Source: a virus (Duplodnaviria > Caudoviricetes). Taken from it: a stretch of 64,000 bases of DNA. Below, piece after piece: positions 1-64,000 of this stretch. Position numbers and translations under genes: made by a program. The DNA is taken from positions 1 through 64,000 of the IMG/VR virus record IMGVR_UViG_3300021255_000040. One strand, 5' to 3'. Position 1 is the stretch's first letter, and the number at the start of each line of letters is the position of its first letter. The notes under the pieces are model-generated. The model made no database searches, was not told the origin of the DNA, and was given only the letters and a program-made list of their open reading frames with translations.

Positions 1-1277
1 AGTGAGAAAGGAGTATCCCCATCACGGCTGTATATCTGACCAATAATACCAAAGTGACATCTTGAAGGATTGCTCAACCTGTTATACTGCACAGGTCTTG
101 GACGCATGTTTACATAGATGTCAGCACCAATCTTAGTACCTTCCCAAGCCTCATTAATCCAGAACACCTGTTCCTCTTCACCCTTCATGGGATCACACTT
201 GTAACTCTCAGGATAGAAGTCAAACTGCTCTTCACCAGTCTCAGGGTCATAGCTCTTTACCTTCTTAATCTTTCTGCGACTCTTCCAATACACTCTCAGC
301 ACCCTGACATTACCATTATTATCATAGGGCAGCAAGTTATGGTGTTCCTCATCAGTAAACAGAGCCATTGGGTCTACATCCTCTCCAGCAGTATAGTCCT
401 GCCCAACAGAAATAAAACCATAACGCTCATCCCAGTTATCCATGCCATCATGATATTGCTCATAACCATCCTTGCCATATTCCTCCAGTGACTCAATATC
501 CTTCTTACTGAGCTGATCCCAGTAAGTGTCATATATCCTACCCCTGTTCCAGTACTGTTCTATCACAATGATGTCAGCATCCTCTACCTTCCTTGAAGTA
601 CCAGCAGAGATAATCCTTACTTCCCTTGGGTCAAGCTTCTCTACAAAAGGCTCACCACCAACAATGTCCACCTGATAGAGTTCTTCACTCACTGAGATGA
701 CATCACCAAAACCCTTGTTGAACAACTGAGGCAGTTCCAGTTCCTTGATGTAATGGTTCAGCACCATGTTACCTCTTACCTCACGCTTATCCTGATATTC
801 ATATTTAAAGTAGTAAGCCTGCTTCTCCAGTTCAGCATTGAATTCCTCTTCACTCTGACTGGTATCCATCAGCATCTCCTGAAGTTTCTGGTTGACCAGC
901 TTGTTCTTCTCCTCCTCCATCTCACTGATGGCATTGGGATTGGTCACTATCACCCTGAAGTCAAACAGTCTCTTGCTCTCTTCTCCCATCAGCACCTCCA
1001 GCTTCCTGTTAATGACAGGGTAGTGCTGTATCTGGTCAGGGATGAATGATGCATCTATATCAAATGGATTCACCAACAGCTTCAGGTCACTCATGTGTAC
1101 CTTACCATGCAGCAAGTCATAGTTGATGTTCATAGCCCTCACACTCTTCCTTGCCAAGTGGTAGTGCATCAAGCTATGGTCATCACCAAAGTCCACACAT
1201 TTCTTTCTCCAGACTTTGTTCTTCTTGCTAAAAGATAACTGCTGTGGGGGTAATCCTCCTATTGCACTATATGCCAT
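1..1277 (-). CDS. Portal protein, crAss-like (C-terminal part lies beyond the window edge)
   Basis: Not in ORF track. ATG at 1277 reads MAYSAIGGLPPQQLSFSKKNKVWRKKCVDFGDD and appears open to position 1. The 'LPPQQLSFSKK..W...CVD' N-terminus is typical of crAss-like portals. Confidence 0.8.
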   Translation of the reverse strand, partial: MAYSAIGGLPPQQLSFSKKNKVWRKKCVDFGDDHSLMHYHLARKSVRAMNINYDLLHGKVHMSDLKLLVNPFDIDASFIPDQIQHYPVINRKLEVLMGEESKRLFDFRVIVTNPNAISEMEEEKNKLVNQKLQEMLMDTSQSEEEFNAELEKQAYYFKYEYQDKREVRGNMVLNHYIKELELPQLFNKGFGDVISVSEELYQVDIVGGEPFVEKLDPREVRIISAGTSRKVEDADIIVIEQYWNRGRIYDTYWDQLSKKDIESLEEYGKDGYEQYHDGMDNWDERYGFISVGQDYTAGEDVDPMALFTDEEHHNLLPYDNNGNVRVLRVYWKSRRKIKKVKSYDPETGEEQFDFYPESYKCDPMKGEEEQVFWINEAWEGTKIGADIYVNMRPRPVQYNRLSNPSRCHFGIIGQIYSRDGDTPFS

Positions 1278-1289
1278 ATCCTTCTACTC

Positions 1290-4136
1290 TTAAAAAGTTA
1301 ATCCACGTCTCTTATTCTTCTTGAGTTTTCCTCCTTCAGCACTGATAACCTTGACTCTCTTCTTCATCTCAGGGTCATTGGGGTCAACAGCTCCAAAGAT
1401 ACCCTTTGAAATCATCCAGTTAATCATGTTATCACGCTTGTTCTCAGTACCAATGTCACCAATGCCCTTGAACAATCCTGCAATGTTACCATACAATGAG
1501 TTATACCAACCTGCATCAGCATCCATCTTCTGAGCAGCTGCCTGAAGTCTCAGTTGGGCATTAGCCCTTCTAGCATTATTATAGGCATCAGCATTGAACC
1601 TTGAAGTAGCACCATACTGCTCAGAGTTGAACTGGTCTGTGCCTCTGTTAAATTCAGCAACCTGTTTCCTCAAGTTATCATTATACTCTTGAGCCTGACG
1701 GAACAAATTACCACTTGCTATCTGGTCATTATATCCTGCTGCCAAGAGTCCAGCCATCTTGCTGCCTTGGTTAGCACCTGAATTCAGTATAGCCCTGTCA
1801 GTAGCTCTGGCATTAGCATTAAGCCTGTTTTGTTCAAACCAAATATCCAGAGGTCTATAGGTAAGGTAATTACCTAAAGGTTTCCAGTCAGCAGTATTCA
1901 CATCTCCTGCACCTGCAATAGCTGCATCCAATTGAGCAGTATCAGGTCTGCCAACTCCAGCAGCCATCATTCTAAGACCTACAGCAGGCCCAAACAGTCC
2001 TGCATATCTCAACCACTCTGGTCTATGTTTTGGAGCAACACCTTTCTTTTCTTCAGCTTTCTTCTCCTCAAGGGTCTTTGCTCTGCCATGATAGATTACT
2101 GTGTCACCATTAGGCAGTGTCTCCCTTCTGACTTCAGCACCAACTACATTGGGGTCTAGTTCACCTTCAATATATCCATCATAGTCATCACCATCCATAG
2201 CATGAAATACTCTGGCTTCAGGAGTTACAGCAAGAGCTTTTTCTTCTAACACTTCCTTTGCTTTCTCTTCCCATGTTGGAGTATAATGATAGTAACCCCA
2301 TTTTCCATCCTGTCTGGCATCAGTCCAATATTTTCTTGCAGCCTCTCTAGCAGCAGCATCTTCAGCAGCATAGGAAAGGTGCTTTCCACCAGCTCTTTCA
2401 TCCAGAGCCTTCAGGTAGTTCTGCACCTGTTCTAAATCCCAATTGTCCAGTACATATTGTGTCCAGTCCTTATAGTCCTGCTCTGTCTCACGCTGTTTAG
2501 CATAGTCACCCTTCTTGACATTCCAAGGCAGTCTGTTCTTACCTTTACTAGCAATGATAGCTGCATCAGGGTTAGTAAACAGGTCTGCTATACCTCCCCA
2601 ATCAAAGCGATTGATTTTTCCACCTTCAGCCATCATAGGTTGAGCCTCCTGACCTAAAGCTGCCTGACTACCATCAGCCTGCATCTGCTGTTGAGCCATT
2701 GTAATCTCTTCAGGACTGGGTTGCTGCATAGCTGCTTGTTCAGCCATAGCTTCCTGTTGGGCAGCATTCTCCATCACAGCCACTTGCTCCTCAGGACTCA
2801 ATGCCTCAAAAGCTGCCTTGGCTCTCTGGGCATCCATCTCTTGTTTCTGCCTCTCCTGTTCATCTGCCAGTTGATGCATCTGAGCTTTAAGACCTGCCTG
2901 ACTGATAGGGTCATTTGGTCTCTCTGAGGATTCCTTTTCCAGTTTCTTGGAAATGTCGGCAAAAGTAATATCCTTTTTCCTAGGCAGTCCAAACTTCTCC
3001 TTAGTCTGAGCATCAGCCAATATTCTATTGCTGTAAACATAATCATCAAAAACAGTCTCTCCTTCCTCTACCAAATTAGGTGTCCCCTCTGGGTCAACCC
3101 CAAGCTGCACACCTTCATTAGGGTTTTCTTCATGTGACTTTCCCGCATTAATACTCATTAAACCATTAGTGAAATCAGCACCATGCATCTGCACATCACC
3201 ACCTAATGCAAAGGGATTAAAACACCCACCATGACCAAAGGTATTAATAGCAGGCATTGGAGAAATACCTGGTACTCTGTTCTTTGCTTCATTCTGTTGT
3301 TTCTTCATTGTCAAATAGTCCATTGCTAATCCATAATCTAAAGCACCACCACCCATATCAAGTGGGCCACCAAAAGCAGAGAAATTAGCAAGGGCATTAT
3401 TCATCTGGTCATCAGCTAAATTACTAATATTATTACTTATACTTCTCTTAGCATACTGTCTGGCATCTCTCATTGCTTCTTCAAGTGCTTTTTGTTTTCT
3501 TTTTGCACTACTATTAAAAAGGCCTCCTTTATATGTTCCCTCAACAGATGCAGTAGCTTCAGGACCTTTAATATCATCAAAACTTCCTACATTACCATCA
3601 AAATTTCTAAGAGAACCCATTGATTGATTGGCTGCATTTAGTTTGGCTTGGTCTACTTTCTCCCCAAATAAAGCATTTGTAACACCCCCTAATACTTGGC
3701 TTCCAACGCCTATAGCAGCACCAAGTACAGGATTTACAGAACCCACAGCACCTCCAATAGTACTACCAATACTTGATATAGCTGAACCAGCACCACTTTC
3801 AAGACCACCAGAGATGGCACTATTGGCAAGACCTCCAATAGCTCCAGCTGCCCCACTTATAAGAGCACCACCAATGGGAGTACTAGCCATTGACTTAAGA
3901 CCTCCTTGGAGATTGCCCTTACTAAATGGATTGTCTGCTTTTGAAATACCAAAAGCATTAGTTGAACTCTTATAATTATTTATTTCTGCCTGTTTCTGCT
4001 CTGGAGATAACTTAGACCAAGGGGCTTTACCAGTATAATTAGCTTGGGCTAAACCTCCCCAGTCAAAGATATTTGGCTCAGGCATGAATGCTGGCCTGTT
4101 CCACTTATTTGCTGTATATAACTTATTCTTTTTCAT
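1290..4136 (-). CDS. Virion cargo/ejection protein (crAss cargo-1-like)
   Basis: 948 aa; Gly/Ala-rich hydrophobic N-terminal stretch, repeated F/A-x-GG motifs, 'GKSHEENPNEGV..G....LVEEGE' motif; lies just downstream of the muzzle gene. Confidence 0.65.
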   Translation of the reverse strand: MKKNKLYTANKWNRPAFMPEPNIFDWGGLAQANYTGKAPWSKLSPEQKQAEINNYKSSTNAFGISKADNPFSKGNLQGGLKSMASTPIGGALISGAAGAIGGLANSAISGGLESGAGSAISSIGSTIGGAVGSVNPVLGAAIGVGSQVLGGVTNALFGEKVDQAKLNAANQSMGSLRNFDGNVGSFDDIKGPEATASVEGTYKGGLFNSSAKRKQKALEEAMRDARQYAKRSISNNISNLADDQMNNALANFSAFGGPLDMGGGALDYGLAMDYLTMKKQQNEAKNRVPGISPMPAINTFGHGGCFNPFALGGDVQMHGADFTNGLMSINAGKSHEENPNEGVQLGVDPEGTPNLVEEGETVFDDYVYSNRILADAQTKEKFGLPRKKDITFADISKKLEKESSERPNDPISQAGLKAQMHQLADEQERQKQEMDAQRAKAAFEALSPEEQVAVMENAAQQEAMAEQAAMQQPSPEEITMAQQQMQADGSQAALGQEAQPMMAEGGKINRFDWGGIADLFTNPDAAIIASKGKNRLPWNVKKGDYAKQRETEQDYKDWTQYVLDNWDLEQVQNYLKALDERAGGKHLSYAAEDAAAREAARKYWTDARQDGKWGYYHYTPTWEEKAKEVLEEKALAVTPEARVFHAMDGDDYDGYIEGELDPNVVGAEVRRETLPNGDTVIYHGRAKTLEEKKAEEKKGVAPKHRPEWLRYAGLFGPAVGLRMMAAGVGRPDTAQLDAAIAGAGDVNTADWKPLGNYLTYRPLDIWFEQNRLNANARATDRAILNSGANQGSKMAGLLAAGYNDQIASGNLFRQAQEYNDNLRKQVAEFNRGTDQFNSEQYGATSRFNADAYNNARRANAQLRLQAAAQKMDADAGWYNSLYGNIAGLFKGIGDIGTENKRDNMINWMISKGIFGAVDPNDPEMKKRVKVISAEGGKLKKNKRRGLTF

Positions 4137-4155
4137 CCTAAGTATAATTTTGTTG

Positions 4156-4163
4156 CAAAGATA
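4156..4163 (-). promoter_or_regulatory. Bacteroidetes -7 promoter element TAnnTTTG (representative copy)
   Basis: Same octamer lies upstream of genes at 4359, 11689, 22743, 25880, 29539, 31980, 32531, 33019, 33632, 36976, 37489, 53806 (minus) and 29644, 39079, 42486, 54000, 60235 (plus). Confidence 0.7.
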
Positions 4164-4522
4164 AGTTATATCCTTAGAAAGCAGTCACGACTAACTTTCT
4201 GTATAAAAAAAGGTAAGGAAACCATTAAGATTCCCTTACCTGTCATGAATTACATCTTTGCAGACAACCCTCACGGGCTTTTAACAAATGTACCTAAAAA
4301 CAAATCTTTTCACCTTTTATATTTTCAGAGTTCTGATTTTTTTCTCCTACTTCTGGTGCAAAGATATACGTTATTTTTTAATTAACCAAATTATTTACAA
4401 TATTTTATCATCATTCGTTAAAGTTTTACTTTAACGATGATATGACAAAAAGGCAAGACTGTATCACTACCGCCCTACCTCCGAACTTAATAACTAAAAA
4501 CTACTAACTTAAAACAACTATT

Positions 4523-7500
4523 TTATGTAAAGTATGTCATTACTATATCATGTATCTCCACCTTTTTATCAGTATCAGCATCCTTCTGAAGTTTCAGATA
4601 GAGCCAAGGATTCCTCATTCTGTCTACAGGATGCTGCTTGGTTCTTGATACTCCAAGAGCTGCATCACCAGACAGAGGAGCATTGTCTCTTGGAATATCA
4701 CATCTCCAGATTCTAAACTTCCTCTTCAGAGAAGCCTTATTATCGAGAGTATGATGTTTCATGGCTGCATGACCGTTCTTAATATCAAGTTTAGCCAACC
4801 CATGCTGATACTCATTCCAAGTTTCCAAAGAGTCAAAGGGCAGGTAGAAGTTGAACTTGCCTGCATTTGTTTGCTCACCATCTCCTTCTACACATGCCCT
4901 AAACTCAAGGTTAGTGAATATCTTGTCCAACTGTGGCTCAGGATTTCCTACAAGAGTCATACCATAAGGCCTGTGACCATCATAATCTTCCGTACTAAAG
5001 AAATCACAATACTCTCCTGCCTGATGCTCCCATAGCTTTTGATTTTTAATCCAGATGCCTACATCATCCAAATTACAGAACCAGGGAGTATTACCATAGT
5101 CATAAAAACTGATAAAAGCTCCTACCTTTTCTGAGTAAGCAAGGGCAATGTCCTTATTAATGTAAAGCACATCTTGATTCTTCTTGTCATAGTAACCTAC
5201 AAAGTTATTGAACTCATCAGGAGTCCATTTAATATTACCTGCGGGAATATGTTGCTTACACCAAGCATTAAACCCTCCTTGCTGAGATATGTTCTGTAGT
5301 CCTTCTCCTAACTTATAGATACTTTTTTCATTTGAGTCCATGAAATAGATACCTGCTGGAGTATTAACCACTGACCATTTATTAGAACAGCCTACAGTAT
5401 CACTCAAATATCTCTTACCTTGCACCTTACCACTGTTAGCAATCTCAATGGGAACACCCTCTGTAGTAGAAATTTGTGTATTCTCATTATAAAGTATTTG
5501 ACTAATACCTTGGTCTTGGAAACATATCAACTGGTCATTAAGTCTTTGCAATGAGGTCACACTACCCTTATTTCCATCTAGTTCAAGTGTACTTGCCAGC
5601 GTAACATTATTCCACATGTCAATATCAGCATTAGATGCTTTAGTCTTTGACCATGTTATCTGATTAGGATAACTGTTGTTCTTATAGACATCATCATCTT
5701 GAATCCTATAAGTAAAGAAATTATCCAACTGACTATATACTGGATTCAACAAATTAAAGTTCTGAGGACTCATATTGAGATTATTACTCTGACCTCTATT
5801 TCTGTCATATCTGCCATCTATATTAACATGTGTCTCCAACATGAAGCTGCCAATCTCCACTATCTGATTAATATCCTCACGGGTAAATGCATAGGTCTTC
5901 AAGCAGTCATATCTTTGGAAATATGTATCTCCATAGTCATAGTAGAAATTCAGTATCTTATAATCTTTACCCTCAATTGTTTCTTTTTCCGTATTATTTA
6001 AAGATACAGGAATACCACAAGGCAACCATTTATTTTCTCTGAATGCATCAGCAGATCTACCACCAAAGCGTGTTGATGTATTAGTGACTTTCTGTATTTC
6101 AAAAATTGCCAACTGATTATTATTTTCAATAATACTAGTGTATGGATATACAACCAAATGAGGAGTAGACTTGTATTTCATTCTTACTGGAGATTTTCTA
6201 ATATCAAGATCTACAAACTCATCACCAATATCATCTCCTCCCCAAACCCATTGGTAAATGTCATGAGTTTCCTCTGCAAATGGATCATAATATTTTCCTA
6301 CCCATTTTCTTATACCATTTTGATTTTGCTGTTCTGCATCTTTAGAAAATGCTTTTAGCCAGTTATTTGAAATAAAGGAGGTAGGAGCATCAGTGTAATT
6401 CCAAGCCCAACTATCACCTGACCAAGGATGTTTCCATACAATTACACCATCCAATGCAAAATATTTACCATCAGCATTATCTGGCATAAGTAATGTATCA
6501 ATATTACCTTTGTATATTTTATCGTCAATCTTTAAAATAGTGTCTTCCTCACCTGAAAATAACTGAGGGTAGGTATTGAAATTATATCCCCAACCTCTAT
6601 TATTCCAATCATAAAGATTTGTAGTAGCATATCTTAAATTAGAAATCATTTTCTTTTTCAAGACAGCAGTAGCATTACCTTTACTAGAAGGCCTATTCAT
6701 ATCATTATTAAGAGAGCCATTACTTTGCCAAGGGTATACCAACCACTTTGCAGCAGCTCTTTCATGTGGATATGCTCCTAAATGATTGTCTTCTCCAAGA
6801 CAGTCATCCACAATATAATCATCATAAAATAGTCCCGATATAATACCAGCAGCCCCCTCTGAAGTAAATGCTCTGTGTACAAAGCCAGATCCAGAGTTAC
6901 TAACTGTAGGGGATTCTGTTTGAATGTCAATATCTGACATAGTATGAGTGAAATCTACCACTCCTACTTGATTATAACTGGTTCCTATAAAATCTAGTAC
7001 CTGAAGTTGATCATCAAATTCAATATCAGGAGAATGAAGCGTTCTAAATTGAGTATCAATTCTAAATTTATTATCACTTTCAAAGTCCCCTTCAATCTCC
7101 ACTTTCCTTATTCTCTGTGGATCGTATGAACCCTTGCTATCATCTGGAAAATGATACTCAATATTTCTCTGTGTATATTCAAGTAAGTTCCTACTTTTAG
7201 GATTATTAGTTGTATCTGTCACAGCATCATCTGCTGATTGATAGGGTCTAAAAAACCATGAAGACTGTGCATAAATGTTTTTATCATTAATTCTTTGTGT
7301 ATTAGTATATACAGTAGGATTAACTACTCCTTGGCATATAACATCTCTATCCATCATGTCAGGGAATACTACAACAGGTCTTATTTTTCTGTATCCTGCG
7401 TTTATTAAACTATCAAATAAAGGATACCAACCTCCTTGTTTTTCTACAGCTAATTTACCTTTGATAATAGGAACTTTAATATAGCTACCTTCATCCTTTG

Positions 7501-8767
7501 GTACACTTTTTACAAGTATATCATCTGCCCAAATAGGGTCTGTCCATTTACCACTTTCATGTTGAAATTGTACACCACATCTATAGTAGTTTCCTGTCTT
7601 AAAACCAGCACAAGGAACAGAAACACCTGCATCTCTGCTTTCTCCACCAATTGAAGTCAATTGATTAGCATAACTGTAAGAACCATAAGATACTTTTATT
7701 GGAGAAAATTCTCTAGTGAGATTAGCTTCAAGGGATATAGCTTCTCTAACATCACTTCTCATAGCAATTTCAATCATTGGTCTGCTAACCTTGATATTAC
7801 CCATGAAAAGAGTATTATCCTTCTGAGACATAGTTTCAGCAGTAATAACTTCGCCCCCTTTAAATAGTAATTCTGTAGGGTCAATACTTTCACCTGTTGT
7901 TCCTGTATCAATGAAAGAGGCTTTATTATCAGTAAGACCGCTAGTAGCAATATCCTGGATTCTCTTACATATAGGAGTAGCATCAATACTGGTTCTCTGA
8001 ATAGAGTAAATACGAAGATACTCAAAGTTTGTATCTACATTATTTACAGTAATCTTAAAAGCATTCTCTATTTTATCTTTAGGGCTTCCTCCTCTTTCCT
8101 TATAAGATATATAGTTTAGAGGGGTTGTGTAGAATATATTGCTCTCCTGACCATACTTATTGTAGTATGTGAAAGCATATTGAATAACACCAGGAGCAAA
8201 TAAACCTGTTGCTCCAAGCATTTTCTCTACAGAAATAGTTTCCTTAAGCTGCAAGGTAGGGATAAAGTCAAATTGATTATTGTTATTTGGAAGTATTCTG
8301 CCTACAATATTAATAACTCTAGGCTGCTTGTTACCATCAGTCCAGTACACTTTCTGTACTAAATCTGACTCATAACTCACAAGGGTCTCAAGAGGATGCT
8401 CTCCACTAAAACCTAAATTACCTTCATATAAGGTCTCAAGAATATAGCTATATTTCTGTGAAGGATGCGCATAGATTTTATAAATATGGTCTGGATTATC
8501 ACCTTCAACACCATAAGTAAACAGTACTATATTATGATTTATAACAGCTACACCAATAGCCTTACCCTGAATATTAACAATATCTTCACTGGTATTATAC
8601 AGAGTAATAGAACCTGTACCCTTTTCATTTACCCAACTTAATAAGGTATTATTCTCATTAGTTGAAAGTCTAAGATTCATATTTTCAAAGGAAAACTCAG
8701 GATTAAATGCTGATACACTTAAATCCTGATTCATACCCTTAGTCTTAAAAAGCATTTGTTTCTTCAT
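4523..8767 (-). CDS. Tail stabilisation / muzzle protein
   Basis: 1414 aa; 'GMNQDLS..F...N.R' start, 'YWTDG..QPR.INI', 'YGDTYFQRYDCLKT', 'ITWSKTK', 'KFRIWR..IPRD', 'RMRNPW' are crAss Tstab-type motifs. Confidence 0.85.
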   Translation of the reverse strand: MKKQMLFKTKGMNQDLSVSAFNPEFSFENMNLRLSTNENNTLLSWVNEKGTGSITLYNTSEDIVNIQGKAIGVAVINHNIVLFTYGVEGDNPDHIYKIYAHPSQKYSYILETLYEGNLGFSGEHPLETLVSYESDLVQKVYWTDGNKQPRVINIVGRILPNNNNQFDFIPTLQLKETISVEKMLGATGLFAPGVIQYAFTYYNKYGQESNIFYTTPLNYISYKERGGSPKDKIENAFKITVNNVDTNFEYLRIYSIQRTSIDATPICKRIQDIATSGLTDNKASFIDTGTTGESIDPTELLFKGGEVITAETMSQKDNTLFMGNIKVSRPMIEIAMRSDVREAISLEANLTREFSPIKVSYGSYSYANQLTSIGGESRDAGVSVPCAGFKTGNYYRCGVQFQHESGKWTDPIWADDILVKSVPKDEGSYIKVPIIKGKLAVEKQGGWYPLFDSLINAGYRKIRPVVVFPDMMDRDVICQGVVNPTVYTNTQRINDKNIYAQSSWFFRPYQSADDAVTDTTNNPKSRNLLEYTQRNIEYHFPDDSKGSYDPQRIRKVEIEGDFESDNKFRIDTQFRTLHSPDIEFDDQLQVLDFIGTSYNQVGVVDFTHTMSDIDIQTESPTVSNSGSGFVHRAFTSEGAAGIISGLFYDDYIVDDCLGEDNHLGAYPHERAAAKWLVYPWQSNGSLNNDMNRPSSKGNATAVLKKKMISNLRYATTNLYDWNNRGWGYNFNTYPQLFSGEEDTILKIDDKIYKGNIDTLLMPDNADGKYFALDGVIVWKHPWSGDSWAWNYTDAPTSFISNNWLKAFSKDAEQQNQNGIRKWVGKYYDPFAEETHDIYQWVWGGDDIGDEFVDLDIRKSPVRMKYKSTPHLVVYPYTSIIENNNQLAIFEIQKVTNTSTRFGGRSADAFRENKWLPCGIPVSLNNTEKETIEGKDYKILNFYYDYGDTYFQRYDCLKTYAFTREDINQIVEIGSFMLETHVNIDGRYDRNRGQSNNLNMSPQNFNLLNPVYSQLDNFFTYRIQDDDVYKNNSYPNQITWSKTKASNADIDMWNNVTLASTLELDGNKGSVTSLQRLNDQLICFQDQGISQILYNENTQISTTEGVPIEIANSGKVQGKRYLSDTVGCSNKWSVVNTPAGIYFMDSNEKSIYKLGEGLQNISQQGGFNAWCKQHIPAGNIKWTPDEFNNFVGYYDKKNQDVLYINKDIALAYSEKVGAFISFYDYGNTPWFCNLDDVGIWIKNQKLWEHQAGEYCDFFSTEDYDGHRPYGMTLVGNPEPQLDKIFTNLEFRACVEGDGEQTNAGKFNFYLPFDSLETWNEYQHGLAKLDIKNGHAAMKHHTLDNKASLKRKFRIWRCDIPRDNAPLSGDAALGVSRTKQHPVDRMRNPWLYLKLQKDADTDKKVEIHDIVMTYFT

Positions 8768-8770
8768 ATC

Positions 8771-9646
8771 TTATTCCTCCGTAGGTGTTGGTGGTATGGT
8801 TATATTATTGTTGATAACTGGACTAAGTTCCAGATTACCTATAGCTGTCGCAATAGCATTAAGAGCTGTAGTCTGAGCATCCAAAGAAGTCTTGATAGCA
8901 TTAGCTGAAGTAATGAGTGTATCAAGTTTAGTATTTATTTCTGGAATAGTCACTCTCTCTGCTGTGTGCTCTACACCTTCTGTAATTATCTTAGCATTGG
9001 TTTTATCTAGGGCAGCAACAATATTATTTAAAAGCTTCTCTACATTAGTATCCAAATATCCTATTTCTTCTGGTTTTGTATTATCTGAAGCGTCTGCATC
9101 CTTGATAACTGATCTTGCTTTACTGCTTTCAGTCATCATGTATCCTGCCCAAGTGTAAGCTGCTTCACAATAATGAGTAATCTCATTTTTTCCTATCTCA
9201 TCAGGATTTGAAATCTTTTCAAGCATTCCTCTTAAAGCCTGTATAGCAAATTGATCTCTGGCATTAAGATTGTCAATAGTGATTTCATAAGTCTTATCTA
9301 ATACTCCAGAAGGCTCATAAGTTACATCTCCATCATCATTAACACTTCTTGTTACTGCATGAGTTGTAGCTCCCACAGTACCATTCTTAATAGATGGCAT
9401 CTGAGAGATTCCCATTTTTAAGTTATACCCTGCTTCTATAGCATTTTTACTAACAGGTTGCCCATTACTATTAAAGGTGTAAGTAACACCATCGACAGTA
9501 AGATTTAGATTATTGGGCGAGTTATATTTAAGGATACCAGTGCCTACAACACCATTATCTTCATTAACCATAGCAACTAACTGTTTTTCTTTAGCTGCTG
9601 TATAATTAAAATCCTCTGTTGTAAATATTTGCTGTTGTACTGCCAT
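8771..9646 (-). CDS. Hypothetical protein, possibly virion-associated
   Basis: 291 aa ORF tightly packed in the tail block; C-terminal coiled coil. Confidence 0.6.
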   Translation of the reverse strand: MAVQQQIFTTEDFNYTAAKEKQLVAMVNEDNGVVGTGILKYNSPNNLNLTVDGVTYTFNSNGQPVSKNAIEAGYNLKMGISQMPSIKNGTVGATTHAVTRSVNDDGDVTYEPSGVLDKTYEITIDNLNARDQFAIQALRGMLEKISNPDEIGKNEITHYCEAAYTWAGYMMTESSKARSVIKDADASDNTKPEEIGYLDTNVEKLLNNIVAALDKTNAKIITEGVEHTAERVTIPEINTKLDTLITSANAIKTSLDAQTTALNAIATAIGNLELSPVINNNITIPPTPTEE

Positions 9647-9650
9647 ATTT

Positions 9651-10412
9651 TTAATGTTTTCTTAAATACTCTCTATCACCCAAATTCTTAAACCCATTAT
9701 CAAATTCTCTCATCTTAGGAATCATAGTGTTCCACATACGGGCAATACTCTCCATTTCACCCTGAGAAGGAATAGTAAACTCACTCTGCAAGAGTCTGGC
9801 TGCTACTGCATATTCCGTCTGGGTGTTCTGCAATACTCCAGCTGCTATCTTGCCTTGATCAAACTTAATGGTAAAGACCTGTTTCTTGATGTAAAGCTCA
9901 AGGGCATCAAGATAGAGTTCATTGTCTATTAGCAGGGGGAAACCATCTTCATCTACAGGCAGTCCCTTGTAGGAAATCTGCACCATGCCTTCAGGGAATG
10001 TGGTGAAGATAACCCTGCCTTGTGTCTTGAAAGCTGGCTCTTCCATCAGCTCCCTACGCTCTGGAATATACCATGAGGGCTTCTGATTGTTCATAGGGTC
10101 TTTGCAAGGCTTGCCTTTAGGCTGTGGCATAAGACCAGTGGGGAAGTTGTCTGTCATGCTTCTCAAGCAGATGCCACTCTGCAAGTCCTTCACCTGATTG
10201 ATGTTGATAACATCACAGGGCATCAGTCCTCTGAACTCATGTATCTTCACATCTTCCAGTTTGTCCTGATAGAGCTTACTGTATCCATGTCGGGCAATGA
10301 ACTTAATGGTGTGATTCACCACTTGCTCCAAGGTCAAGTCTCTGAGCATCGGATGGTCTTGACAATCTTCCAAGACTCTCCTGATATTGGTATATTGTAT
10401 CTCTTTTACCAT
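9651..10412 (-). CDS. Tail ring / tail tubular protein
   Basis: 253 aa; 'G.V.ISY..LPVDEDGFPL..DN' motif; position upstream of the muzzle gene. Confidence 0.75.
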   Translation of the reverse strand: MVKEIQYTNIRRVLEDCQDHPMLRDLTLEQVVNHTIKFIARHGYSKLYQDKLEDVKIHEFRGLMPCDVININQVKDLQSGICLRSMTDNFPTGLMPQPKGKPCKDPMNNQKPSWYIPERRELMEEPAFKTQGRVIFTTFPEGMVQISYKGLPVDEDGFPLLIDNELYLDALELYIKKQVFTIKFDQGKIAAGVLQNTQTEYAVAARLLQSEFTIPSQGEMESIARMWNTMIPKMREFDNGFKNLGDREYLRKH

Positions 10413-10942
10413 ACTGTATCTATTTTTCCTTTCTGTATATTCTCTTTCAGTGCATTGCGGATAAACCTGTTGAGCACAAACTGATAGAAAACCTTGTTCT
10501 CATATTTTGCATGATACTTACAATACCTGACATGATAAACCCAAGGCTGTTCATCCCTGATGAGCACTTTCTGTTTGTGGCACTCCTCATCCTCATACCA
10601 TAGCTTCCAGGTCTTGCCCCAGTCAATAGGGTAGGTATTCTTCAGCTTACCATCCACTAGCTTGACTCCTCGCTGGTATTTCATCAGTTCAAGACTGCCC
10701 ATCTGCTCAGGGAAAAATACTGTCTCTCCATTGGCTATATTCTCAGCAAGCAACTTGTTCACTCCACGTACAATAGCATAGAAGTCATGCTCACTGACTG
10801 GATGGCCAATGTCATACCAACCATTCTTCCTGCAAAACTCACGGGCTTGTCTGACTCCCCAAGAGTTCCTGACCTTGGCTTGCCTCCTATTGCCCCTGAT
10901 ATACTGGGTCTTGAACTGCTCCAAATCCTTCTGCTCTTCCAT
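10406..10942 (-). CDS. IHF/HU-like conserved crAss protein
   Basis: 178 aa; 'NKLLA..I..G..V.FP..MG.LE' and 'IDWGKT..LW' match the crAss IHF-like family; conserved position. Confidence 0.7.
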   Translation of the reverse strand: MEEQKDLEQFKTQYIRGNRRQAKVRNSWGVRQAREFCRKNGWYDIGHPVSEHDFYAIVRGVNKLLAENIANGETVFFPEQMGSLELMKYQRGVKLVDGKLKNTYPIDWGKTWKLWYEDEECHKQKVLIRDEQPWVYHVRYCKYHAKYENKVFYQFVLNRFIRNALKENIQKGKIDTVW

Positions 10943-10963
10943 TGCCTATACCTTTATTATATA

Positions 10964-11677
10964 TTAAGACCTCTGTGCCATCTGGGGCAGGTCATCCTTC
11001 GCATTATTATCCTTGTCTTGAGGCTGGTACTTAGCTCCTGTTAGTTCCTTGACTACCAACTCAATGAGTGGTGGCACAAGATACTCCCTGATAGGAAACT
11101 CTGCATCCAGCACATCACAACTCTCACTAGTACCATCACTGTCACAGAGCAAACCAGCTGCTTCATCCACATCCTCAAAGATAGCACTCATGCGAAGCTG
11201 CTTCATATAGAGGAACTGGGGATTACTACTGTTGAGATAAAGATGAAGGTCTGGCCCAAGACTGCTGTAGATGATGTTCCTAAGATACTTGTTATTGCCC
11301 ACATACCTCATCTTGTCCCTGCTGACATAGGAGATATTGGTTCCCTGATAGAAGTCAATAGGGTAGACTCTGGGCTGTGTTCCCTCCAATATCTTTGGTA
11401 TCTTCTGAGTAGTGCGGAGATAATAGCCTCCAGTGCAAGGCTCTCCATCAATAGCAGGAACCTTCTTCAAGTCCAGACATATCTGCTGATACTCAAACTC
11501 TGAGGCTACATCAGTACTGCTCTTCTCCTTGTCCTGCTCCTTCTTGATGAGGAAAGCACGATACTTCTTGCAGAGGAAAATGACATGTTCCTCAGTGAAG
11601 AAAGAGTCATCACTGGAAGCTGCCTTAGCAAGGTCTAATATGCTGTAAACTAATTCACTTACTTTCATACTTATCAA
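10964..11677 (-). CDS. Tail ring protein
   Basis: 237 aa; 'Q.ICL.L..V', 'RMRYVG.NKYL' and C-terminal 'D..NNAKDDL' typical of crAss ring proteins. Confidence 0.7.
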   Translation of the reverse strand: MISMKVSELVYSILDLAKAASSDDSFFTEEHVIFLCKKYRAFLIKKEQDKEKSSTDVASEFEYQQICLDLKKVPAIDGEPCTGGYYLRTTQKIPKILEGTQPRVYPIDFYQGTNISYVSRDKMRYVGNNKYLRNIIYSSLGPDLHLYLNSSNPQFLYMKQLRMSAIFEDVDEAAGLLCDSDGTSESCDVLDAEFPIREYLVPPLIELVVKELTGAKYQPQDKDNNAKDDLPQMAQRS

Positions 11678-11764
11678 TATTTATGGCTCAAAGGTACTGC
11701 TTTTTAGCATACCCCTGAGCCACATTAAAAACTCTATTTACTGTGTTAAGGATTCTACTTAGTG

Positions 11765-12253
11765 CTAATCCTCAACCTGATCATACTGACTCAAATCAAT
11801 ATCAGGGATATTCTGAATATGATTCTTGCCTTTCACTACCTTGGTATTCTCAATAGCTTCAAGCCTGTTGCCATGCTCATCAAGCCTGCGAATGTTATCC
11901 TCAATCAGTACATCATTGTCCAGAATCCTCTGGTCAAGCTCCTTACTGTACTCTTCTACTGCCTTGGTTCTGCTGAGAACCTCAGTCATTTCACCTAATT
12001 TCAGTTTTCCCATTTTCAAATAATCTGGATAAGGTATTAAACAATTTGTTCCGTATAGGCAATTTAATGCCTTCTCTATAGCATGATAGTCTTCCTTGCT
12101 AATGTAGCCCCTATAGTCATCATAGATAAGATGATAGTAAAATATCAATACCGTAAGGCTATTGACATTTTTTTGCTTCATATACCCACTGACACTGAGT
12201 GCATGGAAGTAGCTGCTTATTGAGTTATAAACAAAGTTATCCATGACATCCAC
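11765..12253 (-). CDS. Tail hub-like structural protein
   Basis: 162 aa, coiled-coil C-terminus; gene order as in the crAss tail block. Confidence 0.5.
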   Translation of the reverse strand: MDVMDNFVYNSISSYFHALSVSGYMKQKNVNSLTVLIFYYHLIYDDYRGYISKEDYHAIEKALNCLYGTNCLIPYPDYLKMGKLKLGEMTEVLSRTKAVEEYSKELDQRILDNDVLIEDNIRRLDEHGNRLEAIENTKVVKGKNHIQNIPDIDLSQYDQVED

Positions 12254-13289
12254 AAGGTTTAATCATATTGTTACTTGCATTACCTGTATTACCCATCAGC
12301 CATCTCCAGTGTTCAATAGCTGGTACATAATGTTCTGTCTCAATAGCCATCTTGATTGCTTCTACATTCAGTATGAAATCCATGAAGCCTTGTGGCATAT
12401 TGCAGTCATCAGCTAACTGACGGGTATAACCCATAGCTTGATTATAGAGTAAACCATAGTCAAAAGTTACTCCAAGAGTGGTCTGCTCATCTAATCTGCA
12501 AGGTACATCTGGACAGGGAATACCTTCAGTCTCAATATACACAAAGAACATATTATGACTCAGGTCTGTCTGAGTAAACTTCTCATTGAAGCTATACTTA
12601 TTCAGAACCAGATGCAGTTCCTTCTTGTTGACTACAGGAATCTGAGAGTAGGCATGGTAAAAGAAATGCAGAAACTCTATATCATCAGTATCCTTGATGC
12701 TTACTAGCTCATATTCTCCATCAGCTGTTTGCTTGTAGAGATAGATGTGTACTGGAGCATTCTCCTTAATTTCTCCTTTGCCTTTGAATTGCCATACTTT
12801 ATGGTCTTTGTCCTCATAAGCCTCTCCATCCATAATAAACAGTACCTCAGGATTGTTCAGACTGTCTTCATCAGGGTCATAAGCTTTGGTAGCTACAACC
12901 AGCTTTGGAGTAAAGCCTGTATCCAGAACAGAAAACTTTCCACTCAGAAGTATACTCAGGTAATTAGTCTCAGACTCTTCCAAAGGAGAATAGCTAACCA
13001 TAATACCGCCTGCTGCATTTAAGGTATTCAGTAGTTGCTTTTCAGAAAGTTCTATTATCTTCTTAGTCAGAGGCACTACTTGTGCTTCAGCATTAGGCTC
13101 GTAAGTCTCCTGATATATAAAGTCTTCACCATAGGCCAGGGGATTGGTTTCAGAAACCTGATCTTCTGTGCAGATGGTAATCTTGTTGATGTACATGTCT
13201 TTAAAGCATTCAGCCTTGTTAACATGGGCATCTACATAGAGAAGTTCACCACTGTCATTAATTCTTAATTGGTCAAATATAACACTCAT
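12237..13289 (-). CDS. Tail hub-like structural protein
   Basis: 350 aa; 'F..LRI...G..L..D' start, 'P...PC..D', C-terminal 'CGCHG'; gene order. Confidence 0.55.
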   Translation of the reverse strand: MSVIFDQLRINDSGELLYVDAHVNKAECFKDMYINKITICTEDQVSETNPLAYGEDFIYQETYEPNAEAQVVPLTKKIIELSEKQLLNTLNAAGGIMVSYSPLEESETNYLSILLSGKFSVLDTGFTPKLVVATKAYDPDEDSLNNPEVLFIMDGEAYEDKDHKVWQFKGKGEIKENAPVHIYLYKQTADGEYELVSIKDTDDIEFLHFFYHAYSQIPVVNKKELHLVLNKYSFNEKFTQTDLSHNMFFVYIETEGIPCPDVPCRLDEQTTLGVTFDYGLLYNQAMGYTRQLADDCNMPQGFMDFILNVEAIKMAIETEHYVPAIEHWRWLMGNTGNASNNMIKPCGCHG

Positions 13290-13306
13290 AGTTTACCTCC
13301 TTACTT

Positions 13307-13543
13307 TTATTCATCAGGTGTTGTTATAATCATGTTAAAAGCTCCTGTTTCTGTGACTTCAAAGGAAATATCAACCATATTCTGATGCCCTATGGCTACT
13401 AATGCATTATTGGCTTTTGCTTCTATATCCCCCAATGTCGCAGTTAATTTCTGATTTCTATCTGTGTCATACACAGCATGTGTAATGCTAGATGGGTAGA
13501 ACTTAGTTCCGTTAGCATCTGTTACTGCTTTAATTCTCGGCAT
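13307..13543 (-). CDS. Small structural protein related to the fibre N-terminus
   Basis: 78 aa; 'G.KFYP..IT.AV' shared with 13640..14845. Confidence 0.55.
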   Translation of the reverse strand: MPRIKAVTDANGTKFYPSSITHAVYDTDRNQKLTATLGDIEAKANNALVAIGHQNMVDISFEVTETGAFNMIITTPDE

Positions 13544-13639
13544 ATTATCTTCTCCTTATAATATTAAAAATGGTCAGAGGCTGGGAGAGTAAGCTCCCTC
13601 GAACCTCCAACCATCCACATCAAATACTTACCTCAACAA

Positions 13640-14845
13640 TTAGTTTCCAGCAGGAGCAGTGAACAGAGAGGTGACATCAGCATACTCAGTAGTATCAGCT
13701 ACTGCAACAGCCTCAATCTTAGTCATATCCTCTACCTGCTTAACCTTAATCTGAGTGCCTTCAACAGTAGCAACCAATACCTCAGAACCAATGGTCAGAT
13801 CCTTGTTGTCATTGCTGACAGATACAGAACCCTGGAGCAAATCCCAGTCATTAGTAGCAGTAGCACCAGAAGCATAGTCCTTATTAGCAATCAGAGCATC
13901 ACCAACCTGAGCAGTGTGGCCAGCATAAGTGCCAGCAGCAGCTACCTTGTAGTAGTCACCCTTCTTGTAACCAGTGGTAGGCAGAAGGTCGGTAGTACCA
14001 TCAACAGTACCCTGATAGATAACACCACCTGCAACAAGGCTATCAGCATACTTCTTAGCACCATAAACAGTGTTATCAGAAGCACTATCCTGAGCAGTAC
14101 CCAGAACAGCAGCAGCCTCTTCCTCAGCCTTCTTCTTAGCACCATAGATAGTGCTAGCAGAAGAAGCATCAGTGCTCTCACCAATTACCTCACTCTTAGC
14201 AGTAGCAGCTGCACCAGCAGCATCAAATGCAGTAGTGTTCTCATAGGCAGCAGAGCCAAGACCATGAACAGCTACATCAGTGCCATCAACAGCAATAGTA
14301 CCATCGGTAGAACCCTCAGCTACAGACTGAATAGCAGAGTCTGCGGCATCCAGAGAATCCTGAACTCCCTGAGCCAAGTCAGCCTTAGCAATACCTGTAT
14401 TAGGCTTCTGGTAAGCACTGTCAGCAAGGTCAAGGGAATCCTGTACACCACTTGACAAATCACTCTTAGGAATACCTGCACTGGGCTTCTGATATGCTGA
14501 ATCAGCAGCATCCAAGCTATCCTGAACACCTGAAGCAAGGTCTGTCTTGGGGATACCTGCCTGTGGCTTCTGATAAGCAGAGTCTGCCAAAGCACCCTGA
14601 GCAGCAGTAGCAAAGTCAGCAGCCTTCTTGCCAGAATCAGTCAGATTACCATTGGCATCCAGACCTGCAAAGTTACCATTGGTAGCACCAGATACCTTGT
14701 CAGCCTTACCAGAGTAGTCAATCTCATCAAGAATCTCAGAGAGCTTCTTCTGGGTGTTACCCTTAATGTGAACAACTGCATCAGTAATGGTTACTGGATA
14801 GAATTTTACACCTTCAGCGGTGGTTGCAAACAAAATTTTTGCCAT
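13640..14845 (-). CDS. Fibre protein (head/tail fibre-like) with internal repeats
   Basis: 401 aa, Ala/Asp/Gly/Thr-rich; three tandem 26-aa repeats DSAYQKP..GI.K.DL..GVQDSLD.A. Confidence 0.6.
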   Translation of the reverse strand: MAKILFATTAEGVKFYPVTITDAVVHIKGNTQKKLSEILDEIDYSGKADKVSGATNGNFAGLDANGNLTDSGKKAADFATAAQGALADSAYQKPQAGIPKTDLASGVQDSLDAADSAYQKPSAGIPKSDLSSGVQDSLDLADSAYQKPNTGIAKADLAQGVQDSLDAADSAIQSVAEGSTDGTIAVDGTDVAVHGLGSAAYENTTAFDAAGAAATAKSEVIGESTDASSASTIYGAKKKAEEEAAAVLGTAQDSASDNTVYGAKKYADSLVAGGVIYQGTVDGTTDLLPTTGYKKGDYYKVAAAGTYAGHTAQVGDALIANKDYASGATATNDWDLLQGSVSVSNDNKDLTIGSEVLVATVEGTQIKVKQVEDMTKIEAVAVADTTEYADVTSLFTAPAGN

Positions 14846-14902
14846 AATTCTAATTCAATTAAAATGTTAAAAACTAAAAAACAAATCTCAAAAAGAAGTT
14901 AC

Positions 14903-15235
14903 CTAATATATAGTTACCTCTGGATAGTCATCAGCATCTGTGGTAGTGGTGTTGTGAGTATCACCTACACTTGCATCATGTGCGTCAATCTGCTTGGCTA
15001 CCTCTGTCTCAATAGTATCACCTACCTCCTGCTTTACAATTTCAGGAATGTTGCTGATGTCAGCAATAGCATCATCCTCAGGAGTTAGAGTTGTCTTACC
15101 ATCCATCAGTACTTGTGGTTGCCAGCCTCCATTGTAATAAAGATACAGCGCAAAGCCACCTTTAACAGGTTTAGCCCATGCTATATCTGTACGGCTTGGC
15201 TGTTTGGGAGATATTATGAATTTATCTATAATCAT
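14903..15235 (-). CDS. Hypothetical structural protein
   Basis: 110 aa ORF in the structural block; 'S...P....W.KP..G' adaptor-like N-terminus. Confidence 0.5.
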   Translation of the reverse strand: MIIDKFIISPKQPSRTDIAWAKPVKGGFALYLYYNGGWQPQVLMDGKTTLTPEDDAIADISNIPEIVKQEVGDTIETEVAKQIDAHDASVGDTHNTTTTDADDYPEVTIY

Positions 15236-15294
15236 AACTGCAACCTTAGAAGTAGAGAGGCAGAAAAGAAATTCCCTGCCTCCCTTAGTTAATA

Positions 15295-16287
15295 CTATGC
15301 CAGAGTATCTACCTCCAGGTCTACACCAGCAGCAGTAGCAGCATCATTGATAGCACCAATCAGACTGTTCAGAACAGCCTTGTTCTCTGCTACAATAGTG
15401 ATGTCCTTCTCACTGCGATAGCTGTTAACACCCTCATCACGGAAGCCATGATGAACCTCAAGAGCATTGTACTGCTTGCTGGGATCTACCAGATAGTCAG
15501 TCTTGATGACATTGGGCCAACCAATCATCCTGTACTGGTCTCCACGCTCACCCATGCAGAAGTACTCAAGGTCAGCAATCTTCTTACCATTACCAATACC
15601 AGTAGTACCTACTACAGCACTAGCCTTGTCAGGAGTCTGGTCAGTAACAACACCCCAGATTTCATCCGCACCATTTACATAGACAAAGGTGGGCTGAACA
15701 TCAAAGTAAACACGCTCCTGAGCATCAGTGCCAAGCTGCCAAGCCTGCTCCTTCTCAGTGATGGTCAGACCATTGGCAGAAGCTGCAAATGTCAGATAGG
15801 GGTTAGAGGTCTTGGTAGCACCAATCTCACGGGCAAAAGCATTGTTCAGACTATCTGCCATTGCCTGATAGAACTTGCTGGCATCTGATACCATTGCACT
15901 GGTAGCATGAACAGCACCACTCTTGATGTAGGTGTAGTTCTCATCAATACCAATCCACTGACGGAAGATAACCCTCAGAACATAGTCCTGACCAGCTACT
16001 ACTGCTCCACCATTTACATTGGGGTCAAGAGCAACCTTCTTCACAATCAGAGGCTCTACCATGTCAGCAGCAGCAATAGCCTTGATATGGTTCAGGTTCT
16101 TCAGCTGAATTCTGTCACTACCCATTGTGGTGTCAGCACCCTTATAGGCAAATACCAACTCCTTGTCAGCACCCTCACCAACAATCTTTACTCCACCGAT
16201 AGTACCCTTGGCAGAGTTCTCACTCACCGTTGCACTGTATGCATTAACAACATACAAGTGTCTGTTTTGCGACGTTGAAAATACCAT
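15295..16287 (-). CDS. Auxiliary capsid protein (crAss-type)
   Basis: 330 aa; 'FS..Q.RHLYV' start, 'GNGK.IADLEYFCMGERGDQYR..GWP', 'SEKDITIV'. Confidence 0.7.
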   Translation of the reverse strand: MVFSTSQNRHLYVVNAYSATVSENSAKGTIGGVKIVGEGADKELVFAYKGADTTMGSDRIQLKNLNHIKAIAAADMVEPLIVKKVALDPNVNGGAVVAGQDYVLRVIFRQWIGIDENYTYIKSGAVHATSAMVSDASKFYQAMADSLNNAFAREIGATKTSNPYLTFAASANGLTITEKEQAWQLGTDAQERVYFDVQPTFVYVNGADEIWGVVTDQTPDKASAVVGTTGIGNGKKIADLEYFCMGERGDQYRMIGWPNVIKTDYLVDPSKQYNALEVHHGFRDEGVNSYRSEKDITIVAENKAVLNSLIGAINDAATAAGVDLEVDTLA

Positions 16288-16344
16288 TTCTTTAAAACAT
16301 TTAAATTAAACATAGCCTCAGGTCATGGCTAACCATCAGCGTTA

Positions 16345-17070
16345 CTATTCTCTATTGTTATTGTTTCTTGTATAACCTCTGCTTTGAAGAGCCATTTCAA
16401 CAGCTCTGTTCAATATTCTCAGATGCAGACTCTCTGGCAATTCACTGGTCATAGGAGTCTTCTCTCCTCTGAGTTCAGTATCATCATCCAATTGTGTAAG
16501 AATGATGGGCTTCAACTGTTTGAGGTATCTGATATAATATTTTGAAACAGGATACTTACAGACTATCTCAACATTTCCCTCACTAAGGTCAAATCTTAAA
16601 GCTCTGCGGTCATTAGCTCCCCTAAAAGGATTCTTCTTGATTTTGTGATACTCATCCTGTCTAACAGGGACTACCTCCATAGAGAAATGACTTTCACACT
16701 TACCCTTTTCTAGAGCTACTGATTCATAGGTAATGAACCAAAGGTTTTTAGGAAGGGTAAAGAACTTGCTTGTGCTTTCTATACCCAAAGGTTTACCATC
16801 AGTAGTAGTAATGGGACCAAGTTTTGCCTCACACACAAGATTGGATAGGTATCTCCTCAGTTCTTCAGTCTCTTCAAAGCTAAGCTCTGAGGAGTTCCTA
16901 CCTGTATATAACGACAATGCAATTTCCTCTTGTGAGTTAGTAAGAAACAAGGACTTCTCATACTCATCCAACTCAATAGTAGCTGGATTGTCTGCCTTTA
17001 CAAAGCCTGCTGCTACAGCATGACTATTCAACAGGGTAGAGAAAGACGAGCTAAATTCTTCAATTGACAT
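16345..17070 (-). CDS. Tail ring protein
   Basis: 241 aa; 'M...EFS..F', 'EKSLFLT..Q', 'NPF', 'Y...PIIL', 'ELP..LH..IL.RAV..A'; paralog of 17865..18701. Confidence 0.7.
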   Translation of the reverse strand: MSIEEFSSSFSTLLNSHAVAAGFVKADNPATIELDEYEKSLFLTNSQEEIALSLYTGRNSSELSFEETEELRRYLSNLVCEAKLGPITTTDGKPLGIESTSKFFTLPKNLWFITYESVALEKGKCESHFSMEVVPVRQDEYHKIKKNPFRGANDRRALRFDLSEGNVEIVCKYPVSKYYIRYLKQLKPIILTQLDDDTELRGEKTPMTSELPESLHLRILNRAVEMALQSRGYTRNNNNRE

Positions 17071-17848
17071 ATAATTCCTCCTTATACTTTATCCTGTTAT
17101 ACATAGCAGCAATAGACATTTTTTTCTTTGTCTCTGCACTATGGTGCTTACCTAACATTCCTCTATGCCCAAATCTTACTTTCTTCTCTTCTTCAGTCAT
17201 CGCCTGTATAGCAATTTTTCTTGCTATTGCAGCTTTTTTAGAAGCGATTTTATTATTTTTAGACATCTTTTCGTGCCTTTGTTTTAAGGCTTCTTGTATG
17301 CACTGTTTTATAGAATCAATATCGACGGGCGTTCCTTTCTCATGCTTCAATATGTAATGCTTCTTAAAAGTGTATCCTATAGGTTGTTTTAATACTTTTG
17401 AAATATTAGAATGTTTACCACCCAAATATTTGGCAGCCTCCTTTACTGTATCAAATAATACATAATTAAAAGCTGTATCAATTACAACATAATCACTCTT
17501 ATTGTTTGTAACTTTTGTATTAACACTACGTTGAATACGCTCTTTTGAGAACTTCATGCCAATAGTGCCCTCACCACCATCAGTGATATTGTATGAAAGA
17601 TTATGAAGCTTATACCATCTTATTAGATATTTCTCTGCATAAATAGCCTCACTTTTTGATACTCCTTCTAATATAATATCGTGTTGGATGTTGTCCCACC
17701 CATACTTTTCAATAGCCCTTTTAAAGATAGAATTATAGGTACAATAATTCTTACCATTAGAAGACCATCTCTGTTTTATATTAGATGTTATTCCAATGTA
17801 AATTTTGCCCGAAGGACTTATATGCCTATATACTATCCACTTATGCAT
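17060..17848 (-). CDS. GIY-YIG homing endonuclease with NUMOD3-like tail
   Basis: 'VYRHISPSGKIYIGIT', 'YNITDGGEG', 'GKHHSAETKKKMS'. Likely start 17848; the ORF track extends it to 17932. Confidence 0.85.
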   Translation of the reverse strand: MHKWIVYRHISPSGKIYIGITSNIKQRWSSNGKNYCTYNSIFKRAIEKYGWDNIQHDIILEGVSKSEAIYAEKYLIRWYKLHNLSYNITDGGEGTIGMKFSKERIQRSVNTKVTNNKSDYVVIDTAFNYVLFDTVKEAAKYLGGKHSNISKVLKQPIGYTFKKHYILKHEKGTPVDIDSIKQCIQEALKQRHEKMSKNNKIASKKAAIARKIAIQAMTEEEKKVRFGHRGMLGKHHSAETKKKMSIAAMYNRIKYKEELYVN

Positions 17849-17864
17849 TTTTACCTTATTTATA

Positions 17865-18701
17865 TTACTCACTCCTCTGTCCTGCTTGTAATACCATCTG
17901 GGCATTATCCTGACCAGTTGCAGTCCAAGCAATCTTAGCTAACTCTACAGCACGCTGAAGAATCTCTTCATGAAGAATTGGATCCAACTCACAACCAATA
18001 TCTTTCACATCCTCATAGGTATAACCATTGATAGTCAGACCATCAAGGTCTCCAACAATAATTGGCTTTGGTCTGCGAAGATACCTAACAGTATAAGTCA
18101 AATCCTTATCATCATACTCAGGAGTTGTGATAATCTCCACACACTTGATGTACTTATTAGCAGATATAGAACCTGAGTTATTAAGCCTCCAAGCCTGATG
18201 TTTGTTAGGTCTCTTGAATGGCTTAGACATCTTAGCTGTGTATTCATCATATCTCAGAGGAAGGACTTGGAAATACTTCTTACCAGCAGTATATGTCAGT
18301 GTTTCATTAATAGGAATAAAGACATCTTCAGGGAAGGTAAATAGCTTACTCCTTTGATCAAGTCTTGAAATAGTGAACTTAACAGTTTTTGTCTTTTCCT
18401 CTTCACCATCCATGTACTTGTAAGAATAGGTAATCTCATCACCATCTCCAACAAGAGTACCTGCATCACAAGAAGCAGTCTTCATCAGCATAGAGAAGTC
18501 TGCTTGTCTCTTTGCAGAGTCATCAAAACCCTGCCCAAGGTCATTACCTTTACTATTAGCAGTAAAATGATTCTTAATCTTCTCATCCTGTGCTGTAGTA
18601 AGGAAAAGGCTCTTCTCATGTTCATTGAGACCAGGAGCCTGATTGGATGTAATGTTATTGTATCTTACATCAAAACCTTCTGAAAACTCATCTAATGTCA
18701 T
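17865..18701 (-). CDS. Tail ring protein
   Basis: 278 aa; 'EFS..FD..YNNITSNQAPGL..EKS.FLT.AQ', 'RY..RP.PII', 'CELDP.LH.EIL.RAVELAK'. Confidence 0.8.
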   Translation of the reverse strand: MTLDEFSEGFDVRYNNITSNQAPGLNEHEKSLFLTTAQDEKIKNHFTANSKGNDLGQGFDDSAKRQADFSMLMKTASCDAGTLVGDGDEITYSYKYMDGEEEKTKTVKFTISRLDQRSKLFTFPEDVFIPINETLTYTAGKKYFQVLPLRYDEYTAKMSKPFKRPNKHQAWRLNNSGSISANKYIKCVEIITTPEYDDKDLTYTVRYLRRPKPIIVGDLDGLTINGYTYEDVKDIGCELDPILHEEILQRAVELAKIAWTATGQDNAQMVLQAGQRSE

Positions 18702-18757
18702 ATCTCTATACCTTATTTATTATATATAGGGAGGGAGCTGAACTCCCTTCCCAATGA

Positions 18758-19828
18758 TTATTCTTCTTTTAACTTTGCCTCTAAAAGATACTTCAAGTCT
18801 GAATGCTTAGGGCTTGTGATATACCTTGCTGCATTAGTCAAGGTACTTTCCTCACCCATCTCACATAGAGGACTGCCATCCTGCTTGAGGTAATAGAGGC
18901 TGTTGTTCCTACAGCTGACAAAACCTGCATCATGACTTCTCTTGATAAGTACCTTGGCAGGAAGTAGCTTATCTGTGATAATCTGCAAGAACCTGCGTGG
19001 GTCTTTCTGAATGTAGTCATTAATCTTGCCTTGCAAATAGTCAAGCTTGACCTGAGGTGTGGTAGGACGCTTCTCTATCAGTTCAATGATAGTACGCAGA
19101 GTATTGGCATCTTCCTTGACAGCACCAAACTCCATATAGCACTGGGCTGTAGCCTCCATCTTACTGAGGTTGCTCTTGGTCTCTGCATTCTCACTGATAA
19201 TCACAAACTGGTAGGTAGCCTTTGGCCTGTCTTCCAGTTCCTGAAGTGAAGAGGCAATTTGGTCTTTGTTGCAAAGCAGAATCTTGTACTTGATGTAGTC
19301 AGCAGGATTGCTCAAATCAAGATAATTATCCTGCTTGTGAAGTGTTACCCTACCAATACCATTAGGATTAGAGTCATCCCAGAAGTTATTTTCTCGCTTG
19401 TAGATACTGAGGGCATTCTCCTCCAGACCCATTGCATACTCAAGATAAGCCTTCTCATCATTAGTCAGGGGATTCTTATACACTCCTGTAGATGACAGTC
19501 TTGGTACTACAAAGTTTCTGGTTGCTGTGTCTGCCATGCCTCCATAGAGGATATGGTTCTTGTTATGAACCATTGCGGTCTCTTTAGGAACAAACCTCAC
19601 AATAACTCTCTCATTACGGAGGCAATTAATCAGTTCCTTCTTTTCTCTTGTTACTGGCTGCTGTTTTACTTCAGCCTCTGGGACTACAGGATTGGGGTGT
19701 ATCTGCATAGACATATTGATGTCCTGGGGATTCATATCAAGCTGCATCCCCTGCATATCTCCACCATCTTCATTAAACAGATTATCCATTGCAGTCTCCT
19801 TCTCTTCTTCTACTCTTTTCTTAGCCAT
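18758..19828 (-). CDS. Conserved crAss protein downstream of MCP
   Basis: 356 aa; 'LYGGM', 'LDLS.P.DYIKYKILL', 'KATYQFVI'; canonical position. Confidence 0.7.
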   Translation of the reverse strand: MAKKRVEEEKETAMDNLFNEDGGDMQGMQLDMNPQDINMSMQIHPNPVVPEAEVKQQPVTREKKELINCLRNERVIVRFVPKETAMVHNKNHILYGGMADTATRNFVVPRLSSTGVYKNPLTNDEKAYLEYAMGLEENALSIYKRENNFWDDSNPNGIGRVTLHKQDNYLDLSNPADYIKYKILLCNKDQIASSLQELEDRPKATYQFVIISENAETKSNLSKMEATAQCYMEFGAVKEDANTLRTIIELIEKRPTTPQVKLDYLQGKINDYIQKDPRRFLQIITDKLLPAKVLIKRSHDAGFVSCRNNSLYYLKQDGSPLCEMGEESTLTNAARYITSPKHSDLKYLLEAKLKEE

Positions 19829-19924
19829 TTTAACTTCTCCTTATAAAATTACGCTTGTTTTATTAACTTCAGTTTAAAAGATTGGCAGGAGGGAAACTTA
19901 ATTCCCTCACTGCCTTATCTATTG

Positions 19925-21448
19925 TTAGCCTACCAAGATTGCAGGAATGTAGCTCAGAGTCCTTGTGGGGTCAAGCACACAGACACCTGTGGTTACATAC
20001 TTGTGAATGATAGCACTATCCTCATCATAGCTCATGTTGCTATTGCCACGCTGACCTGTGAAAGGATTGCGGAAGCCCCACTGATAAGAAGTGAAGTCAC
20101 CAACCTGACCCTTCACACCAACCTTGAAGATGTTGGGCTGATCCATTGTACCAATGTCAAAGATGTCATACCTGTAGGACATGGCAGGGCCACCCATAGG
20201 ATGCTGAATCTTGTTGCGTACAGGGTCATCATAGAATGGGTCAACATCAATCTTCACATACACACCATTAGGAGCAATGAACTCAGTAACCTGAGGAGCA
20301 GTCAGCCTGTAAGCACCTCCATGAGGAGTCATCTTACTTGAAACAGGCTTCATAGCACCAAGCTCAGAAGCACTATACTCATAGGTGATAGGACTCCAGC
20401 CAGAGCCATCACTCAGAGCTGCACGACTGAACTGGATAGCACCCATCTCACCAGTCTTTACAATGAACTTACGCTCACCAAACTCCAGCTTAGTGCGTGA
20501 AATCTGATAGAGGTCATCCATGAAACGCTTCAAAGAGAAGTTGTTGTAGGGATCAGTATTAGATACTTCCATCTGCTCATACAGACCAGCACCCATACGA
20601 ATAACCTCACCACTCTTACCAATATTCAGGTACTCACCATTCTGATTGCGGTTAGAACGACCAAAAGCAAGCAGATTGTTCTTGTACTCATTCCACTGAT
20701 GCTCAAACTCCCACTGTACATTGTGCATCCACATGTTCTCTACTCGCTTGTTGCCATTGGCATCTACCAAAGGAATACCAAAGGCTACCTTCTTGTCAAG
20801 CATAGAACCAGGAACCTTGTGCTTGATACGGATAGAAGAGAACTCATTGCGCATGGCAACAGGACTTGCAAACCTGATGTCACCAACCTGACGAGACAAC
20901 TCTCTCTCAACAGGTGCATACTCAACACTGAATCTCTCACCAGCAAGCAGACGCTCAGCAGGAATACCTGAGACAATACCACCCATCAGCTCAACCTTGT
21001 ACACTGTGTTGGTTCCCTCATTGCGACCCTCACCAAGTACCCTGATAGGATATACTTCGTTCAAGTCACCAACAATTACCTCACCATCAGCAAACCAGTC
21101 CTCACCAAATACCAGATAGAATGGCTCACCATTCACACCAATATTAGTAACTGTCTGTGCTGTGACAATCTGACCATCACAATCCCTTGCCTCTACCAGA
21201 GGAATGTTACGCATAGCACTGCCAACAACAGGCCATGTGTACTCATCATCTGAATCAAATTCCTTTGTGGGGAACTGAGAGAGGAAAGTGTCGAGGGTCT
21301 TACCCCTGTACAATGCAAGAAGCTGCACCATCAGATTAGTGTACTGCTGTGGAGCTTCCTGGAATGCTGCACCAAGATGGTTTCTCTTAGTCAGGCCCTT
21401 CCAATGGTTAAAGGTCAACTTCTGAAATTTACCTAATTTTCCAGCCAT
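19925..21448 (-). CDS. Major capsid protein
   Basis: 507 aa; 'WKGLT..NHLG', 'F.EDWFADGE', 'MRNEFS.IR', 'GRSNR', 'YDDPVRNK..HP.GG.A.SYRYDI' are crAss MCP motifs. Confidence 0.93.
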   Translation of the reverse strand: MAGKLGKFQKLTFNHWKGLTKRNHLGAAFQEAPQQYTNLMVQLLALYRGKTLDTFLSQFPTKEFDSDDEYTWPVVGSAMRNIPLVEARDCDGQIVTAQTVTNIGVNGEPFYLVFGEDWFADGEVIVGDLNEVYPIRVLGEGRNEGTNTVYKVELMGGIVSGIPAERLLAGERFSVEYAPVERELSRQVGDIRFASPVAMRNEFSSIRIKHKVPGSMLDKKVAFGIPLVDANGNKRVENMWMHNVQWEFEHQWNEYKNNLLAFGRSNRNQNGEYLNIGKSGEVIRMGAGLYEQMEVSNTDPYNNFSLKRFMDDLYQISRTKLEFGERKFIVKTGEMGAIQFSRAALSDGSGWSPITYEYSASELGAMKPVSSKMTPHGGAYRLTAPQVTEFIAPNGVYVKIDVDPFYDDPVRNKIQHPMGGPAMSYRYDIFDIGTMDQPNIFKVGVKGQVGDFTSYQWGFRNPFTGQRGNSNMSYDEDSAIIHKYVTTGVCVLDPTRTLSYIPAILVG

Positions 21449-21504
21449 TTTACTAAAACTTTAAACATTAAAAAATCAATTCGCTTTTTATATAGTTATG
21501 GCCT

Positions 21505-22689
21505 CTAAATGTCAAGTTTGAAACCCTTGGTAATAAAGGATTCAGGATCATCTGTCACTGATGTTACCATCTTCAGACTGCCATCTGAGTTCCTCTTAGT
21601 TCCATTAAGGGTTTTCTCCAACTCGCTGAGACCTTTCCTTACTTCTTTTTTTACCTTGCCTTTGGTCAGGGAATCAAAGTCCTTGAATCCATTGGTCATT
21701 GTGAAGAAGAGACTTACATACTTCAGGAAGTCTGACCTGTGCTCTGTTTCATACTTCTGGATGGCTGTCAGGTACTCTCCTGTCTCAGGGTCTTTGTACA
21801 CTGGCTTGAAGACATTCTCAAAGATTTTCTTGCGAACATCCTGATTAATCTCCATGTCACCCATCAGAGCCTTGTCCTTCATGATGCTGTCCTTCAGCTT
21901 GTCAGCTTGCTTCTGTCTTTCTGCCTTGTCCTCATCAGCTTTCTTCTGAGCATCTTCCAACAGAGAATTGTATTTCTTCTGGAAGAATTCCTTGTTGCTT
22001 TGAAGAGCTTCCTTGGCATCCTCAATATCAGTACCTGCATCAATGCTCTGCTTGGCAAATTTCTCTGCCTTCTCAGGTTTCATGCCCTGATTGAGGTAGT
22101 CCTGGAAAATAAGATTATACCTGAGCTGCTCTCCTTTCTCACTCTCTTCCCTCAGATGTTCATCTTTAATAGAGGCAAGATTGTTGAGAGTAGTCTCATA
22201 GTTCCTGATGTCATCAGGTCTTACTCCATTCTGCAAGGCTTTCAAGACTCTTTTCTGACCATCATCAAAGCGAGCTTGTACTTCAGCTTCAATAGCCTCA
22301 TGCAAGGACTCTGCATCTGTGACTTTACTGATAGTCTCTTCATCAAGGTTTGGGAAGATTCCATCCTCTGCCATAGCGTTGGCAATGGAAGAGTAGAAGT
22401 TTTCTGGAGAAGTGCCACCACCTGTATCAGTGGAGGAACCTTCCTTTCCCTTTGTCTCTTTACCACTACCTACGCTCTCTGGCTTTTCCTTCTTCTCTTC
22501 CTCTTCAAAAAGGTCTTCTGGATCAACCTCAGTAGTTGTTGTATCATCATGTTTCTCTTTGCCTTCAGGAGTCTCCTCCTCTTTGGCTACCTCTACTGTC
22601 TCTTCAGTAGAAGTTTCTTCTGTGTCATCCATAAAGAGGTTGTCAATCTCAGCCTCTCCAAAGATGTTGTCTAAACCTAATGCTTCCAT
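21505..22689 (-). CDS. Acidic scaffold-like protein upstream of MCP
   Basis: 394 aa, Glu/Asp-rich N-terminus, coiled coils; canonical pre-MCP position. Confidence 0.65.
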   Translation of the reverse strand: MEALGLDNIFGEAEIDNLFMDDTEETSTEETVEVAKEEETPEGKEKHDDTTTTEVDPEDLFEEEEKKEKPESVGSGKETKGKEGSSTDTGGGTSPENFYSSIANAMAEDGIFPNLDEETISKVTDAESLHEAIEAEVQARFDDGQKRVLKALQNGVRPDDIRNYETTLNNLASIKDEHLREESEKGEQLRYNLIFQDYLNQGMKPEKAEKFAKQSIDAGTDIEDAKEALQSNKEFFQKKYNSLLEDAQKKADEDKAERQKQADKLKDSIMKDKALMGDMEINQDVRKKIFENVFKPVYKDPETGEYLTAIQKYETEHRSDFLKYVSLFFTMTNGFKDFDSLTKGKVKKEVRKGLSELEKTLNGTKRNSDGSLKMVTSVTDDPESFITKGFKLDI

Positions 22690-22851
22690 TGTTATCCTTC
22701 TCTTTTTAAATTCTACTTAAAGTTTCTACAATCTTCTGGTCACAAAAGTACATAATTATTTATACGGTTTTTTAACACTTATTTTACCAATAAGTACCAA
22801 TAAAAAAGGTGCTTAGAAAAGCACCTCTTACATTTACTTTGTTTTCAAAAA

Positions 22852-25128
22852 TTACTGCTGTTTCTTTCCTGGATAATTCTTATTCCAGTAGTCATCTGCT
22901 GCCATACCAGTAGCAGGAGCTTCGTGTTGTTTCAAATCTCCTTGGAACAAGATAATCTTTTCTTCTCGGTATAACATAAGCTGGGCAAGAGCCATGACTC
23001 TATCATAGTTACCAAAAGGGTTCCATAGAATTAACTCTTTCAATAACGCTCTATTCCTTATATTATATAGATTAGGCATGGTAGTTTCAATATCATTTCC
23101 ATCATTATCCTTAACAACAATAGGAACAGGTTTTAACAGCCAATCTCTGATAACCCTGAAAGCATAGTTAATAACAGGAACAGTTGCCCTGACACCTTTG
23201 GCTGTATTGCCAAATCCTCCTGATTTTACAATCTGCTTATCCTTCAGGTATTCTGGGGTATCTGCCAACATCCACAGGGAATGTCTGATACTGAAGAAAG
23301 TAAATATACCCTTCAGGTTCTGCTCATACATACATCTTGCATTATAATACTTGCAGAGTTTCCACACTATATCATAGAAGTCGTCAGCAAACATAGGCCT
23401 ACCTGTATATTCTGCAACCAATTGATCAGTCCATAGGTCTAACACATGTACTGATGCCAGTGACATGGTTTCAGACTGGTCTTGGTCATAAGGGTCAACA
23501 CCTGCTATATATCTGCCTTGGGGTACATTACCATCAGAACTTTTCTGAGGTTGCTGGAAAATCTCCAATGCTCCAGTAACTTTATTATCCTTGAGTGGAA
23601 AATCTCTTATAGGTGTGTTACTATTAGTAGGCACAAACTCTACTTTACCAGTATTTTTGTCAAAAGACAGCTCTCCTACATAGACATCATCATATTCATT
23701 GGGGTTATTATCCAATTGATTCAGCCTGTTATTCAACTCAGTCACAGGAAACATATTTCCCTGACTTCTGATAATAGCCTCTTGTGGTGTAATGGGATAC
23801 TGGGAAATACGTTTGGTAATGGTATTAACATCTGTAGAGCCGTATTTTACTTTATAGCGGTCATTCAGAAGCATAAGGAGTGCCTTAGTAACATCACTGT
23901 TACCATCAGCATCTACACAGGAATCATCATAATTCATGTAAGCAGGATAGAACATACAGCATTTCTTTCTACCTTGTCCTTCCTTATCAAATACATTGTC
24001 CAGTGCTTCCATGTTATAACCATCAGGAGAGTAAAACATCTCTTGGAAGGCAGTAAAGTCTGACATATCATCACCAGCAGTTCCATAGGCTATAATCTGT
24101 CCAAACACAGAAGAACCTTGCTCTACAGAAGGTCTAATCATGTTGTACATAGAAAGTAAATCCTTGAAGATACCTGCCTCCTCAATGAGATACAACACAC
24201 CACGAGAACCATTTAGCTTATCCTGATTAACACCTGATATAATACCTGATACTGAGTTCTGGCTACCATAGGCTACATCACTACCAGACTTCTTATAACC
24301 CATCTCCCAATAAAGCTCTTGAATACTGCTCTTAAGTCTTCTTGAAGCAAATTGAGTATTCTTGGCACAGAAGTCTATATCATCCACAAACACATCAAGT
24401 ATCTGGTTAGTACCAATCAGTTTGGTTCTATCAGCAGCAGTAACCATGCACTGCACACCTTCTTTATTATCAGCAGATTCTCCAATAATAAATCTCTTGG
24501 CAGCTTTCTCTGCACCCATACCAGTCTTACCTTTACCACGACTGGCAAGATAGGCTGAATGGTGTCCATGCACTCTACTCTGTCTCTCATAGTGATAGAC
24601 AAGAAACTGCCCATCCCAGAACTTTGGATGTCTGGTAGTACGCATCTCCAAGCCATCATCTCTCTTTACTACAAGGTGCATAGGACAATAGTTTAGCAAC
24701 CAGTAGTGGTCTCCAGTCACCCACATACCAGTTTCAGGGTTACAATATCCTTCCCAACCTCTTCTCCTTTCCTCTCTGATGTATTTACCAAACTCACTAT
24801 TAGGATTTGAGTTTGGCTTCAGGTTAGTGTATTTATGCTTAGGGTCATTCTGCCAAGTTAAAGCAGCTTCCCTGAAATAGTCTGAACATTCAAGAATAGG
24901 AGGATGAGTTACATCTATGATAGCTCTGCCAAACTCATCTTTAGGTAGTTCTGAGATATAAGGTCTCGCAGGACTGACCATCCACCTGATGAATGGCACA
25001 TTATTCAGATAGTCCCAGAACTGTTCGACTACTTCATTTGGGTATTTTTCAAGATGTAATTCTTCTAATGGTGTTTGACATTTATTCCACTTTACTTCCA
25101 TGTGTCTCCCTCCTTTACCTTTTTCCAA
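22852..25128 (-). CDS. terL: Terminase large subunit
   Basis: Walker A-like 'LASRGKGKT', Walker B 'LIEEAG', 'GTAG', nuclease 'AGVDPYD', 'GNYDRVMA'; likely start 25101. Confidence 0.93.
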   Translation of the reverse strand: MEKGKGGRHMEVKWNKCQTPLEELHLEKYPNEVVEQFWDYLNNVPFIRWMVSPARPYISELPKDEFGRAIIDVTHPPILECSDYFREAALTWQNDPKHKYTNLKPNSNPNSEFGKYIREERRRGWEGYCNPETGMWVTGDHYWLLNYCPMHLVVKRDDGLEMRTTRHPKFWDGQFLVYHYERQSRVHGHHSAYLASRGKGKTGMGAEKAAKRFIIGESADNKEGVQCMVTAADRTKLIGTNQILDVFVDDIDFCAKNTQFASRRLKSSIQELYWEMGYKKSGSDVAYGSQNSVSGIISGVNQDKLNGSRGVLYLIEEAGIFKDLLSMYNMIRPSVEQGSSVFGQIIAYGTAGDDMSDFTAFQEMFYSPDGYNMEALDNVFDKEGQGRKKCCMFYPAYMNYDDSCVDADGNSDVTKALLMLLNDRYKVKYGSTDVNTITKRISQYPITPQEAIIRSQGNMFPVTELNNRLNQLDNNPNEYDDVYVGELSFDKNTGKVEFVPTNSNTPIRDFPLKDNKVTGALEIFQQPQKSSDGNVPQGRYIAGVDPYDQDQSETMSLASVHVLDLWTDQLVAEYTGRPMFADDFYDIVWKLCKYYNARCMYEQNLKGIFTFFSIRHSLWMLADTPEYLKDKQIVKSGGFGNTAKGVRATVPVINYAFRVIRDWLLKPVPIVVKDNDGNDIETTMPNLYNIRNRALLKELILWNPFGNYDRVMALAQLMLYREEKIILFQGDLKQHEAPATGMAADDYWNKNYPGKKQQ

Positions 25129-25853
25129 ATAAATCCTCCTGCATGTTTAAAGTCACCATTAATATTTTTTCTTATACATACTCTATTTATTCCTGTAACT
25201 CTTTCCGCTTCTCTGATAGATTCAAAGCTATTAATTACAATATTGCCTTGACATTGAACTATTTTGTATTTTTTCCAGTGCTCTTCACACAACTGTAACC
25301 TTTGCGAAAGAGAATCTATATCTTCTTTATAGATGAAAATGTAACCATGTAAAGTATTTTCTCTAATCATCCCACTAGCACAATTACTAACAGATGTTTT
25401 ACCAAACCCAAGATTCTCAGATGCATCTAGTGCTGATTCATATTCATTGATAAACTCACCTTTCATAGAGTATTGTAGTACAGGTTTCTTGTGTGCTTCA
25501 CTTACAAAATTCGCAATTTTTCTTTTTGCTTTCTCTGGCATGTGAAATCCTGCTGTACTTTCACCTCCATCTGTTATATTATAAGATATGTTGTGTAACT
25601 TATACCATCTAATAAGATATTTTTCTGCATAAACAGCTTCTGCTTTAGTAATATCATCTAATATAACCTCATGTGTAAAATTACTCCATCCATATTTTTG
25701 TATAGCCCTATAGAATAGTTTACAGCGTTTATATCCCCTACCTTGATTCCATCTAAATGACAAAGACAGCTTAGTAATACCGACATATACTCTTCCGCTA
25801 GGACTTATATGTCTATAAACCTTGTACTCTTTTACTTCTTGCAAATTATCCAT
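25092..25853 (-). CDS. GIY-YIG homing endonuclease with NUMOD1-like repeats
   Basis: 'VYRHISPSGRVYVGIT', 'YNITDGGE', 'KPVLQYS..GEFI.EY.S...A', 'AGGFIWK'. Confidence 0.85.
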   Translation of the reverse strand: MDNLQEVKEYKVYRHISPSGRVYVGITKLSLSFRWNQGRGYKRCKLFYRAIQKYGWSNFTHEVILDDITKAEAVYAEKYLIRWYKLHNISYNITDGGESTAGFHMPEKAKRKIANFVSEAHKKPVLQYSMKGEFINEYESALDASENLGFGKTSVSNCASGMIRENTLHGYIFIYKEDIDSLSQRLQLCEEHWKKYKIVQCQGNIVINSFESIREAERVTGINRVCIRKNINGDFKHAGGFIWKKVKEGDTWK

Positions 25854-25942
25854 AACAATCTTCTACTCTTTTACGGTTACAAAAATAAAAAAGGCTCATC
25901 ACTTAGACAAACCTCTAATAATTCTACTTAGATTTATTCATT

Positions 25943-26185
25943 CTAAGGTAAAGGAACGTGCTCAAGTTTACCTATTCTATCTAAGCATAACCCTTCCCTA
26001 ATGGCTTTATCTAATTCTAAAAGAGTATAGGCACTACAAATCATGCTTACATTTCCTGTAGTTACTTTATATAACATACTAATACCATATACTCTAGTCA
26101 CTTGGAATAGAGGCTTTCTTTCTATATTAAGTTTAGATAAAGCCTCTTCAATGTCTTTTAAAGATAACTGATTATAATTATCCAT
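25943..26185 (-). CDS. Hypothetical protein
   Basis: 80 aa ORF abutting its neighbours. Confidence 0.45.
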   Translation of the reverse strand: MDNYNQLSLKDIEEALSKLNIERKPLFQVTRVYGISMLYKVTTGNVSMICSAYTLLELDKAIREGLCLDRIGKLEHVPLP

Positions 26186-26186
26186 A

Positions 26187-26738
26187 CTAGTCTATCCCAA
26201 TGTCACCAATAGTAAGTTCCTGAGTACCCCTTGCTTTACCATTCTCCACAATTTCTTGCTCAACCTTTTTCTGAAGAGTTTGAATGGTATTGACAATACC
26301 CTCAAGATTCTTTAAGGCAGAAGTAATCTGAGAAACATTATACTTAGCTCTGCCTTTATCATCCTCTTCTGTAAGGTCAACTGTTCTGAGAAAAGTTCCC
26401 ACAGTATTGGCTGCAACCAATGCATCATTGAGCAGTTTCTGAGATACAGTGATAGTATGCTTCTTATATACCTCCATTGCTTCTAACAGAAACTCAGATG
26501 GCTTGAAGTCCTTAGGCAGTCCCTCTTGTTCTATAATAGCCTGACTCCTTTCATCCTCATCCATAATATAGGAATAAGTGCTTCTGGGGTCTGTCATAAA
26601 ATAAAGGTAACTCATCTGCCTCCAGAACTGTTCCTTCCTTTCACTTCTGTCAGCATTGAATATCCTCCTAATTGGCCTCAATAAAAAAGCTTCATCTGCT
26701 AGCTTTATTTGGTAGTCTTCGTATCTGATAAGCTTCAT
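26187..26738 (-). CDS. Conserved crAss protein (possible small terminase)
   Basis: 183 aa; 'YLYF..DPRS.Y', 'D..GR..Y', helical; near terL. The TerS role is inference only. Confidence 0.5.
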   Translation of the reverse strand: MKLIRYEDYQIKLADEAFLLRPIRRIFNADRSERKEQFWRQMSYLYFMTDPRSTYSYIMDEDERSQAIIEQEGLPKDFKPSEFLLEAMEVYKKHTITVSQKLLNDALVAANTVGTFLRTVDLTEEDDKGRAKYNVSQITSALKNLEGIVNTIQTLQKKVEQEIVENGKARGTQELTIGDIGID

Positions 26739-26739
26739 G

Positions 26740-27108
26740 TTATAAAGTAATTATATGATTAAACGTGCCATCTACAAACTTTTCATAGGCAAAATCTCCT
26801 TTACCAAATCTGAGAAGCTCAAACAGGTATTTTAATACATTCATATCAAATTTATGTGCCTCTTCTTCTTTTTTAGGAAAAAGGTCTTTAGTCATCTTAT
26901 GACGTACCCTTAAGACAGGATAGTCATGGTCTTCATCTACAAAGAAATGTACAAACACCTCCCATATTACATCCCCATCCTCATTAAAAGAATATGCAGA
27001 GTGGGAAAAATGTCCTTTAGTTTCCACTCCTCTCCGCTGCCTTTCGAGATTGAGGTTTGAGTTTACAATATCTAAAATATCACTTAATGTGTACATACTA
27101 ATTTTCAT
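26740..27108 (-). CDS. Hypothetical protein
   Basis: 122 aa ORF in operon. Confidence 0.5.
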   Translation of the reverse strand: MKISMYTLSDILDIVNSNLNLERQRRGVETKGHFSHSAYSFNEDGDVIWEVFVHFFVDEDHDYPVLRVRHKMTKDLFPKKEEEAHKFDMNVLKYLFELLRFGKGDFAYEKFVDGTFNHIITL

Positions 27109-27173
27109 TTAAAACTAAAAAGACCTAGGCCATCACAGCCTAGGCCACCTCTCCTAAAAACAATCTTCTACCT

Positions 27174-27599
27174 TTAATTACCTAATATAAGTTTTTTCTT
27201 CTCAGGGATGATAATACTCTCATTAACCTCTTCACCTTCAAACACAAATTGAATGTCTCTGTCAGTCAAAAGCAAGCAATCACTGGTATTTCCCTTCTCA
27301 TCTGTTACAGGAACAGTGGGAATATTAATACTTAGAGTGGGGTTATTATCCATATCATTCTGTACAGAGTCCTTACTATATTTCTTCCGCACATAGGCGA
27401 TAGGATTAATCATCACCATATCACCAACCTTGATGTCCCTTACAGCAGAACCTACAGCCAATACCTTTTGATACAACTTAAGGTCTCCCTTTTTCTGGTC
27501 TTGCTGGATAATACCTCCAACAGTAACATCTTTCTCAAACTTATCACCTGTTGTAACAATAGAGGTGAATAGTGGCTTAATTGTCTTTATCTTTAACAT
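27174..27599 (-). CDS. GroES-like co-chaperonin
   Basis: 'IKPLF..IV', 'GGII', 'VLAVG..V..IKVGD.V' GroES-fold motifs. Confidence 0.65.
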   Translation of the reverse strand: MLKIKTIKPLFTSIVTTGDKFEKDVTVGGIIQQDQKKGDLKLYQKVLAVGSAVRDIKVGDMVMINPIAYVRKKYSKDSVQNDMDNNPTLSINIPTVPVTDEKGNTSDCLLLTDRDIQFVFEGEEVNESIIIPEKKKLILGN

Positions 27600-27888
27600 T
27601 GTTATCCTGTTTTTTATTTATATGTTCTAAATAATTCTTGTAATGATTGGCATGATGCCTCTTCATTCTATGATACCTGTCAAGAGTAACATGCAACTTA
27701 CCTATAGATGGAATATTAATGTTTGGCTTAAGCTTCTCAAATTCCTCATCTGTCAGGTCTTCCTTCATAGGCAAGGATGCTATGTACTGCTTGATGGCTC
27801 TCCAGTATGCTTTGTAAGTTTTGTCCACCAGTCTTTCAGAAAGACCAGTCTCAACAGCAACTCTAGATATAATCTCCTCATAGACCAT
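27577..27888 (-). CDS. Hypothetical protein (HU/IHF-like)
   Basis: 103 aa; 'II..VA.ETGLS...V', 'INIPSIGKL'. Confidence 0.5.
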   Translation of the reverse strand: MVYEEIISRVAVETGLSERLVDKTYKAYWRAIKQYIASLPMKEDLTDEEFEKLKPNINIPSIGKLHVTLDRYHRMKRHHANHYKNYLEHINKKQDNNVKDKDN

Positions 27889-27892
27889 TACC

Positions 27893-28339
27893 TTATACTT
27901 CTCCTTTAAACTGTATCAAGAGTCTGAATATTCCATTGTCATCCTGTCTGACATTGGGAATCAGCTGGGGATGAATAATGTCATCCTTCAAAACCCCCTT
28001 TCTTTTCAATGCACTCTTGATGACATAGAAGTGCTGGGCTGTAATACCACACTCCTCAATCACATCCTGCTTAACCTTATCACTCTTCATCAAAATATCA
28101 AGATGTGCAGGGTCTTTAGTGTCTTTAGATAACTCCCATCTCTGTTTTAGAAGACTGGCAATAACATCAGTTTCCTTATCTGTAAGGCTGATAAATGGTC
28201 TGAGAAAGATACACCACCACTTGAAAAAAGCAATGCTGGATGCACAATCAACATTGAACATGTTGTTGGGCTTAGGCATGGTAATAGTCTTCTTCTTACC
28301 TTCCTGCTCTGACTGCTTGGGTACTGTACTGTTCTCCAT
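27893..28339 (-). CDS. Hypothetical winged-helix-like protein
   Basis: 148 aa; 'LT.KE.DV', 'I...GI...F..I...L..KG'. Confidence 0.5.
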   Translation of the reverse strand: MENSTVPKQSEQEGKKKTITMPKPNNMFNVDCASSIAFFKWWCIFLRPFISLTDKETDVIASLLKQRWELSKDTKDPAHLDILMKSDKVKQDVIEECGITAQHFYVIKSALKRKGVLKDDIIHPQLIPNVRQDDNGIFRLLIQFKGEV

Positions 28340-28340
28340 A

Positions 28341-28721
28341 TTACTTCTCCTTATTCTCTTCTTCTTTCTGTTCTGGAATAGTCAGTGCTTCCTGAATCTC
28401 CTTAAGACACTCCTCAACAAATACACTGTCAAAACAAGGATAGTCTGAAACTCTGTAGTTATTAGCAATCTCCACTACCTTGAACAAATACTCCATTCTC
28501 TTGTTAGTGAAGTACTGCTCTGCCTCACCAAGCTGCTTTCTCAGTCCCTTGATATAGTTATCCTGATTATACAATTGCTGATTCATCTGGATAACCTGCT
28601 GAACCAATTGCTCCTTAGACCATTTCTGAAGCTCATCCTGAATAGAACCCTCTGTACCTTTACCCTCAGGGTTAGTAACTGGTTTCATCTTCACTTCCTT
28701 ACTTCCAATCTCTTTCTCCAT
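28341..28721 (-). CDS. Hypothetical coiled-coil protein
   Basis: 126 aa; 'KRM.YLFKVVE'. Confidence 0.55.
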   Translation of the reverse strand: MEKEIGSKEVKMKPVTNPEGKGTEGSIQDELQKWSKEQLVQQVIQMNQQLYNQDNYIKGLRKQLGEAEQYFTNKRMEYLFKVVEIANNYRVSDYPCFDSVFVEECLKEIQEALTIPEQKEEENKEK

Positions 28722-28726
28722 ACCTT

Positions 28727-29164
28727 TTAATATTTAAACAGTTTCAACAATAAAAATTTCAAATCATTAAGCTTATTCTCCTTGACTATGTGATGAAAGA
28801 AGAGAATAATAGCATCTGCCTTACTCAAACCTCCAGGGAATGAAGGATATATTGTCTTGATAACTTCCTTCCATTTGTCACTCTTATACACCTTGGTCTT
28901 CAGCTCTTCAATAGTCAGACCAAATATAAAAGTCTTCCTGGGATCTTCATTCTTTACGGCAAACTTATGTCCATATCTCTTCTCATACTTTTCTTCCCAT
29001 ATCTCTATAGGAGCCTCTGAGATGTCAGAACAGCCACAGTCACCACAGTATTCAGAGTCTAAAGTCTCATCATACTTGACCTTCAGTGAGTAACATCTGG
29101 AACAGTATTTTACTGGCTCAGAGTCATAGTCATTAAGTTCTCTTGTTTCTGGCATAGTGGACAT
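28727..29164 (-). CDS. Zn-ribbon protein
   Basis: 'EPV.YC.RC.SL', 'YC..CG...I'. Confidence 0.6.
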   Translation of the reverse strand: MSTMPETRELNDYDSEPVKYCSRCYSLKVKYDETLDSEYCGDCGCSDISEAPIEIWEEKYEKRYGHKFAVKNEDPRKTFIFGLTIEELKTKVYKSDKWKEVIKTIYPSFPGGLSKADAIILFFHHIVKENKLNDLKFLLLKLFKY

Positions 29165-29198
29165 CTATAAGTTACACCTTATTATATATAATAGGAAA

Positions 29199-29420
29199 TT
29201 ACTTCTTTCTACGTGTAACCCTGCCACCTGTGGACTTGATGTTAGCAGCACTCTTCATAGCATTGGCTCGCTTGGTCATATCATCAGCTTGCCTGTTTGC
29301 CTCCTTGATAGCCATGTTCATTCTTGACTTGTCACTCATAATCTCCTGATACCTCGCCATTGTGTGAGCATCATCCTGTGCTTGCCATTGCAAGTCCTGT
29401 TTCGACATCTTTGTTGCCAT
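29199..29420 (-). CDS. Small basic hypothetical protein
   Basis: 73 aa; TAnnTTTG element upstream at 29539-29546. Confidence 0.5.
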   Translation of the reverse strand: MATKMSKQDLQWQAQDDAHTMARYQEIMSDKSRMNMAIKEANRQADDMTKRANAMKSAANIKSTGGRVTRRKK

Positions 29421-29778
29421 AAGTCCTTAATATTTATTCTGTTATACTGAAAAACAATCTCAAAACCTTAAAGTAAAACTTGAACCATTAAACAGATACC
29501 ACTCTATTTCAGCAAGTTATACATCCTAAAACTTGTGGCAAAGATAAACAATATTGTTTAAACTTCCAAATAAAAACTCTAATTATTCCTTACTTTTAAT
29601 ATAAATTAAGGTTCTGATTCCCTCAACTCCACAAAAAATTACCTATCTTTGTACCCAGTTCATTCATCCTAAAAACAACTCGTTCTTTACAAATTATGTT
29701 CACTCACAACTCACCTCCATAACAGCCAACATGGAAAAGTCCTTTAAAATAAAGCACTTAGCAACCTTCCAAAGAGTA

Positions 29779-29806
29779 GGGGGTTCGAATCCCTCTCTCT
29801 CCGCCA
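29779..29806 (+). other. attP-like core: 3' end of a tRNA-Ser gene
   Basis: GGGGGTTCGAATCCCTCTCTCTCCGCCA = T-arm + acceptor strand + G discriminator + CCA with no tRNA 5' half; ~145 bp upstream of the integrase. Confidence 0.8.
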
Positions 29807-29950
29807 AATAGCACAAATGGGAAGGTTTAAAAGACTTTCCCATTTATTTTTGTACATAATCACATTACACATTATTTACACTCTAAAATTTCATTCTTTA
29901 CACTTTGGTGTTGTAAGCCCCTATTAACATCCTAAAAACAAAATTTAACA

Positions 29951-31102
29951 ATGAATAACAAAGTACCTCAAATAAATGTTGTGTTTGATAGAAGAAAAGT
30001 AGCCAGTCTCAGCAAGAAAGCTGCTGTAGAACTCAGAATAACCCACAATTATAAACAAAAGTGGATTAGCACAGGCATCATGCTATACTCTAATCAATGG
30101 AAAGATGGCAAGATTATCAACTGCTCAAACATATTGGAGATTAGTCAGACTCTGGAAACTCTTCTAACTGAAGTAAGGCAGGTTATCCTTGAGATGATTC
30201 AGAAGAATAACCTGAACATAATGACTATCTCTGATGAACTAGACAAAAAAAGACAGAGCAAAATATCATTCATTGATTTTTGCCATCAGAGAGTCTCTGT
30301 CAGGAAGTACAGGAAAAGTCAAGATACTAAAGAAAGATATGACAGGTTCATCAAGCACTTTGCTAAATGGGGTAAGATAAAAGAGTTTGAGGATATTAAT
30401 GATAAAAACATCATTGACTATGATAATTATCTGAAGGGATTCAAGCTAAAGTCTTGCAGTAAGTGGAATAACTACCACAGGTTCCTGAACAGTTTTATCA
30501 TAGATGCTGTTGCTGAAGGACATCTCAAGAGGAACCCTTATAAATGGATCAACGTGGATAGAAAGAAAAACAGCAAGGCAATAGAGAGGTGTCTTACTCC
30601 AGTAGAATTCCACAGACTTACTAGAACTAAGATGCCTACCCAGAGTATTGAAAGAGTTAAAGACTTGTTTATCTTTCAGACATACACCTGTCTCAGTTAC
30701 TCTGACCTCAAGGACTTTGATAGTAGAATGATTCAAGAGGTTAAAGGTATGAGTGTATATGTGGGCAGAAGAATCAAAACTACTATGACATTCACCATTC
30801 CCCTGCTGTCTCCAGCTCTTAACATTCTACATAAGTATGATGGCAGGTTGCCTATAATAAGTAATGTGAAATATAATGAGTATCTTAAGATAGTTGCTCA
30901 GACAGCAGGAATAGACAAGCCTATAAGTACCCATTGGGCAAGACATACAGGGGCTACTATATTACTAAATGAAGGAGTACCCATGCAGATTGTTTCAAAG
31001 ATATGTGGACATTCTTCCACCAAGATTACAGAGCAAGTGTATGCCAAACTCTTGGATGAAACAGTTGTAGAGGCTATTCAAGAAGTAGAAGATAAGATAT
31101 AA
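29951..31102 (+). CDS. int: Tyrosine integrase (Bacteroidales type: arm-binding + SAM-like + catalytic domains)
   Basis: 383 aa; N-terminal 'V.LRIT..Y....ISTG', 'F..YT.L.YSDL', 'H.ARHT.AT..LN.G', 'GHS...T...YAK'. Confidence 0.92.
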   Translation: MNNKVPQINVVFDRRKVASLSKKAAVELRITHNYKQKWISTGIMLYSNQWKDGKIINCSNILEISQTLETLLTEVRQVILEMIQKNNLNIMTISDELDKKRQSKISFIDFCHQRVSVRKYRKSQDTKERYDRFIKHFAKWGKIKEFEDINDKNIIDYDNYLKGFKLKSCSKWNNYHRFLNSFIIDAVAEGHLKRNPYKWINVDRKKNSKAIERCLTPVEFHRLTRTKMPTQSIERVKDLFIFQTYTCLSYSDLKDFDSRMIQEVKGMSVYVGRRIKTTMTFTIPLLSPALNILHKYDGRLPIISNVKYNEYLKIVAQTAGIDKPISTHWARHTGATILLNEGVPMQIVSKICGHSSTKITEQVYAKLLDETVVEAIQEVEDKI

Positions 31103-31171
31103 TAAATCCCTCTGACCTATCGCAGGCAAGAGGGACTGGCAATTGTAAATTTGCGTCAAAGAAAACAATTT

Positions 31172-31354
31172 TTATCTTATGGATTTTATCAAATACTCGA
31201 TCTTTAGGATTATCCAGATAGCCAAAGCTACTGGCCATAACATACAGGCTATATTGGCTGACTGGTGTTCTATCTCACCATCATCATTACTATATATAAA
31301 GCAATGTGCGGTTATAGCACCAAGGATATATACTATAGTAACAATCCACTCCAT
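31172..31354 (-). CDS. Small two-TM membrane protein
   Basis: 60 aa with two hydrophobic segments. Confidence 0.45.
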   Translation of the reverse strand: MEWIVTIVYILGAITAHCFIYSNDDGEIEHQSANIACMLWPVALAIWIILKIEYLIKSIR

Positions 31355-31357
31355 ACT

Positions 31358-31960
31358 CTACTTGATTATCTCGATATACTCAGAACTCTCATCTTCAACA
31401 TAAGGATTCTTCTCTTTAACATTAACTTTCACTACATAATGCTTTCGCTGAAACCATCTGAAAAGAAAGAACTTCTTAGGGGGATTAACAGTCTCCTTCT
31501 TACTGGAGACTACAATATGTTTCTCACTCTTAAAGTATGGTTGTATTGCAATCATAGAAGGATACTTAAGTCCTAGCCTGACATTGTACCACTTGTCTCC
31601 TATCAGAGTATCTATAGCCAGCGTAGGTTCCTTAAACAAGGTATCTCTCATGGTTATAGTATCTCTCTTGGTGAATCCTGATTTCACTGCCTGAAGAGCC
31701 TTCAGGTTCTTGTCTTTAATCTTCAGTTCCTTCCTTGTATTGTCAAGCTCCTGAAGGACAGAATCCTTGAAGTAGCCCAACTGGTCAACAGTTAGTTGCA
31801 AAGCTATGTTCTTCTCACCTTCTGCTGCTAATTGAGCATCATAGGCTTTCATATTAGCAGTAGCTACTTCCCACTTATCATTAGCATACTTCACCTGTTG
31901 CCACGTAGCACCTATGATAACTACCAAAACTACAATCGCTAAAATCAGATATTTTTTCAT
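31358..31960 (-). CDS. Membrane-anchored coiled-coil protein (spanin-like)
   Basis: Likely start 31960 (MKKYLILAIVVLVVIIG), N-terminal TM then coiled coil; own TAnnTTTG at 31980-31987. Confidence 0.55.
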   Translation of the reverse strand: MKKYLILAIVVLVVIIGATWQQVKYANDKWEVATANMKAYDAQLAAEGEKNIALQLTVDQLGYFKDSVLQELDNTRKELKIKDKNLKALQAVKSGFTKRDTITMRDTLFKEPTLAIDTLIGDKWYNVRLGLKYPSMIAIQPYFKSEKHIVVSSKKETVNPPKKFFLFRWFQRKHYVVKVNVKEKNPYVEDESSEYIEIIK

Positions 31961-32070
31961 ACTCTTCTTATTTTGGTTGCAAAGATAAGGAAGAATATTC
32001 TTGGAGCAAAGCATCTAAGGATTCTACTAAGACAAAAAGAAAGAGAGGACTGTAGAATCCTCTCTATCTA

Positions 32071-32142
32071 GTTGCGGATGTAGGATTTGAACCTCACCTC
32101 TTGGTTATGAGCCAAACATGCGACCATCACACTGCATCCACG
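32071..32142 (-). tRNA. tRNA-Met(CAT), initiator-like
   Basis: Minus strand CGTGGATG..TTTGG-CT-CAT-AA-CCAAG..GGTTCAAATCC..CATCCGCAA; C1:A72 mismatch; terminator hairpin follows. Confidence 0.8.
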
Positions 32143-32159
32143 ATGTAATTTCAGGTGTT

Positions 32160-32526
32160 TCACAACAGCTTACTCTTTATATTGTTCTTGCTATAAAATT
32201 GTCTTATCTAAAAAGAAGAAAAGCCATAATAATTCCCTAACGGACTTTTCTAGACTCATCATTCTTGCATTTCCACTGGGCGGTCAGTATTCACTTAACT
32301 CGTAAGCTTTTTAACTCCCAAAAGTCCTTTTACCCTCAGCCTTTTTTCCATTGTAGTTTGGCAGGACACCAATATTATAACAAGAACTTTTTTGACCTAT
32401 CGGGGTTTGAGTAATCCTTTATCTCAGAGCTATGTGATATTTCTATCTGCTCTTACAACCCGACTTCTAATCCATATATACCTTCTGGCCTTTTGGATGA
32501 GCATGAGACTACAACTCTCAAGGGTC
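32160..32526 (-). ncRNA. Candidate large structured non-coding RNA
   Basis: No credible ORF; TAnnTTTG at 32531-32538; nested complementary segments (TTGTAGT/ACTACAA, GGACTTTT/AAAAGTCC, TCGGGTT/AACCCCGA, GATA-GAAA-TATC). Confidence 0.5.
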
Positions 32527-32651
32527 GGTGCAAAGGTAAGTATTAATCCTGAAATAACCAAATTTTACTTGAACAATTTTCTATATTTAATTAAAAAACA
32601 GCTTATTATTGCTCAAGTTAACTTAAACATTCATTCAAGTTTCCCCTATTA

Positions 32652-32981
32652 TTATATATAAGGTGTAAAGTCAAAGTCTTCTGTAATCTCTAACCAGTCC
32701 TCAAAGGTAACTCCTCCATATAGCTCAAAGTTAGCTACACACATCAACATGTAGTCTATACATTTATTGAAATTATCAAGGGGCTTGACATTCTTGAAGT
32801 ATACCATATTAGTCAAGAAGACCATATCTCCCAGAGTGGAACCAGTAACATTATAGTACACTTTCCTCTGGGCAGCTTTCTTGACCTTGTTGCCATTCCA
32901 TCTGCCTTCAGTAATACTCATAGCCAACTTCTCAGTGAAGTGTTTGCCATGTTTCTCCAAGTATGCTTCTAGTCCTTTCAT
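32652..32981 (-). CDS. Hypothetical protein, distant paralog of 34324..34740
   Basis: 'Y....G.HF..KL' and 'D....NM' shared. Confidence 0.6.
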   Translation of the reverse strand: MKGLEAYLEKHGKHFTEKLAMSITEGRWNGNKVKKAAQRKVYYNVTGSTLGDMVFLTNMVYFKNVKPLDNFNKCIDYMLMCVANFELYGGVTFEDWLEITEDFDFTPYI

Positions 32982-33058
32982 TACTTATGACTACTAGTTA
33001 TACATAACTTTGACGCTGCAAAGGTACGAAGATTTAATCAAATTACAAAGAAAGATGC

Positions 33059-33196
33059 CTAGTTCTTGCTAGACATCCTCCTTATTTCCTTTTGAACATC
33101 AGGCATTTGACTCATTTTCTTAAGAGTCTCTATCACCTGTTTTCTGCTTCCACCGGAAATCTTGGCTAACTGGTTAATTAATTTGTCCTGATTCAT
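33059..33196 (-). CDS. Small hypothetical protein (45 aa)
   Basis: MNQDKLINQLAKISGGSRKQVIETLKKMSQMPDVQKEIRRMSSKN; overlaps the end of the upstream gene. Confidence 0.4.
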   Translation of the reverse strand: MNQDKLINQLAKISGGSRKQVIETLKKMSQMPDVQKEIRRMSSKN

Positions 33197-33605
33197 GATC
33201 CTCATAAATATCATTAACAGCTTCCACTATCTCTTTGGCTTTAGCTACAGCTTTTTCTACAGAAAACTTCCTTTCAACAACAAGCTGTTTAACAGTGTCA
33301 AATAACCTTGTGTTCTTGGTTGATGGAAACTTGGGAAACTCAGTCTTGACAGGTTCAAATATCTTCTTGAACACATCAGGCAACTCAGGACTAACCTTAA
33401 AGTCAAGTTGAATGCTCAAATGTTCCTTAATGTGTTCTTTACCTGTTGAGTCAATGTAAGTAACCCAGTCATCATCACTTCTAGCACCATTCTCTACTAA
33501 GTTAGATGCAATAACCTCAACCTCTTCACCAGTACTGCGAAGTGTGTACTTACCAACTAATCCTAATGGATTCTGAATATTGGTTTCTTCTTTCTTTTTA
33601 GCCAT
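33174..33605 (-). CDS. Hypothetical protein
   Basis: 143 aa; own TAnnTTTG at 33632-33639. Confidence 0.55.
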   Translation of the reverse strand: MAKKKEETNIQNPLGLVGKYTLRSTGEEVEVIASNLVENGARSDDDWVTYIDSTGKEHIKEHLSIQLDFKVSPELPDVFKKIFEPVKTEFPKFPSTKNTRLFDTVKQLVVERKFSVEKAVAKAKEIVEAVNDIYEDHESGQIN

Positions 33606-33720
33606 AATCTTGTTATTTAATTAATACACTGCAAAGGTACAGCAAAATCAGGATGAAACAAAACAATGCCTATCTAGAACAGAAAGGCACTGAAAATGAA
33701 GAAGTTATAGTGTGAAAATA

Positions 33721-33930
33721 TTACTTATTAAGTGTTCTAAGCTCCACCATATTACTCAAGAGATTAGCTAGAACATTCCTGCCAAAGTCATTTTCATTCT
33801 CCTGATGGTGGTTAGCCAAGTACCTGTTGATAACATTGCATATCTGATGGAGCATGATGTTATTCTCATGTACCTCCTCTTGGATAGAGTCTAGAGTATC
33901 AAACAGGTAATCTTCGTCTTTTCTAGTCAT
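33721..33930 (-). CDS. Small helical protein (module gene 7)
   Basis: Likely start MTRKDED at 33930; 'ENN.ML..I', 'DFG.NVLAN'. Confidence 0.55.
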   Translation of the reverse strand: MTRKDEDYLFDTLDSIQEEVHENNIMLHQICNVINRYLANHHQENENDFGRNVLANLLSNMVELRTLNK

Positions 33931-34327
33931 AGGCTTTACAATTACAAACCATTTCACCAAATACATGGTACATCCTCTCTACCAGATGACCTATGGTGTA
34001 TGCAGGTGGTTCTCCTTCATCTTCTACATCATAAGCTGCTAGCATAGCTTGCTTAACATGCTCTGCCTCATGGACTATAGAGTTGATGTAATCTCTCTTT
34101 GACTCATGGGGATTAAACATTACTACACTGATATGCCAGTCTATATTATTATAGGTAGCAGCTTTTGCCTGACCTGATTTCAACATATCATAGGCTTCCT
34201 TGATAATTTCAGTAGAGGCTCCTGCATATATCAGCTCCTTGACTATACGGGCAAAAAGGTTAAAGTCCACATCATAGTAGACAATAACCTTCCAGTAACT
34301 TTCTATGTCAAACACCTGCTTAATCAT
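33923..34327 (-). CDS. Putative zincin-like metallopeptidase (module gene 6)
   Basis: 134 aa; 'SIVHEAEHV' HExxH plus downstream 'GEPPAY'. Confidence 0.6.
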   Translation of the reverse strand: MIKQVFDIESYWKVIVYYDVDFNLFARIVKELIYAGASTEIIKEAYDMLKSGQAKAATYNNIDWHISVVMFNPHESKRDYINSIVHEAEHVKQAMLAAYDVEDEGEPPAYTIGHLVERMYHVFGEMVCNCKAYD

Positions 34328-34740
34328 AGCATCTCATCCCAGTCTACAGGATTGTTCATAAACATAGTGTCTGCATAGAATCGGTTAAACACAAAACCTT
34401 CCTCTGCATCAGCATCATCAAGCAAATCCTGAACATACATCACCAGATGCTTCTCATCAGGGACTGACTTACCAAGGAAATCAGCTTGGCACATGTTTGC
34501 CACATAAGTAGCATCATACAGCTTATTTCTCTCAATCTTGATGTTATAGTTGGCAATCATAGCATCTACCTGTTCCTTGGTATAAGGCTTAATGTGCTCC
34601 TTTTTGCCACCATTATCCTTGTACATCTGGCTGACTGCCCAGTCACAAAGCTTCTTGTTGAAATGACAGCCATAGTTATTGATGTACTGCTTCATTCCCT
34701 CAGGTATCTCATCATAACTGCCTGTTCTTCTTTGATACAT
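34324..34740 (-). CDS. Hypothetical helical protein (module gene 5)
   Basis: 138 aa; 'YG.HFNKKLC.WAVS.M', 'YD..YVANM..AD', 'F.RFYAD', 'W.EM'. Confidence 0.7.
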   Translation of the reverse strand: MYQRRTGSYDEIPEGMKQYINNYGCHFNKKLCDWAVSQMYKDNGGKKEHIKPYTKEQVDAMIANYNIKIERNKLYDATYVANMCQADFLGKSVPDEKHLVMYVQDLLDDADAEEGFVFNRFYADTMFMNNPVDWDEML

Positions 34741-34805
34741 AGTCTTATCTCCTATAATTTAAAAGGGAGCATGGAGACTTCTCCACACTCCCTTCTTCTG
34801 ATTAA

Positions 34806-35021
34806 TTACATTCTGCCTCTACGATAGCCATATCTGCCAGGAATCATTTCATCCTCGTGATACTCATGACGATACATTCTACCACCACGATACTCTGCTT
34901 CATCAGCATAGTCACTATCTTCAAGACAATCACGGAACTCCTCAAGGAAGTCAATCATCTTTTCAATCTTGTGTGTAAACTTCTCCTTCTTTTCAGGAGT
35001 CATCTTATACATTATTACCAT
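34806..35021 (-). CDS. Small protein with Arg/Gly/Tyr-rich tail (module gene 4)
   Basis: 71 aa; helix followed by YRGGRMYR..GRYGYRRGRM. Confidence 0.6.
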   Translation of the reverse strand: MVIMYKMTPEKKEKFTHKIEKMIDFLEEFRDCLEDSDYADEAEYRGGRMYRHEYHEDEMIPGRYGYRRGRM

Positions 35022-35024
35022 AAC

Positions 35025-35516
35025 TTAAACTGCATTAGGTGTTTTCTGTTTAAGCAAAGACAGTATCTCTGCCATTTGACTCTGCATACCTTCTACCTGC
35101 CCCCTTAACTCTTTGACAACATTGTCATTGGCTGTGGCAGGATCAAGTTCATTGAGGGCTGCATCATACTGAGGAATCCTCTCTTGATGCATGGGAGCAC
35201 TGTCAATCACATTCTTACTCTCCTGGCGAAGAGACTTAATGTGGTTAGCCAGTGAATCCTTGCTATCAGATATTACCAGTGAGTCTGCTCCAAAGTCTGC
35301 CACAACATTGCTGTTAGGTACTTGCTGGAATTCTCTGCGCTCACCATTAATATTGGCTACTATATCAACAATATACTCAGGAATCTGACCAAAGGTATTC
35401 TGGTTAAACCTAGGTCTTGGCAATGATACACTCTCTACAGTAGCAGTGAAGAGCTTATTACCATTTTTCCTGTCAAGTCCATACAGGACACTGCCTTTAC
35501 TTAAATTTGAAAACAT
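35025..35516 (-). CDS. Hypothetical protein, beta domain + coiled coil (module gene 3)
   Basis: 163 aa; 'MFSNL.KG..LY.L' start. Confidence 0.7.
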   Translation of the reverse strand: MFSNLSKGSVLYGLDRKNGNKLFTATVESVSLPRPRFNQNTFGQIPEYIVDIVANINGERREFQQVPNSNVVADFGADSLVISDSKDSLANHIKSLRQESKNVIDSAPMHQERIPQYDAALNELDPATANDNVVKELRGQVEGMQSQMAEILSLLKQKTPNAV

Positions 35517-35518
35517 AA

Positions 35519-35950
35519 TTAATTACTCTTTTTTACGGTTCTCATTGAATTGTTAGTCTCTTCAGTACTAGAAGTATTCTGAGTTGTAGCAGCAGCTGGA
35601 CCAGTGGTCATCAACTGAAGTAGGTTACAGCTCTTATCATAATAGATAAAGTAGATGCCTGCACCAGTCAGCTGTTCTGCTGTAGCTGCTGTACCTCCAA
35701 CCAAAGTCAGAGGCTGGGTAAACTCATTGGATGCAAATAGAATGGGAAGAGTGCCTGCACTCTCAGGGAGAGCAGTATTAAGTCTGAATAATATAACTCC
35801 ATTATTGTTCAACATCCTGAATGCCCTGCGAGGGATACCAATCACCACATCATTTGTATTGACTGTGACATTGGCACTCTCAATCATAGGAAATCCAAAC
35901 CTGTTGGCAAAGTTGAAGGGATAATTAGTTGTTGCTCCAAACATATTCAT
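35519..35950 (-). CDS. Hypothetical beta-rich protein (module gene 2)
   Basis: 143 aa; 'PF.F.NR.G.P', 'TLPILF', 'GIY..YYD'. Confidence 0.7.
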   Translation of the reverse strand: MNMFGATTNYPFNFANRFGFPMIESANVTVNTNDVVIGIPRRAFRMLNNNGVILFRLNTALPESAGTLPILFASNEFTQPLTLVGGTAATAEQLTGAGIYFIYYDKSCNLLQLMTTGPAAATTQNTSSTEETNNSMRTVKKSN

Positions 35951-35963
35951 ATCCTCCTATATT

Positions 35964-36911
35964 TTAGTTAAAGAAACCTGTCTGCTGACCCATACCATAG
36001 CCATAGTAACCTCCTACATAAGGAGTAGCATTGGCTGCGATTATGTTAGGCCACTGTACTGGAACTGTGTTAGGCTGCTTAGCAGCAATAGCATCAATCT
36101 TGTCATCAAGAGCATGGAAAGCTGCATTGAACTGGAGAGTCTGCTTGTCATTACTAATCTGATTCCTCAACTGAGTGATAATATCACCCTGAGTATCAAT
36201 CTTAGACTGCAACTCACGCTCCTTCAAAGCACAGAACTCTGATACAATCATAGCATTCTGGTCAGCAATAGCCTTTACAATAGTATTGGTATTACCATCA
36301 GCCTGACGTGTCAGAGTATTAGTCTGCTGACATACTAAAAGCTGGTCAGCTGCTTCATTCTGGGCAAGCTGCAACCTTACAGATGCATCATGAGCAGCCA
36401 GTGAAGTCTGAAGAGCATTGGTCTGGTTAGCAATAGCCAGTCTGTTCTCACAGCAGCACTCACAGATTTGTCTGCTCAGATTAGCATTACCCAACTGAAG
36501 AGCATTGATAGTCTCAAGACCACTCATACCTACCTGAGCACCTACATTCTGAATAGCAGATTGGAGAGTGAACAGATTAGTCTTTACAGTCTCAATACTA
36601 GAATGAGTCAGATTAGCAAGCTGTCCCAGTGCATCTGCACGACCATTAATAGCCTGGAGCAGCAAATCCCTACCAGCATCATTGTTCAGCTGATTAGCAA
36701 GGAAGCCTGTGCCATTATTACCACCAAAGCCATTGCCCCAGCCATTACCACCATATCCCCACATCATCCAGAGGAATAAAATCCAAATCCAGTTACCATT
36801 GCCTCCAAAGCCACCATTCTGGTTAAGCAGGGCCAACAGTCCAGGATCAATACCATTTACTGCACTCTTAGTAGCAGCATCTGGAAAAACATAAACACCT
36901 TCTTGTGCCAT
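35964..36911 (-). CDS. Gly-rich hydrophobic-segment + long coiled-coil protein with CECCC motif (module gene 1)
   Basis: 315 aa; GGFGGNGNWIWILFLWMMWGYGGNGWG, heptads, 'ICECCCENR'; TAnnTTTG at 36976-36983. Confidence 0.75.
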   Translation of the reverse strand: MAQEGVYVFPDAATKSAVNGIDPGLLALLNQNGGFGGNGNWIWILFLWMMWGYGGNGWGNGFGGNNGTGFLANQLNNDAGRDLLLQAINGRADALGQLANLTHSSIETVKTNLFTLQSAIQNVGAQVGMSGLETINALQLGNANLSRQICECCCENRLAIANQTNALQTSLAAHDASVRLQLAQNEAADQLLVCQQTNTLTRQADGNTNTIVKAIADQNAMIVSEFCALKERELQSKIDTQGDIITQLRNQISNDKQTLQFNAAFHALDDKIDAIAAKQPNTVPVQWPNIIAANATPYVGGYYGYGMGQQTGFFN

Positions 36912-37076
36912 AGTTTAAAACCTTTCTTTTTTAATTAATTAAACATTAACTTTACTTTTATCACTAGTGATGGTGCAAAGTTACGAGGTATCCTATGACT
37001 TTTCAAACGATGCTTGTAGACAACAAAAAACCACTAACCCTCAATGAGTTAGTGGCTGAAAACATTACCTACTTTG

Positions 37077-37469
37077 TTATTCCTTCAGTCTAATCAACAA
37101 TACTTTCATTATACCCTCATCAGATAAGTCCTTCCAAGTGTACCTTAGAACAGTAACATCAGGGTAATGGTCTTGGATATTCCTAGTTCTCTGCTTATCA
37201 TGTTGACTATGGTGATCATGATACCTCTTACCATCTACCTCTATAATAATTCTCCTGTCTGGAATATAAAAGTCGGCTATATAATACCTTGTTATCCAAC
37301 CATCATCAGCAGTGATGTAAAATATCTTCTGGAACTCATATTGGATATAGTGCCTATCTAGAAAAGCTATCATCCTTTCCTCTAGAGGAGAAGGCCAAGT
37401 TTTCATTTCATTAGCCCTAGATTCAGCCTTGCTTCTTACCTCCTTATTATGTGCCTGTTTGTTACTCAT
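37077..37469 (-). CDS. DUF559/Vsr-like PD-(D/E)XK endonuclease
   Basis: 'YIADFY.P...IIEVDG..H....D..R......VLR'. Confidence 0.8.
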   Translation of the reverse strand: MSNKQAHNKEVRSKAESRANEMKTWPSPLEERMIAFLDRHYIQYEFQKIFYITADDGWITRYYIADFYIPDRRIIIEVDGKRYHDHHSQHDKQRTRNIQDHYPDVTVLRYTWKDLSDEGIMKVLLIRLKE

Positions 37470-37578
37470 CTTATCTTTATTTTTTAGGCAAAGGTAACAA
37501 AGAGTCTCTAAGACATACTACATATAATAAAAGGTATAAGATGGGATTAGGGACAAGTGATATTTTTTAAAATCAATT

Positions 37579-37669
37579 GTATGTGTAAAAGGGAGATATT
37601 ATGGCAAAATGTTGGGTATGTGTCAAAGAGTGATATTTAAAATTGAAAGTATGTGTATAAACGGGATAT
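37579..37669. repeat. Three GTATGTGT-N8-GATAT direct repeats at the strand switch
   Basis: Copies at 37579-37599, 37616-37636, 37649-37669. Confidence 0.75.
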
Positions 37670-37823
37670 AATACCACACACCACCCCCACCTGATTTTGG
37701 ATTGGGGATATACCCCCGCCCTAACTGAGGAGATTCCACCGTCTCCAATGTTAGCAGTATTAACCAGGTGGGAGCTAAGCCTCTGCTCTGATAGGCTCAC
37801 AGTCCTGAGAGGGATTTACCACT

Positions 37824-38141
37824 ATGACACAGAACAACAGTAACAACAACCAGGGAATCATCAACAGCTGGTCACTCATTGCCTTCGCAAGAAGTCATGG
37901 GAAGATGCAAGTCGGTGAGTTTGCAAACAAGGAGACTGGAGAGGTCTTCAAGAGTTGCATCTTCACTGACCCAGCTGGTGACAGATGCTTCGTGGCATTC
38001 AGCTCCAAGATGGGTGAACTGACCCCAAGAGAGATTGCTGCCATGAAGGATGAACTTCAGGTGGTTCAGCTGGAGTCAGGCAACTTCAGCCTGTGCAAGC
38101 AGGGTCAGAATGCCTGGGAGGATGTTGACCTTGGCCTGTAA
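37824..38141 (+). CDS. Early hypothetical protein, copy 1
   Basis: 105 aa; collinear paralog of 39606..39920 (SWSL.AFA.SHGKMQVG.F.NKETGE.FKSCIFT). Confidence 0.8.
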   Translation: MTQNNSNNNQGIINSWSLIAFARSHGKMQVGEFANKETGEVFKSCIFTDPAGDRCFVAFSSKMGELTPREIAAMKDELQVVQLESGNFSLCKQGQNAWEDVDLGL

Positions 38142-38272
38142 GAGGGAGAAATGGGGAGAGTGTGACAGGCTCTCCCCTTCCTTTCTTTTCTTTTCAAGAG
38201 AAACACCGCAGAACCTGCAAGCACAATAAAAAGAAAATTTTATAAGGTCAACATTGGAATTAGCTTTTTCAG

Positions 38273-38301
38273 TATTCAAGGGAGACAGCACCATTCCTAT
38301 A
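38273..38301 (+). promoter_or_regulatory. Conserved 29-bp motif, copy A (candidate phage promoter)
   Basis: TATTCAAGGGAGACAGCACCATTCCTATA; aligns with copies at 39433 and 53910. Confidence 0.6.
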
Positions 38302-38305
38302 TCTT

Positions 38306-38412
38306 GGCAGGAAAGTCCTTGCTGTTGGGAGTCAAACCAGTGACACTAATCCCCCAACATTACTAATCCAATGTCACTGGGGAGCAGATTGGCCATCTGC
38401 TCTACTTTTTTT
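38306..38412 (+). ncRNA. Candidate pseudoknotted small RNA with intrinsic terminator
   Basis: TGTTGGG(38323-29)/CCCAACA(38353-59) interleaved with CCAGTGACA(38337-45)/TGTCACTGG(38372-80); hairpin GAGCAGAT/ATCTGCTC followed by a T-run. Confidence 0.55.
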
Positions 38413-38439
38413 TGAAATATTAACTAAAACCCAGATAAT

Positions 38440-38697
38440 ATGAAGAAGATTTATAAAGGTGAATGGTGCTATAGTTCATCCACACCTAATAGGACTGAGA
38501 GAATCAAGTCTCATAAGGAATTTGAGGCAAGTGACTTAAAGAAGATGCTTGATGAAGGTTGGCAGGTTAAGGTAACTAAACCTAAGAGACCTAGAATCAA
38601 GAGAGAATCTTTTAAGGTTATCATCACTTGTTTTGGGCCTATGAAGATTACTATTGAAGAGTATAATCAGCATTGTAAGGACTTTAAAACTCTATGA
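38440..38697 (+). CDS. Hypothetical early protein
   Basis: 85 aa ORF with A-rich leader. Confidence 0.5.
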   Translation: MKKIYKGEWCYSSSTPNRTERIKSHKEFEASDLKKMLDEGWQVKVTKPKRPRIKRESFKVIITCFGPMKITIEEYNQHCKDFKTL

Positions 38698-38836
38698 TAT
38701 GTATAAGGTATTTGATTCTCTAGGGAAGCTGGTTAGAGCTGGCTTCTCTACTTACCTTGATGCATTTAATTATAAGTGTGCATTTGGTAATTCAGGTTGG
38801 TATATTTCTCATTAAATATAATAAGGTATGGGATAC

Positions 38837-38980
38837 ATGAGTAAAAAAGATATGGTTGCCTTACTTTTACAGGCAAGAAATATTCTCCACAAGCAGGAAA
38901 ATGGCGAAGAGGTTCTCCCTCAAGACATAACTCTGGCACATGACTATGTTGATATGGTCATTGATGATTTGATAAAATAG
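38837..38980 (+). CDS. Small hypothetical protein (47 aa)
   Basis: MSKKDMVALLLQARNILHKQ...; followed by a hairpin. Confidence 0.4.
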   Translation: MSKKDMVALLLQARNILHKQENGEEVLPQDITLAHDYVDMVIDDLIK

Positions 38981-39107
38981 GAGTTGGGCTTCACTTGTAG
39001 AAGCTCTTCTTCTTTATTATATTGCTATTAGGCAGATACTTCTTCTTCTCTTTCTATCTTTTTTTATTATATTTTTATTATCTTTGCAGCATTAAAACAA
39101 TATAACT

Positions 39108-39287
39108 ATGGTAATACTTGGAATTCTCATTGCTTGTTGTGTTTGTTGGGTTACTGTATTTATAGCCCTCAACTTCTATTATGATACTATAAGCAAGAAT
39201 AAACCTAAAAGCATAACCTTGAGGGTAACTCTCATTAGCTTTTTCATCATGATCAGCTTGTTGTCTTTAGGTTATTGCTCTCACTAA
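39108..39287 (+). CDS. Small two-TM membrane protein (59 aa)
   Basis: MVILGILIACCVCWVTVFIAL..TLISFFIMISLLSLGYCSH; TATCTTTG at 39079-39086. Confidence 0.5.
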   Translation: MVILGILIACCVCWVTVFIALNFYYDTISKNKPKSITLRVTLISFFIMISLLSLGYCSH

Positions 39288-39432
39288 TATATAATAGTAC
39301 ACGTACATTATATTATATTAGGTAGGTCAAAGGCCACACACCACATTAGCTTTTGGCTTACCTTTTTCTTTCTTTTATATTTCTTTCTTTTTGTAAGTAA
39401 AGCAAGATGAAGAAGCTTTAGAGCTTTATAAA

Positions 39433-39461
39433 TAGTCAAGCGACACATCACCACTCCTATA
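39433..39461 (+). promoter_or_regulatory. Conserved 29-bp motif, copy B
   Basis: TAGTCAAGCGACACATCACCACTCCTATA, upstream of 39606. Confidence 0.6.
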
Positions 39462-39605
39462 TTTTGGAGAGATAGAGAGAAGTTGGGTAAATCTAGCTAA
39501 TCTTATATTTCTACCAAGTTTTAGGGTCTGAGAGGGTTTGCTGTCCTTGATGATTTATGTTAGTATTGCAGCACATACAGGACAATTAGGGGCCTGAATT
39601 ACACT

Positions 39606-39920
39606 ATGGCTAATACAGCTCAGAACGTAGGTATTAAGAACAGTTGGTCACTTCTGGCATTTGCTAAGTCTCATGGCAAGATGCAGGTGGGAGATTTTGT
39701 CAACAAGGAAACTGGTGAGGCTTTTAAGTCTTGTATTTTCACCAATCCTGAGGATAACAGCCGCTGCTTTGTTGCTTTCTCCAGCAAAATGGGAGAACTG
39801 TCTCCCCGTGAGATTATGGAGCAGAAGGATAACCTCCAGGTTGTAGAACTGGAGAGTGGTAACTTCTCACTCTGTAAGCAGGGTGCAAATGCTTGGGAAG
39901 ATGTGGAGTTGGGTCTTTAA
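39606..39920 (+). CDS. Early hypothetical protein, copy 2
   Basis: 104 aa paralog of 37824..38141. Confidence 0.8.
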   Translation: MANTAQNVGIKNSWSLLAFAKSHGKMQVGDFVNKETGEAFKSCIFTNPEDNSRCFVAFSSKMGELSPREIMEQKDNLQVVELESGNFSLCKQGANAWEDVELGL

Positions 39921-40191
39921 TAGACTCAGCTTTCCCTCTTAACAGGACAAGCTAATTAACTGTGTTATAAGTGGTATGTGTGTAGAGATTGCAGGTTATT
40001 CCCCCTCCTAGAGCTGATAAGACTTCCAACTCTACACACTTTTTCAATTATCCATTTTAACATTGCATTCTTTACTCTCCAAGATAGTTGCACATACTCA
40101 ACTATGTGCCTCTTGCTATCTATCTTTTTTATTTAGCTTTAGGCACTTAGATTACATTTTACTTCTTTAAAACCTTAAAACATTACAAATT

Positions 40192-40473
40192 ATGAAACGT
40201 ATATTAGTTAGATATTACTCTCCAGAAGAAATTGGTGCAGAAAATGAACATTTCACTAAAGAAGAACTTATAGAGAATTGCTTTAGAGTAAGTGAATGTA
40301 CTGATGAATCCTCTGCATTAGATGCTTATGCTAATACTCCTGCTACTTGGTCTACTCTATTAGATGATGCAGTATTACTCTTTGATGCTAAAGAACTTCA
40401 TGAATTTCTTGATAATGCTGTTAAGGCTATTGAGGAAGATGATGTAGATTGGTTGGAACAACATTTTATTTAA
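40192..40473 (+). CDS. Acidic hypothetical protein
   Basis: 93 aa ORF. Confidence 0.55.
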   Translation: MKRILVRYYSPEEIGAENEHFTKEELIENCFRVSECTDESSALDAYANTPATWSTLLDDAVLLFDAKELHEFLDNAVKAIEEDDVDWLEQHFI

Positions 40474-40677
40474 TTATTATGAGTTACTTATCTCACTACC
40501 CAAATTGTATAGGTTGTCCAGTTACTAAATATTGTGGAACTATGGTTAGTTCTATAAAATTATGTAATTCCTATGATGAACCCTCTATTGAAGAGGTAGA
40601 TGCTTATGCCGAAGAGCAAATAGCATTATCTCTTGAAATCATGTAGATAAAGCAAAACCCTTTAATCCTTTAATAAC

Positions 40678-41034
40678 ATGAGACCAACAGAAGCAACAAA
40701 GATACAATATAATGGTTTCAACTACCTTGTTCATAATGTAATTAATGAGAACCATTATGGTAGAAAAAGAATATATCATGTTCTAACTAACAATCAGAAG
40801 TGGTGTGGCTCTTTACTCCCTGAGATAGTTGGTTATTCCAATGTAGATTCTAAAGGAGAACATGATCTGAACTACAAAAGAAACCCTTCCATGCTCACAG
40901 CTCTTAAGCCTTACTATGAAGTAGATTTTGTAGAAGATAATACATATAAGAACTATGACTTTAAGGCTATGGGTTTTCCTGTAGACAATGACTCTTACTA
41001 TAGATTCATTTATGTAGAACCCTATGATGATTAA
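40678..41034 (+). CDS. Hypothetical protein
   Basis: 118 aa ORF. Confidence 0.6.
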   Translation: MRPTEATKIQYNGFNYLVHNVINENHYGRKRIYHVLTNNQKWCGSLLPEIVGYSNVDSKGEHDLNYKRNPSMLTALKPYYEVDFVEDNTYKNYDFKAMGFPVDNDSYYRFIYVEPYDD

Positions 41035-41046
41035 AACAATATAACT

Positions 41047-41532
41047 ATGAAACAAATTACAGATTTCATATATAATGATGTTGTCCTTTACGCAAAGGGA
41101 TGGTATGAACGTTCTAATAATATATGTGAAGACTTAGATTACATCTTCTCCAAGATTTACGGATGGACACAGCCAACAGAACAAGAAGTATCTCATAGAA
41201 TGATGATTGTTCTAGATAGACTCTATGAAGCAGCTGATGTAACAAAGAAAGACTGCCCTTATTGTTGGTATATGTCACATGCTTTATTTGAGGAAGAAGT
41301 AAGAAAAAGAATAAGTCTTTATAAGAATTGTTCAAGAGATATGGCTATTATTCTTACTGTTCTGTCTATTCTTCAAGGACTATCAAAAGATGATATTAAA
41401 CTCAACGCCCCTCATTACGGTAAGAAAGAACACTTTAGAATGGGTTCATTATGCGGTAAAAATCCAATATCTATGACATATACTGAAATGAACAAATTAG
41501 CACAACGGATGTTTGGAACTAATAAATCATAG
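41047..41532 (+). CDS. Hypothetical protein
   Basis: 161 aa ORF. Confidence 0.6.
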   Translation: MKQITDFIYNDVVLYAKGWYERSNNICEDLDYIFSKIYGWTQPTEQEVSHRMMIVLDRLYEAADVTKKDCPYCWYMSHALFEEEVRKRISLYKNCSRDMAIILTVLSILQGLSKDDIKLNAPHYGKKEHFRMGSLCGKNPISMTYTEMNKLAQRMFGTNKS

Positions 41533-41764
41533 ACTATGACACTATCCCAAGGCTACAGGATGGCACAGGCTGCACACCATAAGCAGCCTTGCCTTGATTA
41601 TCCTTATCTAGGTATTCCTGATGAGGATGATGAAGACATTTTAAACGAAACCCAACATTAAAGATTATGATTATACTATTATTAGCATTAGTAACAACAC
41701 TGGCTATCTTCCTCATTGGAGGTATTATAGGTAATTTTATAGTCAACAAATCCAAAGAAGTATT

Positions 41765-42061
41765 ATGAATAAGACGCTATTTGATATATACAACTCCCTT
41801 AAGGCTTCTTTCGTTGAGGCTATGGAGCCTTATCTTGTGAAGCAACATGTAGTGACTTTCTCTCCTACCCTTCTTATAAATCTTCCTAATGATAACGATG
41901 AGTCATTTGAAGAGATTACAAGTATAGAGTATGATGAGAAAGAACAGACATGATATGTCCATAACTACATTACAAGCGTAGACTTGATGACCAATGAATA
42001 TTGGACACCATTAAGGGATATGTCATTTGACGAACTATTTAAAATATCAGAAAGGCTATGA
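41765..42061 (+). pseudogene. Small gene interrupted by an in-frame TGA
   Basis: Frame continues after TGA (41951-53) as YVHNYITSVDLMTNEYWTPLRDMSFDELFKISERL to a stop overlapping the next ATG. Confidence 0.5.
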
Positions 42062-42388
42062 TACAAAAAAGATACCAATTCCAAGGAAAATCAGGCATTG
42101 AGTGGTCTGACTGGTATGACTATGAAGATGATGATACTCAACTAGAAGGACTGCAAGACCAAAAGTGGCAACTTAAGAACAAGTATAGACAAGAATTTAG
42201 AATAAAACAATAAAACTACAGCTATATAGAGGCTAGCATCTGTGTAGATCGAAGCAGCCTATAGTCTCTGTCACATAGGATAAATCGTAGGTTATGTACT
42301 CTAAGAGGCAGTCAGGAGTATCTGTAAAGGTTTGAAGTATTCCTAAAAGAGAATGAGATGTCTCAATAAAACTTTATGACTGTCATTT

Positions 42389-42476
42389 GGTTCCTTAGCT
42401 CAGTTGGATAGAGCATTTTCTTATGTCCTTTCTAAGAGAGGCTTAGAGGATGTTTTACCAACGAGCTATTGGAACC
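42389..42476 (+). pseudogene. tRNA-Arg 5'-half remnant folded into a long hairpin
   Basis: GGTTCCTTAGCTCAGTTGGATAGAGCA (acceptor + D arm), TTCTAA anticodon-loop remnant, no T arm; 3' side is an imperfect reverse complement ending GGAACC. Confidence 0.6.
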
Positions 42477-42514
42477 TTCTTTTATTACTTTTGTGCAATA
42501 AAATAGGATAACGT

Positions 42515-42985
42515 ATGTGGAATATTAGAAAAGAAGTAAGTAAAGGGGATTACATATATGCAGTAGTACCAGAGCATCCCAAAGCAACAAAGAACCACTA
42601 TGTTCTTATGCATAGAGTAGTGATGGAAAACTTCCTTGGTAGAATGCTTAAAGATAATGAAGTTGTACACCATATAGACCACAATAAAAAGAACAACGAC
42701 ATAAGTAATCTTGAATTGATGGATAAAGCCCTTCATGTAGAAATGCATAGCAAAGAGCAAGGAAGACAAATGGTAAAGCTGATATGTCCTTGGTGCAAAA
42801 AAGAATTTATTGCGGAAAAAAGATGCACACATCTACAAAAGCCCTCAAAGTATCATTGTACATGTTGCTGTAGAAGCTGTAGAGGCAAATTATATAGATA
42901 TATACAGATGAATAGAGTTACTTCAGCTATTCGAGATGCTATAAATAATAATGTAGTTGCTTCATATAAAAGATACTTAAGCTAG
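42515..42985 (+). CDS. HNH homing endonuclease with Zn-binding C-terminus
   Basis: 'HRVVME..LGR.L...EVVHHID.NK.NN...NL', CxxC motifs; TACTTTTG at 42486-42493. Confidence 0.85.
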   Translation: MWNIRKEVSKGDYIYAVVPEHPKATKNHYVLMHRVVMENFLGRMLKDNEVVHHIDHNKKNNDISNLELMDKALHVEMHSKEQGRQMVKLICPWCKKEFIAEKRCTHLQKPSKYHCTCCCRSCRGKLYRYIQMNRVTSAIRDAINNNVVASYKRYLS

Positions 42986-42991
42986 AAGCAA

Positions 42992-43063
42992 GCCCCCATA
43001 GTTTAATGGAGAAAACAAGATCCTTCTAAGATTTAGTTGGTGGTTCGATTCCACCTGGGGGTA
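42992..43063 (+). tRNA. tRNA-Arg(TCT)
   Basis: GCCCCCA..AGATC-CT-TCT-AA-GATTT..GGTTCGATTCC..TGGGGGTA. Confidence 0.85.
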
Positions 43064-43235
43064 CAGACATATTCATGTTATTTAAAGGGTTTTAGAAAGT
43101 AGAGGAGAAATAAGGAGACTGATACTAGCAAATAGCACAATCCTGTCTCCTCTATCTTTCTTTTTTGCAACCTTTAAATACACTCACAACAAATACAATT
43201 CACTTAAATATTTAACCCTTTAAACAATTAGCATT

Positions 43236-43820
43236 ATGAGTGCAAAAGAAAATAAAAGGTATTCACCAAATGAAATTACTCTTATTAATGGGCACAATGC
43301 AATTTTTGATGAACCATTGTTAAGAGAATCTATGAATTATTTAAATATGGATTTTCCACAAAAACGTGTTTTTATTGCTATTTCCTCTACAGGATACCCT
43401 GAAATTCGTTTTGCAAATAGTTATATCAAGTTACATAGAATTATAGGACAATATGTATTTAAAGATAAAGAAGGTGTATATCAATATCATCATATAGATG
43501 GAAATAAATTAAATTCTTCAGCAAAAAACCTACAACAAATGACATTATCAGAGCATCAAAAGCTGCATGGAACAGGTAGAATAATATCAGAAAAACATAG
43601 ATTAGCTATTTCAAGAGCTAGAAAAGGAAAAATTCCTTGGAATGTCAGAGCAATATTAATGCTAGACAAAAATAATAATATCATTTCTGAATTTGCTTCT
43701 ACTAAAGTAGCTGCTGAAACAATAGGTGTGTGTAAAACTGCAATTACAAACAACTTAAATAATCGAAGTAAATATTGTAATAATTATAAATTTGTGTATA
43801 AAGATGAATATATCAGCTAA
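43236..43820 (+). CDS. HNH homing endonuclease with NUMOD-like C-terminus
   Basis: 'LHR.I', 'HHIDGNKLN....NL', 'KG..PWN', 'EF.S...AA'. Confidence 0.8.
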   Translation: MSAKENKRYSPNEITLINGHNAIFDEPLLRESMNYLNMDFPQKRVFIAISSTGYPEIRFANSYIKLHRIIGQYVFKDKEGVYQYHHIDGNKLNSSAKNLQQMTLSEHQKLHGTGRIISEKHRLAISRARKGKIPWNVRAILMLDKNNNIISEFASTKVAAETIGVCKTAITNNLNNRSKYCNNYKFVYKDEYIS

Positions 43821-44055
43821 ACAACAAGCCATTCAGGACATGATGCTTGAACTTAAAAAGCGTAACAAAAGTTTTATAGCTTTCCGTAGAGAACTTAACC
43901 CTGTAATGAGAAAGCTGGTATCCCAACAAATTAAAGAGCAGCAGAGTATTACTCCTTTCTCTACTCCTACTCCCTCAACCTCTCAACTAATAGCCCGTTG
44001 CTTCTTCTGCAAAGGCGAGATTAAATACAGTAACTATAGTAAATATTATAAATAA
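43792..44055 (+). CDS. Hypothetical protein
   Basis: 87 aa ORF. Confidence 0.45.
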   Translation: MCIKMNISAKQQAIQDMMLELKKRNKSFIAFRRELNPVMRKLVSQQIKEQQSITPFSTPTPSTSQLIARCFFCKGEIKYSNYSKYYK

Positions 44056-44068
44056 AGGAGAAATAACT

Positions 44069-44320
44069 ATGGCAACAATTAAATCATATACAGACTTGCG
44101 TTATCAAGTATATTCCTTAAAAAGAAATGGTGATTTGGATAAACCTATTACAATACCAATATTGACAAGGGAAAGGGCTAATAAGTATTTCAGTGATTGT
44201 GTCCAATGTGCCATTGTTTCTATTGACGAACATGGTTCTATCGTTGAAATTATTGAAAAAAATACAGAACCGATAAAAACTAATAATAATAAACCCAAAA
44301 CCATAAAACGAAAAATATGA
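44069..44320 (+). CDS. Hypothetical protein
   Basis: 83 aa; N-terminus 'KSYTDL' echoes the next ORF's 'KNYTDL'. Confidence 0.5.
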   Translation: MATIKSYTDLRYQVYSLKRNGDLDKPITIPILTRERANKYFSDCVQCAIVSIDEHGSIVEIIEKNTEPIKTNNNKPKTIKRKI

Positions 44321-44646
44321 AAAACTATACAGATTTAGAACAATCAAAGAAGTTAGCGGAGATACTGCCACTTGATAGTGCTGATATGTACTATGACAAG
44401 GTAACCAAAATTCCTTATTATTCATTAAGTGGAAGTGTTCCTAAAGATTGGTTTATTCCAGCATGGAGTCTTTCAAGTTTGCTTAATGTTTTGCAAAATC
44501 CTTCATTACATAAAACTTATACAGGTTGGCGATGCGATACTTATAATGAGAATTGTACTGAGTGTAAATTAGGAGACACAGCAGATAATCCTATTGATGC
44601 TTGCTACAATATGATTATAGATTTACATGAACAAAATTTGTTGTGA
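44317..44646 (+). CDS. Hypothetical phage protein
   Basis: 109 aa; 'YTDLEQSKKLAEILP..SADM', 'PAWSL..LL..L'. Confidence 0.6.
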   Translation: MKNYTDLEQSKKLAEILPLDSADMYYDKVTKIPYYSLSGSVPKDWFIPAWSLSSLLNVLQNPSLHKTYTGWRCDTYNENCTECKLGDTADNPIDACYNMIIDLHEQNLL

Positions 44647-45051
44647 ATGACACAAGAAGATAAAAAACTATTGTTGAAAGACCTTTGTGCAAGGTTACCA
44701 TATGGGGTTAAAGGAATCAGGACATATAAACCCGAAGAAACAATTACACTTACCGAGATTATACCAAGATGTAAAATGAATCCCAATATTGGAAATGGCT
44801 CATTTTGTGAACTTGGATTCGATGAAACACTCGACTGCTGTGTTATTACAGAATTTAAGCCCTATCTCCGTCCAATGTCAAGTATGACTGAGGAAGAGAA
44901 GAATATCTACGAATACAATAGAAACAGCAATGTTGAAGTTGTGAGAACAGCATTATTTGATTGGCTCAATAAGAATCATTTTGACTATCGTGGTTTAATA
45001 CCAATTGGTCTTGCATTAGAGGCTCCAGAAGGAATGTATAATGTAAAATAG
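44647..45051 (+). CDS. Hypothetical phage protein
   Basis: 134 aa; 'LLLKDLCARLPYGVK', 'KPYLRPMSSMT', 'DWL...HFDYRGLI'. Confidence 0.6.
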   Translation: MTQEDKKLLLKDLCARLPYGVKGIRTYKPEETITLTEIIPRCKMNPNIGNGSFCELGFDETLDCCVITEFKPYLRPMSSMTEEEKNIYEYNRNSNVEVVRTALFDWLNKNHFDYRGLIPIGLALEAPEGMYNVK

Positions 45052-45060
45052 AAATTAATT

Positions 45061-46566
45061 ATGGATTACAAGAAATTACATAAAGATACTATAACCAAAC
45101 TACAAGAGATGGTTAATAGTGGAAAAATTACAGTCGAAACTGCGTGCAGTATATGTGCAGATTTTGTTCCAGAGTCAGAGGATGAGAGTATAAGAAATGG
45201 GCTTATTGAATATATAAAAGACCAGCAATCTTCTTTTATCTCTGCACCAGATTGTAGAGATAAGTATGAAGAAGAGGAGAATAATAAGTATAACTCTTGG
45301 ATTGCTTGGCTTGAAAAGCAAGGTGAACAAAAGTCTATATGGCATAATGAAGATGAAGAACCCCAAAGAGGTAGTCTTATCCTTCTCATTATGCAAAGTA
45401 GAACTCCCATTGTCGCTAAAATAATAGAACCTAATCACACTTTCAATCATGGAGAAAGATGGGCTTATATTGATGATTTGCTTGAAAAGGAAGGTGAGAA
45501 ACCTGCTGATAAAGTTAAGCCAAAGTTTAAGGTTGGCGACTGGTGCATAGATAATGAAGATGGCACTATATTTCAAATAGTGAAAGTATTAGATAATACT
45601 TATACCTATAAGGCAAATGAAGGTAAAGAGTATTCTTGTACGCATTATTCTTTGGAAAATGATGCAAGAATTTGGACTATTCAAGATGCAAAGGAGGGTG
45701 ATGTGCTTTTTCAAGATTTAATGGGTGGTAAAACATTTATTTATAATGGCATTAACCCTAGCATGGCAATACTTTATTCTTTTATTATAAGTAATGATGG
45801 TGAAGATGTTTTGCCATATCATATAGGTAAACCAAACACAGGTATAGGAAATATTGAAGAAAACAAAAATATCATTCATCCTGCAACCAAAGAACAGCGT
45901 GACCTATTATTCCAAAAGATGAAAGAAGCTGGGTATGAATGGGATGCTGAGAAGAAAGAGTTGAAGAAAATCCACAATGCATTAGAAGAATGTGAAATAA
46001 AAAATATAGAACATGGCAAATACTATTATTGTATTAAAGATTACTTCTGTGGTGGCAGAAAACAAGCATCTAAAGGTGATGTTGTTCAGGCATTAAGAGG
46101 TATGAGTATGATGGCTCTTGGTGTAAAAGCCAATGAATATTTTATTCCTGTTAATACAATTAAACAAATGTCTACTTGGAGTGAAGATGATGAAAGAATA
46201 TATAGAGGACTACATAATTTAATCTATTCTACTCCATATTGCGATTCAAGAAAAGAATTGTCTGACTGGTTCAAATCCCTTAAAGAACGTGTTCAGCTAC
46301 AACCAAAGCAAGAGTGGAGTGAAGAGGATGAAAAGATGCTAAATCATGTTATTATTGATATAGAATCTCTAAAAGAGTATGTTTATTGTAAACATTTGTG
46401 CGATGAAGAAATTACTTGGCTCAAATCTCTCAAAGACAGATACACTTGGAAGCCGAGTATAGCACAATTAAATGCTCTTAGTATTGTGTCAAAAGGAAAT
46501 GCTCCTGATGATATAGAAGCTATTGTGTCACTCTATCAAGATTTATTGAAACTAAGGGAGGAATAG
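45061..46566 (+). CDS. Modular hypothetical protein
   Basis: 501 aa of short modules (PKFKVGDW, WTIQDAK.GDVL, PATKEQRDLLF, WSEEDE-type x2). Confidence 0.65.
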   Translation: MDYKKLHKDTITKLQEMVNSGKITVETACSICADFVPESEDESIRNGLIEYIKDQQSSFISAPDCRDKYEEEENNKYNSWIAWLEKQGEQKSIWHNEDEEPQRGSLILLIMQSRTPIVAKIIEPNHTFNHGERWAYIDDLLEKEGEKPADKVKPKFKVGDWCIDNEDGTIFQIVKVLDNTYTYKANEGKEYSCTHYSLENDARIWTIQDAKEGDVLFQDLMGGKTFIYNGINPSMAILYSFIISNDGEDVLPYHIGKPNTGIGNIEENKNIIHPATKEQRDLLFQKMKEAGYEWDAEKKELKKIHNALEECEIKNIEHGKYYYCIKDYFCGGRKQASKGDVVQALRGMSMMALGVKANEYFIPVNTIKQMSTWSEDDERIYRGLHNLIYSTPYCDSRKELSDWFKSLKERVQLQPKQEWSEEDEKMLNHVIIDIESLKEYVYCKHLCDEEITWLKSLKDRYTWKPSIAQLNALSIVSKGNAPDDIEAIVSLYQDLLKLREE

Positions 46567-46568
46567 TT

Positions 46569-46751
46569 ATGAAAGCAAACGAATTATTAGACAAGGCTCT
46601 TGATTTTATCGTAGAGACGCAAGAACAGGATGATTATATCTGTGAGCAGATGTGTGAAGAATATGTTGGCGACTACTGTGAGAAAAATTGTCAGAATCTC
46701 AACAAAGAATGCGTTAAGTTATTTTTGCAAAAAGTATATAATAAAGGATAA
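46569..46751 (+). CDS. Small Cys-rich protein (MKANE start)
   Basis: 60 aa ORF. Confidence 0.5.
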   Translation: MKANELLDKALDFIVETQEQDDYICEQMCEEYVGDYCEKNCQNLNKECVKLFLQKVYNKG

Positions 46752-46755
46752 AGTT

Positions 46756-47172
46756 ATGAAAGAAAACGAATTAAGTTGCAAAGACCTTATGATTGGGGAT
46801 TATTTTCGTACAAAATTTGCCCAAAAGGTAGTAAAGGTTAAGGAAATAAAGCAAAGTTGTGTTTATACTGAAAATAATGGATATGAGTACAATGAAATAG
46901 AGCCAATACTACTCACCCCAGAGATTCTTGAAAAGAATGGGTTTAAAAGAGACCCACTTTGGCATCATTGTGATAAAGATTTAGATAATTACTCTATATC
47001 AGTGCAATTAGGCTATGCAAACAGAATAGAGTACATCAAAATTGCCGAGAAAGGTAAAGACAATGTTATACCAAGTGAAAGGACAAAGATGTATCTTACT
47101 CATATTAAATATTTGCATCAACTACAGCACGCTTTAAGGCTTTGTGGAATTGAAAAAACTATTGAATTATGA
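46756..47172 (+). CDS. Hypothetical protein (MKENEL start)
   Basis: 'LMIGD', 'PI.LTPEILEKNGF', 'YLHQLQHALRLCGIEK'. Confidence 0.6.
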   Translation: MKENELSCKDLMIGDYFRTKFAQKVVKVKEIKQSCVYTENNGYEYNEIEPILLTPEILEKNGFKRDPLWHHCDKDLDNYSISVQLGYANRIEYIKIAEKGKDNVIPSERTKMYLTHIKYLHQLQHALRLCGIEKTIEL

Positions 47173-47417
47173 AAGCAAACGAAGCACCAGAGAAATTATA
47201 TTTTGGAGTAGCTGATAAAAGTGTATTAGACATTTTTTCAACCAAAGAGCGTGATGATGAGATTGAATACACCCGCACTGATGCCTTTATTGAGAAGGCA
47301 GAAAATTTCTTGGAAATGTTAGGCTATGGGTTTACTATTACAGATAATATAACTCATACAAATTATGATAAAGAACAGTTGATTGATGACTTTAGAAAAT
47401 ATATGGAAGGAGAGTAA
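47169..47417 (+). CDS. Hypothetical protein (MKANE start)
   Basis: 82 aa; 'APEK.Y', 'EY.RTDAFIEKA'. Confidence 0.55.
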   Translation: MKANEAPEKLYFGVADKSVLDIFSTKERDDEIEYTRTDAFIEKAENFLEMLGYGFTITDNITHTNYDKEQLIDDFRKYMEGE

Positions 47418-47420
47418 GTT

Positions 47421-47720
47421 ATGGCAAAGACGATTAAGATAACATTCTATAATCCAAAAGAACTTTGGCGCATGTTTTGGAATTGGGTTTATTGGCCGCG
47501 TCGCAAGCAATGCGCAGAATGGATTTCTTTTCTACAAGGTCAACTTGAGTATAAGATAGTCAATGACGTGTTGATTGGTAAATACTATAACGAAGGGTTG
47601 ATTGATGGCGACTTGTGCGATAAACTTGAATTAGACATAAAGCAAGCCATTGAGGAAATCTTGGATAAGTTTGTAGATGTTTTGAAAACGCCTATACCTT
47701 TAGACGATGAAAAAGATTAA
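47421..47720 (+). CDS. Hypothetical protein
   Basis: 99 aa ORF. Confidence 0.5.
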   Translation: MAKTIKITFYNPKELWRMFWNWVYWPRRKQCAEWISFLQGQLEYKIVNDVLIGKYYNEGLIDGDLCDKLELDIKQAIEEILDKFVDVLKTPIPLDDEKD

Positions 47721-47940
47721 GACTATGAACGTAGAATTAACGAAAAAAGACATCATACACCTACTTAGGGGTGTTGAACCAAGTTATGACAAGATGGGAA
47801 TAGTGGAGGATATGGGGTTAGGGTTCTACACTGGAGGATTTGAAGATAGATTTGAGTGGCAATATCCTAACTATCATCTTTGGGAAAAGTATTCCGAGGA
47901 AGAATTGTACGGATTATATATAAAACTCACAAAAGAGTAA
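47707..47940 (+). CDS. Hypothetical protein
   Basis: 77 aa ORF. Confidence 0.5.
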   Translation: MKKIKTMNVELTKKDIIHLLRGVEPSYDKMGIVEDMGLGFYTGGFEDRFEWQYPNYHLWEKYSEEELYGLYIKLTKE

Positions 47941-48117
47941 GATTATGAAGAAGTTTCTGATAACCATATCCCCTCTTTGTGCGATATTGTTCGTTCTTAT
48001 GTGGATTTCATGTGGATTGAAATGTGTGTTGGCATTCTTTGGCGCAATGCTGTTTATTGTTGCTTTGGCATTTGGGTTTGCGAAGTGGATTGAGTTCGTT
48101 GATAAACATATAAAAGA

Positions 48118-48627
48118 TTGATTATGAAACTGATAGACAAAGACGCTTTAATAGCGGAGATACAGAGAAGGGCGATAAAGGCTGGCTTGCATGATGGCGT
48201 AATTGCTGAAACAAGGGAAGATGAATGTTATTCTATTCTTTCTCTTATCGACACCCTTGAAGTGGTAAACCCTTATGAACAGTGTATTCAATATTCAAGC
48301 ATAGAACAAGGTATAAAAGCTCATGCTGAAGAATATTCTTTCAACATAGAAAGTGAGTTGTTTAATCAACTTACGAAAGAACAACAAGCCTTATGGAGAA
48401 ATGAAATTGAACAAACTTATATTAGCGGTGGCGAAATGGGTGTTGAACTTGCAAAAGATGCACGTTATAAGGAAAACCTTAAAGTGAAAGAGGCAGACTT
48501 GGAAAAAGAATACGAAGAGTTTGTTATGAATGACCCCGTATATAATAAGTTGGTGAATGGTATTGTTGGTAAGGCTATTGCCAAACATTTCTTTGAACTT
48601 GGACTTAAAGTACAGAAAGTAGAATAG
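48118..48627 (+). CDS. Hypothetical protein
   Basis: 169 aa; 'IDKDAL.AEI.R' start, 'AKHFFELGLK.QK.E' end. Confidence 0.55.
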   Translation: MIMKLIDKDALIAEIQRRAIKAGLHDGVIAETREDECYSILSLIDTLEVVNPYEQCIQYSSIEQGIKAHAEEYSFNIESELFNQLTKEQQALWRNEIEQTYISGGEMGVELAKDARYKENLKVKEADLEKEYEEFVMNDPVYNKLVNGIVGKAIAKHFFELGLKVQKVE

Positions 48628-49002
48628 TATGGAAAAAGAATATAAAATACCTTTATATAATAATAATAAAAGTTATGTTATAATGAAAGGAGAATGTTCT
48701 CATATAGCACTAATTAGAGCAAGGAGAGCGTTTCCAAATACTTCGTTTAATAATCATAGAATTAAGACGCTAAAAACAAAATAATTATGAAAGAGCTAAG
48801 GATGATTACGACAATGTTGATAATATTGTAAAATGGATAGAAATTACTTAAAGCACAGAAAGGAGAAGTATGAAGGTTAATGCAAAACAGTTAGCGCAAT
48901 ATTTACTTAGACACCCAGATTATGAGGTGCTTATACCTACAAAAAGCGGTGTTTATTATCCAGTTGTTGATGCACAAGTTGGCAAAAATGTATTCTATTT
49001 AA

Positions 49003-49707
49003 TTGGATATACTGGAAAATAAAAATGCGACGAATAATGGAATAAAATACAGAAAGGAGAAGAGTATGATAGACAACAGAATTGAGAAAATCAGAGCTGA
49101 GATTGAAAGGCGTTTAGAAGATGCTAAAGCAGGTGTTAGACAAAATCAAAACGGAGTAAAATTTGAAATTGATAACAAGCAAGACCTTGTGATTTGGCAA
49201 CACCTTGAAAGTATGGCAGTACAGCTTCTTTCCTTCATAGACTCCTTGCAAGAAGAGCCTGTAAGCATTTGGCATGATGCAAGTAAGAAATCAGATAATC
49301 CAGAAGATGTTGTAATAATAAACCCTTCCGATAATACAGGTGAAGTACTTACAAAATGTACAGGTGTTAATCAAGGTCATATTTGGGCATATATATCTGA
49401 ACTGCTAAAACTTGATAATCTTTGCAACATTGGAAAGAATTTGCAAGAATCACAAGTTAAAGAATCAGCAGAAATTCAACACGTCAATGAAACGTGTAAA
49501 GAAAATGGCGATTCCTTAACACAAGAGTCTGTAATCAATGTATGGCATGATATGTCAGAGGAGGCAGAAAATGGTAGAAACATCATTATCATTGACCCAA
49601 AAGACTTCTATGGTGCTGTATTAAGGAGAGGTGGCTCGCAATTAAAAAATCACAATAAAGAAAGGTATGTGAAATGGGCGTATGTTGACGAATTGATAGA
49701 ACTATGA
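49003..49707 (+). CDS. Hypothetical protein with duplicated DUF551-like WH..WAY module
   Basis: Two copies of WHD.S....IIINP/DP.D..G.VL...WAY..EL. Confidence 0.55.
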   Translation: MDILENKNATNNGIKYRKEKSMIDNRIEKIRAEIERRLEDAKAGVRQNQNGVKFEIDNKQDLVIWQHLESMAVQLLSFIDSLQEEPVSIWHDASKKSDNPEDVVIINPSDNTGEVLTKCTGVNQGHIWAYISELLKLDNLCNIGKNLQESQVKESAEIQHVNETCKENGDSLTQESVINVWHDMSEEAENGRNIIIIDPKDFYGAVLRRGGSQLKNHNKERYVKWAYVDELIEL

Positions 49708-49982
49708 AAGCAAATGAACTGACTGGCAAGATTCTGTTGTCTAACGGCTTTAAGGAGACTGAGAATGATGTATATGAATGCTTCTTACAAGTGTCAGAGC
49801 CTCTTGATACTGGCGACACAGATGTCTATTACAGACGGCTATACATGTATTACAACTATTTGGAGTGGCGGTGGTCTGTGTGGTATCTTGGTGGAGAAGG
49901 TAAGCGGCATTTAGGCTATTGCAAGACTGTTAAACAACTGAATAAACTATTGCAAAAGAATAAAATTGAAAAAGAAATATAA
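49704..49982 (+). CDS. Hypothetical protein (MKANE start)
   Basis: 92 aa; 'IL..NGF', 'V.QL..LL...IEK'. Confidence 0.55.
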   Translation: MKANELTGKILLSNGFKETENDVYECFLQVSEPLDTGDTDVYYRRLYMYYNYLEWRWSVWYLGGEGKRHLGYCKTVKQLNKLLQKNKIEKEI

Positions 49983-49984
49983 CT

Positions 49985-50326
49985 ATGAGTATTGATAGTA
50001 AGATTACATGGGCTATATTGGAGAAATATGGCTATCATGCTCCTTATACTGGTGATATTAACAACTATAACACTTACCTCCATGAGTTATTACATCATAT
50101 TGGTGAAGATTTCTTAGAAAAGATTCATATTGACAACAAGATTAATGGTGTTATTACAAGAGAAACAAAACAAAGATACCAACTTATATCATCTCATAGT
50201 GCAAGAAGATCATTTGCTACTATTAATACTCTTAGAAATATTCCAAGAAATAAGATTCTTAGAGCTACAGGGCATTCAAGCGAAAAAGCATTTGTACGAT
50301 ATATCTGCTATGATGAAGATAGCTAA
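49985..50326 (+). pseudogene. C-terminal fragment of a tyrosine recombinase
   Basis: 'ISSHSARRSFAT', 'TGHSSE..F.RYI' present; N-terminal domains absent (113 aa). Confidence 0.75.
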
Positions 50327-50332
50327 AAACAA

Positions 50333-50361
50333 AGAGAGATGGGTTTAATGCCCACCTCTCT
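50333..50361. terminator. Hairpin between convergent genes
   Basis: AGAGAGATGGG-tttaatg-CCCACCTCTCT. Confidence 0.6.
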
Positions 50362-50389
50362 TATGTATTGAGTTATTACAAAAACTATG

Positions 50390-50722
50390 TTAGTTTTCTT
50401 TATTCATCCATTCCTCTGCCTGCTTACACCAATCATCACAAGCAGCAGACTTATGATACTCAGGCGTCGCTTTTGGAAAGCAATCTGGGCAATAGAACTC
50501 ATGCGGAGGCTTGGCTTCAATAGATGAAACGTGCCAGTCATGATGTATAAGCCATTGCGTTAACAGAATGGTTGCCGTAGCGCAGAATGGATGTAGTACC
50601 TCATTACGTGTCTTCTCAGAATACATCGTAGGAACTCTTATCTTCTTGCCGCAGACAGAACAATACACTTCCTTGCTCCGCTGGTCAAGACCATACTTTT
50701 TTCTTAATTCTTCTATTGTCAT
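50390..50722 (-). CDS. Zn-finger hypothetical protein
   Basis: CSVCG..H..C, CPDC. Confidence 0.55.
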   Translation of the reverse strand: MTIEELRKKYGLDQRSKEVYCSVCGKKIRVPTMYSEKTRNEVLHPFCATATILLTQWLIHHDWHVSSIEAKPPHEFYCPDCFPKATPEYHKSAACDDWCKQAEEWMNKEN

Positions 50723-50866
50723 TTGTATTTAAATGTTACAATAAGTATGTTACTATCAAAAAACAAAGAAGAAAATAACTGCCAATACAGTCAGTACACC
50801 TAATAAGTAGTACCCCAATAACTTGAAACTCTTCTTCATAATCTTACAACTGCTATGTTACACACT

Positions 50867-51862
50867 CTATTCTAGTATCAACATCTTCTTTCCTGTACCT
50901 CCTTGTTTCTTATATACTCTTAGTGTAATAGCATTACTCCAAATAGAATCATTCTCATTATGTGCTTCGACTCTAAAATAAACAGCATCAGAAGGAATAG
51001 TCGTAGTAACAAGATTACTTTCAAATCTTGTGCTGTTATTATCTACTATAACATTGATGTGGTCTGCATTGGATGTCTCAACACTTAGAGTGTTTGTACT
51101 TTCATCAAAAGCAATGGATTTGAACACTAAGTTGGTATTATACAACTTTGAGTAGAATCTGCCTTCACGATATGCTTTAAGACACTCATGCTCTGTAAAC
51201 TCAGGAACAAGAAGAATAGTTCTTCCACCAAAATCAGGAGTACGTTGAGCATAATGGTCAGGAACACAAAAGCCCCAACATCTTCTGCCAGTACTTAGAA
51301 CTCTGTTCCATATCGCCATCTCTTCTTCCTTACCACCTACCCCTATATCAGCATCAACATTATAGAATTCGACACCTATAACTCTGTCATCAAAGTCAAG
51401 CATCTCAATAATATCCTCATAAGTTAATTGGCCTTCATCTATACTACTCCAATAAGGGTGGTTTATAGTTATACCACCACCGTCTTTATATTGAAGGGTT
51501 TCCAATACCTTCTTATAAGCATATTTCCAATCTGCTCTGCCAAATCCTCTTGGAGTAGAGCCAGCAGGTGAACCAGAAGTATGAAAACAGCCTATTCCAT
51601 TAAAATGGTGTCTATCAATATTGGTCTCATGGTGTTCTGCGTTAGGCCCACCAAGGACATCATTTGGAACATTACTGAATTTACTGTTCAATGGATAAAC
51701 GGGTGCAGATGGGTAATAATTGGAAACAACGACATATTTTATGCCTCCAGCAATAAGATTTGCAAACTCTTCATTGTTATTACAATGGTCATGTGAGCAG
51801 GAAGGCACACTTATAGCAGTATTCCAATTTACATCTTTATATGGATTTATTATATTTCCCAT
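50867..51862 (-). CDS. PHP-like metallophosphoesterase
   Basis: 'HDH', 'SNY', 'AEHH...HH.N', 'INHP.W', 'EFYN', 'PDH'; small beta C-terminal domain. Confidence 0.65.
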   Translation of the reverse strand: MGNIINPYKDVNWNTAISVPSCSHDHCNNNEEFANLIAGGIKYVVVSNYYPSAPVYPLNSKFSNVPNDVLGGPNAEHHETNIDRHHFNGIGCFHTSGSPAGSTPRGFGRADWKYAYKKVLETLQYKDGGGITINHPYWSSIDEGQLTYEDIIEMLDFDDRVIGVEFYNVDADIGVGGKEEEMAIWNRVLSTGRRCWGFCVPDHYAQRTPDFGGRTILLVPEFTEHECLKAYREGRFYSKLYNTNLVFKSIAFDESTNTLSVETSNADHINVIVDNNSTRFESNLVTTTIPSDAVYFRVEAHNENDSIWSNAITLRVYKKQGGTGKKMLILE

Positions 51863-51863
51863 A

Positions 51864-52619
51864 TTATCTTACTCCATAAATACTTACAAGAATCTTATCA
51901 CCAGACTCAAAATCAGAAACTTGAACATTCAAACCACAATAAAGTCCATTAACTTCCTGCCAATCAGTTGAGTAACAATAACCATCATTTTCAGAAAGTG
52001 TAGCTACCAACGCATTGTATGACTGATTAGGATGCAGATGCTTAACCATTAAATATTTTGTTAATTTAACGTGTCTTGAAGCACCGTGATTTTCAGAGTC
52101 ATAAACTATATAGGAAACAAAAAAGTATTTATAATTACTAATGTCAACATCTTCATTATGCCATACGTTTATATTACTAGCAGATGTAATAGATACCTCC
52201 TTACTTGCAAGTTTCTGTACAGGTTTAATATCCTTAACATACGAAGGAATCTCGTCAACAAAATTAGTTGTCAGCGTAACATTAGTGCTATTTTCATTTG
52301 CTATATTGTTATATATGGCAATTTTTCTGATACAACTAATATCTGCAAAATACAAGCCATTAGCCGTAATTGTATCGTATATATTTCCATTTACATCAAA
52401 TACTCTCAAATTATTGTTTCCACCATACGACAATTTTCCTAAAATGGAAATACTTGCATCGCCTGTAATGTTAGAAACCTCGATAGCCAACACTTTATAC
52501 ACTGTGTTTATTGGAAAATCATCAAACAACGTTCCTCTATTAGCTAAACTTACATTATAATTGTTGGCAAAACTAATATTACTCTTTCTCTTAAAAAAAT
52601 TTGAATCAAAAAGTCCCAT
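51864..52619 (-). CDS. Hypothetical beta-rich protein
   Basis: 251 aa ORF, operonic. Confidence 0.55.
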   Translation of the reverse strand: MGLFDSNFFKRKSNISFANNYNVSLANRGTLFDDFPINTVYKVLAIEVSNITGDASISILGKLSYGGNNNLRVFDVNGNIYDTITANGLYFADISCIRKIAIYNNIANENSTNVTLTTNFVDEIPSYVKDIKPVQKLASKEVSITSASNINVWHNEDVDISNYKYFFVSYIVYDSENHGASRHVKLTKYLMVKHLHPNQSYNALVATLSENDGYCYSTDWQEVNGLYCGLNVQVSDFESGDKILVSIYGVR

Positions 52620-52651
52620 AGCTATTTATTTTTTTTATTGTTAAAATTCAA

Positions 52652-53770
52652 TTATGAAAATGAGCATGCTGTCACATTACCGTCAGCATCTCTGGTTATA
52701 ATAAGAATGTGCCTCTTGCCTTGATAGGAGGCACTGACAGAAGTTGCAAATCCTTCGCTATCTCTTGTAATATCTACAATACACTGAGAACCATCTGGCC
52801 AGTATCCAGTAATTCTTGTGACCAATCCATCATCATTTCTTGTAATATTGGTTGCAGTAAATGCTTCAGTAAGTATCCATGACTTCAAATTCGACAAAGC
52901 ATTACCTTCATCGGAATCAATTGAAATATCCATAGCACTTATATCAACACCACAAGTAACCTGTATATAACAATTAACTAACTCCGTATCACTTGTCTTT
53001 TCAATAGTACAAGACGTTCCTCCAGCTTCAATAGAAGAATTATCAAGAGATGTACCATCAGATTTGTATAATCTACAGTAAACTTTAGAAGAAACAGCAG
53101 CAGACAATGTAAAGACAATAATATACTTTACATCAGCCTTCATCGTAAAGTAGTGTTTATAGGTACTACCGCCAACAAAACCTCTTAATGGAATAGAAAT
53201 ACTACCAGCATATTTTCTAACTTCCTCATAGATAGTTTCTGCTACTCCTCCACTCTTAACCAAATTCTCGCTATTAGCAGCAGGTTCATCATCCACCCCT
53301 TGCCAATCAGCAACAGTAGTACTCCATTCATCAGAAGTAAGTCTATACTGAACATACTTATTGTCAGAACTCTGTGCAGTTCCTTGAACAAACTTTATAC
53401 TCATGCCACCTTTTTGCTTTGCCTGAGGCACATCATCAAGAGCTTGCGATAAGGTTTCATATACCTTTAGTTTACTATCTGTAATATGGTCTTCAGATAC
53501 ATCATATACTCCCTCTCCTACACCACTGGAGTCATTACAGAATACTGCCCATCCTGTATTGGGTACAGCAGGGTCACTGGCATAGGGTGCTACACCTGTG
53601 ATTGATGCTGTAGGGGCAGTATCAGGGTCATAGTTAGGAGGATTACAGATGTATGAGGAACCATTGTATTGCACAATGTTGTCTTTGTAGTAAGAGGCAG
53701 TAGAGCTGTACTCTCCTCTGTTCTTAGGCACATAACCTAGATTAACTGTTGTTTGGCTCATATCATTCAT
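52652..53770 (-). CDS. Fibre/adaptor-like modular protein
   Basis: 'RGEY....Y...NIV.YNGSSY' N-terminus; 'GGMSIKF..DNKYVQYRL...W.....WQGVD.EP...S.NLV.SGGV' module; TAATTTTG at 53806-53813. Confidence 0.55.
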   Translation of the reverse strand: MNDMSQTTVNLGYVPKNRGEYSSTASYYKDNIVQYNGSSYICNPPNYDPDTAPTASITGVAPYASDPAVPNTGWAVFCNDSSGVGEGVYDVSEDHITDSKLKVYETLSQALDDVPQAKQKGGMSIKFVQGTAQSSDNKYVQYRLTSDEWSTTVADWQGVDDEPAANSENLVKSGGVAETIYEEVRKYAGSISIPLRGFVGGSTYKHYFTMKADVKYIIVFTLSAAVSSKVYCRLYKSDGTSLDNSSIEAGGTSCTIEKTSDTELVNCYIQVTCGVDISAMDISIDSDEGNALSNLKSWILTEAFTATNITRNDDGLVTRITGYWPDGSQCIVDITRDSEGFATSVSASYQGKRHILIITRDADGNVTACSFS

Positions 53771-53909
53771 TTTTAAATTTTATAACATATTTTAATTAAC
53801 TAGTGCAAAATTAGTTAATCATCGGCATGTTGATAGCTTACTTAAAATAAGCATAAGTTCTATTTAAAGATTTCCTTAATTTAACAAGTGAAATAATGCC
53901 CTGCGTAAG

Positions 53910-53938
53910 TAGTCAAGAGACACAGCACCACCTCTATA
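53910..53938 (+). promoter_or_regulatory. Conserved 29-bp motif, copy C
   Basis: TAGTCAAGAGACACAGCACCACCTCTATA, upstream of tRNA-Arg(CCT) and the replication genes. Confidence 0.6.
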
Positions 53939-54020
53939 CCATGAGGGAGTAGTTACTAAGTATGTTTCTTAGATATAATATAATATAAGGTATAGTGATT
54001 ACCTTTGCAACATGAAATAA

Positions 54021-54092
54021 GCTCCCATAGTCGAGTGGATAAGACGTAGACCTCCTAAGTCTAAAGCACTGGTTCAATTCCAGTTGGGAGTA
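54021..54092 (+). tRNA. tRNA-Arg(CCT)
   Basis: GCTCCCA..TAGAC-CT-CCT-AA-GTCTA..GGTTCAATTCC..TGGGAGTA; TACCTTTG at 54000-54007. Confidence 0.85.
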
Positions 54093-54267
54093 CTATCAGA
54101 ACAAAGCGTTGTTTTGTATTTTGATTTGTTTTAGTAGTAATATTGTTTTAGGTTAATAGAAAAGTTTTGGTTGCTTCCTATTGTCTGAGAAGATAGTAGG
54201 AAGCTTTTTCATGTGATAATTCTCCCAGTGCAAACTGGTAATAATAATCTTTTAAATAATAAGTAAA

Positions 54268-54570
54268 ATGAAACAAAATCACAACAAACGATGGACATTG
54301 GAAGAAGATGCAACTTTACTTCGTTATGTAAGGGCAAGGCCCCAAAATCTTCACAAGTGTTTTCTTGCAGTAGCAGAACAAACTGGTCGTACTGAAAGTG
54401 CTGTTCAAGGCAGATGGTATGGCAAAGTCTCTAAGGATCCAAAGAACATTTGCTTCTTCACTGCATCTCCCAAACATGTTTCAAGGAACAGAAAGAATGG
54501 TATGGGTGAAGAGAGTACTCCAAGTATCTGGAGAAGACTCATGACAGTTCTTCGTAGTATTGGAAAATAA
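54268..54570 (+). CDS. Myb/SANT-like HTH protein
   Basis: 'RWT.EED..L', 'GRT..AV..RW'. Confidence 0.65.
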   Translation: MKQNHNKRWTLEEDATLLRYVRARPQNLHKCFLAVAEQTGRTESAVQGRWYGKVSKDPKNICFFTASPKHVSRNRKNGMGEESTPSIWRRLMTVLRSIGK

Positions 54571-54599
54571 GCAGTTTTAAAACTTCTTAATCTATAATT

Positions 54600-54827
54600 A
54601 TGATTTATGTATCTGACTTACAGCAACTTATCAGTAGCTGGCAAGAGAGGATGGGTAAGCAGGCTCATCCTTTTGAATATAAGAATGCTCTCTCAGAGTG
54701 CATTTATGACTTGAACCAACTTATCAACCACTCCATTAAGGAAGAGCTTGACTATAAGGAGATGCTTGACTCATGGGAGGCTGATAATTATCTCTCTAGC
54801 ATAGAAGCTCATGAAGCAATCGCATGA
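54600..54827 (+). CDS. Hypothetical protein
   Basis: 75 aa ORF. Confidence 0.5.
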   Translation: MIYVSDLQQLISSWQERMGKQAHPFEYKNALSECIYDLNQLINHSIKEELDYKEMLDSWEADNYLSSIEAHEAIA

Positions 54828-54897
54828 TGAAGAAGTAACAGTAGAGCAGGAAGACATGACTCCTGTTAATATGTATAATGAAATATGGTATAGTTAA

Positions 54898-56109
54898 ATG
54901 ACACGAGAAGAAATATATTCAAAATGTGTAGAAGAGATAGCCAAGACCAATTGCTTATTAATGGAACTGGCTACTGGCACTGGAAAGACCCGACTCTCTC
55001 TAATGCTATCTAATCATCTGTTAGAAAGCCAGTGGTATCAGCAGGCTAAGACCATTAATATCCTAATCATGGTAGCCAAGAGGGTACACAAACAGACTTG
55101 GGCAGATGAGATAGAGAAGTGGGGAGGTATTAAGCATCCTACAGCCTCTATCAATATCTGCAAGGAGTGCTATGAATCTCTGCACAAGCATTGTGATGAG
55201 CATTGGGACATCATTATCCTTGATGAATGTCACCACATAGGCTCTCAGGCTAGAATGGATGCCCTGAAGACTATTAAATATGGTTATATCATTGGTCTTA
55301 GTGCTACTATTCCCCGTAACATCAAGGCATTCTTCAGGTTCAACTATCACTCTCAGGTGGTTAGTTGTGACATCATTGAGGCTATTGACTCAGAGGTGTT
55401 GCCAGAACCTACCATTCTGTTGTTTCCTCTTCAGGTAGAGTCTTCCAGAGTCTCTGAGGTGCTTGAACTGCATCCCAAGGCTCCAGGGCCTGTAGTGCAT
55501 TGTGACTATAAGGACTTGAAGAAGTATAAATTCAAGAATGTCCATGTCTTGTGCAACTGCACTCAGGAACAGAAGCTTAGGGAGATTGATAGTCTTATCT
55601 CATGGTTCAAGAGCAAAGCTATGACTGGTAATCAGGCTATGAAGCAGACTTGGCTGTATTTCTGTGGTAAGAGGCTTGAGTTCCTTGCTGACTGTAAGTT
55701 GCAATGGGTAAAGCTTATCCTGCATCATTTAAATAAGGAGCGTACCATTACTTTCTGCAAGACTATCTCTCAGACTGAACAGCTTGGTAAGAACTGCATT
55801 CACTCTCAGAACAAGGATGCTACTAAGGTCTATGATGACTTCAACAACAAGAAGATTCATCATATTACAGCAGTCAATATCCTTAATGAGAATGCAAATC
55901 TTGTAGACTGTAAGTATGCTATCTTTGCTAATCTCTCATCTTCAGAGGTGGTTATTCCTCAGAGGATAGGTAGGTCTATGCGTCACAAGCAACCCGTAAT
56001 CATCTTCCCTTATTATAAAGGTACTAGGGAAGAAGAGATACTCCAGAAAATGCTTGAGGGATTCAACAAGGATTTTATAAAGGTAATACATTCAATTAAG
56101 GAAATATGA
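54898..56109 (+). CDS. SF2 (DExH) helicase
   Basis: ATGTGKT, DECH, SAT, QRIGR.MR. Confidence 0.9.
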   Translation: MTREEIYSKCVEEIAKTNCLLMELATGTGKTRLSLMLSNHLLESQWYQQAKTINILIMVAKRVHKQTWADEIEKWGGIKHPTASINICKECYESLHKHCDEHWDIIILDECHHIGSQARMDALKTIKYGYIIGLSATIPRNIKAFFRFNYHSQVVSCDIIEAIDSEVLPEPTILLFPLQVESSRVSEVLELHPKAPGPVVHCDYKDLKKYKFKNVHVLCNCTQEQKLREIDSLISWFKSKAMTGNQAMKQTWLYFCGKRLEFLADCKLQWVKLILHHLNKERTITFCKTISQTEQLGKNCIHSQNKDATKVYDDFNNKKIHHITAVNILNENANLVDCKYAIFANLSSSEVVIPQRIGRSMRHKQPVIIFPYYKGTREEEILQKMLEGFNKDFIKVIHSIKEI

Positions 56110-56444
56110 GATGGAAGAAGTATAAACCAGGGGACAGAATTTTCTACGAGTGCTATGACAAAAGCATTGGAACTGACATTGTGCTCAGTGTAGAAGAAAA
56201 AGAATACCAATCAGAGCAAGGCTACCCTGTCAAGTACCAATGGCTCAATATTGATAAGTACTCAGGCATTGAGAATTACAGTTGTCTACCTCAGAATGAC
56301 CCAAGAGTTAAGGAACTGGTTAAGCAGTATGCTGCATTTGATAAGGCTAAATCTTCCATCATTCAGACCATCTCAGACCTCCTTGCTCCTTACAGCATTG
56401 AGTTAAAGAAACAACATTTAAAAGAAATTGAAGCAAAGTTATGA
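56106..56444 (+). CDS. Hypothetical protein
   Basis: 112 aa, ATGA overlap. Confidence 0.55.
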   Translation: MRWKKYKPGDRIFYECYDKSIGTDIVLSVEEKEYQSEQGYPVKYQWLNIDKYSGIENYSCLPQNDPRVKELVKQYAAFDKAKSSIIQTISDLLAPYSIELKKQHLKEIEAKL

Positions 56445-56644
56445 TAGAATTCAAGAAAGATAGAATCATTGACCCACTACCCCATAGAGAGCCAGTCAAA
56501 AGCAATTATGTGCTGAAAGACTTGGCTCTCAAGTACTATGACCAACTTGAAGCAATAATCAATGACCTTGCTGAAAAGTCTACTGGTGGTGAAGAGGCTT
56601 CTCTTGTGTTTGGTAATGGTAAGGTAACTATTAAACTGAAGTAG
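56441..56644 (+). CDS. Hypothetical protein
   Basis: 67 aa, ATGA overlap. Confidence 0.5.
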   Translation: MIEFKKDRIIDPLPHREPVKSNYVLKDLALKYYDQLEAIINDLAEKSTGGEEASLVFGNGKVTIKLK

Positions 56645-56645
56645 T

Positions 56646-56837
56646 ATGAGCAAAGAATTTGAAGCACATATTCAACCAGGGGATGAAATCATCTGGAGTG
56701 ATAGCTTACAGTGCAGAGTTAATAAATCTCAGTTGAGAAGACTTGCTTAACCTGCTAAGATTTCTGGAAAGTTGAAAGAACTTATAGAGAAAAGAAAACA
56801 TGAGCAAGAAAAATCAAAAACACAAAGTGAAACCTGA
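56646..56837 (+). pseudogene. Small gene interrupted by an in-frame TAA
   Basis: MSKEFEAHIQPGDEIIWSDSLQCRVNKSQLRRLA*PAKISGKLKELIEKR... Confidence 0.4.
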
Positions 56838-57309
56838 CAATGGTTATCCCTTACCTCAGAGGACTGTGCTGTATAGTCATAAGAAGCACATGCAGCCAGT
56901 CCCTGAGGTTGGCAAGAGGTATCATTGCTTTGATGATGGGAAAATTACATTCTCCCGTCATTATATTATTGAGGTTACTGAGGTCTTAGGTTACAATGCC
57001 TTTAAGAAGAAGTATCCTGAAATGTTCCAGACTTACCTTGATGAGTCCAAACAATGTTATTGGCTCTATTCTAGAAGTTCTGATAAGTTCATCATCTGTC
57101 ATGCTGAGGAAGATAGGAAGGAAGGCTTTGACCTTGAAGTAGCTGTCAGAACTAAACAAGGTGGCTGGTTTACTATTAGTAAAAGTTCCTTTTATTGCGG
57201 TACATTTGATGTCACAGGAAAGCTTTGGGATGAACTCATCTCAGACATAGACCAATGGAACTATACTGAAGAAGAAAAGAAAAGGATTTTAGAAGAAAAT
57301 ACAATATGA
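56800..57309 (+). CDS. Hypothetical protein
   Basis: 169 aa; 'PE.G..Y..FDDGKI..SR', 'RT..GGWF'. Confidence 0.6.
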   Translation: MSKKNQKHKVKPDNGYPLPQRTVLYSHKKHMQPVPEVGKRYHCFDDGKITFSRHYIIEVTEVLGYNAFKKKYPEMFQTYLDESKQCYWLYSRSSDKFIICHAEEDRKEGFDLEVAVRTKQGGWFTISKSSFYCGTFDVTGKLWDELISDIDQWNYTEEEKKRILEENTI

Positions 57310-57731
57310 CTCAAGAACAGATTGAACAGCTTGCTTTACATCATTTCCCTGTAAGACATAAGCATAATAAGAAAGGTACTGGAGAATATGACCCTAACTA
57401 CCCTCGCAGAAAGGCTTATGTATTAGGTGCATCAGAAACTCTTCAAGGACTCTGGAAGGATGCTCAAGGTGATGACTTGCCTGAGATTGACAGGGAGGTG
57501 ATAGTCCTAATTAACTATGATACTCCATCCAATGTACCACATGGAGAAGGGTATTCTACTTACAGAGTTGGTTTTGGACACAGGCCTAATCCTGATGGAT
57601 GGGATGGCAAGAACCTTGATACTGGAGAAATTACTCACTATACTCCTAAACTCTATGACAAGGGAGGCTGGAATGGGCCTGATATAGCTTATTGGCTTGA
57701 CTTAGAGTTGCCTATAGAAGAGCCAAAATGA
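57306..57731 (+). CDS. Hypothetical protein (DUF551-like)
   Basis: 141 aa; 'WK...DDLPE..REVIVL..WLD'. Confidence 0.55.
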   Translation: MTQEQIEQLALHHFPVRHKHNKKGTGEYDPNYPRRKAYVLGASETLQGLWKDAQGDDLPEIDREVIVLINYDTPSNVPHGEGYSTYRVGFGHRPNPDGWDGKNLDTGEITHYTPKLYDKGGWNGPDIAYWLDLELPIEEPK

Positions 57732-57751
57732 ACACTATACTTTAGTGTTGC

Positions 57752-57815
57752 GGTTTAGTATAGTAAACCCTTGCGGTAAAGTACACTAAACCACAGTGAT
57801 TTAGTATATTAAATC
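57752..57815. repeat. Three phased 18-bp imperfect palindromes (23-bp period)
   Basis: GGTTTAGTATAGTAAACC (57752), GGTAAAGTACACTAAACC (57775), GATTTAGTATATTAAATC (57798). Confidence 0.75.
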
Positions 57816-57872
57816 AAAACGGCTTATAATAATAAAGCAAAAGACTACATTATACAAATAACAAATGAAAAC

Positions 57873-58442
57873 ATGAAAATAACAATTAACACAGATGTCT
57901 TGAGGAAATACAATCTTTCTTTAGGGCAGTATTTGGTGTTGTTGTCCTCCTATTATAATATAGACTGTCAGGGGATTCAGAATGAACTGGTGAATCAGGG
58001 ACTGGCAGAGAGGGACTTGTTCAAGGAGTTTCCTCCTGTTATTTCTGACAACACCAAGAACCTGATAGCTAAGATTATGGTAGAGAGTGATGACAGGGCT
58101 GTGCAGAGTGGTATTGACTTTGACAAGTTGACTCTGCATCTTCAGGCATTCTATCCTGAGGGCATCAAGCCTGGGAAAACCTATCCTTGGAGAGGTAATG
58201 CAGATGAGATCGCTCAGAAACTTCGCACACTGGTGGTTAAGTATAACTTCACTTTCACCATTGAGGAAGCCAGCCAAGCTGTTGAGGAGTATGTAGCCAG
58301 TTTCAAGGCTCCTTATACCTACATGCATACTCTCAAGAACTTCATTCTCTACACCAAGAAGGAGAATGGTAAGTATGAAATGGAAAGTCTGTTTATGACA
58401 ATTATTGAAAACAACAGAGAGCAAAATGAAAATAACAATTGA
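57873..58442 (+). CDS. Putative replication initiator/helicase loader, paralog 1
   Basis: 'MKITI....L.K..L.L', 'L...LQ..YP.G.K', 'A..YV.SF..YM..L..FI.K'; upstream of the DnaB-like gene. Confidence 0.5.
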   Translation: MKITINTDVLRKYNLSLGQYLVLLSSYYNIDCQGIQNELVNQGLAERDLFKEFPPVISDNTKNLIAKIMVESDDRAVQSGIDFDKLTLHLQAFYPEGIKPGKTYPWRGNADEIAQKLRTLVVKYNFTFTIEEASQAVEEYVASFKAPYTYMHTLKNFILYTKKENGKYEMESLFMTIIENNREQNENNN

Positions 58443-59016
58443 TGAAAAGGTCTGTCTGAAGCAAGGACTAACCTTAAATGAGGCTATGATTGCCCAGACT
58501 ATCAGGTACGGTGATTTTGAGGAAGACCTAGACAATCTGATAGCAAGGGGGATTATAGTTGAGAAGAATGGGCAACATTTTATTGACAGTAAATGGGAGA
58601 CTAAACTTGAGAAAATATTTAAGGTCAGGGATAAGGATGAACTGGAGGCTCTGGCTACAAAAATTCAAGGGTGCTTCCCTGCTGGAAAGATGCGTGATAA
58701 ATTTGGTAGGGAGACTACCTATTATTATCGCTGCAACAAAGCTGTCATCAAGGATCATTTGAGAATGTTCTTTGAGAACTATGGTGATGTTCCTGATGAA
58801 GAGATTATAGATGCTACTCGCAGATATGTTGCTTCATTTAAGGGCAATTATAACGGCAGAATGCGTCTGGCTAAGTATTTCATTTGGAAGAATGATAAGC
58901 AGCCTACCTCTGATGATACCATCCAGATTAATCAGATTTCTGACCTTGCAGACTTCTTAGAAAATAAAGAAGAGACTGTAGCAGATACAAGTGATTGGAA
59001 CACTCAAACACTATGA
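58426..59016 (+). CDS. Putative replication initiator/helicase loader, paralog 2
   Basis: Same motif series (MKITID..; LA.K.Q..FP.GK; AT.RYV.SF..MRL.KYFI.K). Confidence 0.55.
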   Translation: MKITIDEKVCLKQGLTLNEAMIAQTIRYGDFEEDLDNLIARGIIVEKNGQHFIDSKWETKLEKIFKVRDKDELEALATKIQGCFPAGKMRDKFGRETTYYYRCNKAVIKDHLRMFFENYGDVPDEEIIDATRRYVASFKGNYNGRMRLAKYFIWKNDKQPTSDDTIQINQISDLADFLENKEETVADTSDWNTQTL

Positions 59017-60176
59017 GCAAATTCTCTGAGATACAGGAGGAGAATAAACTTAGGAGAGAAAGAATTGTAGAGGGCAAGTATAATTGTCTGCCATTTCCAT
59101 TTAAGAGATTCAGCAAAGTTTATCCTGGCATTGAGCAAGGAAAATTTCTCATACTTACCGCAAATCAAAAAGTGGGAAAGAGTAAACTGGCTGATTACCT
59201 TTTTATATATGAGCCTCTGTTCAATATGTTGGACAAGGATGGGCCAAAGGTTAAAGTCATCTATTTCTCACTGGAGATGTCAGCTAAGGAGAAGTACAAT
59301 GAGTTTCTGTGTCACCTTCTATATAGGTTAGACAAGATTCACATTGATACAAGAAGGCTAAGAAGTGTGGATAAACCTTGTGACCCTCATGTCTTTGAGC
59401 TACTGGAGTCTGACAGGTATCAGCGTTATATTAGGGCTTATGAGGAAATGGTTATCTTTAATGATACTGACAAAAATCCTACTGGCATCAGGAAGTTCTA
59501 CCGTGATTATGCATTGGCTCATGGGCATTATAACTATGTAGTGGTTCAAGAGACTAATGAGATTACTGGAGAACTGGAAGACAAGAAGATTATTGACCCT
59601 ATTAAGCCCTACACTCAGGATGATGAAGATGAATACAGGATTATCATTCTTGACAATGCAGCTAATATCTCAACAGAAAAGAACTATGAGACACTGAAAA
59701 AAGCCATTGAGAAAGTCTCTAAGGATGGTATTGTTGCTAAGAAACAACTGAATTATATATTTGTATTGATTCAGCATCAGGCTCAGGCTCAGGAAGGTAT
59801 TGAGAATATTAAACTGGGCAGAATGCGACCAACCTCAGATGGTTTGGGTGATGCCAAAACTACCTCAAGAGACTTGAACTGCTTAATTGGCCTGTATAAC
59901 CCTATTAAGTTTCTTGCAGAGACACAACAGGAAATTTATGAAGGTTACAACATCAAGAAGCTCTCAAAGCATTGTAGATTCCTTGAAGTCATTGAGGACA
60001 GAGACTATGGTGCAGGTGGTTATCAGTGTGGTTTGTTCTTTGATGGTGCTACCAGTACCTTTAAGGAATTGCCTAAAACTAATGACATAGAAGGACTGGA
60101 AAGATATTACAGTTACATTAAGTCTCTGGAGTCTCTTGAGGACAATAATACCCTTCAATTAACTCATCCTAAGTAA
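58995..60176 (+). CDS. DnaB-like replicative helicase
   Basis: 'A..KVGKS', 'YFSLEMS', 'IIILD', 'IQHQ', 'GL.D.K...RD'. Confidence 0.8.
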   Translation: MEHSNTMSKFSEIQEENKLRRERIVEGKYNCLPFPFKRFSKVYPGIEQGKFLILTANQKVGKSKLADYLFIYEPLFNMLDKDGPKVKVIYFSLEMSAKEKYNEFLCHLLYRLDKIHIDTRRLRSVDKPCDPHVFELLESDRYQRYIRAYEEMVIFNDTDKNPTGIRKFYRDYALAHGHYNYVVVQETNEITGELEDKKIIDPIKPYTQDDEDEYRIIILDNAANISTEKNYETLKKAIEKVSKDGIVAKKQLNYIFVLIQHQAQAQEGIENIKLGRMRPTSDGLGDAKTTSRDLNCLIGLYNPIKFLAETQQEIYEGYNIKKLSKHCRFLEVIEDRDYGAGGYQCGLFFDGATSTFKELPKTNDIEGLERYYSYIKSLESLEDNNTLQLTHPK

Positions 60177-60281
60177 CTCCCTTCAATTTTTATATCAACA
60201 ATTTAAGCAGGATAATCTTCTCATTTTGGGAGGTTATCTTTGCAGTCACTAACATTTTAAAAGAGTAGAAGAAATAAAAGT

Positions 60282-61004
60282 ATGGCAACAATTATTGCAA
60301 TTCTAGGTGCTTCTGGTGACGGTAAGACCACTAGCACAATCATTAATCCAGATGGAAAGTTTGACCTTGAGAACTATCAGGGCATGGATCCAAAGTCTCA
60401 TTTCATTATTAACTTGGACAGAAAGACTCTGCCTTTCCCTGGAGGAATGTGGGACACAGCTCACAAGAACTATATGGAACCTAAGACATTTGATGAAATC
60501 AGGAAGGGCTTGGAATACTGTGCCAAGAATCCTGAGATTAAGTCTGTGGCCATTGATACCATTAATATATGGCTCTCCATGAAAGAGTTTAATGACCGTA
60601 AGAAGATGTCCTTTGACCAGTGGAGAGATATTGCCAATGATGTCATTGAGCTGAATATTCTCTGTAATACCACTCTGCGTAAAGACCAGACTGTCTATAT
60701 CTTTGGGCATACCATGCTTCAGACACAGCAGGATGGTACAGAGAAGATGGTATTCTCTGTGATTGGTAAAAAGCTCACTAAGACCCAGCCTGAGGGATTT
60801 TATCCTATTGTTCTGATGACCCGTGTAGACTATGGTGATGATGGTCAGAATAAGTATTTCTTCCAGACTAAGGCTAATCACAGTAGTGCTAAGTCACCAC
60901 TTGGACTATTCTCAGACTTTGAGATTCCCAATAGCCTGAAGCTGGTTGATAATGCTATTCGCAAGTATTACAAGATGGATGAACAAGCTACAGGTGTAGC
61001 ATAA
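60282..61004 (+). CDS. AAA_24/Sak4-like P-loop ATPase
   Basis: 'ILGASGDGKTTS', 'IDT', 'GH', 'AKSP.GLF...IPN.L'; TATCTTTG at 60235-60242. Confidence 0.8.
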   Translation: MATIIAILGASGDGKTTSTIINPDGKFDLENYQGMDPKSHFIINLDRKTLPFPGGMWDTAHKNYMEPKTFDEIRKGLEYCAKNPEIKSVAIDTINIWLSMKEFNDRKKMSFDQWRDIANDVIELNILCNTTLRKDQTVYIFGHTMLQTQQDGTEKMVFSVIGKKLTKTQPEGFYPIVLMTRVDYGDDGQNKYFFQTKANHSSAKSPLGLFSDFEIPNSLKLVDNAIRKYYKMDEQATGVA

Positions 61005-61039
61005 GGAAATAAATCATTTAATTAATTCAAACAAATCGT

Positions 61040-61558
61040 ATGGAAAAAAGAATTTCATGTTCTCAGTTCATGATTGTGAAGAATGTAGCCAAGGCTATTG
61101 ACCCTGTTGTGCGTCAGAAGGCTACCATTCAGGCTAAGATTAACAACATTGAAGAGGACTACAAGAAGAAGGAAGAGGAAGAGATGGCCAAACTGAAGCA
61201 GCGTCTGGAAAAAGGCAAGGCTAAGAAGCTGGAGGCTCTGAATGCTGAGTTACAGGCTAAGGATGGTCAGATTGAGGCTCTTGAGTCTGGTGTGGTTAAG
61301 ATTGTAGGATTCCATGTTACTGACCTTGTGAAGAAGGTTATGGAACCTAATGGTAAAGTGGATGATAAGGGTAATCCTATTAAGGTTACTAAGTTCCTGC
61401 CCACCGATATGATTTCTTATGATGAGCAGAAAAAGGAGTATGTCATCACTACTGCTGATGATGCAGAGCAGCCCATTGTTCCCCCTACTACAGAAGATGG
61501 CCCTGGTTCTGACTTTGATAAGGATGCAGAGCACAACAATCTCCCTTGGGAAAACTAA
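61040..61558 (+). CDS. Hypothetical coiled-coil protein
   Basis: 172 aa; acidic tail ending 'LPWEN'. Confidence 0.6.
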   Translation: MEKRISCSQFMIVKNVAKAIDPVVRQKATIQAKINNIEEDYKKKEEEEMAKLKQRLEKGKAKKLEALNAELQAKDGQIEALESGVVKIVGFHVTDLVKKVMEPNGKVDDKGNPIKVTKFLPTDMISYDEQKKEYVITTADDAEQPIVPPTTEDGPGSDFDKDAEHNNLPWEN

Positions 61559-61595
61559 ACAACAAGTATAACATTTAATTTATTGATAAACAATT

Positions 61596-62516
61596 ATGAA
61601 GAATTTTAATCGTTCATTCAGCCTTTTGGCTATTGGTAAGACAGCAGAGTCAACTGAGACTCAGGAGTTTAAGCGTTACATTGGATTGGCTAGCACCTTT
61701 GTGAAGGGTGTCAATCCCTCAAAGAAGGAACTTGATGAGTTCTTTGGTTATGAGTCTCAGGCAGAACCAGAGTATGTAGTAGATACTGATAATGGTAAGG
61801 AAGCAAGGATTACATTCCTCCTTGAGGTTGATCCTGCACAGACCAATGGTATTGAGCTGAAGACCAGAGCTATGTTTACCCTGCGTGCTACTCCTGCTTA
61901 TAACCGTGACCAGACTAAGGTTCAGGTTATTGATAACTATGGTAACTATACTTGGGCCAATGTTGATGATGCAAAAGCTGGCAATAAGCTGCTCTCTGCT
62001 GATGGCAAGGAGCTGAAGATTGACTCTAAGTATCGCATGGCTTGTGTTGGTGAGTGTGACTTGGTAGCTTTCCTTAAAGCTTATCTTTGTGCAGAGGATG
62101 TCATGAAGTATGTTAATGGCTCTTGGATCAAGAAGGACAATCCTGATGAGTATAAGTTTGCTCTGGAGCACATCAAGGATTACTTCACTGGTAACTTCTC
62201 TGAGATTAAGGAAGCACTTGCTTTGCGTCCTAACAATAAGGTGAAGCTACTCTATGGTGTTCGCACTACTGATGAGGGCAAGCAGTATCAGGCTGTATGT
62301 ACTCGTGGTGAACTGATTCTGCGTAACTCTGCTGGTGTGAATGCACTGACAAAGCTGGAGAGGGATTTGGCTAATGCTAAGAACAATGGTGCTTACCAGA
62401 ATACAGATTATAAGGTTCAGGAGCTTCAGGAGTGGACTGTAGAGCCTACCAATTTGGAGCAGGCTCCTGCATCAGCAGACTCAGGCAGTTCAAGTGAGCT
62501 TCCTTGGGAGGCATAA
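61596..62516 (+). CDS. Single-stranded DNA-binding protein (crAss-type)
   Basis: 'FKRYIG.....V..VNP..KEL', 'K.Q.ID.YG...W', acidic tail 'ELPWEA'; precedes primase. Confidence 0.65.
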   Translation: MKNFNRSFSLLAIGKTAESTETQEFKRYIGLASTFVKGVNPSKKELDEFFGYESQAEPEYVVDTDNGKEARITFLLEVDPAQTNGIELKTRAMFTLRATPAYNRDQTKVQVIDNYGNYTWANVDDAKAGNKLLSADGKELKIDSKYRMACVGECDLVAFLKAYLCAEDVMKYVNGSWIKKDNPDEYKFALEHIKDYFTGNFSEIKEALALRPNNKVKLLYGVRTTDEGKQYQAVCTRGELILRNSAGVNALTKLERDLANAKNNGAYQNTDYKVQELQEWTVEPTNLEQAPASADSGSSSELPWEA

Positions 62517-62608
62517 TAATATGAAAGGTCAGGAATAAGGGCTAAGTCGCCAAGCGTCTAATACTTATTTCTGAACCTTTCTTTTTAACCCTTTAAAGTG
62601 ATAATCTT

Positions 62609-63691
62609 ATGATAGTAGGCAAAACAACATCCAGTATCTCTATTCCAGAGTTATTTGAAAAGTATTCAGAGATTAAGATACTCACAGCAGTATTCCCAGA
62701 GATAACCAGTATTCCTTGTAGAATCCAGTCTCCATTCAGAGTTGACAACAATCCATCATTCAGCATCTATCTTGACAATGACAATCACATCAAGTTCAAG
62801 GACTTTGGAGACAGTGATTGCAGAGGCAGTCTCTTGGATTTGCTTTGTAAGAAATGGAACTGTACTTTCAACCAAGTCTTTGATAAAATACTGGAACTGA
62901 TGTCTAAACAGGAAGGTTCAGAGGTCAATCTTAGAATGAAACAGATTAAGACTCTCACTAGAAAAGAAGCTTCTGAGCTTACTAAGATTCAAGTTAAAGT
63001 CAGACCTTGGCAGAAGTATGATGAAGAATATTGGAAGAGCTATGGGGTGGAGAAACAATGGTTAAAACACTCAGAAATTTATCCTATTAGTCATAAAATT
63101 ATCACTAAAAAGAATTCCCAAACAGGTAAAACTACTAAATACACATTCCCTGTTCCTAAATACTGTTATTGCTATGTTGAAAGAAAAGAGGGTAAATTGT
63201 CTTTAAAGCTATATTCTCCGTTCAGTAAAGATTATAAATGGTGTTCTAAAATGGATGCCAGTGTCATTTCTCTATGGACTAAAGTTCCTGAATATGGAGA
63301 TAAAATTATCATTGCTTCCTCTACTAAAGACGCATTATGCATTTCCTGTAACCTTCACATACCTGCTGTTGCCCCACAAGGTGAAGCCTACAACCTTTCT
63401 GATACAGCAGTTTCAGAATTAAAAAGAAGATACAAGAATGTGTACATTGCTTTTGATGGGGATAAAGCAGGATTAGCCGATGCTAAAAAATTAGCCAATT
63501 CTACAGGTTTTAAAACTCTCAGTTGCCCCATTCTCAAGACTCCTTCTGAGGATAGAAAGGAAGTAGTTGCTCTTATATCAGAGGGATTAGAGAAAAAAGA
63601 TATGGCAAAAGATTGGTCTGATATATTCCTATATTTTGGCAATGATAGGTTTACAGAAGAATTTAATAAAGCCTTAGACTATGCAAACTGA
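62609..63691 (+). CDS. DnaG-like primase (TOPRIM)
   Basis: 'SPFR.DN.PSF', 'KDFG', 'SS.KDA', 'APQGE', 'FDGD.AG', 'KD.SD'. Confidence 0.85.
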   Translation: MIVGKTTSSISIPELFEKYSEIKILTAVFPEITSIPCRIQSPFRVDNNPSFSIYLDNDNHIKFKDFGDSDCRGSLLDLLCKKWNCTFNQVFDKILELMSKQEGSEVNLRMKQIKTLTRKEASELTKIQVKVRPWQKYDEEYWKSYGVEKQWLKHSEIYPISHKIITKKNSQTGKTTKYTFPVPKYCYCYVERKEGKLSLKLYSPFSKDYKWCSKMDASVISLWTKVPEYGDKIIIASSTKDALCISCNLHIPAVAPQGEAYNLSDTAVSELKRRYKNVYIAFDGDKAGLADAKKLANSTGFKTLSCPILKTPSEDRKEVVALISEGLEKKDMAKDWSDIFLYFGNDRFTEEFNKALDYAN

Positions 63692-64000
63692 AGAAATTTG
63701 GAAAGATATTCCAGGATATAACGGAAGATACCAAGCAAGTAATCTAGGAAGAATTAGAAGTACAGATAAAACGGTGCTTAAGAATAATGGTGTTTTAGGG
63801 CCTTATAAAGGCAAAATCCTTAGATTATTTGAAGGAACAGGTGGTTATATGTATGTAGCTATAGCTAAAGAACAAAATAAGTTTCAAGCGAAAAGATTAC
63901 ATAGAGTAATTGCAGAAACATTTATTCCTAATCCTTTAAATCTACCACAAGTAAATCATATTAATGAGGATAAGAAAGACAATAGAGCAGAAAACTTAGA
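63681..64000 (+). CDS. NUMOD4-HNH homing endonuclease (partial)
   Basis: MQTEEIWKDIPGYNGRYQASNLGRIRS..LHRVIAETFIPNP.NLPQVNHINEDK.DN. Confidence 0.88.
   Translation, partial: MQTEEIWKDIPGYNGRYQASNLGRIRSTDKTVLKNNGVLGPYKGKILRLFEGTGGYMYVAIAKEQNKFQAKRLHRVIAETFIPNPLNLPQVNHINEDKKDNRAENL

Follow-up and report, generated by a model that had tools for sequence, protein, structure and literature searches.

Within the 64,000-nucleotide window analysed here (positions 1 to 64,000 of IMG/VR record IMGVR_UViG_3300021255_000040) lies a gene for a 383-aa tyrosine integrase (29951..31102, + strand), which Pfam and PHROG matches and an alignment assign to the IntCTnDOT type. An earlier note on this DNA had called the integrase full-length, and the open reading frame carries three Pfam domains together with a match to phrog_1 ('integrase'): an N-terminal arm-binding domain (Arm-DNA-bind_5, PF17293; 27.3 bits against a cut-off of 22.6), a SAM-like core-binding (CB) domain (Phage_int_SAM_5, PF13102; 38.3 bits, cut-off 22.3) and a catalytic domain (Phage_integrase, PF00589; E=7e-13). 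The integrases of CTnDOT (IntDOT), NBU1 (IntN1) and NBU2 (IntN2) have the same arm-binding, SAM-like CB and catalytic domains and likewise belong to Bacteroidota hosts. As the note also stated, the gene is oriented against its neighbours, standing alone on the + strand amid an extended block of − strand genes.

The phage that carries this integrase has a complete 123-kb genome from a ruminant gut source and was present in 20 runs from 11 studies. Its crAss-type major capsid protein (MCP; 19925..21448, − strand, phrog_11589), which marks the lineage, shares 65% identity with the DAC15 protein along its full length and 63% with that of crAss001, and its crAss-type large terminase (TerL; 22852..25128, − strand, phrog_6681) is 55% identical to that of cr116_1 (classified as Crassvirales; Steigviridae; Asinivirinae). 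By MCP and TerL sequence the phage is crAss-like, and its placement as Steigviridae-like rests on MCP, TerL and one tail-region protein. It is also similar to crAss001, DAC15 and cr116_1, all Steigviridae, in genome size (~100–120 kb) and in having Bacteroidales hosts. Because phage genes lie on both flanks of the integration module and the record closes on itself, with ends that overlap by 105 bp within an ORF, the record represents the free (attP) form, as the note had proposed from the flanking genes. A nucleotide-level search of GenBank phages with the DNA of the module returned no match.

Catalytic residues of the integrase

Residues K276, H328, R331, H354 and Y364 are invariant across 13 aligned integrases, and the PDB matches of the protein, which align to the XerD, XerA and IntI4 structures, span the HxxR...H...Y part. 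At the canonical Box I Arg position stands S249, while R274 is found two residues before K276. The earlier note had read 'LSYSDL' at the first catalytic Arg and suspected a possible defect; the reading was accurate, but the serine is a trait of the IntCTnDOT family and does not mark a defect. The BI-TP1 integrase likewise has S at Box I, and the BS-TP2 integrase in the same alignment displays the reciprocal pattern: its Box I residue is R and position −2 is S. In IntDOT the Box I Arg is replaced and a compensating Arg sits just before the beta-hairpin Lys (PMC8138268). R274 is, by alignment, the predicted alternative Arg that compensates S249, a likeness to IntDOT judged against this published description. 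With the alternative Arg recognised, the R-K-H-R-H-Y-type set is complete, which settles the alignment of catalytic residues that the note had asked for. All of the strain variants listed within int (14/14) affect the third base of a codon, and the attP core has no listed variant. As judged from its sequence, the integrase is intact and selectively constrained.

The best named matches are the integrases of temperate Bacteroides phages of the LoVEphage/BI-TP1 type (38% identity over the full length), which share the combination of S at Box I with the R-x-K pattern. BI-TP1 was recovered by antibiotic induction, according to the source line of its record. Phages of this type differ from the one described here in that they are ~71 kb in size and not crAss-like, and in that genes for a recognisable S24 repressor and a Cro/C1 HTH protein adjoin their int, neither of which is recognised in this phage.

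Architecture of the attP region

The predicted attP spans ~400 bp and has the layout P arm, 28–30-bp core and P′ arm, the arm sites being candidates. The core (GGGGGTTCGAATCCCTCTCTCTCCGCCA; 29779..29806, + strand) lies 145 bp upstream of int and is identical to the final 28 nt of tRNA-Ser(UGA), which take in the T arm, the 3′ acceptor strand, G73 and CCA. The note had described a 28-bp tRNA 3′ end beside int, and the copy at 29779–29806 is exact (28/28); as ARAGORN sees no whole tRNA at these positions, the piece is a 3′ fragment. The search of host tRNA-Ser genes that the note had suggested found the 28-mer in 19 of 301 sampled Prevotella-family genomes, always ending a tRNA-Ser(UGA) gene. 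The match to some hosts runs on to 29808–29809, and up to 31 nt are common to locus L022. In a Prevotella sp. MAG (locus L010), a tRNA-Ser(UGA) gene whose 3′ end is identical to the core is followed, 220 bp behind it, by a 58% Int homologue in a low-GC island. The element behind this tRNA carries a Fic + wHTH gene, a crAss MCP was sought in the MAG and none was found, and the element is not counted here as crAss-like.

Directly behind the core is an intrinsic-terminator-like hairpin of 14 pairs with a T tail (29815..29853, + strand), which confirms the hairpin that the note had placed at 29815–29845 and is scored as terminator-like. Equivalent hairpins stand behind the tRNA piece in L012, L045, L007 and L010, and a TAnnTTTG box (29845–29852) overlaps the T tail of the hairpin. 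Candidate arm-type sites, all on the + strand, occur on either side of the core. In the P arm these are TTCTTTACA (29683–29691) and ATTATGTTCA (29693–29702), whose columns are kept in an alignment of eight attP regions of the clade, and in the P′ arm they are the repeats TTTGTACAT (29849–29857), CACATTACA (29861–29869), CATTATTTACA (29870–29880) and CATTCTTTACA (29892–29902), which have invariant TnTACA columns. T(T/G)TACA repeats are found on both arms at clade-conserved positions.

The region also contains a second kind of repeat, CATCCTAAAA, which occurs exactly three times on the + strand (at 29522, 29665 and 29928), where 0.3 copies are expected and three were reached in 0 of 100 shuffles. 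The first copy (29522..29531) sits beside the −7 box of the leftward operon (29539–29546, − strand), and the other two extend to the 14-mer CATCCTAAAAACAA. Copy 2 (29665..29678) is located 13 nt downstream of a Bacteroidota-type −7 box (TATCTTTG; 29644..29651, + strand) in the P arm, which reads towards the core and int and is seen in L007, L009, L013 and L045 as well, and copy 3 (29928..29941) is part of the leader of int, 10 nt ahead of its ATG. L013 carries CATCCTAAAAACAA at the place matching copy 2, and L045 has CTCTAAAAACAA at the place of copy 3. The three copies had been put forward in the note as possible arm sites; they are exact, but the T(T/G)TACA repeats, being conserved in the clade, are likelier arm-type sites, and a scan that allowed one mismatch did not show the similar words mentioned at ~4292 and ~27153.

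Free and integrated forms of a related crAss-like phage

A related phage, with an Int 71% identical to the one described here, was assembled both free and integrated. The integrated form is part of a 148-kb contig (L012) that contains, in this order, host genes, a tRNA-Ser(CGA), the 71% Int and phage genes, and the provirus within it (G004) is 117.5 kb long, with a CheckV completeness of 100% and a crAss MCP (65%). At the far end of the provirus the phage P arm is followed by the same 33-bp core and then by a host lipoprotein gene, and the core is thus repeated at attL and attR with bacterial genes outside both ends. In L013 and L014, which encode an Int protein identical to that of L012, the phage P arm lies upstream, and this is the attP configuration. 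The junction of the relative was assembled again from a second sample (L048), and when an empty attB was sought next to the L012 host gene, all contigs retrieved were integrated ones. These assemblies provide the complete attP, attL and attR set of a related crAss-like phage.

The module is organised in the same order across the clade, with small − strand ORFs, attP, Int (+) and a ~200-aa DUF6549 gene (−) succeeding one another in L033, L034, L035, L045, L007 and L009. The arm repeats are kept across the attP regions of the clade and the cores differ, so that Ser isoacceptor, Lys and Val cores are found with one arm motif. In L007 and L009 the core's place is taken by a whole tRNA with its own promoter and terminator (tRNA-Lys and tRNA-Val, respectively). 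Whole tRNAs at this site, along with the further tRNAs that the phage itself encodes, would suit an integrase with another role, such as replicon dimer resolution or DNA inversion, and a tRNA piece left over from a tRNA gene that the phage once carried. We consider this very unlikely, as an arm-binding domain paired with arm repeats on both sides is typical of integrative recombinases, repeat analysis found no inverted core copy near attP, the fragment stops exactly at the block common to host tRNA-Ser, and in the relative a real insertion has its crossover within the homologous block.

The relative and the shared gene order also bear on whether int and att could be a small mobile element in their own right, acquired by the phage genome through insertion. 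Such an origin would be in keeping with the lone + strand orientation of int in a − strand block, with the finding that its closest named integrases, at 38%, come from non-crAss Bacteroides prophages, and with a 74% Int homologue that sits among IS elements (L046). However, no second core copy flanks int in the window, int keeps a syntenic position in every clade member looked at, and the core repeats of G004/L012 bracket the entire 117-kb phage, which together make a separate element hardly tenable.

The note had called for integrated copies or junctions, and this call is answered in part: the relative supplies a crAss-like provirus at tRNA-Ser(CGA), but attL and attR of the present phage itself were not found. 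In the source run, the Logan contigs end precisely at 29779/29808, and no contig joining the arms of this phage to host DNA was seen among the Logan contigs of 4 runs compared over 27500–32500. As these are k-mer contigs that end at the 30-nt core, attB is not separable from attL/attR in them, and the loose end behind 29808, with its terminator-like hairpin and T-run, fits attB or attL/attR alike. Among JGI metagenome contigs and IMG/VR, the attL pattern of host tRNA body, core and P′ arm gave 0 matches, as did the core plus P′ arm at any other location once the phage's own and near-identical records were left out.

Our searches for a lysogeny switch agree with the note that no CI-like repressor is recognisable. 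None of 29 small ORFs gave an HTH, repressor or Xis match at or above the Pfam cut-offs, and whole-genome searches with the HTH_3 and Peptidase_S24 profiles gave none at or above cut-offs across four phage genomes, including this one. Nor was an anti-repressor or excisionase recognised, either close to int or elsewhere in the genome. No repressor is recognisable in the integrated relative G004 either, so the missing repressor is uninformative and the test a weak one. The only HTH_17-like protein, of 109 aa (positions 111567–111896 of the complete phage genome) and 63% identical to the product of a provirus gene 1 kb from int, was considered as an excisionase. This candidate was rejected as lysogeny-specific because homologues (40–45%), some annotated as small terminase, are present in crAss-like genomes without an integrase, and we regard it as a core crAss gene.

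These negative results could mean that the module is a relic of a temperate ancestor, and that the phage is now lytic or in a carrier state like cultured crAss phages, with int and attP left over or rarely used. A relic would account for the lack of a recognised repressor or excisionase, for the lack of an integrated copy of this species in our searches, and for its recovery in the free configuration every time. Against it stand the perfect match of the core to living host tRNA genes, strain variation in int that is confined to third positions among strains from several studies, and the integrated relative, which does without a recognisable repressor. We regard a relic as unlikely.

Probable lysogeny in a Steigviridae-like lineage

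We interpret the locus, with good confidence, as an integration module, composed of a heterobivalent IntCTnDOT-type integrase and its attP, that belongs to a temperate crAss-like (Steigviridae-like) phage whose hosts are Prevotella of the ruminant gut. Lysogeny at a host tRNA-Ser, as the note had proposed, is supported by the exact tRNA-Ser(UGA) match, the integrated relative and the complete catalytic set. Since the integrase is intact, the tRNA-Ser core exact and the relative both free and inserted, this branch of crAss phages very probably forms prophages; for this particular phage, we infer from its sequence both integration and the use of tRNA-Ser(UGA) as the target. In the proposed mechanism, the core of the circularised genome would pair with the identical 3′ end of the host tRNA-Ser(UGA) gene, the N-terminal domain of Int would bind the T(T/G)TACA arm repeats while the CB and catalytic domains bind the core, and Int would carry out strand exchange inside the common 28–30 bp. 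The tRNA gene would be rebuilt at attL with the phage's terminator hairpin behind it, and a second copy of the core would come to lie at attR, where the ~123-kb prophage ends. The mechanism is an ordinary, textbook one, and it is the phage lineage that is unexpected.

In classical tRNA-targeting systems, for example those of P4, HP1 and the P22 type, attP has the form P-core-P′ with the 3′ part of a tRNA as its core. The phage described here likewise has a core equal to a tRNA 3′ end, candidate arm repeats on both sides and an int adjoining attP, and the core repeats at both prophage ends of its relative match the classical scheme with no difference in principle. Identity of the core with the tRNA 3′ end means that the tRNA gene would be rebuilt upon insertion. 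Unlike the classical phages, this phage would also provide a terminator for the rebuilt tRNA, and its clade has swapped the core (Ser isoacceptors, Lys, Val) while the arm motif remained constant. Within the IntCTnDOT group, NBU2 reportedly targets the 3′ end of tRNA-Ser. NBU-type elements in general sit at tRNA genes, tRNA-Ser included (PMC13597742). Elements of this group are conjugative or mobilizable, whereas here the cargo is a ~123-kb crAss-like virus in which no Xis/Exc-type accessory genes are recognised.

Cultured and classified Steigviridae are described as being without lysogeny genes (bioRxiv 354837; PMC11054128), and a 2026 mouse-gut catalogue rarely detected integrase modules in the family (PMC13503771); unlike the cultured members, the clade studied here has a conserved int and attP. 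Among other crAss-like phages, the Epsilon group has a repressor, anti-repressors and incomplete Parabacteroides prophages (PMC11054128), mouse Intestiviridae and the Zeta group are enriched for integrase at the annotation level (PMC13503771), and PMC8776839 credits a 'temperate crAss-like phage' to Fujimoto et al. 2020. In none of PMC11054128, PMC13503771 and PMC8776839 are attP, attL and attR worked out for a Steigviridae-like phage, nor is such a phage tied to a Prevotella tRNA-Ser.

It has long been asked how crAss-like phages stay so abundant when they show no obvious lysogeny. Cultured members are without integration genes. The clade-conserved integrase, the defined attP and the resolved attL and attR of the relative make chromosomal lysogeny an option within Crassvirales. 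Prevotella strains with a matching tRNA-Ser(UGA) offer hosts for testing, the Int/attP pair might serve as a tool for site-specific integration in Prevotella, a group that is hard to engineer, and the assignment of hosts to rumen crAss phages via their prophages becomes possible. More tentatively, and with somewhat less than even expectation, we suggest that true temperateness extends to the whole clade of Steigviridae-like crAss phages in the rumen, with a switch in which CI-, LexA- or Xis-type parts cannot be recognised and with one conserved Int/arm scaffold that is re-targeted among tRNAs (Ser-UGA, Ser-CGA, other Ser, Lys and Val) by a swap of the core or of a whole tRNA. If this is true, the clade would offer a naturally occurring set of integrases with different target sites for Prevotella, and the persistence of crAss phages would have to be considered afresh.

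Genome and attachment site

The window phage is crAss-like by sequence. Its major capsid protein (19925–21448, minus strand) matches its counterpart in Bacteroides phage DAC15 at 65% identity along the full length and the one in crAss001 at 63%. Its large terminase (22852–25128, minus strand) matches the cr116_1 terminase at 55% identity, and the reference phages for both matches are classified as Crassvirales; Steigviridae; Asinivirinae. The IMG/VR record whose first 64 kb form the window is 123,180 bp long and rated 100% complete. What is listed as its "direct terminal repeat" is an overlap of 105 bp (window 1–105 and G000:123076–123180, G000 being the whole record) within an ORF of ~800 aa, which means that the assembly is circularly closed. 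A homologue of this ORF in the related provirus G004 (G004:112763–114064) lies ~3.5 kb from int, and gene order in the int region therefore differs between the two phages. Across 11 studies, 20 public runs contain the species, and many of these runs are labelled as bovine gut.

Genes occupy the minus strand from 1 to 29420 and from 31172 to ~37800, and the only plus-strand gene between these runs is a 383-aa ORF, int (29951–31102). Elsewhere the window carries tRNA-Met(CAT) (32073–32141, minus), tRNA-Arg(TCT) (42992–43064, plus), with HNH homing-endonuclease ORFs on either side (42515–42985 and 43236–43820), and tRNA-Arg(CCT) (54021–54093, plus). Two small paralogous proteins (34324–34740 and 32652–32981, both minus) hit DUF7841, with a strong match (E = 5e-27) for one and a weak match for the other.

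The earlier note had described an integrase with a tRNA-Ser attP, and this is confirmed by the int domains, a 28-mer, a hairpin and three copies of CATCCTAAAA. The 28-mer, the attP core, is present upstream of int as claimed (29779–29806) and consists of the T stem-loop, 3' acceptor strand, G73 and CCA, and ARAGORN predicts no complete tRNA at this position. The hairpin, previously placed at 29815–29845, has 14 pairs and a T tail reaching 29853, and scores as terminator-like. A tRNA 3'-end piece occupies the equivalent place in 8/8 clade members in our alignment of the region upstream of int (A2), and its type varies: Ser-UGA in the window, Ser-CGA in loci L045 and L013, and other Ser-like ends in L003, L004 and L005. 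Two more distant members have a whole tRNA gene there with its own promoter box and terminator, namely tRNA-Lys(CUU) (L007:9780–9853) and tRNA-Val(CAC) preceded by a separate CCA-ending tRNA 3' fragment (L009:9672–9807). Att sites of the clade thus come both as whole tRNA genes and as 3' fragments. A second partial T-arm/acceptor copy, which may be the footprint of an older core or an extra core-type site for Int, lies in the P' arm a few tens of bases past the core in L013 (1620–1650), L012 (9755–9790), L003 and L004 (A2).

CATCCTAAAA occurs exactly three times, all inside 410 bp, where 0.3 copies are expected. These copies had been proposed as possible arm sites; the repeats are real, but the likelier candidates for that role are T(T/G)TACA repeats in the P arm (29683–29702) and P' arm (29849–29902), which we prefer because they hold conserved positions on both sides of the core across the eight clade members of A2. 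The CATCCTAAAA(ACAA) copies may act in regulation or as part of a leader. They are located 13 nt past a Bacteroidota-type -7 box TATCTTTG (29644–29651, plus), near a divergent leftward promoter box (29539–29546, minus) and within the leader of int. A second TAnnTTTG box (29845–29852, plus) sits inside the terminator tail.

The integrase

Int contains an arm-DNA-binding domain (PF17293), a SAM-like core-binding domain (PF13102) and a catalytic domain (PF00589), is assigned to integrases in PHROGs, and has a C-terminal HxxR...H...Y block that aligns with the solved structures of XerD, XerA and IntI4. A protein search returned 1,976 matches; the best 120 of 1,976 are 62–98% identical, several on contigs of 100–120 kb. 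The module order in every context examined is small minus-strand ORFs, attP, int (plus) and a ~200-aa DUF6549-like gene (minus). A 74% identical integrase on L046 (ENA ERZ27234817 k141_686844) has transposase genes of the ISL3 and IS21 types and an Abi_2 gene as neighbours, and no tRNA was detected there; this context differs from the phage loci and is probably bacterial or degraded.

The sequence LSYSDL had been read at the first catalytic Arg, raising doubts about activity. The reading holds, as a 13-sequence alignment puts S249 at the Box I Arg position in all clade members, with the same residue in the enzyme of Bacteroides phage BI-TP1, but the suspected defect does not: in the IntCTnDOT subgroup a downstream Arg takes over from the Box I Arg (Smyshlyaev et al. 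2021, PMC8138268, citing Kim et al. 2010), and by alignment S249/R274 is this replacement pattern, with R274, two residues N-terminal to K276, as the putative substitute. The sole aligned sequence with Arg at Box I, from phage BS-TP2, carries Ser where window Int has R274. K276, H328, R331, H354 and Y364 are invariant. Window Int falls within the IntCTnDOT subgroup, whose members also move CTnDOT and the NBU elements. BI-TP1 is a prophage obtained by antibiotic induction. In contigs from three other runs carrying the window phage at 90–99% identity, 14/14 listed int differences fall at third codon positions (phase counted from 29951), which indicates purifying selection on int.

Integrated and free forms, and the probable host target

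A relative of the window phage was found in both states. Its integrase P0077, 71% identical to window Int, lies on a 148,409-bp JGI contig (L012) downstream of bacterial genes for ribose-phosphate pyrophosphokinase, a thioredoxin-like protein, endonuclease III, an ECF sigma factor, YkuD and MazG, and of tRNA-Ser(CGA), and is followed by phage genes. It also occurs on two short contigs (L013 and L014) where small phage ORFs lie upstream instead; the integrated and free forms are identical rightwards from GGTTTGAATCCC... and unrelated leftwards. The IMG/VR "provirus" G004 (117,540 bp, 100% complete, crAss MCP at 65% identity) was cut from an L012-like contig, and its far end runs from the phage P arm (as in L013) through the same core as the L012/L013 junctions into a bacterial lipoprotein gene. 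A 33-bp block (T loop, acceptor strand and 9 nt past the tRNA) is common to the relative's attP, attL and attR, and the same integrated junction was assembled in a second sample. With attL and attR resolved at tRNA-Ser(CGA), the relative fully demonstrates that the window's clade includes a crAss-like phage that integrates at a tRNA-Ser 3' end and is found in excised form as well.

A scan of one genome per species for the integrase found two loci, one of them in a Prevotella sp. MAG that comes from water-deer omasum. There, host genes with 54–58% GC precede tRNA-Ser(UGA), whose final 28 nt are identical to the window core, and a 58% identical integrase lies 220 bp further on within DNA of 38–45% GC. 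As a Fic and wHTH gene lies in the element and no crAss MCP is present in the MAG, this locus shows target use by the integrase family rather than a crAss prophage. Separately, a Bacteroidaceae MAG (L011:9689–10660) has arm-like TTACAC repeats behind a tRNA-Ser(CGA), together with an integrase that has lost an internal part (residues 166–380 left); here an element of this family has decayed to a remnant.

The exact 28-mer is present in 19/301 sampled genomes of the Prevotella MAG's family. At every inspected locus it forms the end of a tRNA-Ser(UGA) gene that has a terminator of its own behind it, making these candidate empty attB sites, and one has 31 nt in common with the phage, the longest host match. 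Contig depth in the core bin (29779–29808) is ~10x phage depth and contigs end at the core in 4/4 runs (X1, X2, X6, X7), so matching tRNA-Ser genes are abundant in the same samples. Because the peak reflects these host copies, attB is not distinguishable at the core from attL or attR. Integrated copies were found for the relative and not for the window phage itself: no available contig joins its arms to host DNA, all breaking at the 30-nt core, and pattern scans of JGI metagenome contigs and IMG/VR found neither its attL nor another copy of the core with the P' arm.

The earlier note had seen no CI-like repressor, and likewise we recognised no repressor, anti-repressor or excisionase in the window phage. 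The absence says little, since the demonstrably integrated relative lacks recognisable regulators too. An HTH_17-like protein was ruled out as a lysogeny-specific gene, as 40–45% identical homologues, some annotated as small terminase, occur in integrase-less crAss-like genomes.

Proposed mechanism and known systems

The window sequence shows an integrase of the heterobivalent type and an attP whose core is identical to tRNA sequence, with repeats on either side of that core and a terminator after it. On the circularised genome, Int would bridge arm and core sites and exchange strands within the 28–30 bp common to phage and tRNA-Ser(UGA). The resulting attL would retain an intact tRNA gene, with the phage hairpin as its terminator, and attR a core copy. 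Integration would also part int from the P-arm promoter at 29644, and it is conceivable that int expression follows genome configuration. The host 28-mer match and the integrated and free relative support the proposal that the window phage integrates at a host tRNA-Ser.

This mechanism is the textbook one of tRNA-targeting integrative elements. Steigviridae, Intestiviridae, Crevaviridae and Suoliviridae have been described as lytic or non-lysogenic (PMC11054128), Yutin et al. 2021 make no mention of integrases, a 2026 mouse catalogue calls integrase modules in Steigviridae rare (PMC13503771), and surveys of the rumen virome include crAss-like vOTUs and make no remark on lysogeny. Signs that some crAss-like phages may be temperate come from the epsilon group (PMC11054128) and from Fujimoto 2020, as cited in PMC8776839. 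What is unusual about the window system is its carrier, a crAss-like phage, and not its mechanism, and the finding is relevant to crAss biology and to Prevotella genetics.

Follow-up and report, generated by a model that had tools for sequence, protein, structure and literature searches.

A free-standing structured non-coding RNA gene lies on the minus strand of the analysed window, a 64,000-nt stretch of a virus genome, and represents a family found in crAss-like phages of Prevotella from rumen and gut. It is very probable that this is a real, conserved, structured RNA gene, with a tRNA gene as a lineage-specific insertion. The tRNA insertion, a GNRA-capped 3′ hairpin, contigs in RNA libraries and distant Bacteroidota relatives are new here.

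The window comes from a cattle-gut crAss-like phage, whose 123,180-bp virus record carries direct terminal repeats. Bacteroides crAss-like phages, e.g., DAC15 and Kolpuevirus, have major head proteins 64–65% identical to that of this phage; crAss-like phages rank among the most abundant viruses of the gut. The RNA gene occupies a 690-nt gap (32651-31961, minus strand) between a 109-aa gene (32981-32652) and a 200-aa gene (31960-31358), about 1 kb from a tyrosine integrase. No credible ORF was found at 32143-32650 under code 11, code 4 or TAG=Q, which bears out what a sequence-only reading of this DNA had stated. Stop-codon recoding was considered and discarded, with neither TAG=Q nor code 4 opening a frame. 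Every sense frame contained at least three stops in all 19 sequences compared, and no coding frame is conserved in the relatives. The features of the locus are as follows.

32562-32531, minus strand: host-type (Bacteroidota) promoter with TTTG of the -33 element at 32562-32559, a 20-nt spacer and the -7 box TACCTTTG at 32538-32531
32526-32394, minus strand: domain 1, closing helix GACC (32526-23) with GGUC (32397-94), about 130 nt downstream
32520-16 with 32508-04, minus strand: P1 hairpin of domain 1
32515-08 with 32357-50, minus strand: loop-loop pairing of 8 bp between the P1 loop (GUUGUAGU) and the domain 2 loop (ACUACAAU)
32498-94 with 32474-70, minus strand: P2 of domain 1 (ATCCA/TGGAT)
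32464-56 with 32409-07 and 32404-32399, minus strand: P3 of domain 1
32453-49 with 32430-26, minus strand: P4 of domain 1 (GAGC/GCTC), capped in the window by a GAUA-GAAA-UAUC hairpin
32393-32262, minus strand: domain 2, beginning with an A-rich linker
32386-80 with 32268-62, minus strand: P5 of domain 2
32373-69 with 32278-75, minus strand: P6 of domain 2
32367-64 with 32327-24, minus strand: P7 of domain 2 (GUCC with GGAC)
32362-60 with 32341-39, minus strand: P8 of domain 2 (GCC with GGC)
32323 to ~32283, minus strand: variable arm of domain 2 with the hairpin CUUA-CGAGU-UAAG at 32306-32294, missing in four lineages
32261-32205, minus strand: 3′ tail of the core with AUGAG, a small hairpin (UCC 32244-42 with GGA 32236-34) and a U-rich run at 32223-32210
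32175-72 with 32148-45, minus strand: possible outer helix of the 3′ hairpin (GUAA with UUAC)
32171-64 with 32159-52, minus strand: 3′ hairpin with a GUGA (GNRA-type) tetraloop at 32163-60
32141-32073, minus strand: predicted tRNA, anticodon CAU (ARAGORN and Rfam, 37.4 bits)
32065-32042, minus strand: intrinsic terminator ending the unit (AGAGAGG...CCUCUCU, then a U run), with a sequence conserved in main-group relatives
29951-31102: tyrosine integrase

The folded RNA spans ~32526 to 32145 (minus strand), ~370 nt, and comprises two domains. Domain 1 carries the invariant words AGAAGUCGG-UUGUA and CCGAUAGG, and is closed by pairing of the 5′ end GACC with GGUC just past CCGAUAGG; the length of the P4 cap varies among lineages. 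Domain 2 is closed by P5 and P6, while P7 and P8 surround a loop with the invariant GAGGGUAAA (within 32338-29). The two domains are connected by the loop-loop pairing, which was present as eight contiguous pairs in 17 of 19 lineages and in nine sequence versions; besides GUUGUAGU/ACUACAAU, these included GUCACAGU/GCUGUGAU and GCAGUAGU/GCUGCUGU. This pairing could form a pseudoknot within one molecule or a contact between molecules. The 3′ GUGA hairpin was found in 10 main-group lineages with compensatory changes.

Five helices had been named from the window alone. The pairings 32514-08/32357-51 (the loop-loop pairing), 32463-57/32407-00 (P3), GAGC/GCTC (P4) and ATCCA/TGGAT (P2) proved to be conserved with compensatory changes. 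The fifth, 32327-20 with 32249-42, is not conserved among relatives; GGAC at 32327-24 has GUCC at 32367-64 as its partner instead. A UGAG/CUCA hairpin at 32426-32408, given by the single-sequence fold, was also rejected, being disrupted in several lineages.

Homologues were obtained by searching the complete records of phages whose head protein is related, which gave two full-length matches: L175, 76% identical across 32530-32219, and L176, 69% identical. Words conserved between the full-length matches provided two search patterns, and scans with these returned 4 and 6 loci from IMG/VR, 21 from JGI metagenomes and 8 from GTDB genomes, three of the latter being Prevotella or Prevotellaceae MAGs from rumen or caecum. 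The sequences form 18 clusters at 95% identity, and the relatives are 68–84% identical to the window. In all, 18 further lineages (viral, metagenome and Prevotella MAG contigs) keep the two-domain fold, and weaker relatives were found in addition.

With the region as query, blastn gave no match in the 80 loci sharing the 200-aa gene or in five whole related records, none in 49 human-gut crAss-like records, and only the tRNA part was matched in 50,697 GenBank phage records. Exact-word scans with a 31-mer of the tRNA and an 18-mer of P3 returned no matches.

Covariation strongly supports the fold. RNAalifold reported both-side changes at 22 of 50 pairs in a 16-lineage alignment (A2) and at 25 of 45 pairs in a 19-lineage alignment (A3). 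A scan for covarying column pairs added the long-range pairing and corrected one helix. The resulting curated structure for the 19 lineages has 59 pairs in 14 helices, including the pseudoknot, and 96.8% of its base-pair cells are paired. Both-side changes occurred at 33 of the 59 pairs, compared to 18.4 ± 1.8 in shuffled alignments (none of 500 reached 33) and at most 9 with the partners slid. Many G-U pairs, e.g., the invariant G-U at the end of P3, make the fold strand-specific, and the strand is that of the promoter. Because the aligned sequences had been selected by patterns, AGAAGUCGG-UUGUA and CCGAUAGG look more conserved than they are; the covariation falls outside these words.

The L175 copy shares with that of the window both domains, the loop-loop pairing, the promoter, the 3′ hairpin, the terminator and the neighbouring 200-aa gene. 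In contrast, the window alone has a tRNA(CAU) between the 3′ hairpin and the terminator, and the P2 helix and the P4 cap differ between the two.

According to Rfam 15, the window contains a tRNA only, and the RNA region had no other match even at E up to 10. Neither the Prevotella-phage relatives nor the distant copies described below matched any family. The models of ROOL (RF03087) and GOLLD (RF01998) gave no match in the region at E up to 10 and none in the window at gathering score, and seven relatives searched at E up to 1 were likewise negative. No tmRNA (Rfam, ARAGORN), RNase P RNA or group I intron was matched in the window or in relatives, in agreement with the absence of such signatures remarked on earlier. 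RNase P was entertained as a candidate, as AGAAAAGUCC and GAGGGUAAA resemble its conserved regions; it was dropped because no model matches, the family does not conserve AGAAAAGUCC and the two words come in the wrong order along the RNA. A group I intron was likewise set aside, with neither a model match nor exons. The GC content of the RNA region is not raised, and the single-sequence MFE z-score was −0.13 for the sense strand and +0.48 for the antisense strand. As a practical lesson, this RNA would have been lost to the customary screen for single-sequence stability (z = −0.13). In the literature, no description of this RNA was found (subscription journals were outside the search), nor was a structured RNA gene found described for crAss-like phages in the literature searchable here.

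The Bacteroidota housekeeping-sigma motif consists of TTTG at -33 and TAnnTTTG at -7, with a spacer of 19–21 nt. A full site of this kind lies 4 nt ahead of the folded RNA, with a predicted transcript start at ~32526. The sequence element that had been noticed directly before the RNA is its -7 box, TACCTTTG at 32538-32531 (minus strand), which thus belongs to a full promoter with TTTG. Nine full -33/-7 sites were counted in the window, compared to 3.05 expected, and all were on the minus strand. The box is also found in relatives: TAnnTTTG lies 4–5 nt ahead of the conserved GACCC in 12 of 19 lineages, mostly with TTTG 19–20 nt further up. It is absent from this position in the other seven lineages, so some copies must be transcribed from further upstream. 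In the lineage of L176 and L181, the RNA has no promoter box of its own. A mini-unit of ~100 nt lies directly upstream of the RNA there (L176:1835-2000, minus strand, and likewise in L181), with the promoter box TATCTTTG, a hairpin and a U run.

Main-group relatives possess a strong conserved terminator 45–60 nt past the 3′ hairpin, giving units of ~400–460 nt. Between the terminator of the RNA unit and the promoter of the next gene, a small palindrome, CTTAG-N7-CTAAG, was observed at 32031-32015 (minus strand). It is imperfect in the window, also occurs in L175, L188 and L191, and may be a candidate protein-binding site.

Contigs covering the stretch were present in 20 public runs from 15 studies, nearly all of cattle gut, and six of the runs were RNA libraries. 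Run contigs were mapped onto positions 31000-33700. In RNA library X20, from the source sample, a contig matched 32279-32512 exactly; library X19 contained a contig over 32338-32515 with 2 differences, and library X15 a contig over 31920-32483 with 98.4% identity. The RNA-library contigs come from three cattle-gut studies and are consistent with a transcript; all are assemblies, in which carried-over DNA can be included. The ends of the X19 and X20 contigs (32515 and 32512) are separated by 3 nt and lie ~10 nt inside the predicted start, while a contig of DNA run X2 continues to 32601. These closely spaced ends are a weak hint of the 5′ end of a transcript. X20 had no contig over the tRNA and several runs had none over neighbouring genes; such gaps were not counted as evidence. 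Library X19 also contained diverged relatives of the RNA, which indicates that homologues exist.

The sequence-only reading had placed a tRNA-fMet and a terminator after the RNA. The tRNA with its CAT anticodon (32141-32073) and the terminator (32065-32042) were both recovered; the fMet type was not. The CAU anticodon is that of an initiator tRNA, and it also occurs in elongator Met and Ile2 tRNAs. G1 pairs with C72, where an initiator has a 1-72 mismatch, and the anticodon stem UUUGG/CCAAG has two G-C pairs in place of the three consecutive G-C pairs of an initiator. Based on this pair and this stem, the predicted tRNA is elongator-like rather than initiator-type: Met, or Ile2 if lysidine-modified. 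Its score is low (37.4 bits), and the first pair of its T stem is non-standard, beside four standard ones.

Across the 27 homologous loci, no tRNA adjoins the RNA. That of the window lies between the 3′ hairpin and the terminator, and the flanks can still be aligned with L175 and others. Given this distribution and the conserved flanks in L175, the tRNA is a recent lineage-specific insertion into the 3′ tail of the RNA. Near-identical strains in other cattle samples (X15, X2) also carry it. As no TAnnTTTG box was found between the RNA and the tRNA in the window sequence, co-transcription of the two is plausible. The insertion shows that the unit tolerates cargo, and offers a natural test of where the 3′ end of the RNA must lie.

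In the MALAT1/mascRNA type of arrangement, RNase P cleavage at a downstream tRNA or tRNA-like element makes the 3′ end of an RNA. The window resembles it in having a structured RNA directly followed by a tRNA in one unit, and its 3′ end might be defined in the same manner. In contrast to that system, the relatives of the window RNA end at an ordinary terminator and the family does not need the tRNA.

The gene order around the RNA differs among phages. L001 and L002, the closest syntenic relatives among the 80 loci sharing the 200-aa gene (81% aa identity), have 110–140 nt between the 109-aa and 200-aa genes, with neither RNA nor tRNA in between. The window stretch is therefore an insertion relative to its nearest available kin. 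In the window, L175 and L188, the RNA gene precedes the 200-aa gene, in L198 and L202 it precedes the 109-aa gene, and in L181 it adjoins amidase and portal genes; depending on the lineage, the gene downstream of it is the 200-aa gene, the 109-aa gene or an 84-aa gene. Thus, among close relatives the gene is present or absent and shifted by one gene, in the vicinity of integrase and lysis genes. This patchy distribution is typical of accessory phage genes, and based on it the RNA gene is probably non-essential. The 200-aa neighbour itself (31960-31358, minus strand) begins with a hydrophobic helix and continues as a long coiled coil; it matches phrog_14010 (function unknown) and looks spanin-like or lysis-related.

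Distant relatives were sought with a covariance model of domain 1 (R1). The window scored 145.3 bits over the full length of the model (E = 1.5e-32), loci in a Spirosoma MAG and a Flavobacterium MAG scored 49 bits, and one metagenome phage contig group scored 26 bits. Three matches of the genome pattern scan (L208, L209 and L210) had no R1 score and were discarded as chance matches. The copies in MAGs are located as follows.

G105:C21:1323-1461 (L218): Flavobacterium MAG copy
G105:C10:126158-126303 (L219): Flavobacterium MAG copy
G108:C24:15780-15928 (L217/L212): Spirosoma MAG copy

One of the two Flavobacterium copies adjoins a tyrosine integrase and the other a gene resembling an IS3-type transposase by its N-terminal sequence, while the Spirosoma copy adjoins a ResIII/Mrr restriction gene. 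One of the two Flavobacterium copies was added by R1 and lacks the search word, so its detection is independent of the pattern. The distant copies start right after a TAnnTTTG box, their 5′ end pairs with bases past CCGAUAGG, and L219 has its own 8-bp long-range pairing. An R1 survey of 151 Flavobacterium genomes under strict filters recovered one, the seed genome only, and the Flavobacterium version had no match among GenBank phages. These copies suggest a wider class on Bacteroidota mobile elements.

Longer and more GC-rich RNAs were observed in two other phage contigs (L183:5544-5909 and L189:2885-3250, both minus strand). They share AGAAGUCGG-UUGUA, ACAUAG and CCGAUAGG, and their 5′ end is paired in the same way. 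L189, with 26 bits against R1, is a candidate member, and so is L183, which has no R1 score.

The idea of a new large phage RNA class, put forward from the letters of the window, has gained homologues, covariation, contigs in RNA libraries, a lack of any conserved frame and a lack of any Rfam 15 match. As to size, the RNA is mid-sized (~370 nt) rather than giant. Like ROOL and GOLLD, which are large multi-helix phage or prophage RNAs with pseudoknots and unknown function, it is elaborately folded. It differs from them in having no sequence or structure match to either, in its length (ROOL ~580 nt, GOLLD >800 nt) and in its hosts, which are Bacteroidota instead of mainly Firmicutes. Genes for tRNAs are often located close to ROOL and GOLLD, and the first sighting of one GOLLD was downstream of a Met-tRNA (PMC12286853; PMC5737381). 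This link, on which the initial analogy was built, does not extend to the present family: with 0 of 27 loci, the tRNA beside the window RNA is a one-off.

As to function, we tentatively propose a folded RNA acting in trans, because the gene is probably non-essential, lies near integrase and lysis genes and has many invariant unpaired bases. Host RNA polymerase would start ~4 nt past the predicted consensus Bacteroidota promoter. The first bases, GACC, would then pair with GGUC ~130 nt downstream and close domain 1; the A-rich linker would lead to domain 2, and the 8-bp pairing would tie the loop of the first hairpin to the domain 2 loop. The GNRA-capped hairpin would end the folded part at ~370 nt overall. 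In the window lineage, the tRNA(CAU) gene, inserted 3 nt past the last helix, would use the promoter and the terminator of the RNA, and an RNase P cut at the tRNA 5′ end could also trim the RNA 3′ end. The folded RNA may bind or sequester a host or phage factor, e.g., a target in defence or takeover. Antisense or cis regulation is less likely than such a trans-acting binding RNA; in the 123-kb phage genome, 10 exact complementary 12-mers were found versus 11 in shuffles.

A broader reading, which we hold to be rather doubtful, regards the RNA as the Prevotella-phage branch of a wider uncatalogued RNA class of Bacteroidota phages and mobile elements, including the Flavobacterium and Spirosoma copies, with an activity of its own such as self-assembly via the 8-bp bridge or catalysis. 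If true, crAss-like phages would have their first known functional large RNA.

Self-assembly into dimers or larger RNA-only particles, as in ROOL, GOLLD and OLE, with the loop-loop pairing as an intermolecular bridge, is unlikely. It would fit the complementary, covarying loops in different domains, the GNRA-capped hairpin and the many conserved unpaired bases. There is also a precedent: the loop pairings of ROOL and GOLLD were first found by covariation and read as tertiary contacts, and then proved to be bridges between chains (PMC12286853). However, the RNA reaches at most half the size of ROOL and is homologous to none of the three.

A ribozyme, e.g., a self-processing or RNA-cutting one with the invariant junction bases as the active site, is improbable. 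The long invariant unpaired runs AGAAGUCGG-UUGUA, CCGAUAGG, UAUAA and GAGGGUAAA would suit it, as would the seven lineages that lack the promoter box yet retain the 5′ closing helix, a combination that suggests processing from a longer transcript. However, no ribozyme family is matched, no cleavage site can be inferred, and the invariance of two of the words is partly due to how the sequences were found.

Still less credible is a regulator of immunity or lysogeny that base-pairs with phage transcripts in the manner of the P4 CI or P1 C4 RNAs. The integrase at ~1 kb and the host-type promoter would be in keeping with this role. Against it, the 12-mer counts above show no excess of complementary sites in the genome, known antisense immunity RNAs are much smaller and less ornate than this one, and the L181 copy adjoins amidase and portal genes instead of an integrase.

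The position of the RNA between a promoter and a tRNA in the window might point to a long 5′ leader of the tRNA, or to a leader or attenuator that acts in cis on the protein gene that follows. Such roles are very improbable: relatives retain the RNA without any tRNA, and the unit's own conserved terminator, together with downstream genes that differ by lineage, contradicts them. Finally, the nearby integrase and the insertion relative to L001 and L002 might suggest an element that works as DNA, such as an attP arm, an origin or a packaging site, or else the remains of a protein gene. Both can be virtually dismissed: the compensatory changes include many G-U pairs that are meaningful for only one of the strands, frames are closed throughout, and RNA libraries contain contigs of the stretch.

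The RNA is a good study target, with a covariation-backed fold, a clean promoter and terminator, RNA-library contigs from three independent cattle-gut studies and distant Bacteroidota relatives; it is also short enough for in vitro transcription, chemical probing and cryo-EM. Proteins of the polyvalent ADP-ribosyltransferase type are usually tied to phage-host conflict. In L188, the gene upstream of the RNA (L188:929-3583) encodes an 884-aa protein with an ADP-ribosyltransferase domain of this "polyvalent protein" type (PF18760).

Follow-up and report, generated by a model that had tools for sequence, protein, structure and literature searches.

A crAss-like phage from the bovine gut, whose complete genome of 123 kb was the source of seven minus-strand open reading frames, carries six genes (g1 to g6) that form a conserved cassette. 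Well over a hundred contigs of gut phages, crAss-like phages included, keep its gene order. We propose, tentatively, that this late accessory cassette most likely builds a fibre-like appendage carried with the virion. In the proposed structure g1 would be the stalk, probably an oligomeric coiled coil with a 146-residue helix about 22 nm long; the last ~20–35 residues of g1 and the beta-sandwich protein g2 would make up the exchangeable distal unit; and g3, g5 and g6 (with g4 between) would be a second, co-varying set that anchors, assembles or matures the structure, the zincin g6 acting as processing enzyme. The Gly/aromatic core near the N-terminus of g1 may be the virion-buried end or else a tip that acts on membranes.

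The window (the whole stretch analysed, 64,000 nucleotides, positions 1 to 64,000 of IMG/VR record IMGVR_UViG_3300021255_000040) contains the following features, given in the direction of transcription.

37029..37057, minus strand: terminator-like hairpin, stem of 12 pairs and then a T run; ends the upstream DUF559 endonuclease gene and delimits the unit
36976..36983, minus strand: Bacteroides-type -7 box TAACTTTG, matched as a pattern within the 165 bp that precede g1; candidate promoter
35964..36911, minus strand: g1, 315 aa; phrog_16490 (function unknown)
35519..35950, minus strand: g2, 143 aa; beta-sandwich core of ~111 aa and Thr/Ser-rich tail
35025..35516, minus strand: g3, 163 aa; phrog_28898; N-terminal beta-like domain and C-terminal heptad helices (from alignment)
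34806..35021, minus strand: g4, 71 aa; helical N-terminus, then an acidic middle and a basic R/G/Y tail
34324..34740, minus strand: g5, 138 aa; Pfam DUF7841 (PF25223); phrog_38431
33923..34327, minus strand: g6, 134 aa; minimal zincin, HEAEH with a Glu 16 residues downstream
33721..33966, minus strand: g7, 81 aa; local neighbour, not a conserved cassette member
32652..32981, minus strand: DUF7841-like gene standing alone, a paralogue of g5, 109 aa, outside the unit; Pfam E 0.0014, below the cut-off

Conservation and distribution of the cassette

An earlier reading of this DNA, made by a model from the sequence alone (the sequence-only reading), had claimed an undescribed multi-protein unit of seven genes and had suggested a gene-neighbourhood search. 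This search bore out the unit for g1 to g6, which co-occur in one order across relatives from two phage clades. In this genome gaps of 13, 2, 3 and 65 bp separate the genes from g1 to g5, and the last two junctions are overlaps. The order g1-g2-g3-(g4)-g5-g6 is kept in 36 crAss-type loci (clade 1); in the 80 loci of clade 2, on a single strand and in order, g1 and g3 were each found 80 times, g5 79, g6 77 and g2 75 times. All five HMM-detectable cassette genes stand in one order in 96 of 117 loci of the two clades. The seventh gene, g7, had to be removed from the unit: its homologues in 9 loci lie 1–2 kb upstream of g1 or elsewhere, never directly after g6.

The cassette is missing from crAss001, crAss002 and DAC15 and is therefore accessory; it is carried by a cultured non-crAss phage of Bacteroides uniformis, C3_41T2LP. 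We take g1 to g6 to be a horizontally mobile cassette of Bacteroidales phages. Its location outside the morphogenesis block, to which the sequence-only reading had drawn attention, holds for this genome and does not hold for many relatives, in which the cassette lies between the terminase or lysis genes and the capsid gene. The idea of a scaffolding protein was rejected: the cassette is accessory, and in clade 2 a long distance separates it from the capsid gene. Some carrier genomes have a tape-measure gene, and there the cassette lies 3′ of tail, tail-fibre, DGR or lectin genes. In L027 the DGR beside the cassette targets an upstream 691-aa protein and not the cassette.

The g1 family comprises more than 7,200 clusters at 90% identity (683 at 50%) in public gut data, yet no cassette member has an assigned function. 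No function-assigning match for the cassette genes was obtained in Pfam, NCBIfam (nothing usable), PADLOC (no usable match, two weak ones at chance level with E 0.003 and 0.015) or PDB sequences; sequence and profile searches of the PDB with g1–g3, g5 and g6 yielded coiled-coil noise only. The cassette DNA matched no GenBank phage, a scan of a genome collection with g5 gave a single weak partial match, and profiles of g1–g6 run on every open reading frame of the phage itself and of the late half of crAss001 revealed no remote paralogue except g10. The literature searched on the cassette, DUF7841, phage C3_41T2LP and 'spike' labels in crAss papers contained no description of the cassette.

Promoter and expression

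The cassette genes are transcribed together. An RNA contig of 2,596 nt and 100% identity, from run X5, spans g1–g5 (34365-36960). Contigs from the RNA libraries of two studies share the end point 36960, which lies 16 nt past the TAACTTTG box. These contig ends and the position of the box support the promoter that had been claimed at the head of the genes; the motif by itself is not enriched in the window (81 found vs 67 expected). The flanks 26000-32000 and 37208-40000 were without coverage in runs X5 and X6, depth being a weak measure.

Other observations, too, point to late, high expression. The codon usage of g1 resembles that of the MCP gene, g1 ranking 131 of 135 on the main codon-usage axis, the extreme of which is MCP. 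In L010, L012, L020 and cr273_1, relatives in which TAG encodes Gln, there are in-frame TAG codons at Gln positions of g1, g3, g5 and g6, and these genes share a block with endolysin and terminase. In crAss-like phages TAG recoding is confined to late genes (PMC7886860); in the recoded relatives translation of the cassette thus needs a late suppressor context.

g1, a long helical protein

g1 begins with an N-terminal leader, followed by a Gly/Asn-flanked aromatic hydrophobic core (~residues 31-70), small helices (69-126), a CECCC cluster (150-154) within a long helix (133-278), a conserved KQPNTVPV motif and a variable Gly/Tyr tail. In the AlphaFold model residues 133-278 form a single helix with pLDDT >90, and the CCC is at least 90% conserved among 68 diverse homologues. 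The Gly/Trp-rich hydrophobic segment, long helix and CECCC cluster described in the sequence-only reading are thus all present. That the segment inserts into the membrane, as its name in the sequence-only reading implies, is uncertain: the core (here WIWILFLWMMW, flanked by Gly, Asn and Trp) has only 11-13 hydrophobic residues and neither charge bias nor asymmetry, and the 19-residue Kyte-Doolittle maximum of the family has a median of 1.43 vs 2.37 for the transmembrane segment of the gp27-like protein (gene 31358-32014). The C-terminus ends in a Gly/Tyr(/Cys) tail with no hydrophobic stretch and hence without a C-terminal transmembrane anchor. An N-terminal hydrophobic signal or lipobox was found in none of g1–g7; for g2–g6 this is expected of proteins assembled in the cytoplasm.

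A Foldseek search of g1 against the PDB returned nothing, and VIA-align found only generic long helices at Z 7-8, reovirus sigma1 and phiX174 protein H among them, all tied (4jpp, protein H, Z 7.2, tied with generic coiled coils). g3 and g1 showed no internal homology in hhalign.

g2 and the tip of g1

g2 had been described as beta-rich, and its AF2 model (mean pLDDT 76.6) indeed has eight strands. The best fold match in the PDB was bead III of the Pa193 tail fibre protein gp47 (Z 4.9, rmsd 3.9, 97 residues), a weak one with Z <5. Matches in BFVD were crAss homologues and hyaluronidase, T7-type, collagen-like and receptor-binding fibre proteins (E 1e-4 to 1e-2); since BFVD is rich in fibre proteins, their enrichment may be partly trivial. 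The ESM Atlas returned unnamed viral clusters or nothing for g2 and g3, and hhalign detected no internal homology between the two.

In clade 1 the identity of g2 tracks only residues 279-315 of g1 (rho 0.43), not the adjacent coil (-0.04) or g3 (-0.03), and the class of the last residues of g1 equals the g2 type in 24/24 loci. Agreement between g1 tail class and g2 type was also seen, by eye, in clade 2. g3, g5 and g6 of clade 1 co-vary with each other (0.46-0.61) independently of the g2 type. g2 and the C-terminal tip of g1 are thus swapped together, in a manner that resembles the swapping of fibre tips with their adhesins or chaperones. As the two are adjacent on the DNA, the association could reflect recombination at the conserved stretches that code for KQPNTVPV and MFSNLS and not physical contact. 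A RiPP or a toxin-immunity pair was ruled out for the g1 tail and g2, there being no toxin-sized variable domain.

Modules of a tail-fibre C-terminus and a downstream adhesin or chaperone are T4 gp37-gp38, lambda Stf-Tfa, Mu S-U and P2 H-G. In these modules, as in the cassette, a long fibrous protein is conserved in its proximal part and varies at its distal end, and this end is exchanged with the next gene. Both are late-expressed and found in the vicinity of tail or lysis genes, and g2 has a weak fold likeness to fibre domains. Unlike them, the cassette has a putative stalk made of an alpha-helical coil, which carries a CCC cluster and, at its N-terminus, a hydrophobic Gly/aromatic segment; four more conserved genes, one of them for a zincin, accompany it; and there is no sequence match to fibres or Tfa. 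Nor did g1, g2 or g3 match a known fibre, collar or tail-fibre-assembly family in Pfam, annotated PHROG, NCBIfam or PDB sequences, and sequence comparison tied no cassette member to a decoration or chaperone family. The guess of a fibre made in the sequence-only reading therefore gains some support from the likeness of g2 to tail-fibre domains and from the joint swapping, and none from sequence families. Against a fibre speak the strongly hydrophobic Trp/Phe/Met core of g1, which would be unusual for an external fibre, and the frequent position of the cassette beside lysis genes. The analysis shows the co-conservation, the late setting, the joint transcription, the motifs and the swapping; we infer the location in the virion, the oligomeric state, the g1–g2 contact, any proteolysis and what the fibre binds. 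An exchangeable fibre/adhesin unit would be a portable determinant of host range or attachment, and might account in part for the switching of hosts between strains by phages that are very hard to culture.

g3 to g6

From sequence, g3 is predicted to combine a beta part with a coiled coil, and g5 to be helical. g4 has the same architecture in both clades despite low identity, and the RGG/Tyr tail noted earlier recurs as an R/G/Y tail in both. g5 matches DUF7841 (PF25223) with 94.8 bits against a gathering cut-off of 25.2, over profile positions 2-113 of 114. A search for longer proteins with g5 as a fused part found none. A 294-aa 'DUF7841 domain-containing protein' in BFVD has one part that matches the fold of g2. 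The stand-alone DUF7841-like paralogue outside the unit is 19% identical to g5 in an alignment.

The HExxH motif behind the peptidase claimed for g6 was confirmed: H86, E87, H90 and E106 are invariant in 26 sequences. The best Pfam match is MPTase-PolyVal (PF18818), the zincins of phage and conjugative-element polyvalent proteins, with which g6 shares the minimal HExxH...E; the match is weak (14 bits vs a cut-off of 27.5) and, unlike these domains, g6 stands alone (~100-155 aa) and not in a giant protein. Its homologue in phage C3_41T2LP is annotated as PolyVal metallopeptidase.

Alternative explanations

A less probable alternative is that the cassette is a late membrane-associated accessory of lysis or egress, in which the core of g1 would sit in the inner membrane and g1 would work with the lysis genes as a spanin- or XhlA-like helper regulated by the other proteins. 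Like such helpers, g1 combines an N-terminal hydrophobic segment with a coiled coil and is often encoded beside holin or endolysin genes. In L027 the cassette directly precedes a gp27-like transmembrane/coiled-coil gene, a small gene and an Amidase_2 endolysin, in cr273_1 it is two genes from the endolysin, in cr116_1 it follows holin and carboxypeptidase genes by ~1 kb and in L107 a weak lysozyme-like gene by ~1 kb. The width of the periplasm is about the length of the g1 helix, and the weak match of the g1 profile to fusion proteins would fit a spanin-like action. Unlike the spanins, however, the cassette has no lipoprotein or exported partner, g2–g6 being without signal peptides; the core of g1 is short and lacks charge asymmetry; and there was no XhlA match in Pfam at E up to 0.1. 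Moreover, the cassette is missing from the propagatable crass phages, and crAss001, which lacks it, retains its own gp27/gp28/gp30 lysis set. The phage studied here has a separate gp27 homologue (47% identity, 31358-32014) as well as a gp28-like gene at ~107.5 kb; an Amidase_2 or VanY endolysin was not found in its genome. MCP-like codon usage and diversifying swaps of g2 are also atypical of lysis helpers.

Somewhat less probable still is an internal ejection set of the pilot or tape-measure type, in which packaged g1 would leave through the tail and enter the host envelope by its Gly/aromatic segment, co-delivered with g6. The late, highly expressed gene set without signal peptides would agree with this, and in having a Gly-rich hydrophobic segment ahead of a long helix g1 is reminiscent of phiX174 protein H and of tape-measure proteins. 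A metagenome protein, P0271, joins the N-half of g1 to a tape-measure-like C-half (phrog_4211, E 4e-5), but P0271 is represented only once, on a 2.2-kb contig, and could be a chimera created in assembly. Co-delivery has been proposed for the peptidase domains of polyvalent proteins, to which g6 is closest. Against this, any long helix matches g1 as well as protein H does, and an internal protein explains neither the swapped g1-tail/g2 unit nor the fibre-like fold of g2. There is a slim chance that the cassette is a virion-borne membrane-insertion device resembling class I fusion proteins: g6 would remove the leader, exposing a Gly/Trp-rich, fusion-peptide-like segment on one end of a trimeric coiled coil, the other end carrying g2 as exchangeable receptor-binding protein; phages of gut Bacteroidales would in that case be equipped with a portable, primed module for envelope penetration. 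Slimmer yet are the prospects of a superinfection-exclusion, anti-defence or lysogenic-conversion cargo expressed, close to the integrase, from a host-type promoter. The unit has a terminator and a promoter of its own as boundaries and is 2.6 kb away from the integrase, a proximity that had been taken as a clue and that is peculiar to this genome; many relatives have a small HTH gene directly upstream of g1, the two RNA libraries cover the cassette and not its neighbours, and mosaic variability would suit a function in an arms race. Both the exclusion and the lysogenic-conversion readings, which the sequence-only reading had offered, are disfavoured by the in-frame TAG codons of the recoded relatives with their need for late suppression, and by the g1 profile, which had no match in 401 evenly sampled Bacteroidota genomes (a sample, which leaves absence unproven). 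PADLOC gave no match, and most carriers are crAss-type contigs of roughly 90-110 kb with the cassette among the late genes. As to the fusion-like look of g1, it is real at the level of weak profile matches only: the profile of 68 homologues matched influenza HA2 residues 10-90 and coronavirus S2 HR1 with E 0.009-0.2, the best being HA2 (18.5 bits, g1 profile positions 48-133), whose E of 0.009 is not significant. With these proteins and with the P22 tail needle gp26 g1 shares a glycine/aromatic hydrophobic peptide followed by long heptad helices. Unlike the class I proteins, g1 lacks a C-terminal membrane anchor, its hydrophobic segment lies behind a leader of 30-40 residues and a second heptad region was not seen; unlike gp26, the cassette occurs also in tape-measure phages, which need no needle. 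The GenBank label 'spike protein/glycoprotein' probably stems from the weak likeness to HA2 and S2.

Setting of the Seven Genes

The virus record is complete (123,180 bp with direct terminal repeats), the window being its first 64 kb, and the phage is crAss-like, encoding a crAss-type major capsid protein (phrog_11589, E 3e-97), a crAss-type large terminase (phrog_6681, E 3e-111) and homologues of the crAss001 gene products gp27 and gp31 (47% identity). Bovine gut is the main sample type among the public runs that contain it. The seven ORFs claimed in the sequence-only reading were found on the minus strand, and their positions bear out the tight packing. The cassette comprises g1 to g6. Features of the region are:

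37077-37469: gene for a DUF559/Vsr-like endonuclease, with a terminator of its own, immediately upstream of the cassette, filling the site of a small HTH gene in relatives
37057-37029, minus strand: terminator-like hairpin, preceding the seven ORFs
36983-36976, minus strand: TAACTTTG box, preceding the seven ORFs
36911-35964, minus strand: g1
33966-33721, minus strand: g7, last of the seven ORFs
31358-32014: homologue of crAss001 gp27 (47% identity) with a weak DUF6549 match and a strong N-terminal transmembrane segment

Conservation of the Cassette

In the 36 IMG/VR loci found with g1, the genes g2, g3, (g4), g5 and g6 follow downstream in constant order. The g1 of Bacteroides uniformis phage C3_41T2LP (OR296439), which is in culture, served as the query for a second search. 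It hit more than 570 stretches, of which 80 loci were kept; in this clade 2, profiles matched g1 in 80, g3 in 80, g5 in 79, g6 in 77 and g2 in 75 loci, and the order was invariant. Overall, all five detectable genes are present in 96 of 117 loci, many of the others being cut contigs, and the layout is retained even in distant members (31% identity). The seven genes had been read as one unit, which holds for g1 to g6, co-occurring in one order, but not for g7, whose homologues are placed upstream of g1 or at other sites, unlinked to the cassette. Since the cassette was not found in crAss001, crAss002 and DAC15, it is accessory. A literature search found no paper describing it.

Its position varies among genomes. 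Many crAss-type genomes have it placed with the capsid gene on one side and terminase or lysis genes on the other; in cr273_1 it adjoins the endolysin gene, in C3_41T2LP recombination genes, and in other clade 2 genomes it stands downstream of tape-measure, tail-fibre, diversity-generating retroelement (DGR) or lectin genes. A small HTH gene, of a family that differs between the clades, is frequently found just upstream.

DGRs are located just upstream in some relatives (L027 4660-6468; L076 3333-4622). In L027 a 136-nt repeat pair of 77% identity (4660-4795 and 4918-5053) stands ahead of the reverse transcriptase gene (5224-6468), the first copy falling at the end of the gene for a 691-aa protein outside the cassette. 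In many loci (L079, L082-L090 and others; L033, L034; L107) g1 and g2 are separated by about 0.7-0.8 kb of inserted DNA, which may be a mobile endonuclease gene; in L107 (10001-10639) the insert has an oppositely oriented ORF of 212 aa.

The g1 Protein

The 315-aa g1 protein has an aromatic hydrophobic core of 11-13 residues between Gly/Asn runs, the sequence CECCC at residues 150-154, a conserved KQPNTVPV motif and a Gly/Tyr tail. Across 68 g1 representatives (30-60% identical) conservation reaches at least 90% at the CCC and at several Gly/Asn positions. The AlphaFold model (mean pLDDT 69.5) has a helix at 41-51, small helices within 69-126 and a single helix from 133 to 278 with pLDDT above 90. 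As to the membrane segment earlier ascribed to g1, the hydrophobic core is there, but its length and hydrophobicity are too low for a confident transmembrane helix, and charge asymmetry around it is absent.

The g1 profile weakly matches influenza HA2 (fusion peptide end and helix A; E 0.009-0.2) and coronavirus S2 HR1, and the structure search returned generic long helices only, reovirus sigma1 among them. Such weak matches account for the GenBank labels "spike protein/glycoprotein" and "outer capsid protein/viral fiber"; we do not regard them as evidence of homology.

The g2 to g6 Proteins

The model of g2 is an eight-strand beta-sandwich (mean pLDDT 76.6). Its matches include homologues from uncultured phages, crAss-like ones among them, and a portion of a 294-aa protein whose name marks it as DUF7841-containing; g5 is itself Pfam DUF7841, which hints at a fusion of a g2-like to a g5-like domain. 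Many of the lower-ranked matches are tail-fibre, hyaluronidase-fibre, collagen-like and receptor-binding proteins (E 1e-4 to 1e-2), and the PDB gave as its best match, a weak one, bead III of gp47, which is the tail fibre of Pseudomonas phage Pa193 (Z 4.9, 97 residues). The layout of g4, a helix, an acidic middle and an R/G/Y tail, is common to both clades. In g6 an invariant HExxH is followed by a Glu 16 residues downstream. None of g2 to g7 has a signal peptide or lipobox. No sequence library searched assigned a function to a cassette protein; known entries are PHROGs of unknown function, one Pfam DUF and loose GenBank labels.

In cr116_1, gp021 (VOG3488, 115 aa; L002 5348-5695), just upstream of g1, has the motif HECLH and then DEVDAYL; it resembles a g6-type zincin that precedes the cassette rather than follows it.

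Exchange of the g1 Tail Together with g2

Within the crAss-type clade the cassette is strongly mosaic. In 24 dereplicated loci the identity of g2 tracks only residues 279-315 of g1 (rho 0.43) and neither the neighbouring g1 coil (rho -0.04) nor g3 (-0.03), although only a few bases separate the end of g2 from the start of g3; g3, g5 and g6 co-vary mutually (rho 0.46-0.61). Each of three g2 types has its own class of g1 C-terminus, a pairing that all 24 loci obey, and clade 2 has a similar one, with Cys-rich tails.

Types of g2 and the paired g1 C-termini
NYPFNF type: ...FWN or ...FFN
MNCC type: ...G-x-(I/V)-(I/V)-(F/L)
MAKFPYQY type: ...SYWG

Exchange of a fibre end with the next gene is known in modules of tail fibre and adhesin or chaperone (T4 gp37-gp38, Mu S-U, P2 H-G), which the cassette resembles in that the g1 tail is swapped together with g2. 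The pairing could also come from simple linkage of adjacent DNA, the conserved KQPNTVPV and MFSNLS coding stretches acting as recombination sites.

Expression

In four relatives that read TAG as glutamine (L010, L012, L020 and L001, which is cr273_1), TAG stands in frame at Gln positions of g1, g3, g5 and g6; g2 is free of it in all four. The TAG-bearing cassette genes of cr273_1 lie in one block with endolysin and terminase genes. TAG recoding in crAss-like phages is mostly limited to late genes (Yutin et al., PMC7886860). In these four relatives the endolysin, terminase and neighbouring genes also contain in-frame TAG. On the main codon-usage axis of the phage genome the capsid gene is the extreme (rank 135 of 135), and g1 ranks 131 of 135, amid structural genes.

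In RNA-library assemblies one contig of 100% identity spans 34365-36960, g1 through most of g5; since contigs give neither strand nor true level, this is limited to the presence of the cassette in RNA libraries as one piece. Position 36960 is a contig end shared by the libraries of two studies and lies 16 nt past the TAACTTTG box, which fits the promoter predicted ahead of the seven genes. In those two runs contigs are absent from 26000-32000 and from 37208-40000 on either side.

Function of the Cassette

We tentatively propose, at somewhat less than even chance, that the cassette is a late accessory fibre-like virion module. In it g1 would be the stalk, the g1 tail and g2 an exchangeable distal unit, g3 to g5 helpers and g6 a processing zincin. 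That the cassette is instead an accessory to lysis we consider unlikely: lysis genes are frequent neighbours, but there is no exported partner, codon usage is of the structural type, and the cassette is missing from the crAss phages that can be propagated. The phage genome, moreover, has separate genes of the gp27/gp28 type; because a gp28-like gene (at about 107,500-107,760) lies about 75 kb from the gp27 homologue, and a search of the phage's own genome detected no endolysin of the Amidase_2 or VanY kind, its lysis genes are scattered.

An internal ejection or pilot set, which we consider improbable, is suggested by metagenome protein P0271 (568 aa; L130 36-1742). In it the first 205 or so residues of a g1 homologue, extending through the CECCC and CQQTN motifs, are followed by a tape-measure-like coil (phrog_4211, E 4e-5); as a single sequence on one 2.2-kb contig, it may be a chimera. 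A role in exclusion, anti-defence or lysogenic conversion is very improbable in view of the recoded TAGs in cassette genes and of the 401 sampled Bacteroidota genomes, which gave no matches. The remaining probability goes to explanations other than these four.

Other RNA-Covered Stretches

An ORF-free stretch at 32279-32512, between the gene at 32652-32981 and a tRNA-Met gene, is covered with zero mismatches by RNA contigs from two studies (X5, 32279-32512; X6, 32279-32507) and preceded by TACCTTTG at 32538-32531, and fits a candidate non-coding RNA. Within 39543-40000, a plus-strand gene of about 104 aa (39606-39920), the second copy of a duplicated gene, reaches a contig depth of about 320 in the bovine-gut RNA libraries X9 and X10, far above any other.

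Follow-up and report, generated by a model that had tools for sequence, protein, structure and literature searches.

The window (i.e., the whole stretch of DNA analysed, 64,000 nucleotides) belongs to a complete crAss-like phage genome of 123,180 bp and includes the start of its plus-strand arm at the strand-switch point (Table 1). This arm opens with gene A, which is headed by a conserved element (E2) and not by the motif studied here, and continues with a first copy of that motif (c1, 96 nt downstream of the gene A terminator), a short non-coding unit and ORF85, the gene usually found downstream of c1-type copies. A second copy (c2) precedes gene A', which is 77% identical to gene A, and the terminators lying directly 5' of c1 and c2 mark unit boundaries. 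Much further along, the arm is interrupted by a minus-strand cassette and restarts at a third copy (c3), followed by a tRNA-Arg(cct), a terminator and, at 54268, the first gene of the replication arm. No family or fold assignment was obtained for ORF85; the structure model of gene A' (pLDDT 78.7) returned only weak OB-like matches, as did gene A, in which no HTH-type fold was found.

Table 1. Features of the plus-strand arm and related loci (coordinates from the first nucleotide of the window).
Feature	Coordinates	Strand	Remarks
Element E2	37665..37725	+	TATAAT, ACCACACACCACCCCCACC, TGATTTTGG, GGGG-ATATA-CCCC
Gene A (105 aa)	37824..38141	+	First plus-arm gene
Terminator of the gene A unit, 5' of c1	38153..38190	+	9-bp stem with 6 GC pairs, T-rich tail
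Motif copy c1	38266..38307	+	AT-rich block, TCAAG, GAGACA, ACCA, CCTATA, TTGG; 59.3 bits
Non-coding unit after c1 (~105 nt)	38308..38412	+	Hairpin and T8 terminator at 38381-38412; dG -34.7, z -2.1
ORF85	38440..38697	+	Small basic early protein family; homolog behind 28 pooled motif instances
Intrinsic terminator 5' of c2	39320..39369	+	15-bp stem, dG -19.7, z -5.3, U-run
Motif copy c2	39426..39467	+	145 nt 5' of the gene A' start codon; 58.4 bits
Gene A' (104 aa)	39606..39920	+	Paralog of gene A, behind c2; homologs behind 42 pooled motif instances
Four-gene cassette	50390..53770	-	Ends a lineage-specific block of ~10 kb (~44.0-54.2 kb); interrupts the plus-strand arm
Motif copy c3	53903..53944	+	Restart of the plus-strand arm after the cassette; 48.5 bits
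Host-type -7 box TACCTTTG	54000..54007	+	Between c3 and tRNA-Arg(cct)
tRNA-Arg(cct)	54021..54093	+	Behind c3
Strong terminator closing the c3-tRNA unit	54173..54209	+	14-bp stem and T-run
Virion RNA polymerase (3,728 aa)	90929-102115		Outside the window; DFDVD-bearing, two-barrel signature

Three strong copies of a 29-bp motif had been predicted on the plus strand, and they occur exactly at 38273-38301, 39433-39461 and 53910-53938, all three intergenic and co-oriented with the genes downstream. They are the only matches on either strand of the complete genome to a 26-nt pattern (2-3 mismatches allowed), and a 39-nt PWM scan of the same genome gives them 48-59 bits and everything else at most 6 bits; 100 dinucleotide-preserving shuffles contained no match. 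Copies lie 1.2 and 14.5 kb apart, unclustered, and are never palindromic; folds of both strands revealed no DNA hairpin common to the three (z-scores -1.3 to +0.6).

Across 44 sequence variants pooled out of about 60 related contigs, the motif is indeed conserved among crAss-like phages of the gut and the rumen, while its length has to be revised: the conserved element covers some 42 bp, opening with an AT-rich block at -7 and closing with TTGR at +32 to +35, with the consensus TTtataA-N3-TCAAGrGAcACAnyACCAyyCCTATAnyTTGR near-invariant between diverged flanks. TTGR (positions 32-35) is invariant in all 44 variants, though it lies outside the search pattern. In relatives with 65-82% identical genes, the motif is near-invariant and the flanks are unalignable; mean identities over 33 distinct relatives are 90% (motif), 74% (gene), 69% (leader) and 67% (upstream flank). 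Most pooled loci were retrieved by searching with the motif itself, and the conservation that it shows is inflated accordingly. The unbiased set, assembled via gene A, is small (four contigs with the motif, two with the variant of a sister lineage). Orientation and distance to specific downstream genes are fixed over about 90 instances, the same two small early genes being concerned: from TATA to ATG, homologs of gene A follow at 131-156 nt (42 pooled instances), and homologs of ORF85 mostly at exactly 39 nt (28 instances). A motif search of the whole genome and of relatives, as the original prediction had proposed, finds its position conserved in related phages. Every contig with the motif is either viral and of crAss size or a metagenome contig in synteny with such contigs; in 185,579 bacterial species genomes, there is one solitary copy, exact, in a Bacteroidaceae chromosome, ahead of an ORF.

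Two further sites, at 37676 and 39336, had been proposed as weaker copies, and neither can be kept as such. The latter is the 14-nt loop and 3' arm of the 15-bp terminator hairpin upstream of c2, followed by its U-run. The former belongs to E2, a separate, related conserved element, which scores below 6 bits under the motif PWM and has in common with the motif only ACACAnCACC-N9-TTTTGG, the TCAAG and CCTATA blocks being missing. E2 is itself conserved in six distinct contexts, among them the GenBank phage cr116_1, and an E2-like element lies 5' of gp1 in PhicrAss001. As for the genes served, the copies had been said to head a small RNA, the duplicated early genes and a tRNA/replication operon. 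A non-coding unit does follow c1, and this unit looks like an insertion compared with most relatives, since these start their ORF85 homolog 39 nt after TATA; c2 precedes only the second of the two duplicates; and c3 precedes the tRNA but not the replication genes, from which a terminator separates it.

The third copy is specific to the present phage. In relatives, tRNA-Arg(cct) and the next gene lie in an uninterrupted plus arm devoid of any motif, including at the place equivalent to c3, and the anchors flanking the region are 1.4 kb apart, versus 10.3 kb here. Copy c3 sits exactly where the plus arm restarts after the minus-strand insertion; it shares the motif with c2 but not the flanks, and its 3' end is deviant (CCATGA in place of nyTTGR). 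This configuration may be regarded as a natural experiment, in which a new copy appears to have arisen where a promoter was needed. Downstream of it, the host-type -7 box might serve host RNAP as another promoter for tRNA-Arg(cct).

In a sister lineage (G009, G010 and cr116_1), two copies of a distinct consensus are found, in the same frame and matching ours at 21 of 35 positions. The differences include positions 6, 8, 10, 20 and 21, which never vary within the present lineage, and such changes resemble those of promoter specificity switches. Beyond these lineages, the motif is absent from PhicrAss001 (a cultured phage of the same subfamily as ours) and from IAS virus, although both have a virion RNA polymerase (RNAP), so that it would at best be a lineage-specific version of a promoter.

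Altogether, we infer that the motif is very probably a promoter, a function well supported by comparative evidence and in line with that part of the original prediction: the footprint, the fixed orientation and distance, the upstream terminators and the new copy at the arm interruption all point to it. Moreover, both L091 and the first lineage-2 copy have a terminator hairpin that stops at most 11 nt short of motif position 1, leaving no room for any other promoter; in these terminator-abutted copies, the T-run of the terminator stands in for the AT-rich block. Recognition would run without a break over TCAAG, GAcACA and ACCA as far as CCTATA, which melts easily, and transcription would most likely start at a purine just past TTGR, i.e., at about 38307-38312, 39467-39472 and 53944-53949.

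T7-like promoters are continuous blocks of about 23 bp, with TATA immediately before +1. Our element may be likened to those of the T7/T3/SP6 type in forming a single continuous conserved block with (C)TATA towards its end, shortly before the presumed start, and in that related lineages hold the frame while changing a few "specificity" positions; it differs in being about twice as long (~42 bp) and in its conservation running 6 nt beyond TATA to TTGR. In coliphage N4, the injected virion RNAP is a T7-like, single-subunit enzyme, and the early promoters that it reads immediately after injection (P1-P3) are DNA hairpins with a 5-7 bp stem and a 3-nt loop, formed on the template strand with their centre upstream of the start. 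The number of copies (about three per genome) and their place where the early region begins recall this arrangement, but the hairpin is missing here and the phage polymerase is of the two-barrel class; the PF00940 profile matched none of the six frames of G000, a control being likewise without match anywhere. General context on N4-type early promoters is given in PMC13434306. As in the Thermus phage P23-45, a two-barrel polymerase is packed in the virion, even though the two enzymes are only distantly related. The pre-early promoters of P23-45 gp96 are also conserved, lineage-restricted motifs located 5' of the first-expressed genes; the P23-45 motif is AT-rich, with at least 14 sites backed by TSS mapping and ChIP-seq (10.1101/2022.12.01.518664), whereas ours is C/A-rich, has two or three sites, shows no sequence similarity to it and is known from sequence alone. 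The restriction to close relatives encoding a virion RNAP holds here too, the polymerase having been checked in G000 alone.

If the motif is a promoter, the sequence by itself does not tell an injected virion RNAP from the host RNAP as its reader. Host RNAP, which we consider less likely than not, might use the motif as a non-canonical -33/-7 pair (TCAAG-N19-TAnyTTG) or be redirected to it by an activator or sigma-appropriation factor, encoded by the phage or injected, that binds the conserved spacer, in the manner of T4 MotA/AsiA at middle promoters. Bacteroidota primary-sigma promoters reportedly carry TTTG at -33 and TAnnTTTG at -7 (Bayley et al. 2000). At face value, the geometry fits: 19 nt, the usual -33/-7 spacing, separate G8 of TCAAG from T28-A29, and TAnyTTG is TAnnTTTG minus one base, which makes reading by a host RNAP whose sigma is altered or appropriated plausible. 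The place of a host-type start, 6 nt after TTG, is A in 30 and G in 8 of the 44 variants; the solitary Bacteroidaceae copy points the same way, and a likely temperate phage (an integrase is confirmed in ours) must express its early genes upon induction, without any injected polymerase. In crAss-like phages, host RNAP also transcribes the genes of the middle and late classes (Drobysheva et al., 10.1101/2020.03.07.982082). Our motif is similar in overall geometry to the promoters of these classes and to the Bacteroidota ones, having two T/A-containing blocks 19 nt apart. Yet neither consensus box is present in the 44 variants: TAnnTTTG occurs in none at positions 20-32, and positions 4-8 read TCAAG in 43, CCAAG in one and never TTTG. 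Furthermore, the whole spacer is conserved, unlike in two-block sigma-type promoters, the sister lineage alters invariant positions, which is unexpected with a conserved host sigma as reader, and the motif is essentially absent from bacterial genomes. Six-frame searches of the genome found neither a region 2 nor a region 4 domain of sigma-70, and the six intergenic occurrences of canonical TTTG-N17-21-TAnnTTTG all lie in the late minus arm, canonical host-type promoters being exemplified both there and ahead of the virion RNAP gene. The motif thus seems to belong to no host promoter class.

Other roles were weighed against the same data. The original prediction had offered a repressor operator as an alternative, and the block could mainly be bound by a phage repressor or early-gene autoregulator while overlapping a weak, non-conserved promoter; the length of the conserved stretch (~32-42 bp), which exceeds most promoter contacts, the possible half-sites TCAAG and yTTGR (a 5-bp inverted repeat, 22 bp apart), the integrase and the recurrence of the motif ahead of the same two small genes, as autoregulation would give, speak for this. 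It is nonetheless weakened, to the point of being improbable, by an asymmetric, strictly oriented element devoid of dyad symmetry, and by the loss in the sister lineage of an inverted repeat that is in any case chance-expected in a 40-nt motif. Moreover, gene A lacks an HTH-type fold, c3 puts the motif in an unrelated context (a tRNA), and the gaps still need a promoter, the motif being the sole conserved sequence there; as to the integrase, complete relatives with the motif (G005) or its sister version (G009) gave no match in a search for the tyrosine type. The same two blocks might pair in RNA; early transcripts would then begin with the motif as a stem-loop that stabilises them, directs their processing or binds a protein, and the true promoter would be the upstream AT-rich TTtataA block. 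Positions 31 (C/T) and 35 (A/G) vary in ways that wobble pairing tolerates for the top strand but not for the bottom one, positions -7 to -1 hold a conserved TATAA-like block, and E2 has TATAAT directly 5' of the common ACACAnCACC; but there is no compensatory change or stem extension, neither of two candidate helices shows a double-sided change, and they enter the minimum-energy RNA fold of only 3 (TCAAG/yTTGR) and 8 of the 44 variants. Given also that fold energies do not differ from those of shuffles, that a 22-nt invariant "loop" is atypical, that the sister lineage no longer has the pairing and that an abutting terminator can take the place of the AT-rich block, leaving an upstream promoter without room, such an RNA element is very improbable. 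Finally, a non-transcriptional DNA site (origin iteron, partition, packaging or recombination site) would suit so small a number of copies (two or three in each genome) in the vicinity of the strand switch, but hardly their dispersion, their lack of palindromes, their common orientation at a fixed distance from specific genes in some 90 instances, or an extra copy where a promoter is needed, and we give it next to no credence.

The reader that we favour, tentatively, is the crAss-type two-barrel RNAP that would be packed in the virion and injected along with the DNA; the genome itself encodes such a polymerase (Table 1). The plus arm at the strand switch (small ORFs, HNH endonuclease, tRNA-Arg), with c1 and c2 inside, corresponds to the early operon of PhicrAss001, which is on at 0-10 min and which its authors credit to the virion RNAP (PMC8375218). 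Against this reading, the c3 tRNA unit adjoins the replication module, of the "middle" class in PhicrAss001. In the literature as searched, early 5' ends are mapped for a single crAss-like phage, phi14:2, and we found TSS mapping neither for an Asinivirinae phage nor in any work after Drobysheva et al.; no common motif was found upstream of phi14:2 early transcripts (10.1101/2020.03.07.982082), in agreement with the earlier statement that crAss-type virion RNAPs have no defined consensus. The purified phi14:2 enzyme, gp66, transcribes only single-stranded or denatured DNA (10.1101/2020.03.07.982082), so the only enzyme tested would not lead one to expect a sequence promoter in duplex DNA. With these points on both sides, a phage-clade promoter read by the virion RNAP and firing the first small early units strikes us as possible, at close to an even chance. 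The motif would then be a strand-specific promoter of about 42 bp acting in duplex DNA, confined to a single crAss-like clade (Steigviridae, Asinivirinae), and the early units that it drives would be those at the strand switch of the genome.

The 64-kb window opens a complete virus record of 123,180 bp, the ends of which overlap by 107 bp. Its sole nucleotide-level relative in GenBank is the uncultured phage cr116_1 (Crassvirales, Steigviridae, Asinivirinae, Pamirivirus), placed in the same subfamily as the cultured PhicrAss001; the host probably belongs to the Bacteroidota. An Rfam search of the window returned three tRNAs and no other match. A gap of 6 nt separates an HNH endonuclease gene from the tRNA-Arg(tct) downstream of it (42515–43064), an arrangement that is conserved, since HNH gp99 of the PhicrAss001 early arm adjoins a tRNA-Arg in the same way.

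Coordinates of the features discussed in the text (motif copies are designated c1 to c3)
Feature	Position	Strand	Remarks
Terminase, major head protein, virion structural protein	1–37.5 kb	−	
Plus-strand arms	37.8–50.3 kb and 54.3–106 kb	+	
Element E2	37665–37725		TATAAT, C-rich ACACCACCCC tract, TTTTGG, GGGG-N5-CCCC palindrome
Gene A (duplicated early protein)	37824–38141		
Terminator after gene A	38153–38177	+	followed by c1
Motif copy c1	38273	+	
Segment of ~105 nt without ORF after c1	38308–38412		terminator-closed; hairpin plus T8 at 38381–38412
ORF85 (85-aa small basic protein)	38440–38697		
Terminator upstream of c2	39320–39364		followed by c2 and gene A'
Motif copy c2	39433	+	
Gene A' (paralog of gene A)	39606–39920		
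Lineage-specific block of ~10 kb	about 44.0–54.2 kb		small plus-strand ORFs and, at its end, the four-gene minus cassette; relatives G003 and G004 lack it between the corresponding anchors
Minus-strand cassette separating the plus arms	50.4–53.8 kb (50390–53770)	−	four genes
Motif copy c3	53910	+	
Terminator after the c3-tRNA-Arg(cct)	54173–54204		14-bp stem
Virion RNAP, 3728-aa ORF	90929–102115		DFDVD signature of crAss virion RNAP at residue 2883; helicase-like N-terminal region ahead

The three 29-bp copies of the motif were recovered at exactly the positions originally predicted, while 0 of 100 shuffled sequences gave a match, and a search of both strands of the whole genome at 2–3 mismatches yielded no additional copy. 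When the genome was scanned with a 39-nt weight matrix derived from twelve instances, c1–c3 scored 48–59 bits and everything else at most 6 bits, a gap indicating that the motif is sharply bounded in sequence space. The two weaker copies of the original prediction (37676 and 39336) have to be dropped, both scoring below 6 bits: the one at 39336 is actually part (loop and 3' arm) of an intrinsic terminator, a 15-bp hairpin with a U-run behind it (ΔG −19.7 kcal/mol, z −5.3), and the one at 37676 belongs to a distinct conserved element (E2).

The motif is real, strongly conserved and specific to this phage lineage. It was found in 8 IMG/VR contigs, 53 metagenome loci and 3 contigs from 185,579 species genomes; the pooled set holds 89 instances, representing 44 distinct variants. 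According to whole-record scans, seven of the eight viral contigs carry two co-oriented copies 1.7–2.1 kb apart (the eighth being a 36-kb fragment with one copy), and none has a third copy at 3 mismatches. In these viral relatives, the coding parts share 65–82% nucleotide identity with our phage, and yet the motif stands almost unchanged between two flanks that are both unalignable. The positions that are invariant or nearly so are TCAAG (4–8), A11, ACA (13–15), ACCA (18–21), CCTATA (24–29) and TTGR (32–35), preceded by an AT-rich TTtataA block at −7 to −1, and conservation collapses beyond position 35. As TTGR lies outside the search pattern, its invariance is independent evidence. When 33 distinct relatives are compared to c2, mean identity amounts to 90% for the motif, vs. 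74% for gene A, 69% for the leader and 67% for the upstream flank. Most pooled loci were fetched via the motif itself; the unbiased set, fetched with the gene A protein, includes four motif-bearing contigs and two that carry the variant of a sister lineage (see below). A more distant relative, L091 (JAEEGL015119581.1, 122 kb), has three copies in a stretch of 1.4 kb, each placed ahead of a small ORF, and two of them directly abut terminator hairpins.

Transcription units in our phage are modular. c1, c2 and c3 each head a unit (a segment without ORF, gene A' and tRNA-Arg(cct), respectively), and the c3 unit, first described as a tRNA/replication operon, is closed by a terminator before gene 54268 of the replication arm. 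Among pooled instances, 42 have a gene A homolog 131–156 nt downstream and 28 precede a homolog of the 85-aa ORF, mostly at exactly 39 nt, while the remainder mostly precede divergent relatives from that small protein family or are truncated at contig ends. The segment after c1 looks like an insertion: in most relatives, the ORF85 start codon lies 39 nt past the TATA, and G002, the closest relative, carries another insert of about the same length at this place. In L091 and in the first sister-lineage copy, a terminator hairpin ends at most 11 nt before motif position 1, so that a separate upstream promoter cannot fit; this argument holds in a few cases and not generally, with 8 of 71 contexts passing the strict perfect-stem rule for an upstream terminator. 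Regarding the driven genes, gene A has no Pfam or PHROG match, ORF85 has no match in a Pfam search, and the atlas offered no usable lead for either. The duplicated early protein yields a confident small beta-rich model (pLDDT 78.7), the structural matches of which are weak (Z ≤ 4.0) and mostly to OB-fold nucleic-acid binders (SSB, RPA, RuvA N-domain), so that it could not be placed in any family, and the ORF85 model is too poor for a structure search.

The third copy has a different context. Across all pooled instances, no tRNA occurs within 600 nt downstream of the motif in relatives, in which tRNA-Arg(cct) and the homolog of gene 54268 are located inside an uninterrupted plus arm, behind other tRNAs and devoid of the motif; the anchors are 1.4 kb apart there, vs. 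10.3 kb in our phage. In the latter, c3 occupies the exact point where plus-strand transcription must restart after the minus cassette, and c2 and c3 are alike in the motif only, their flanks being different. A promoter is a simple explanation of this placement, which is accounted for neither by an operator of gene A/ORF85 nor by a leader element of their mRNAs. The interval 54205–54267, which separates the tRNA terminator from the first replication-arm gene by 58 nt, holds neither a canonical host promoter nor the motif. One possibility is that the replication arm is started by read-through from c3.

Intergenic DNA holds six canonical host promoters (TTTG-N17-21-TAnnTTTG), each of them within the late minus arm and in the orientation of the genes there; isolated −7 boxes are observed before the virion RNAP gene (90893) and before the tRNA following c3 (54000). 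None of the 44 motif variants has TAnnTTTG: the spacing is always TA-N2-TTG or TA-N4-TTG, vs. TA-N3-TTG, and TCAAG takes the place of the −33 element. An N4-style hairpin or an RNA stem was rejected, as neither strand folds better than shuffles and covariation counts are nil. A 5-bp inverted repeat (TCAAG/yTTGR) shows neither compensatory change nor extension, appears in the RNA minimum-energy fold of 3 of 44 variants and is lost in the sister lineage. The latter (G009, G010 and cr116_1) has its own consensus, TCTAATCwAAACArnACTCCACCTATAwTTTGAT, upstream of the gene A' homolog, with two co-oriented copies each in G009 and G010, and one in the 7.3-kb stretch of cr116_1 examined (upstream of gp_24069). 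Without gaps, it matches ours at 21 of 35 positions and differs at 6, 8, 10, 20 and 21, all of them constant in our lineage. The promoters of T7, T3 and SP6 also keep their frame while switching a few invariant positions, and this likeness points to a reader co-evolving with the phage, in preference to a conserved host sigma.

The motif is quite likely a promoter, and very probably an early one. Synteny places c1 and c2 at the head of the arm corresponding to the PhicrAss001 early operon (small ORFs, HNH endonuclease, tRNA-Arg), which is on at 0–10 min and attributed by its authors to the virion RNAP, the replication genes being “middle” (PMC8375218). Of the original proposal of an early promoter for the phage-encoded polymerase, promoter function is supported by the footprint, the placement and c3, while sequence does not decide the reader. 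The genome encodes a virion RNAP (the DFDVD protein), no sigma-70 region 2 or region 4 was detected in it, and a search for a T7-like RNAP, with an uninformative control, gave no match. We give the virion RNAP a little less than an even chance of reading the motif. Several observations count against it: the TCAAG-N19-TA geometry resembles a host promoter; the early transcripts of phi14:2 lack a common motif and its gp66 used only single-stranded DNA in vitro (Drobysheva et al., 10.1101/2020.03.07.982082); the motif is absent from both PhicrAss001 and IAS virus (the former has just an E2-like element); and the phage is probably temperate, which requires early expression without an injected enzyme.

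That host RNAP, direct or redirected, reads the motif appears rather unlikely: the geometry is in its favor, and the switched positions of the sister lineage argue the other way. The reading as an operator, the alternative of the original prediction, loses weight, since the block is asymmetric, a tyrosine integrase match is missing from the complete relatives G005 and G009, gene A lacks an HTH-like fold (its OB-like matches being weak), and c3 puts the motif before an unrelated gene. Coming back to the virion RNAP, the publications searched agree with the original prediction in defining no promoter consensus for the crAss-type enzyme, and we found in them no TSS mapping for crAss-like phages beyond phi14:2 primer extension. 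A two-barrel virion RNAP with its own motif has a precedent in Thermus phage P23-45 (10.1101/2022.12.01.518664). It is conceivable, though we lean against it, that the motif is the first definable promoter for a crAss-type injected two-barrel RNAP: a hairpin-free, continuous ~42-bp duplex with T7-like logic, in which an upstream specificity region would be followed by the CCTATA melting region and a start just past TTGR, the specificity positions having been switched between sister phage lineages.

E2 shares with the motif ACACAnCACC and an equal distance to TTTTGG, but has TATAAT in place of TCAAG and CCTGA in place of CCTATA. It was found in six distinct contexts, cr116_1 among them, and an E2-like element lies ~100 nt upstream of gp1 in PhicrAss001, at the strand switch. 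Positions outside the window are L105:3355–3405 and MH675552 about 130–200 (minus strand). E2 heads the first early gene in three Asinivirinae genera, including the cultured PhicrAss001, and its conservation reaches deeper than that of the 29-bp motif. It is a candidate for a second early signal. Because genes A and A' are tandem paralogs (77% identical), E2 and c2 probably are also paralogs that have diverged. At the point of strand divergence, immediately before E2, three direct repeats TATGTGT(A/C)(A/T)AAA (37575–37660), with similar boxes in relatives L039 and L054, may be regulator sites.

In bacterial genomes, the motif was found in three contigs. L047 (88.6 kb) has the two copies typical of the relatives and is evidently phage sequence that was binned into a MAG, and L046 is a fragment of 1.5 kb. 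L045 (MAG contig JAGCXU010000063.1) is true Bacteroidaceae chromosome, with genes for RsmE, a nucleoside symporter and an S41 peptidase nearby. In the region L045:6890–7171, a solitary 33-nt exact copy with ~15 nt of flank has the same orientation as a truncated Big_2 ORF, and the contig ends 220 nt away; possible explanations are capture of a phage promoter, a host gene that responds to phage, and a chimeric assembly. If the virion RNAP does read the motif, this host gene could fire only upon injection of the polymerase by such a phage.

crAss-like phages are among the most abundant gut viruses and, to our knowledge, all inject a giant RNA polymerase. With a sharply defined conserved site, templates for binding assays and in vitro transcription can be designed precisely, the sister-lineage variant predicts the specificity-setting positions, and the motif supplies exact coordinates for a 5'-end search in rumen and gut metatranscriptomes. 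Copy c3 would be a natural case of a promoter restored after an insertion. Were host RNAP to read the motif instead, it would represent a non-canonical class of Bacteroidota promoters that phages use for take-over.
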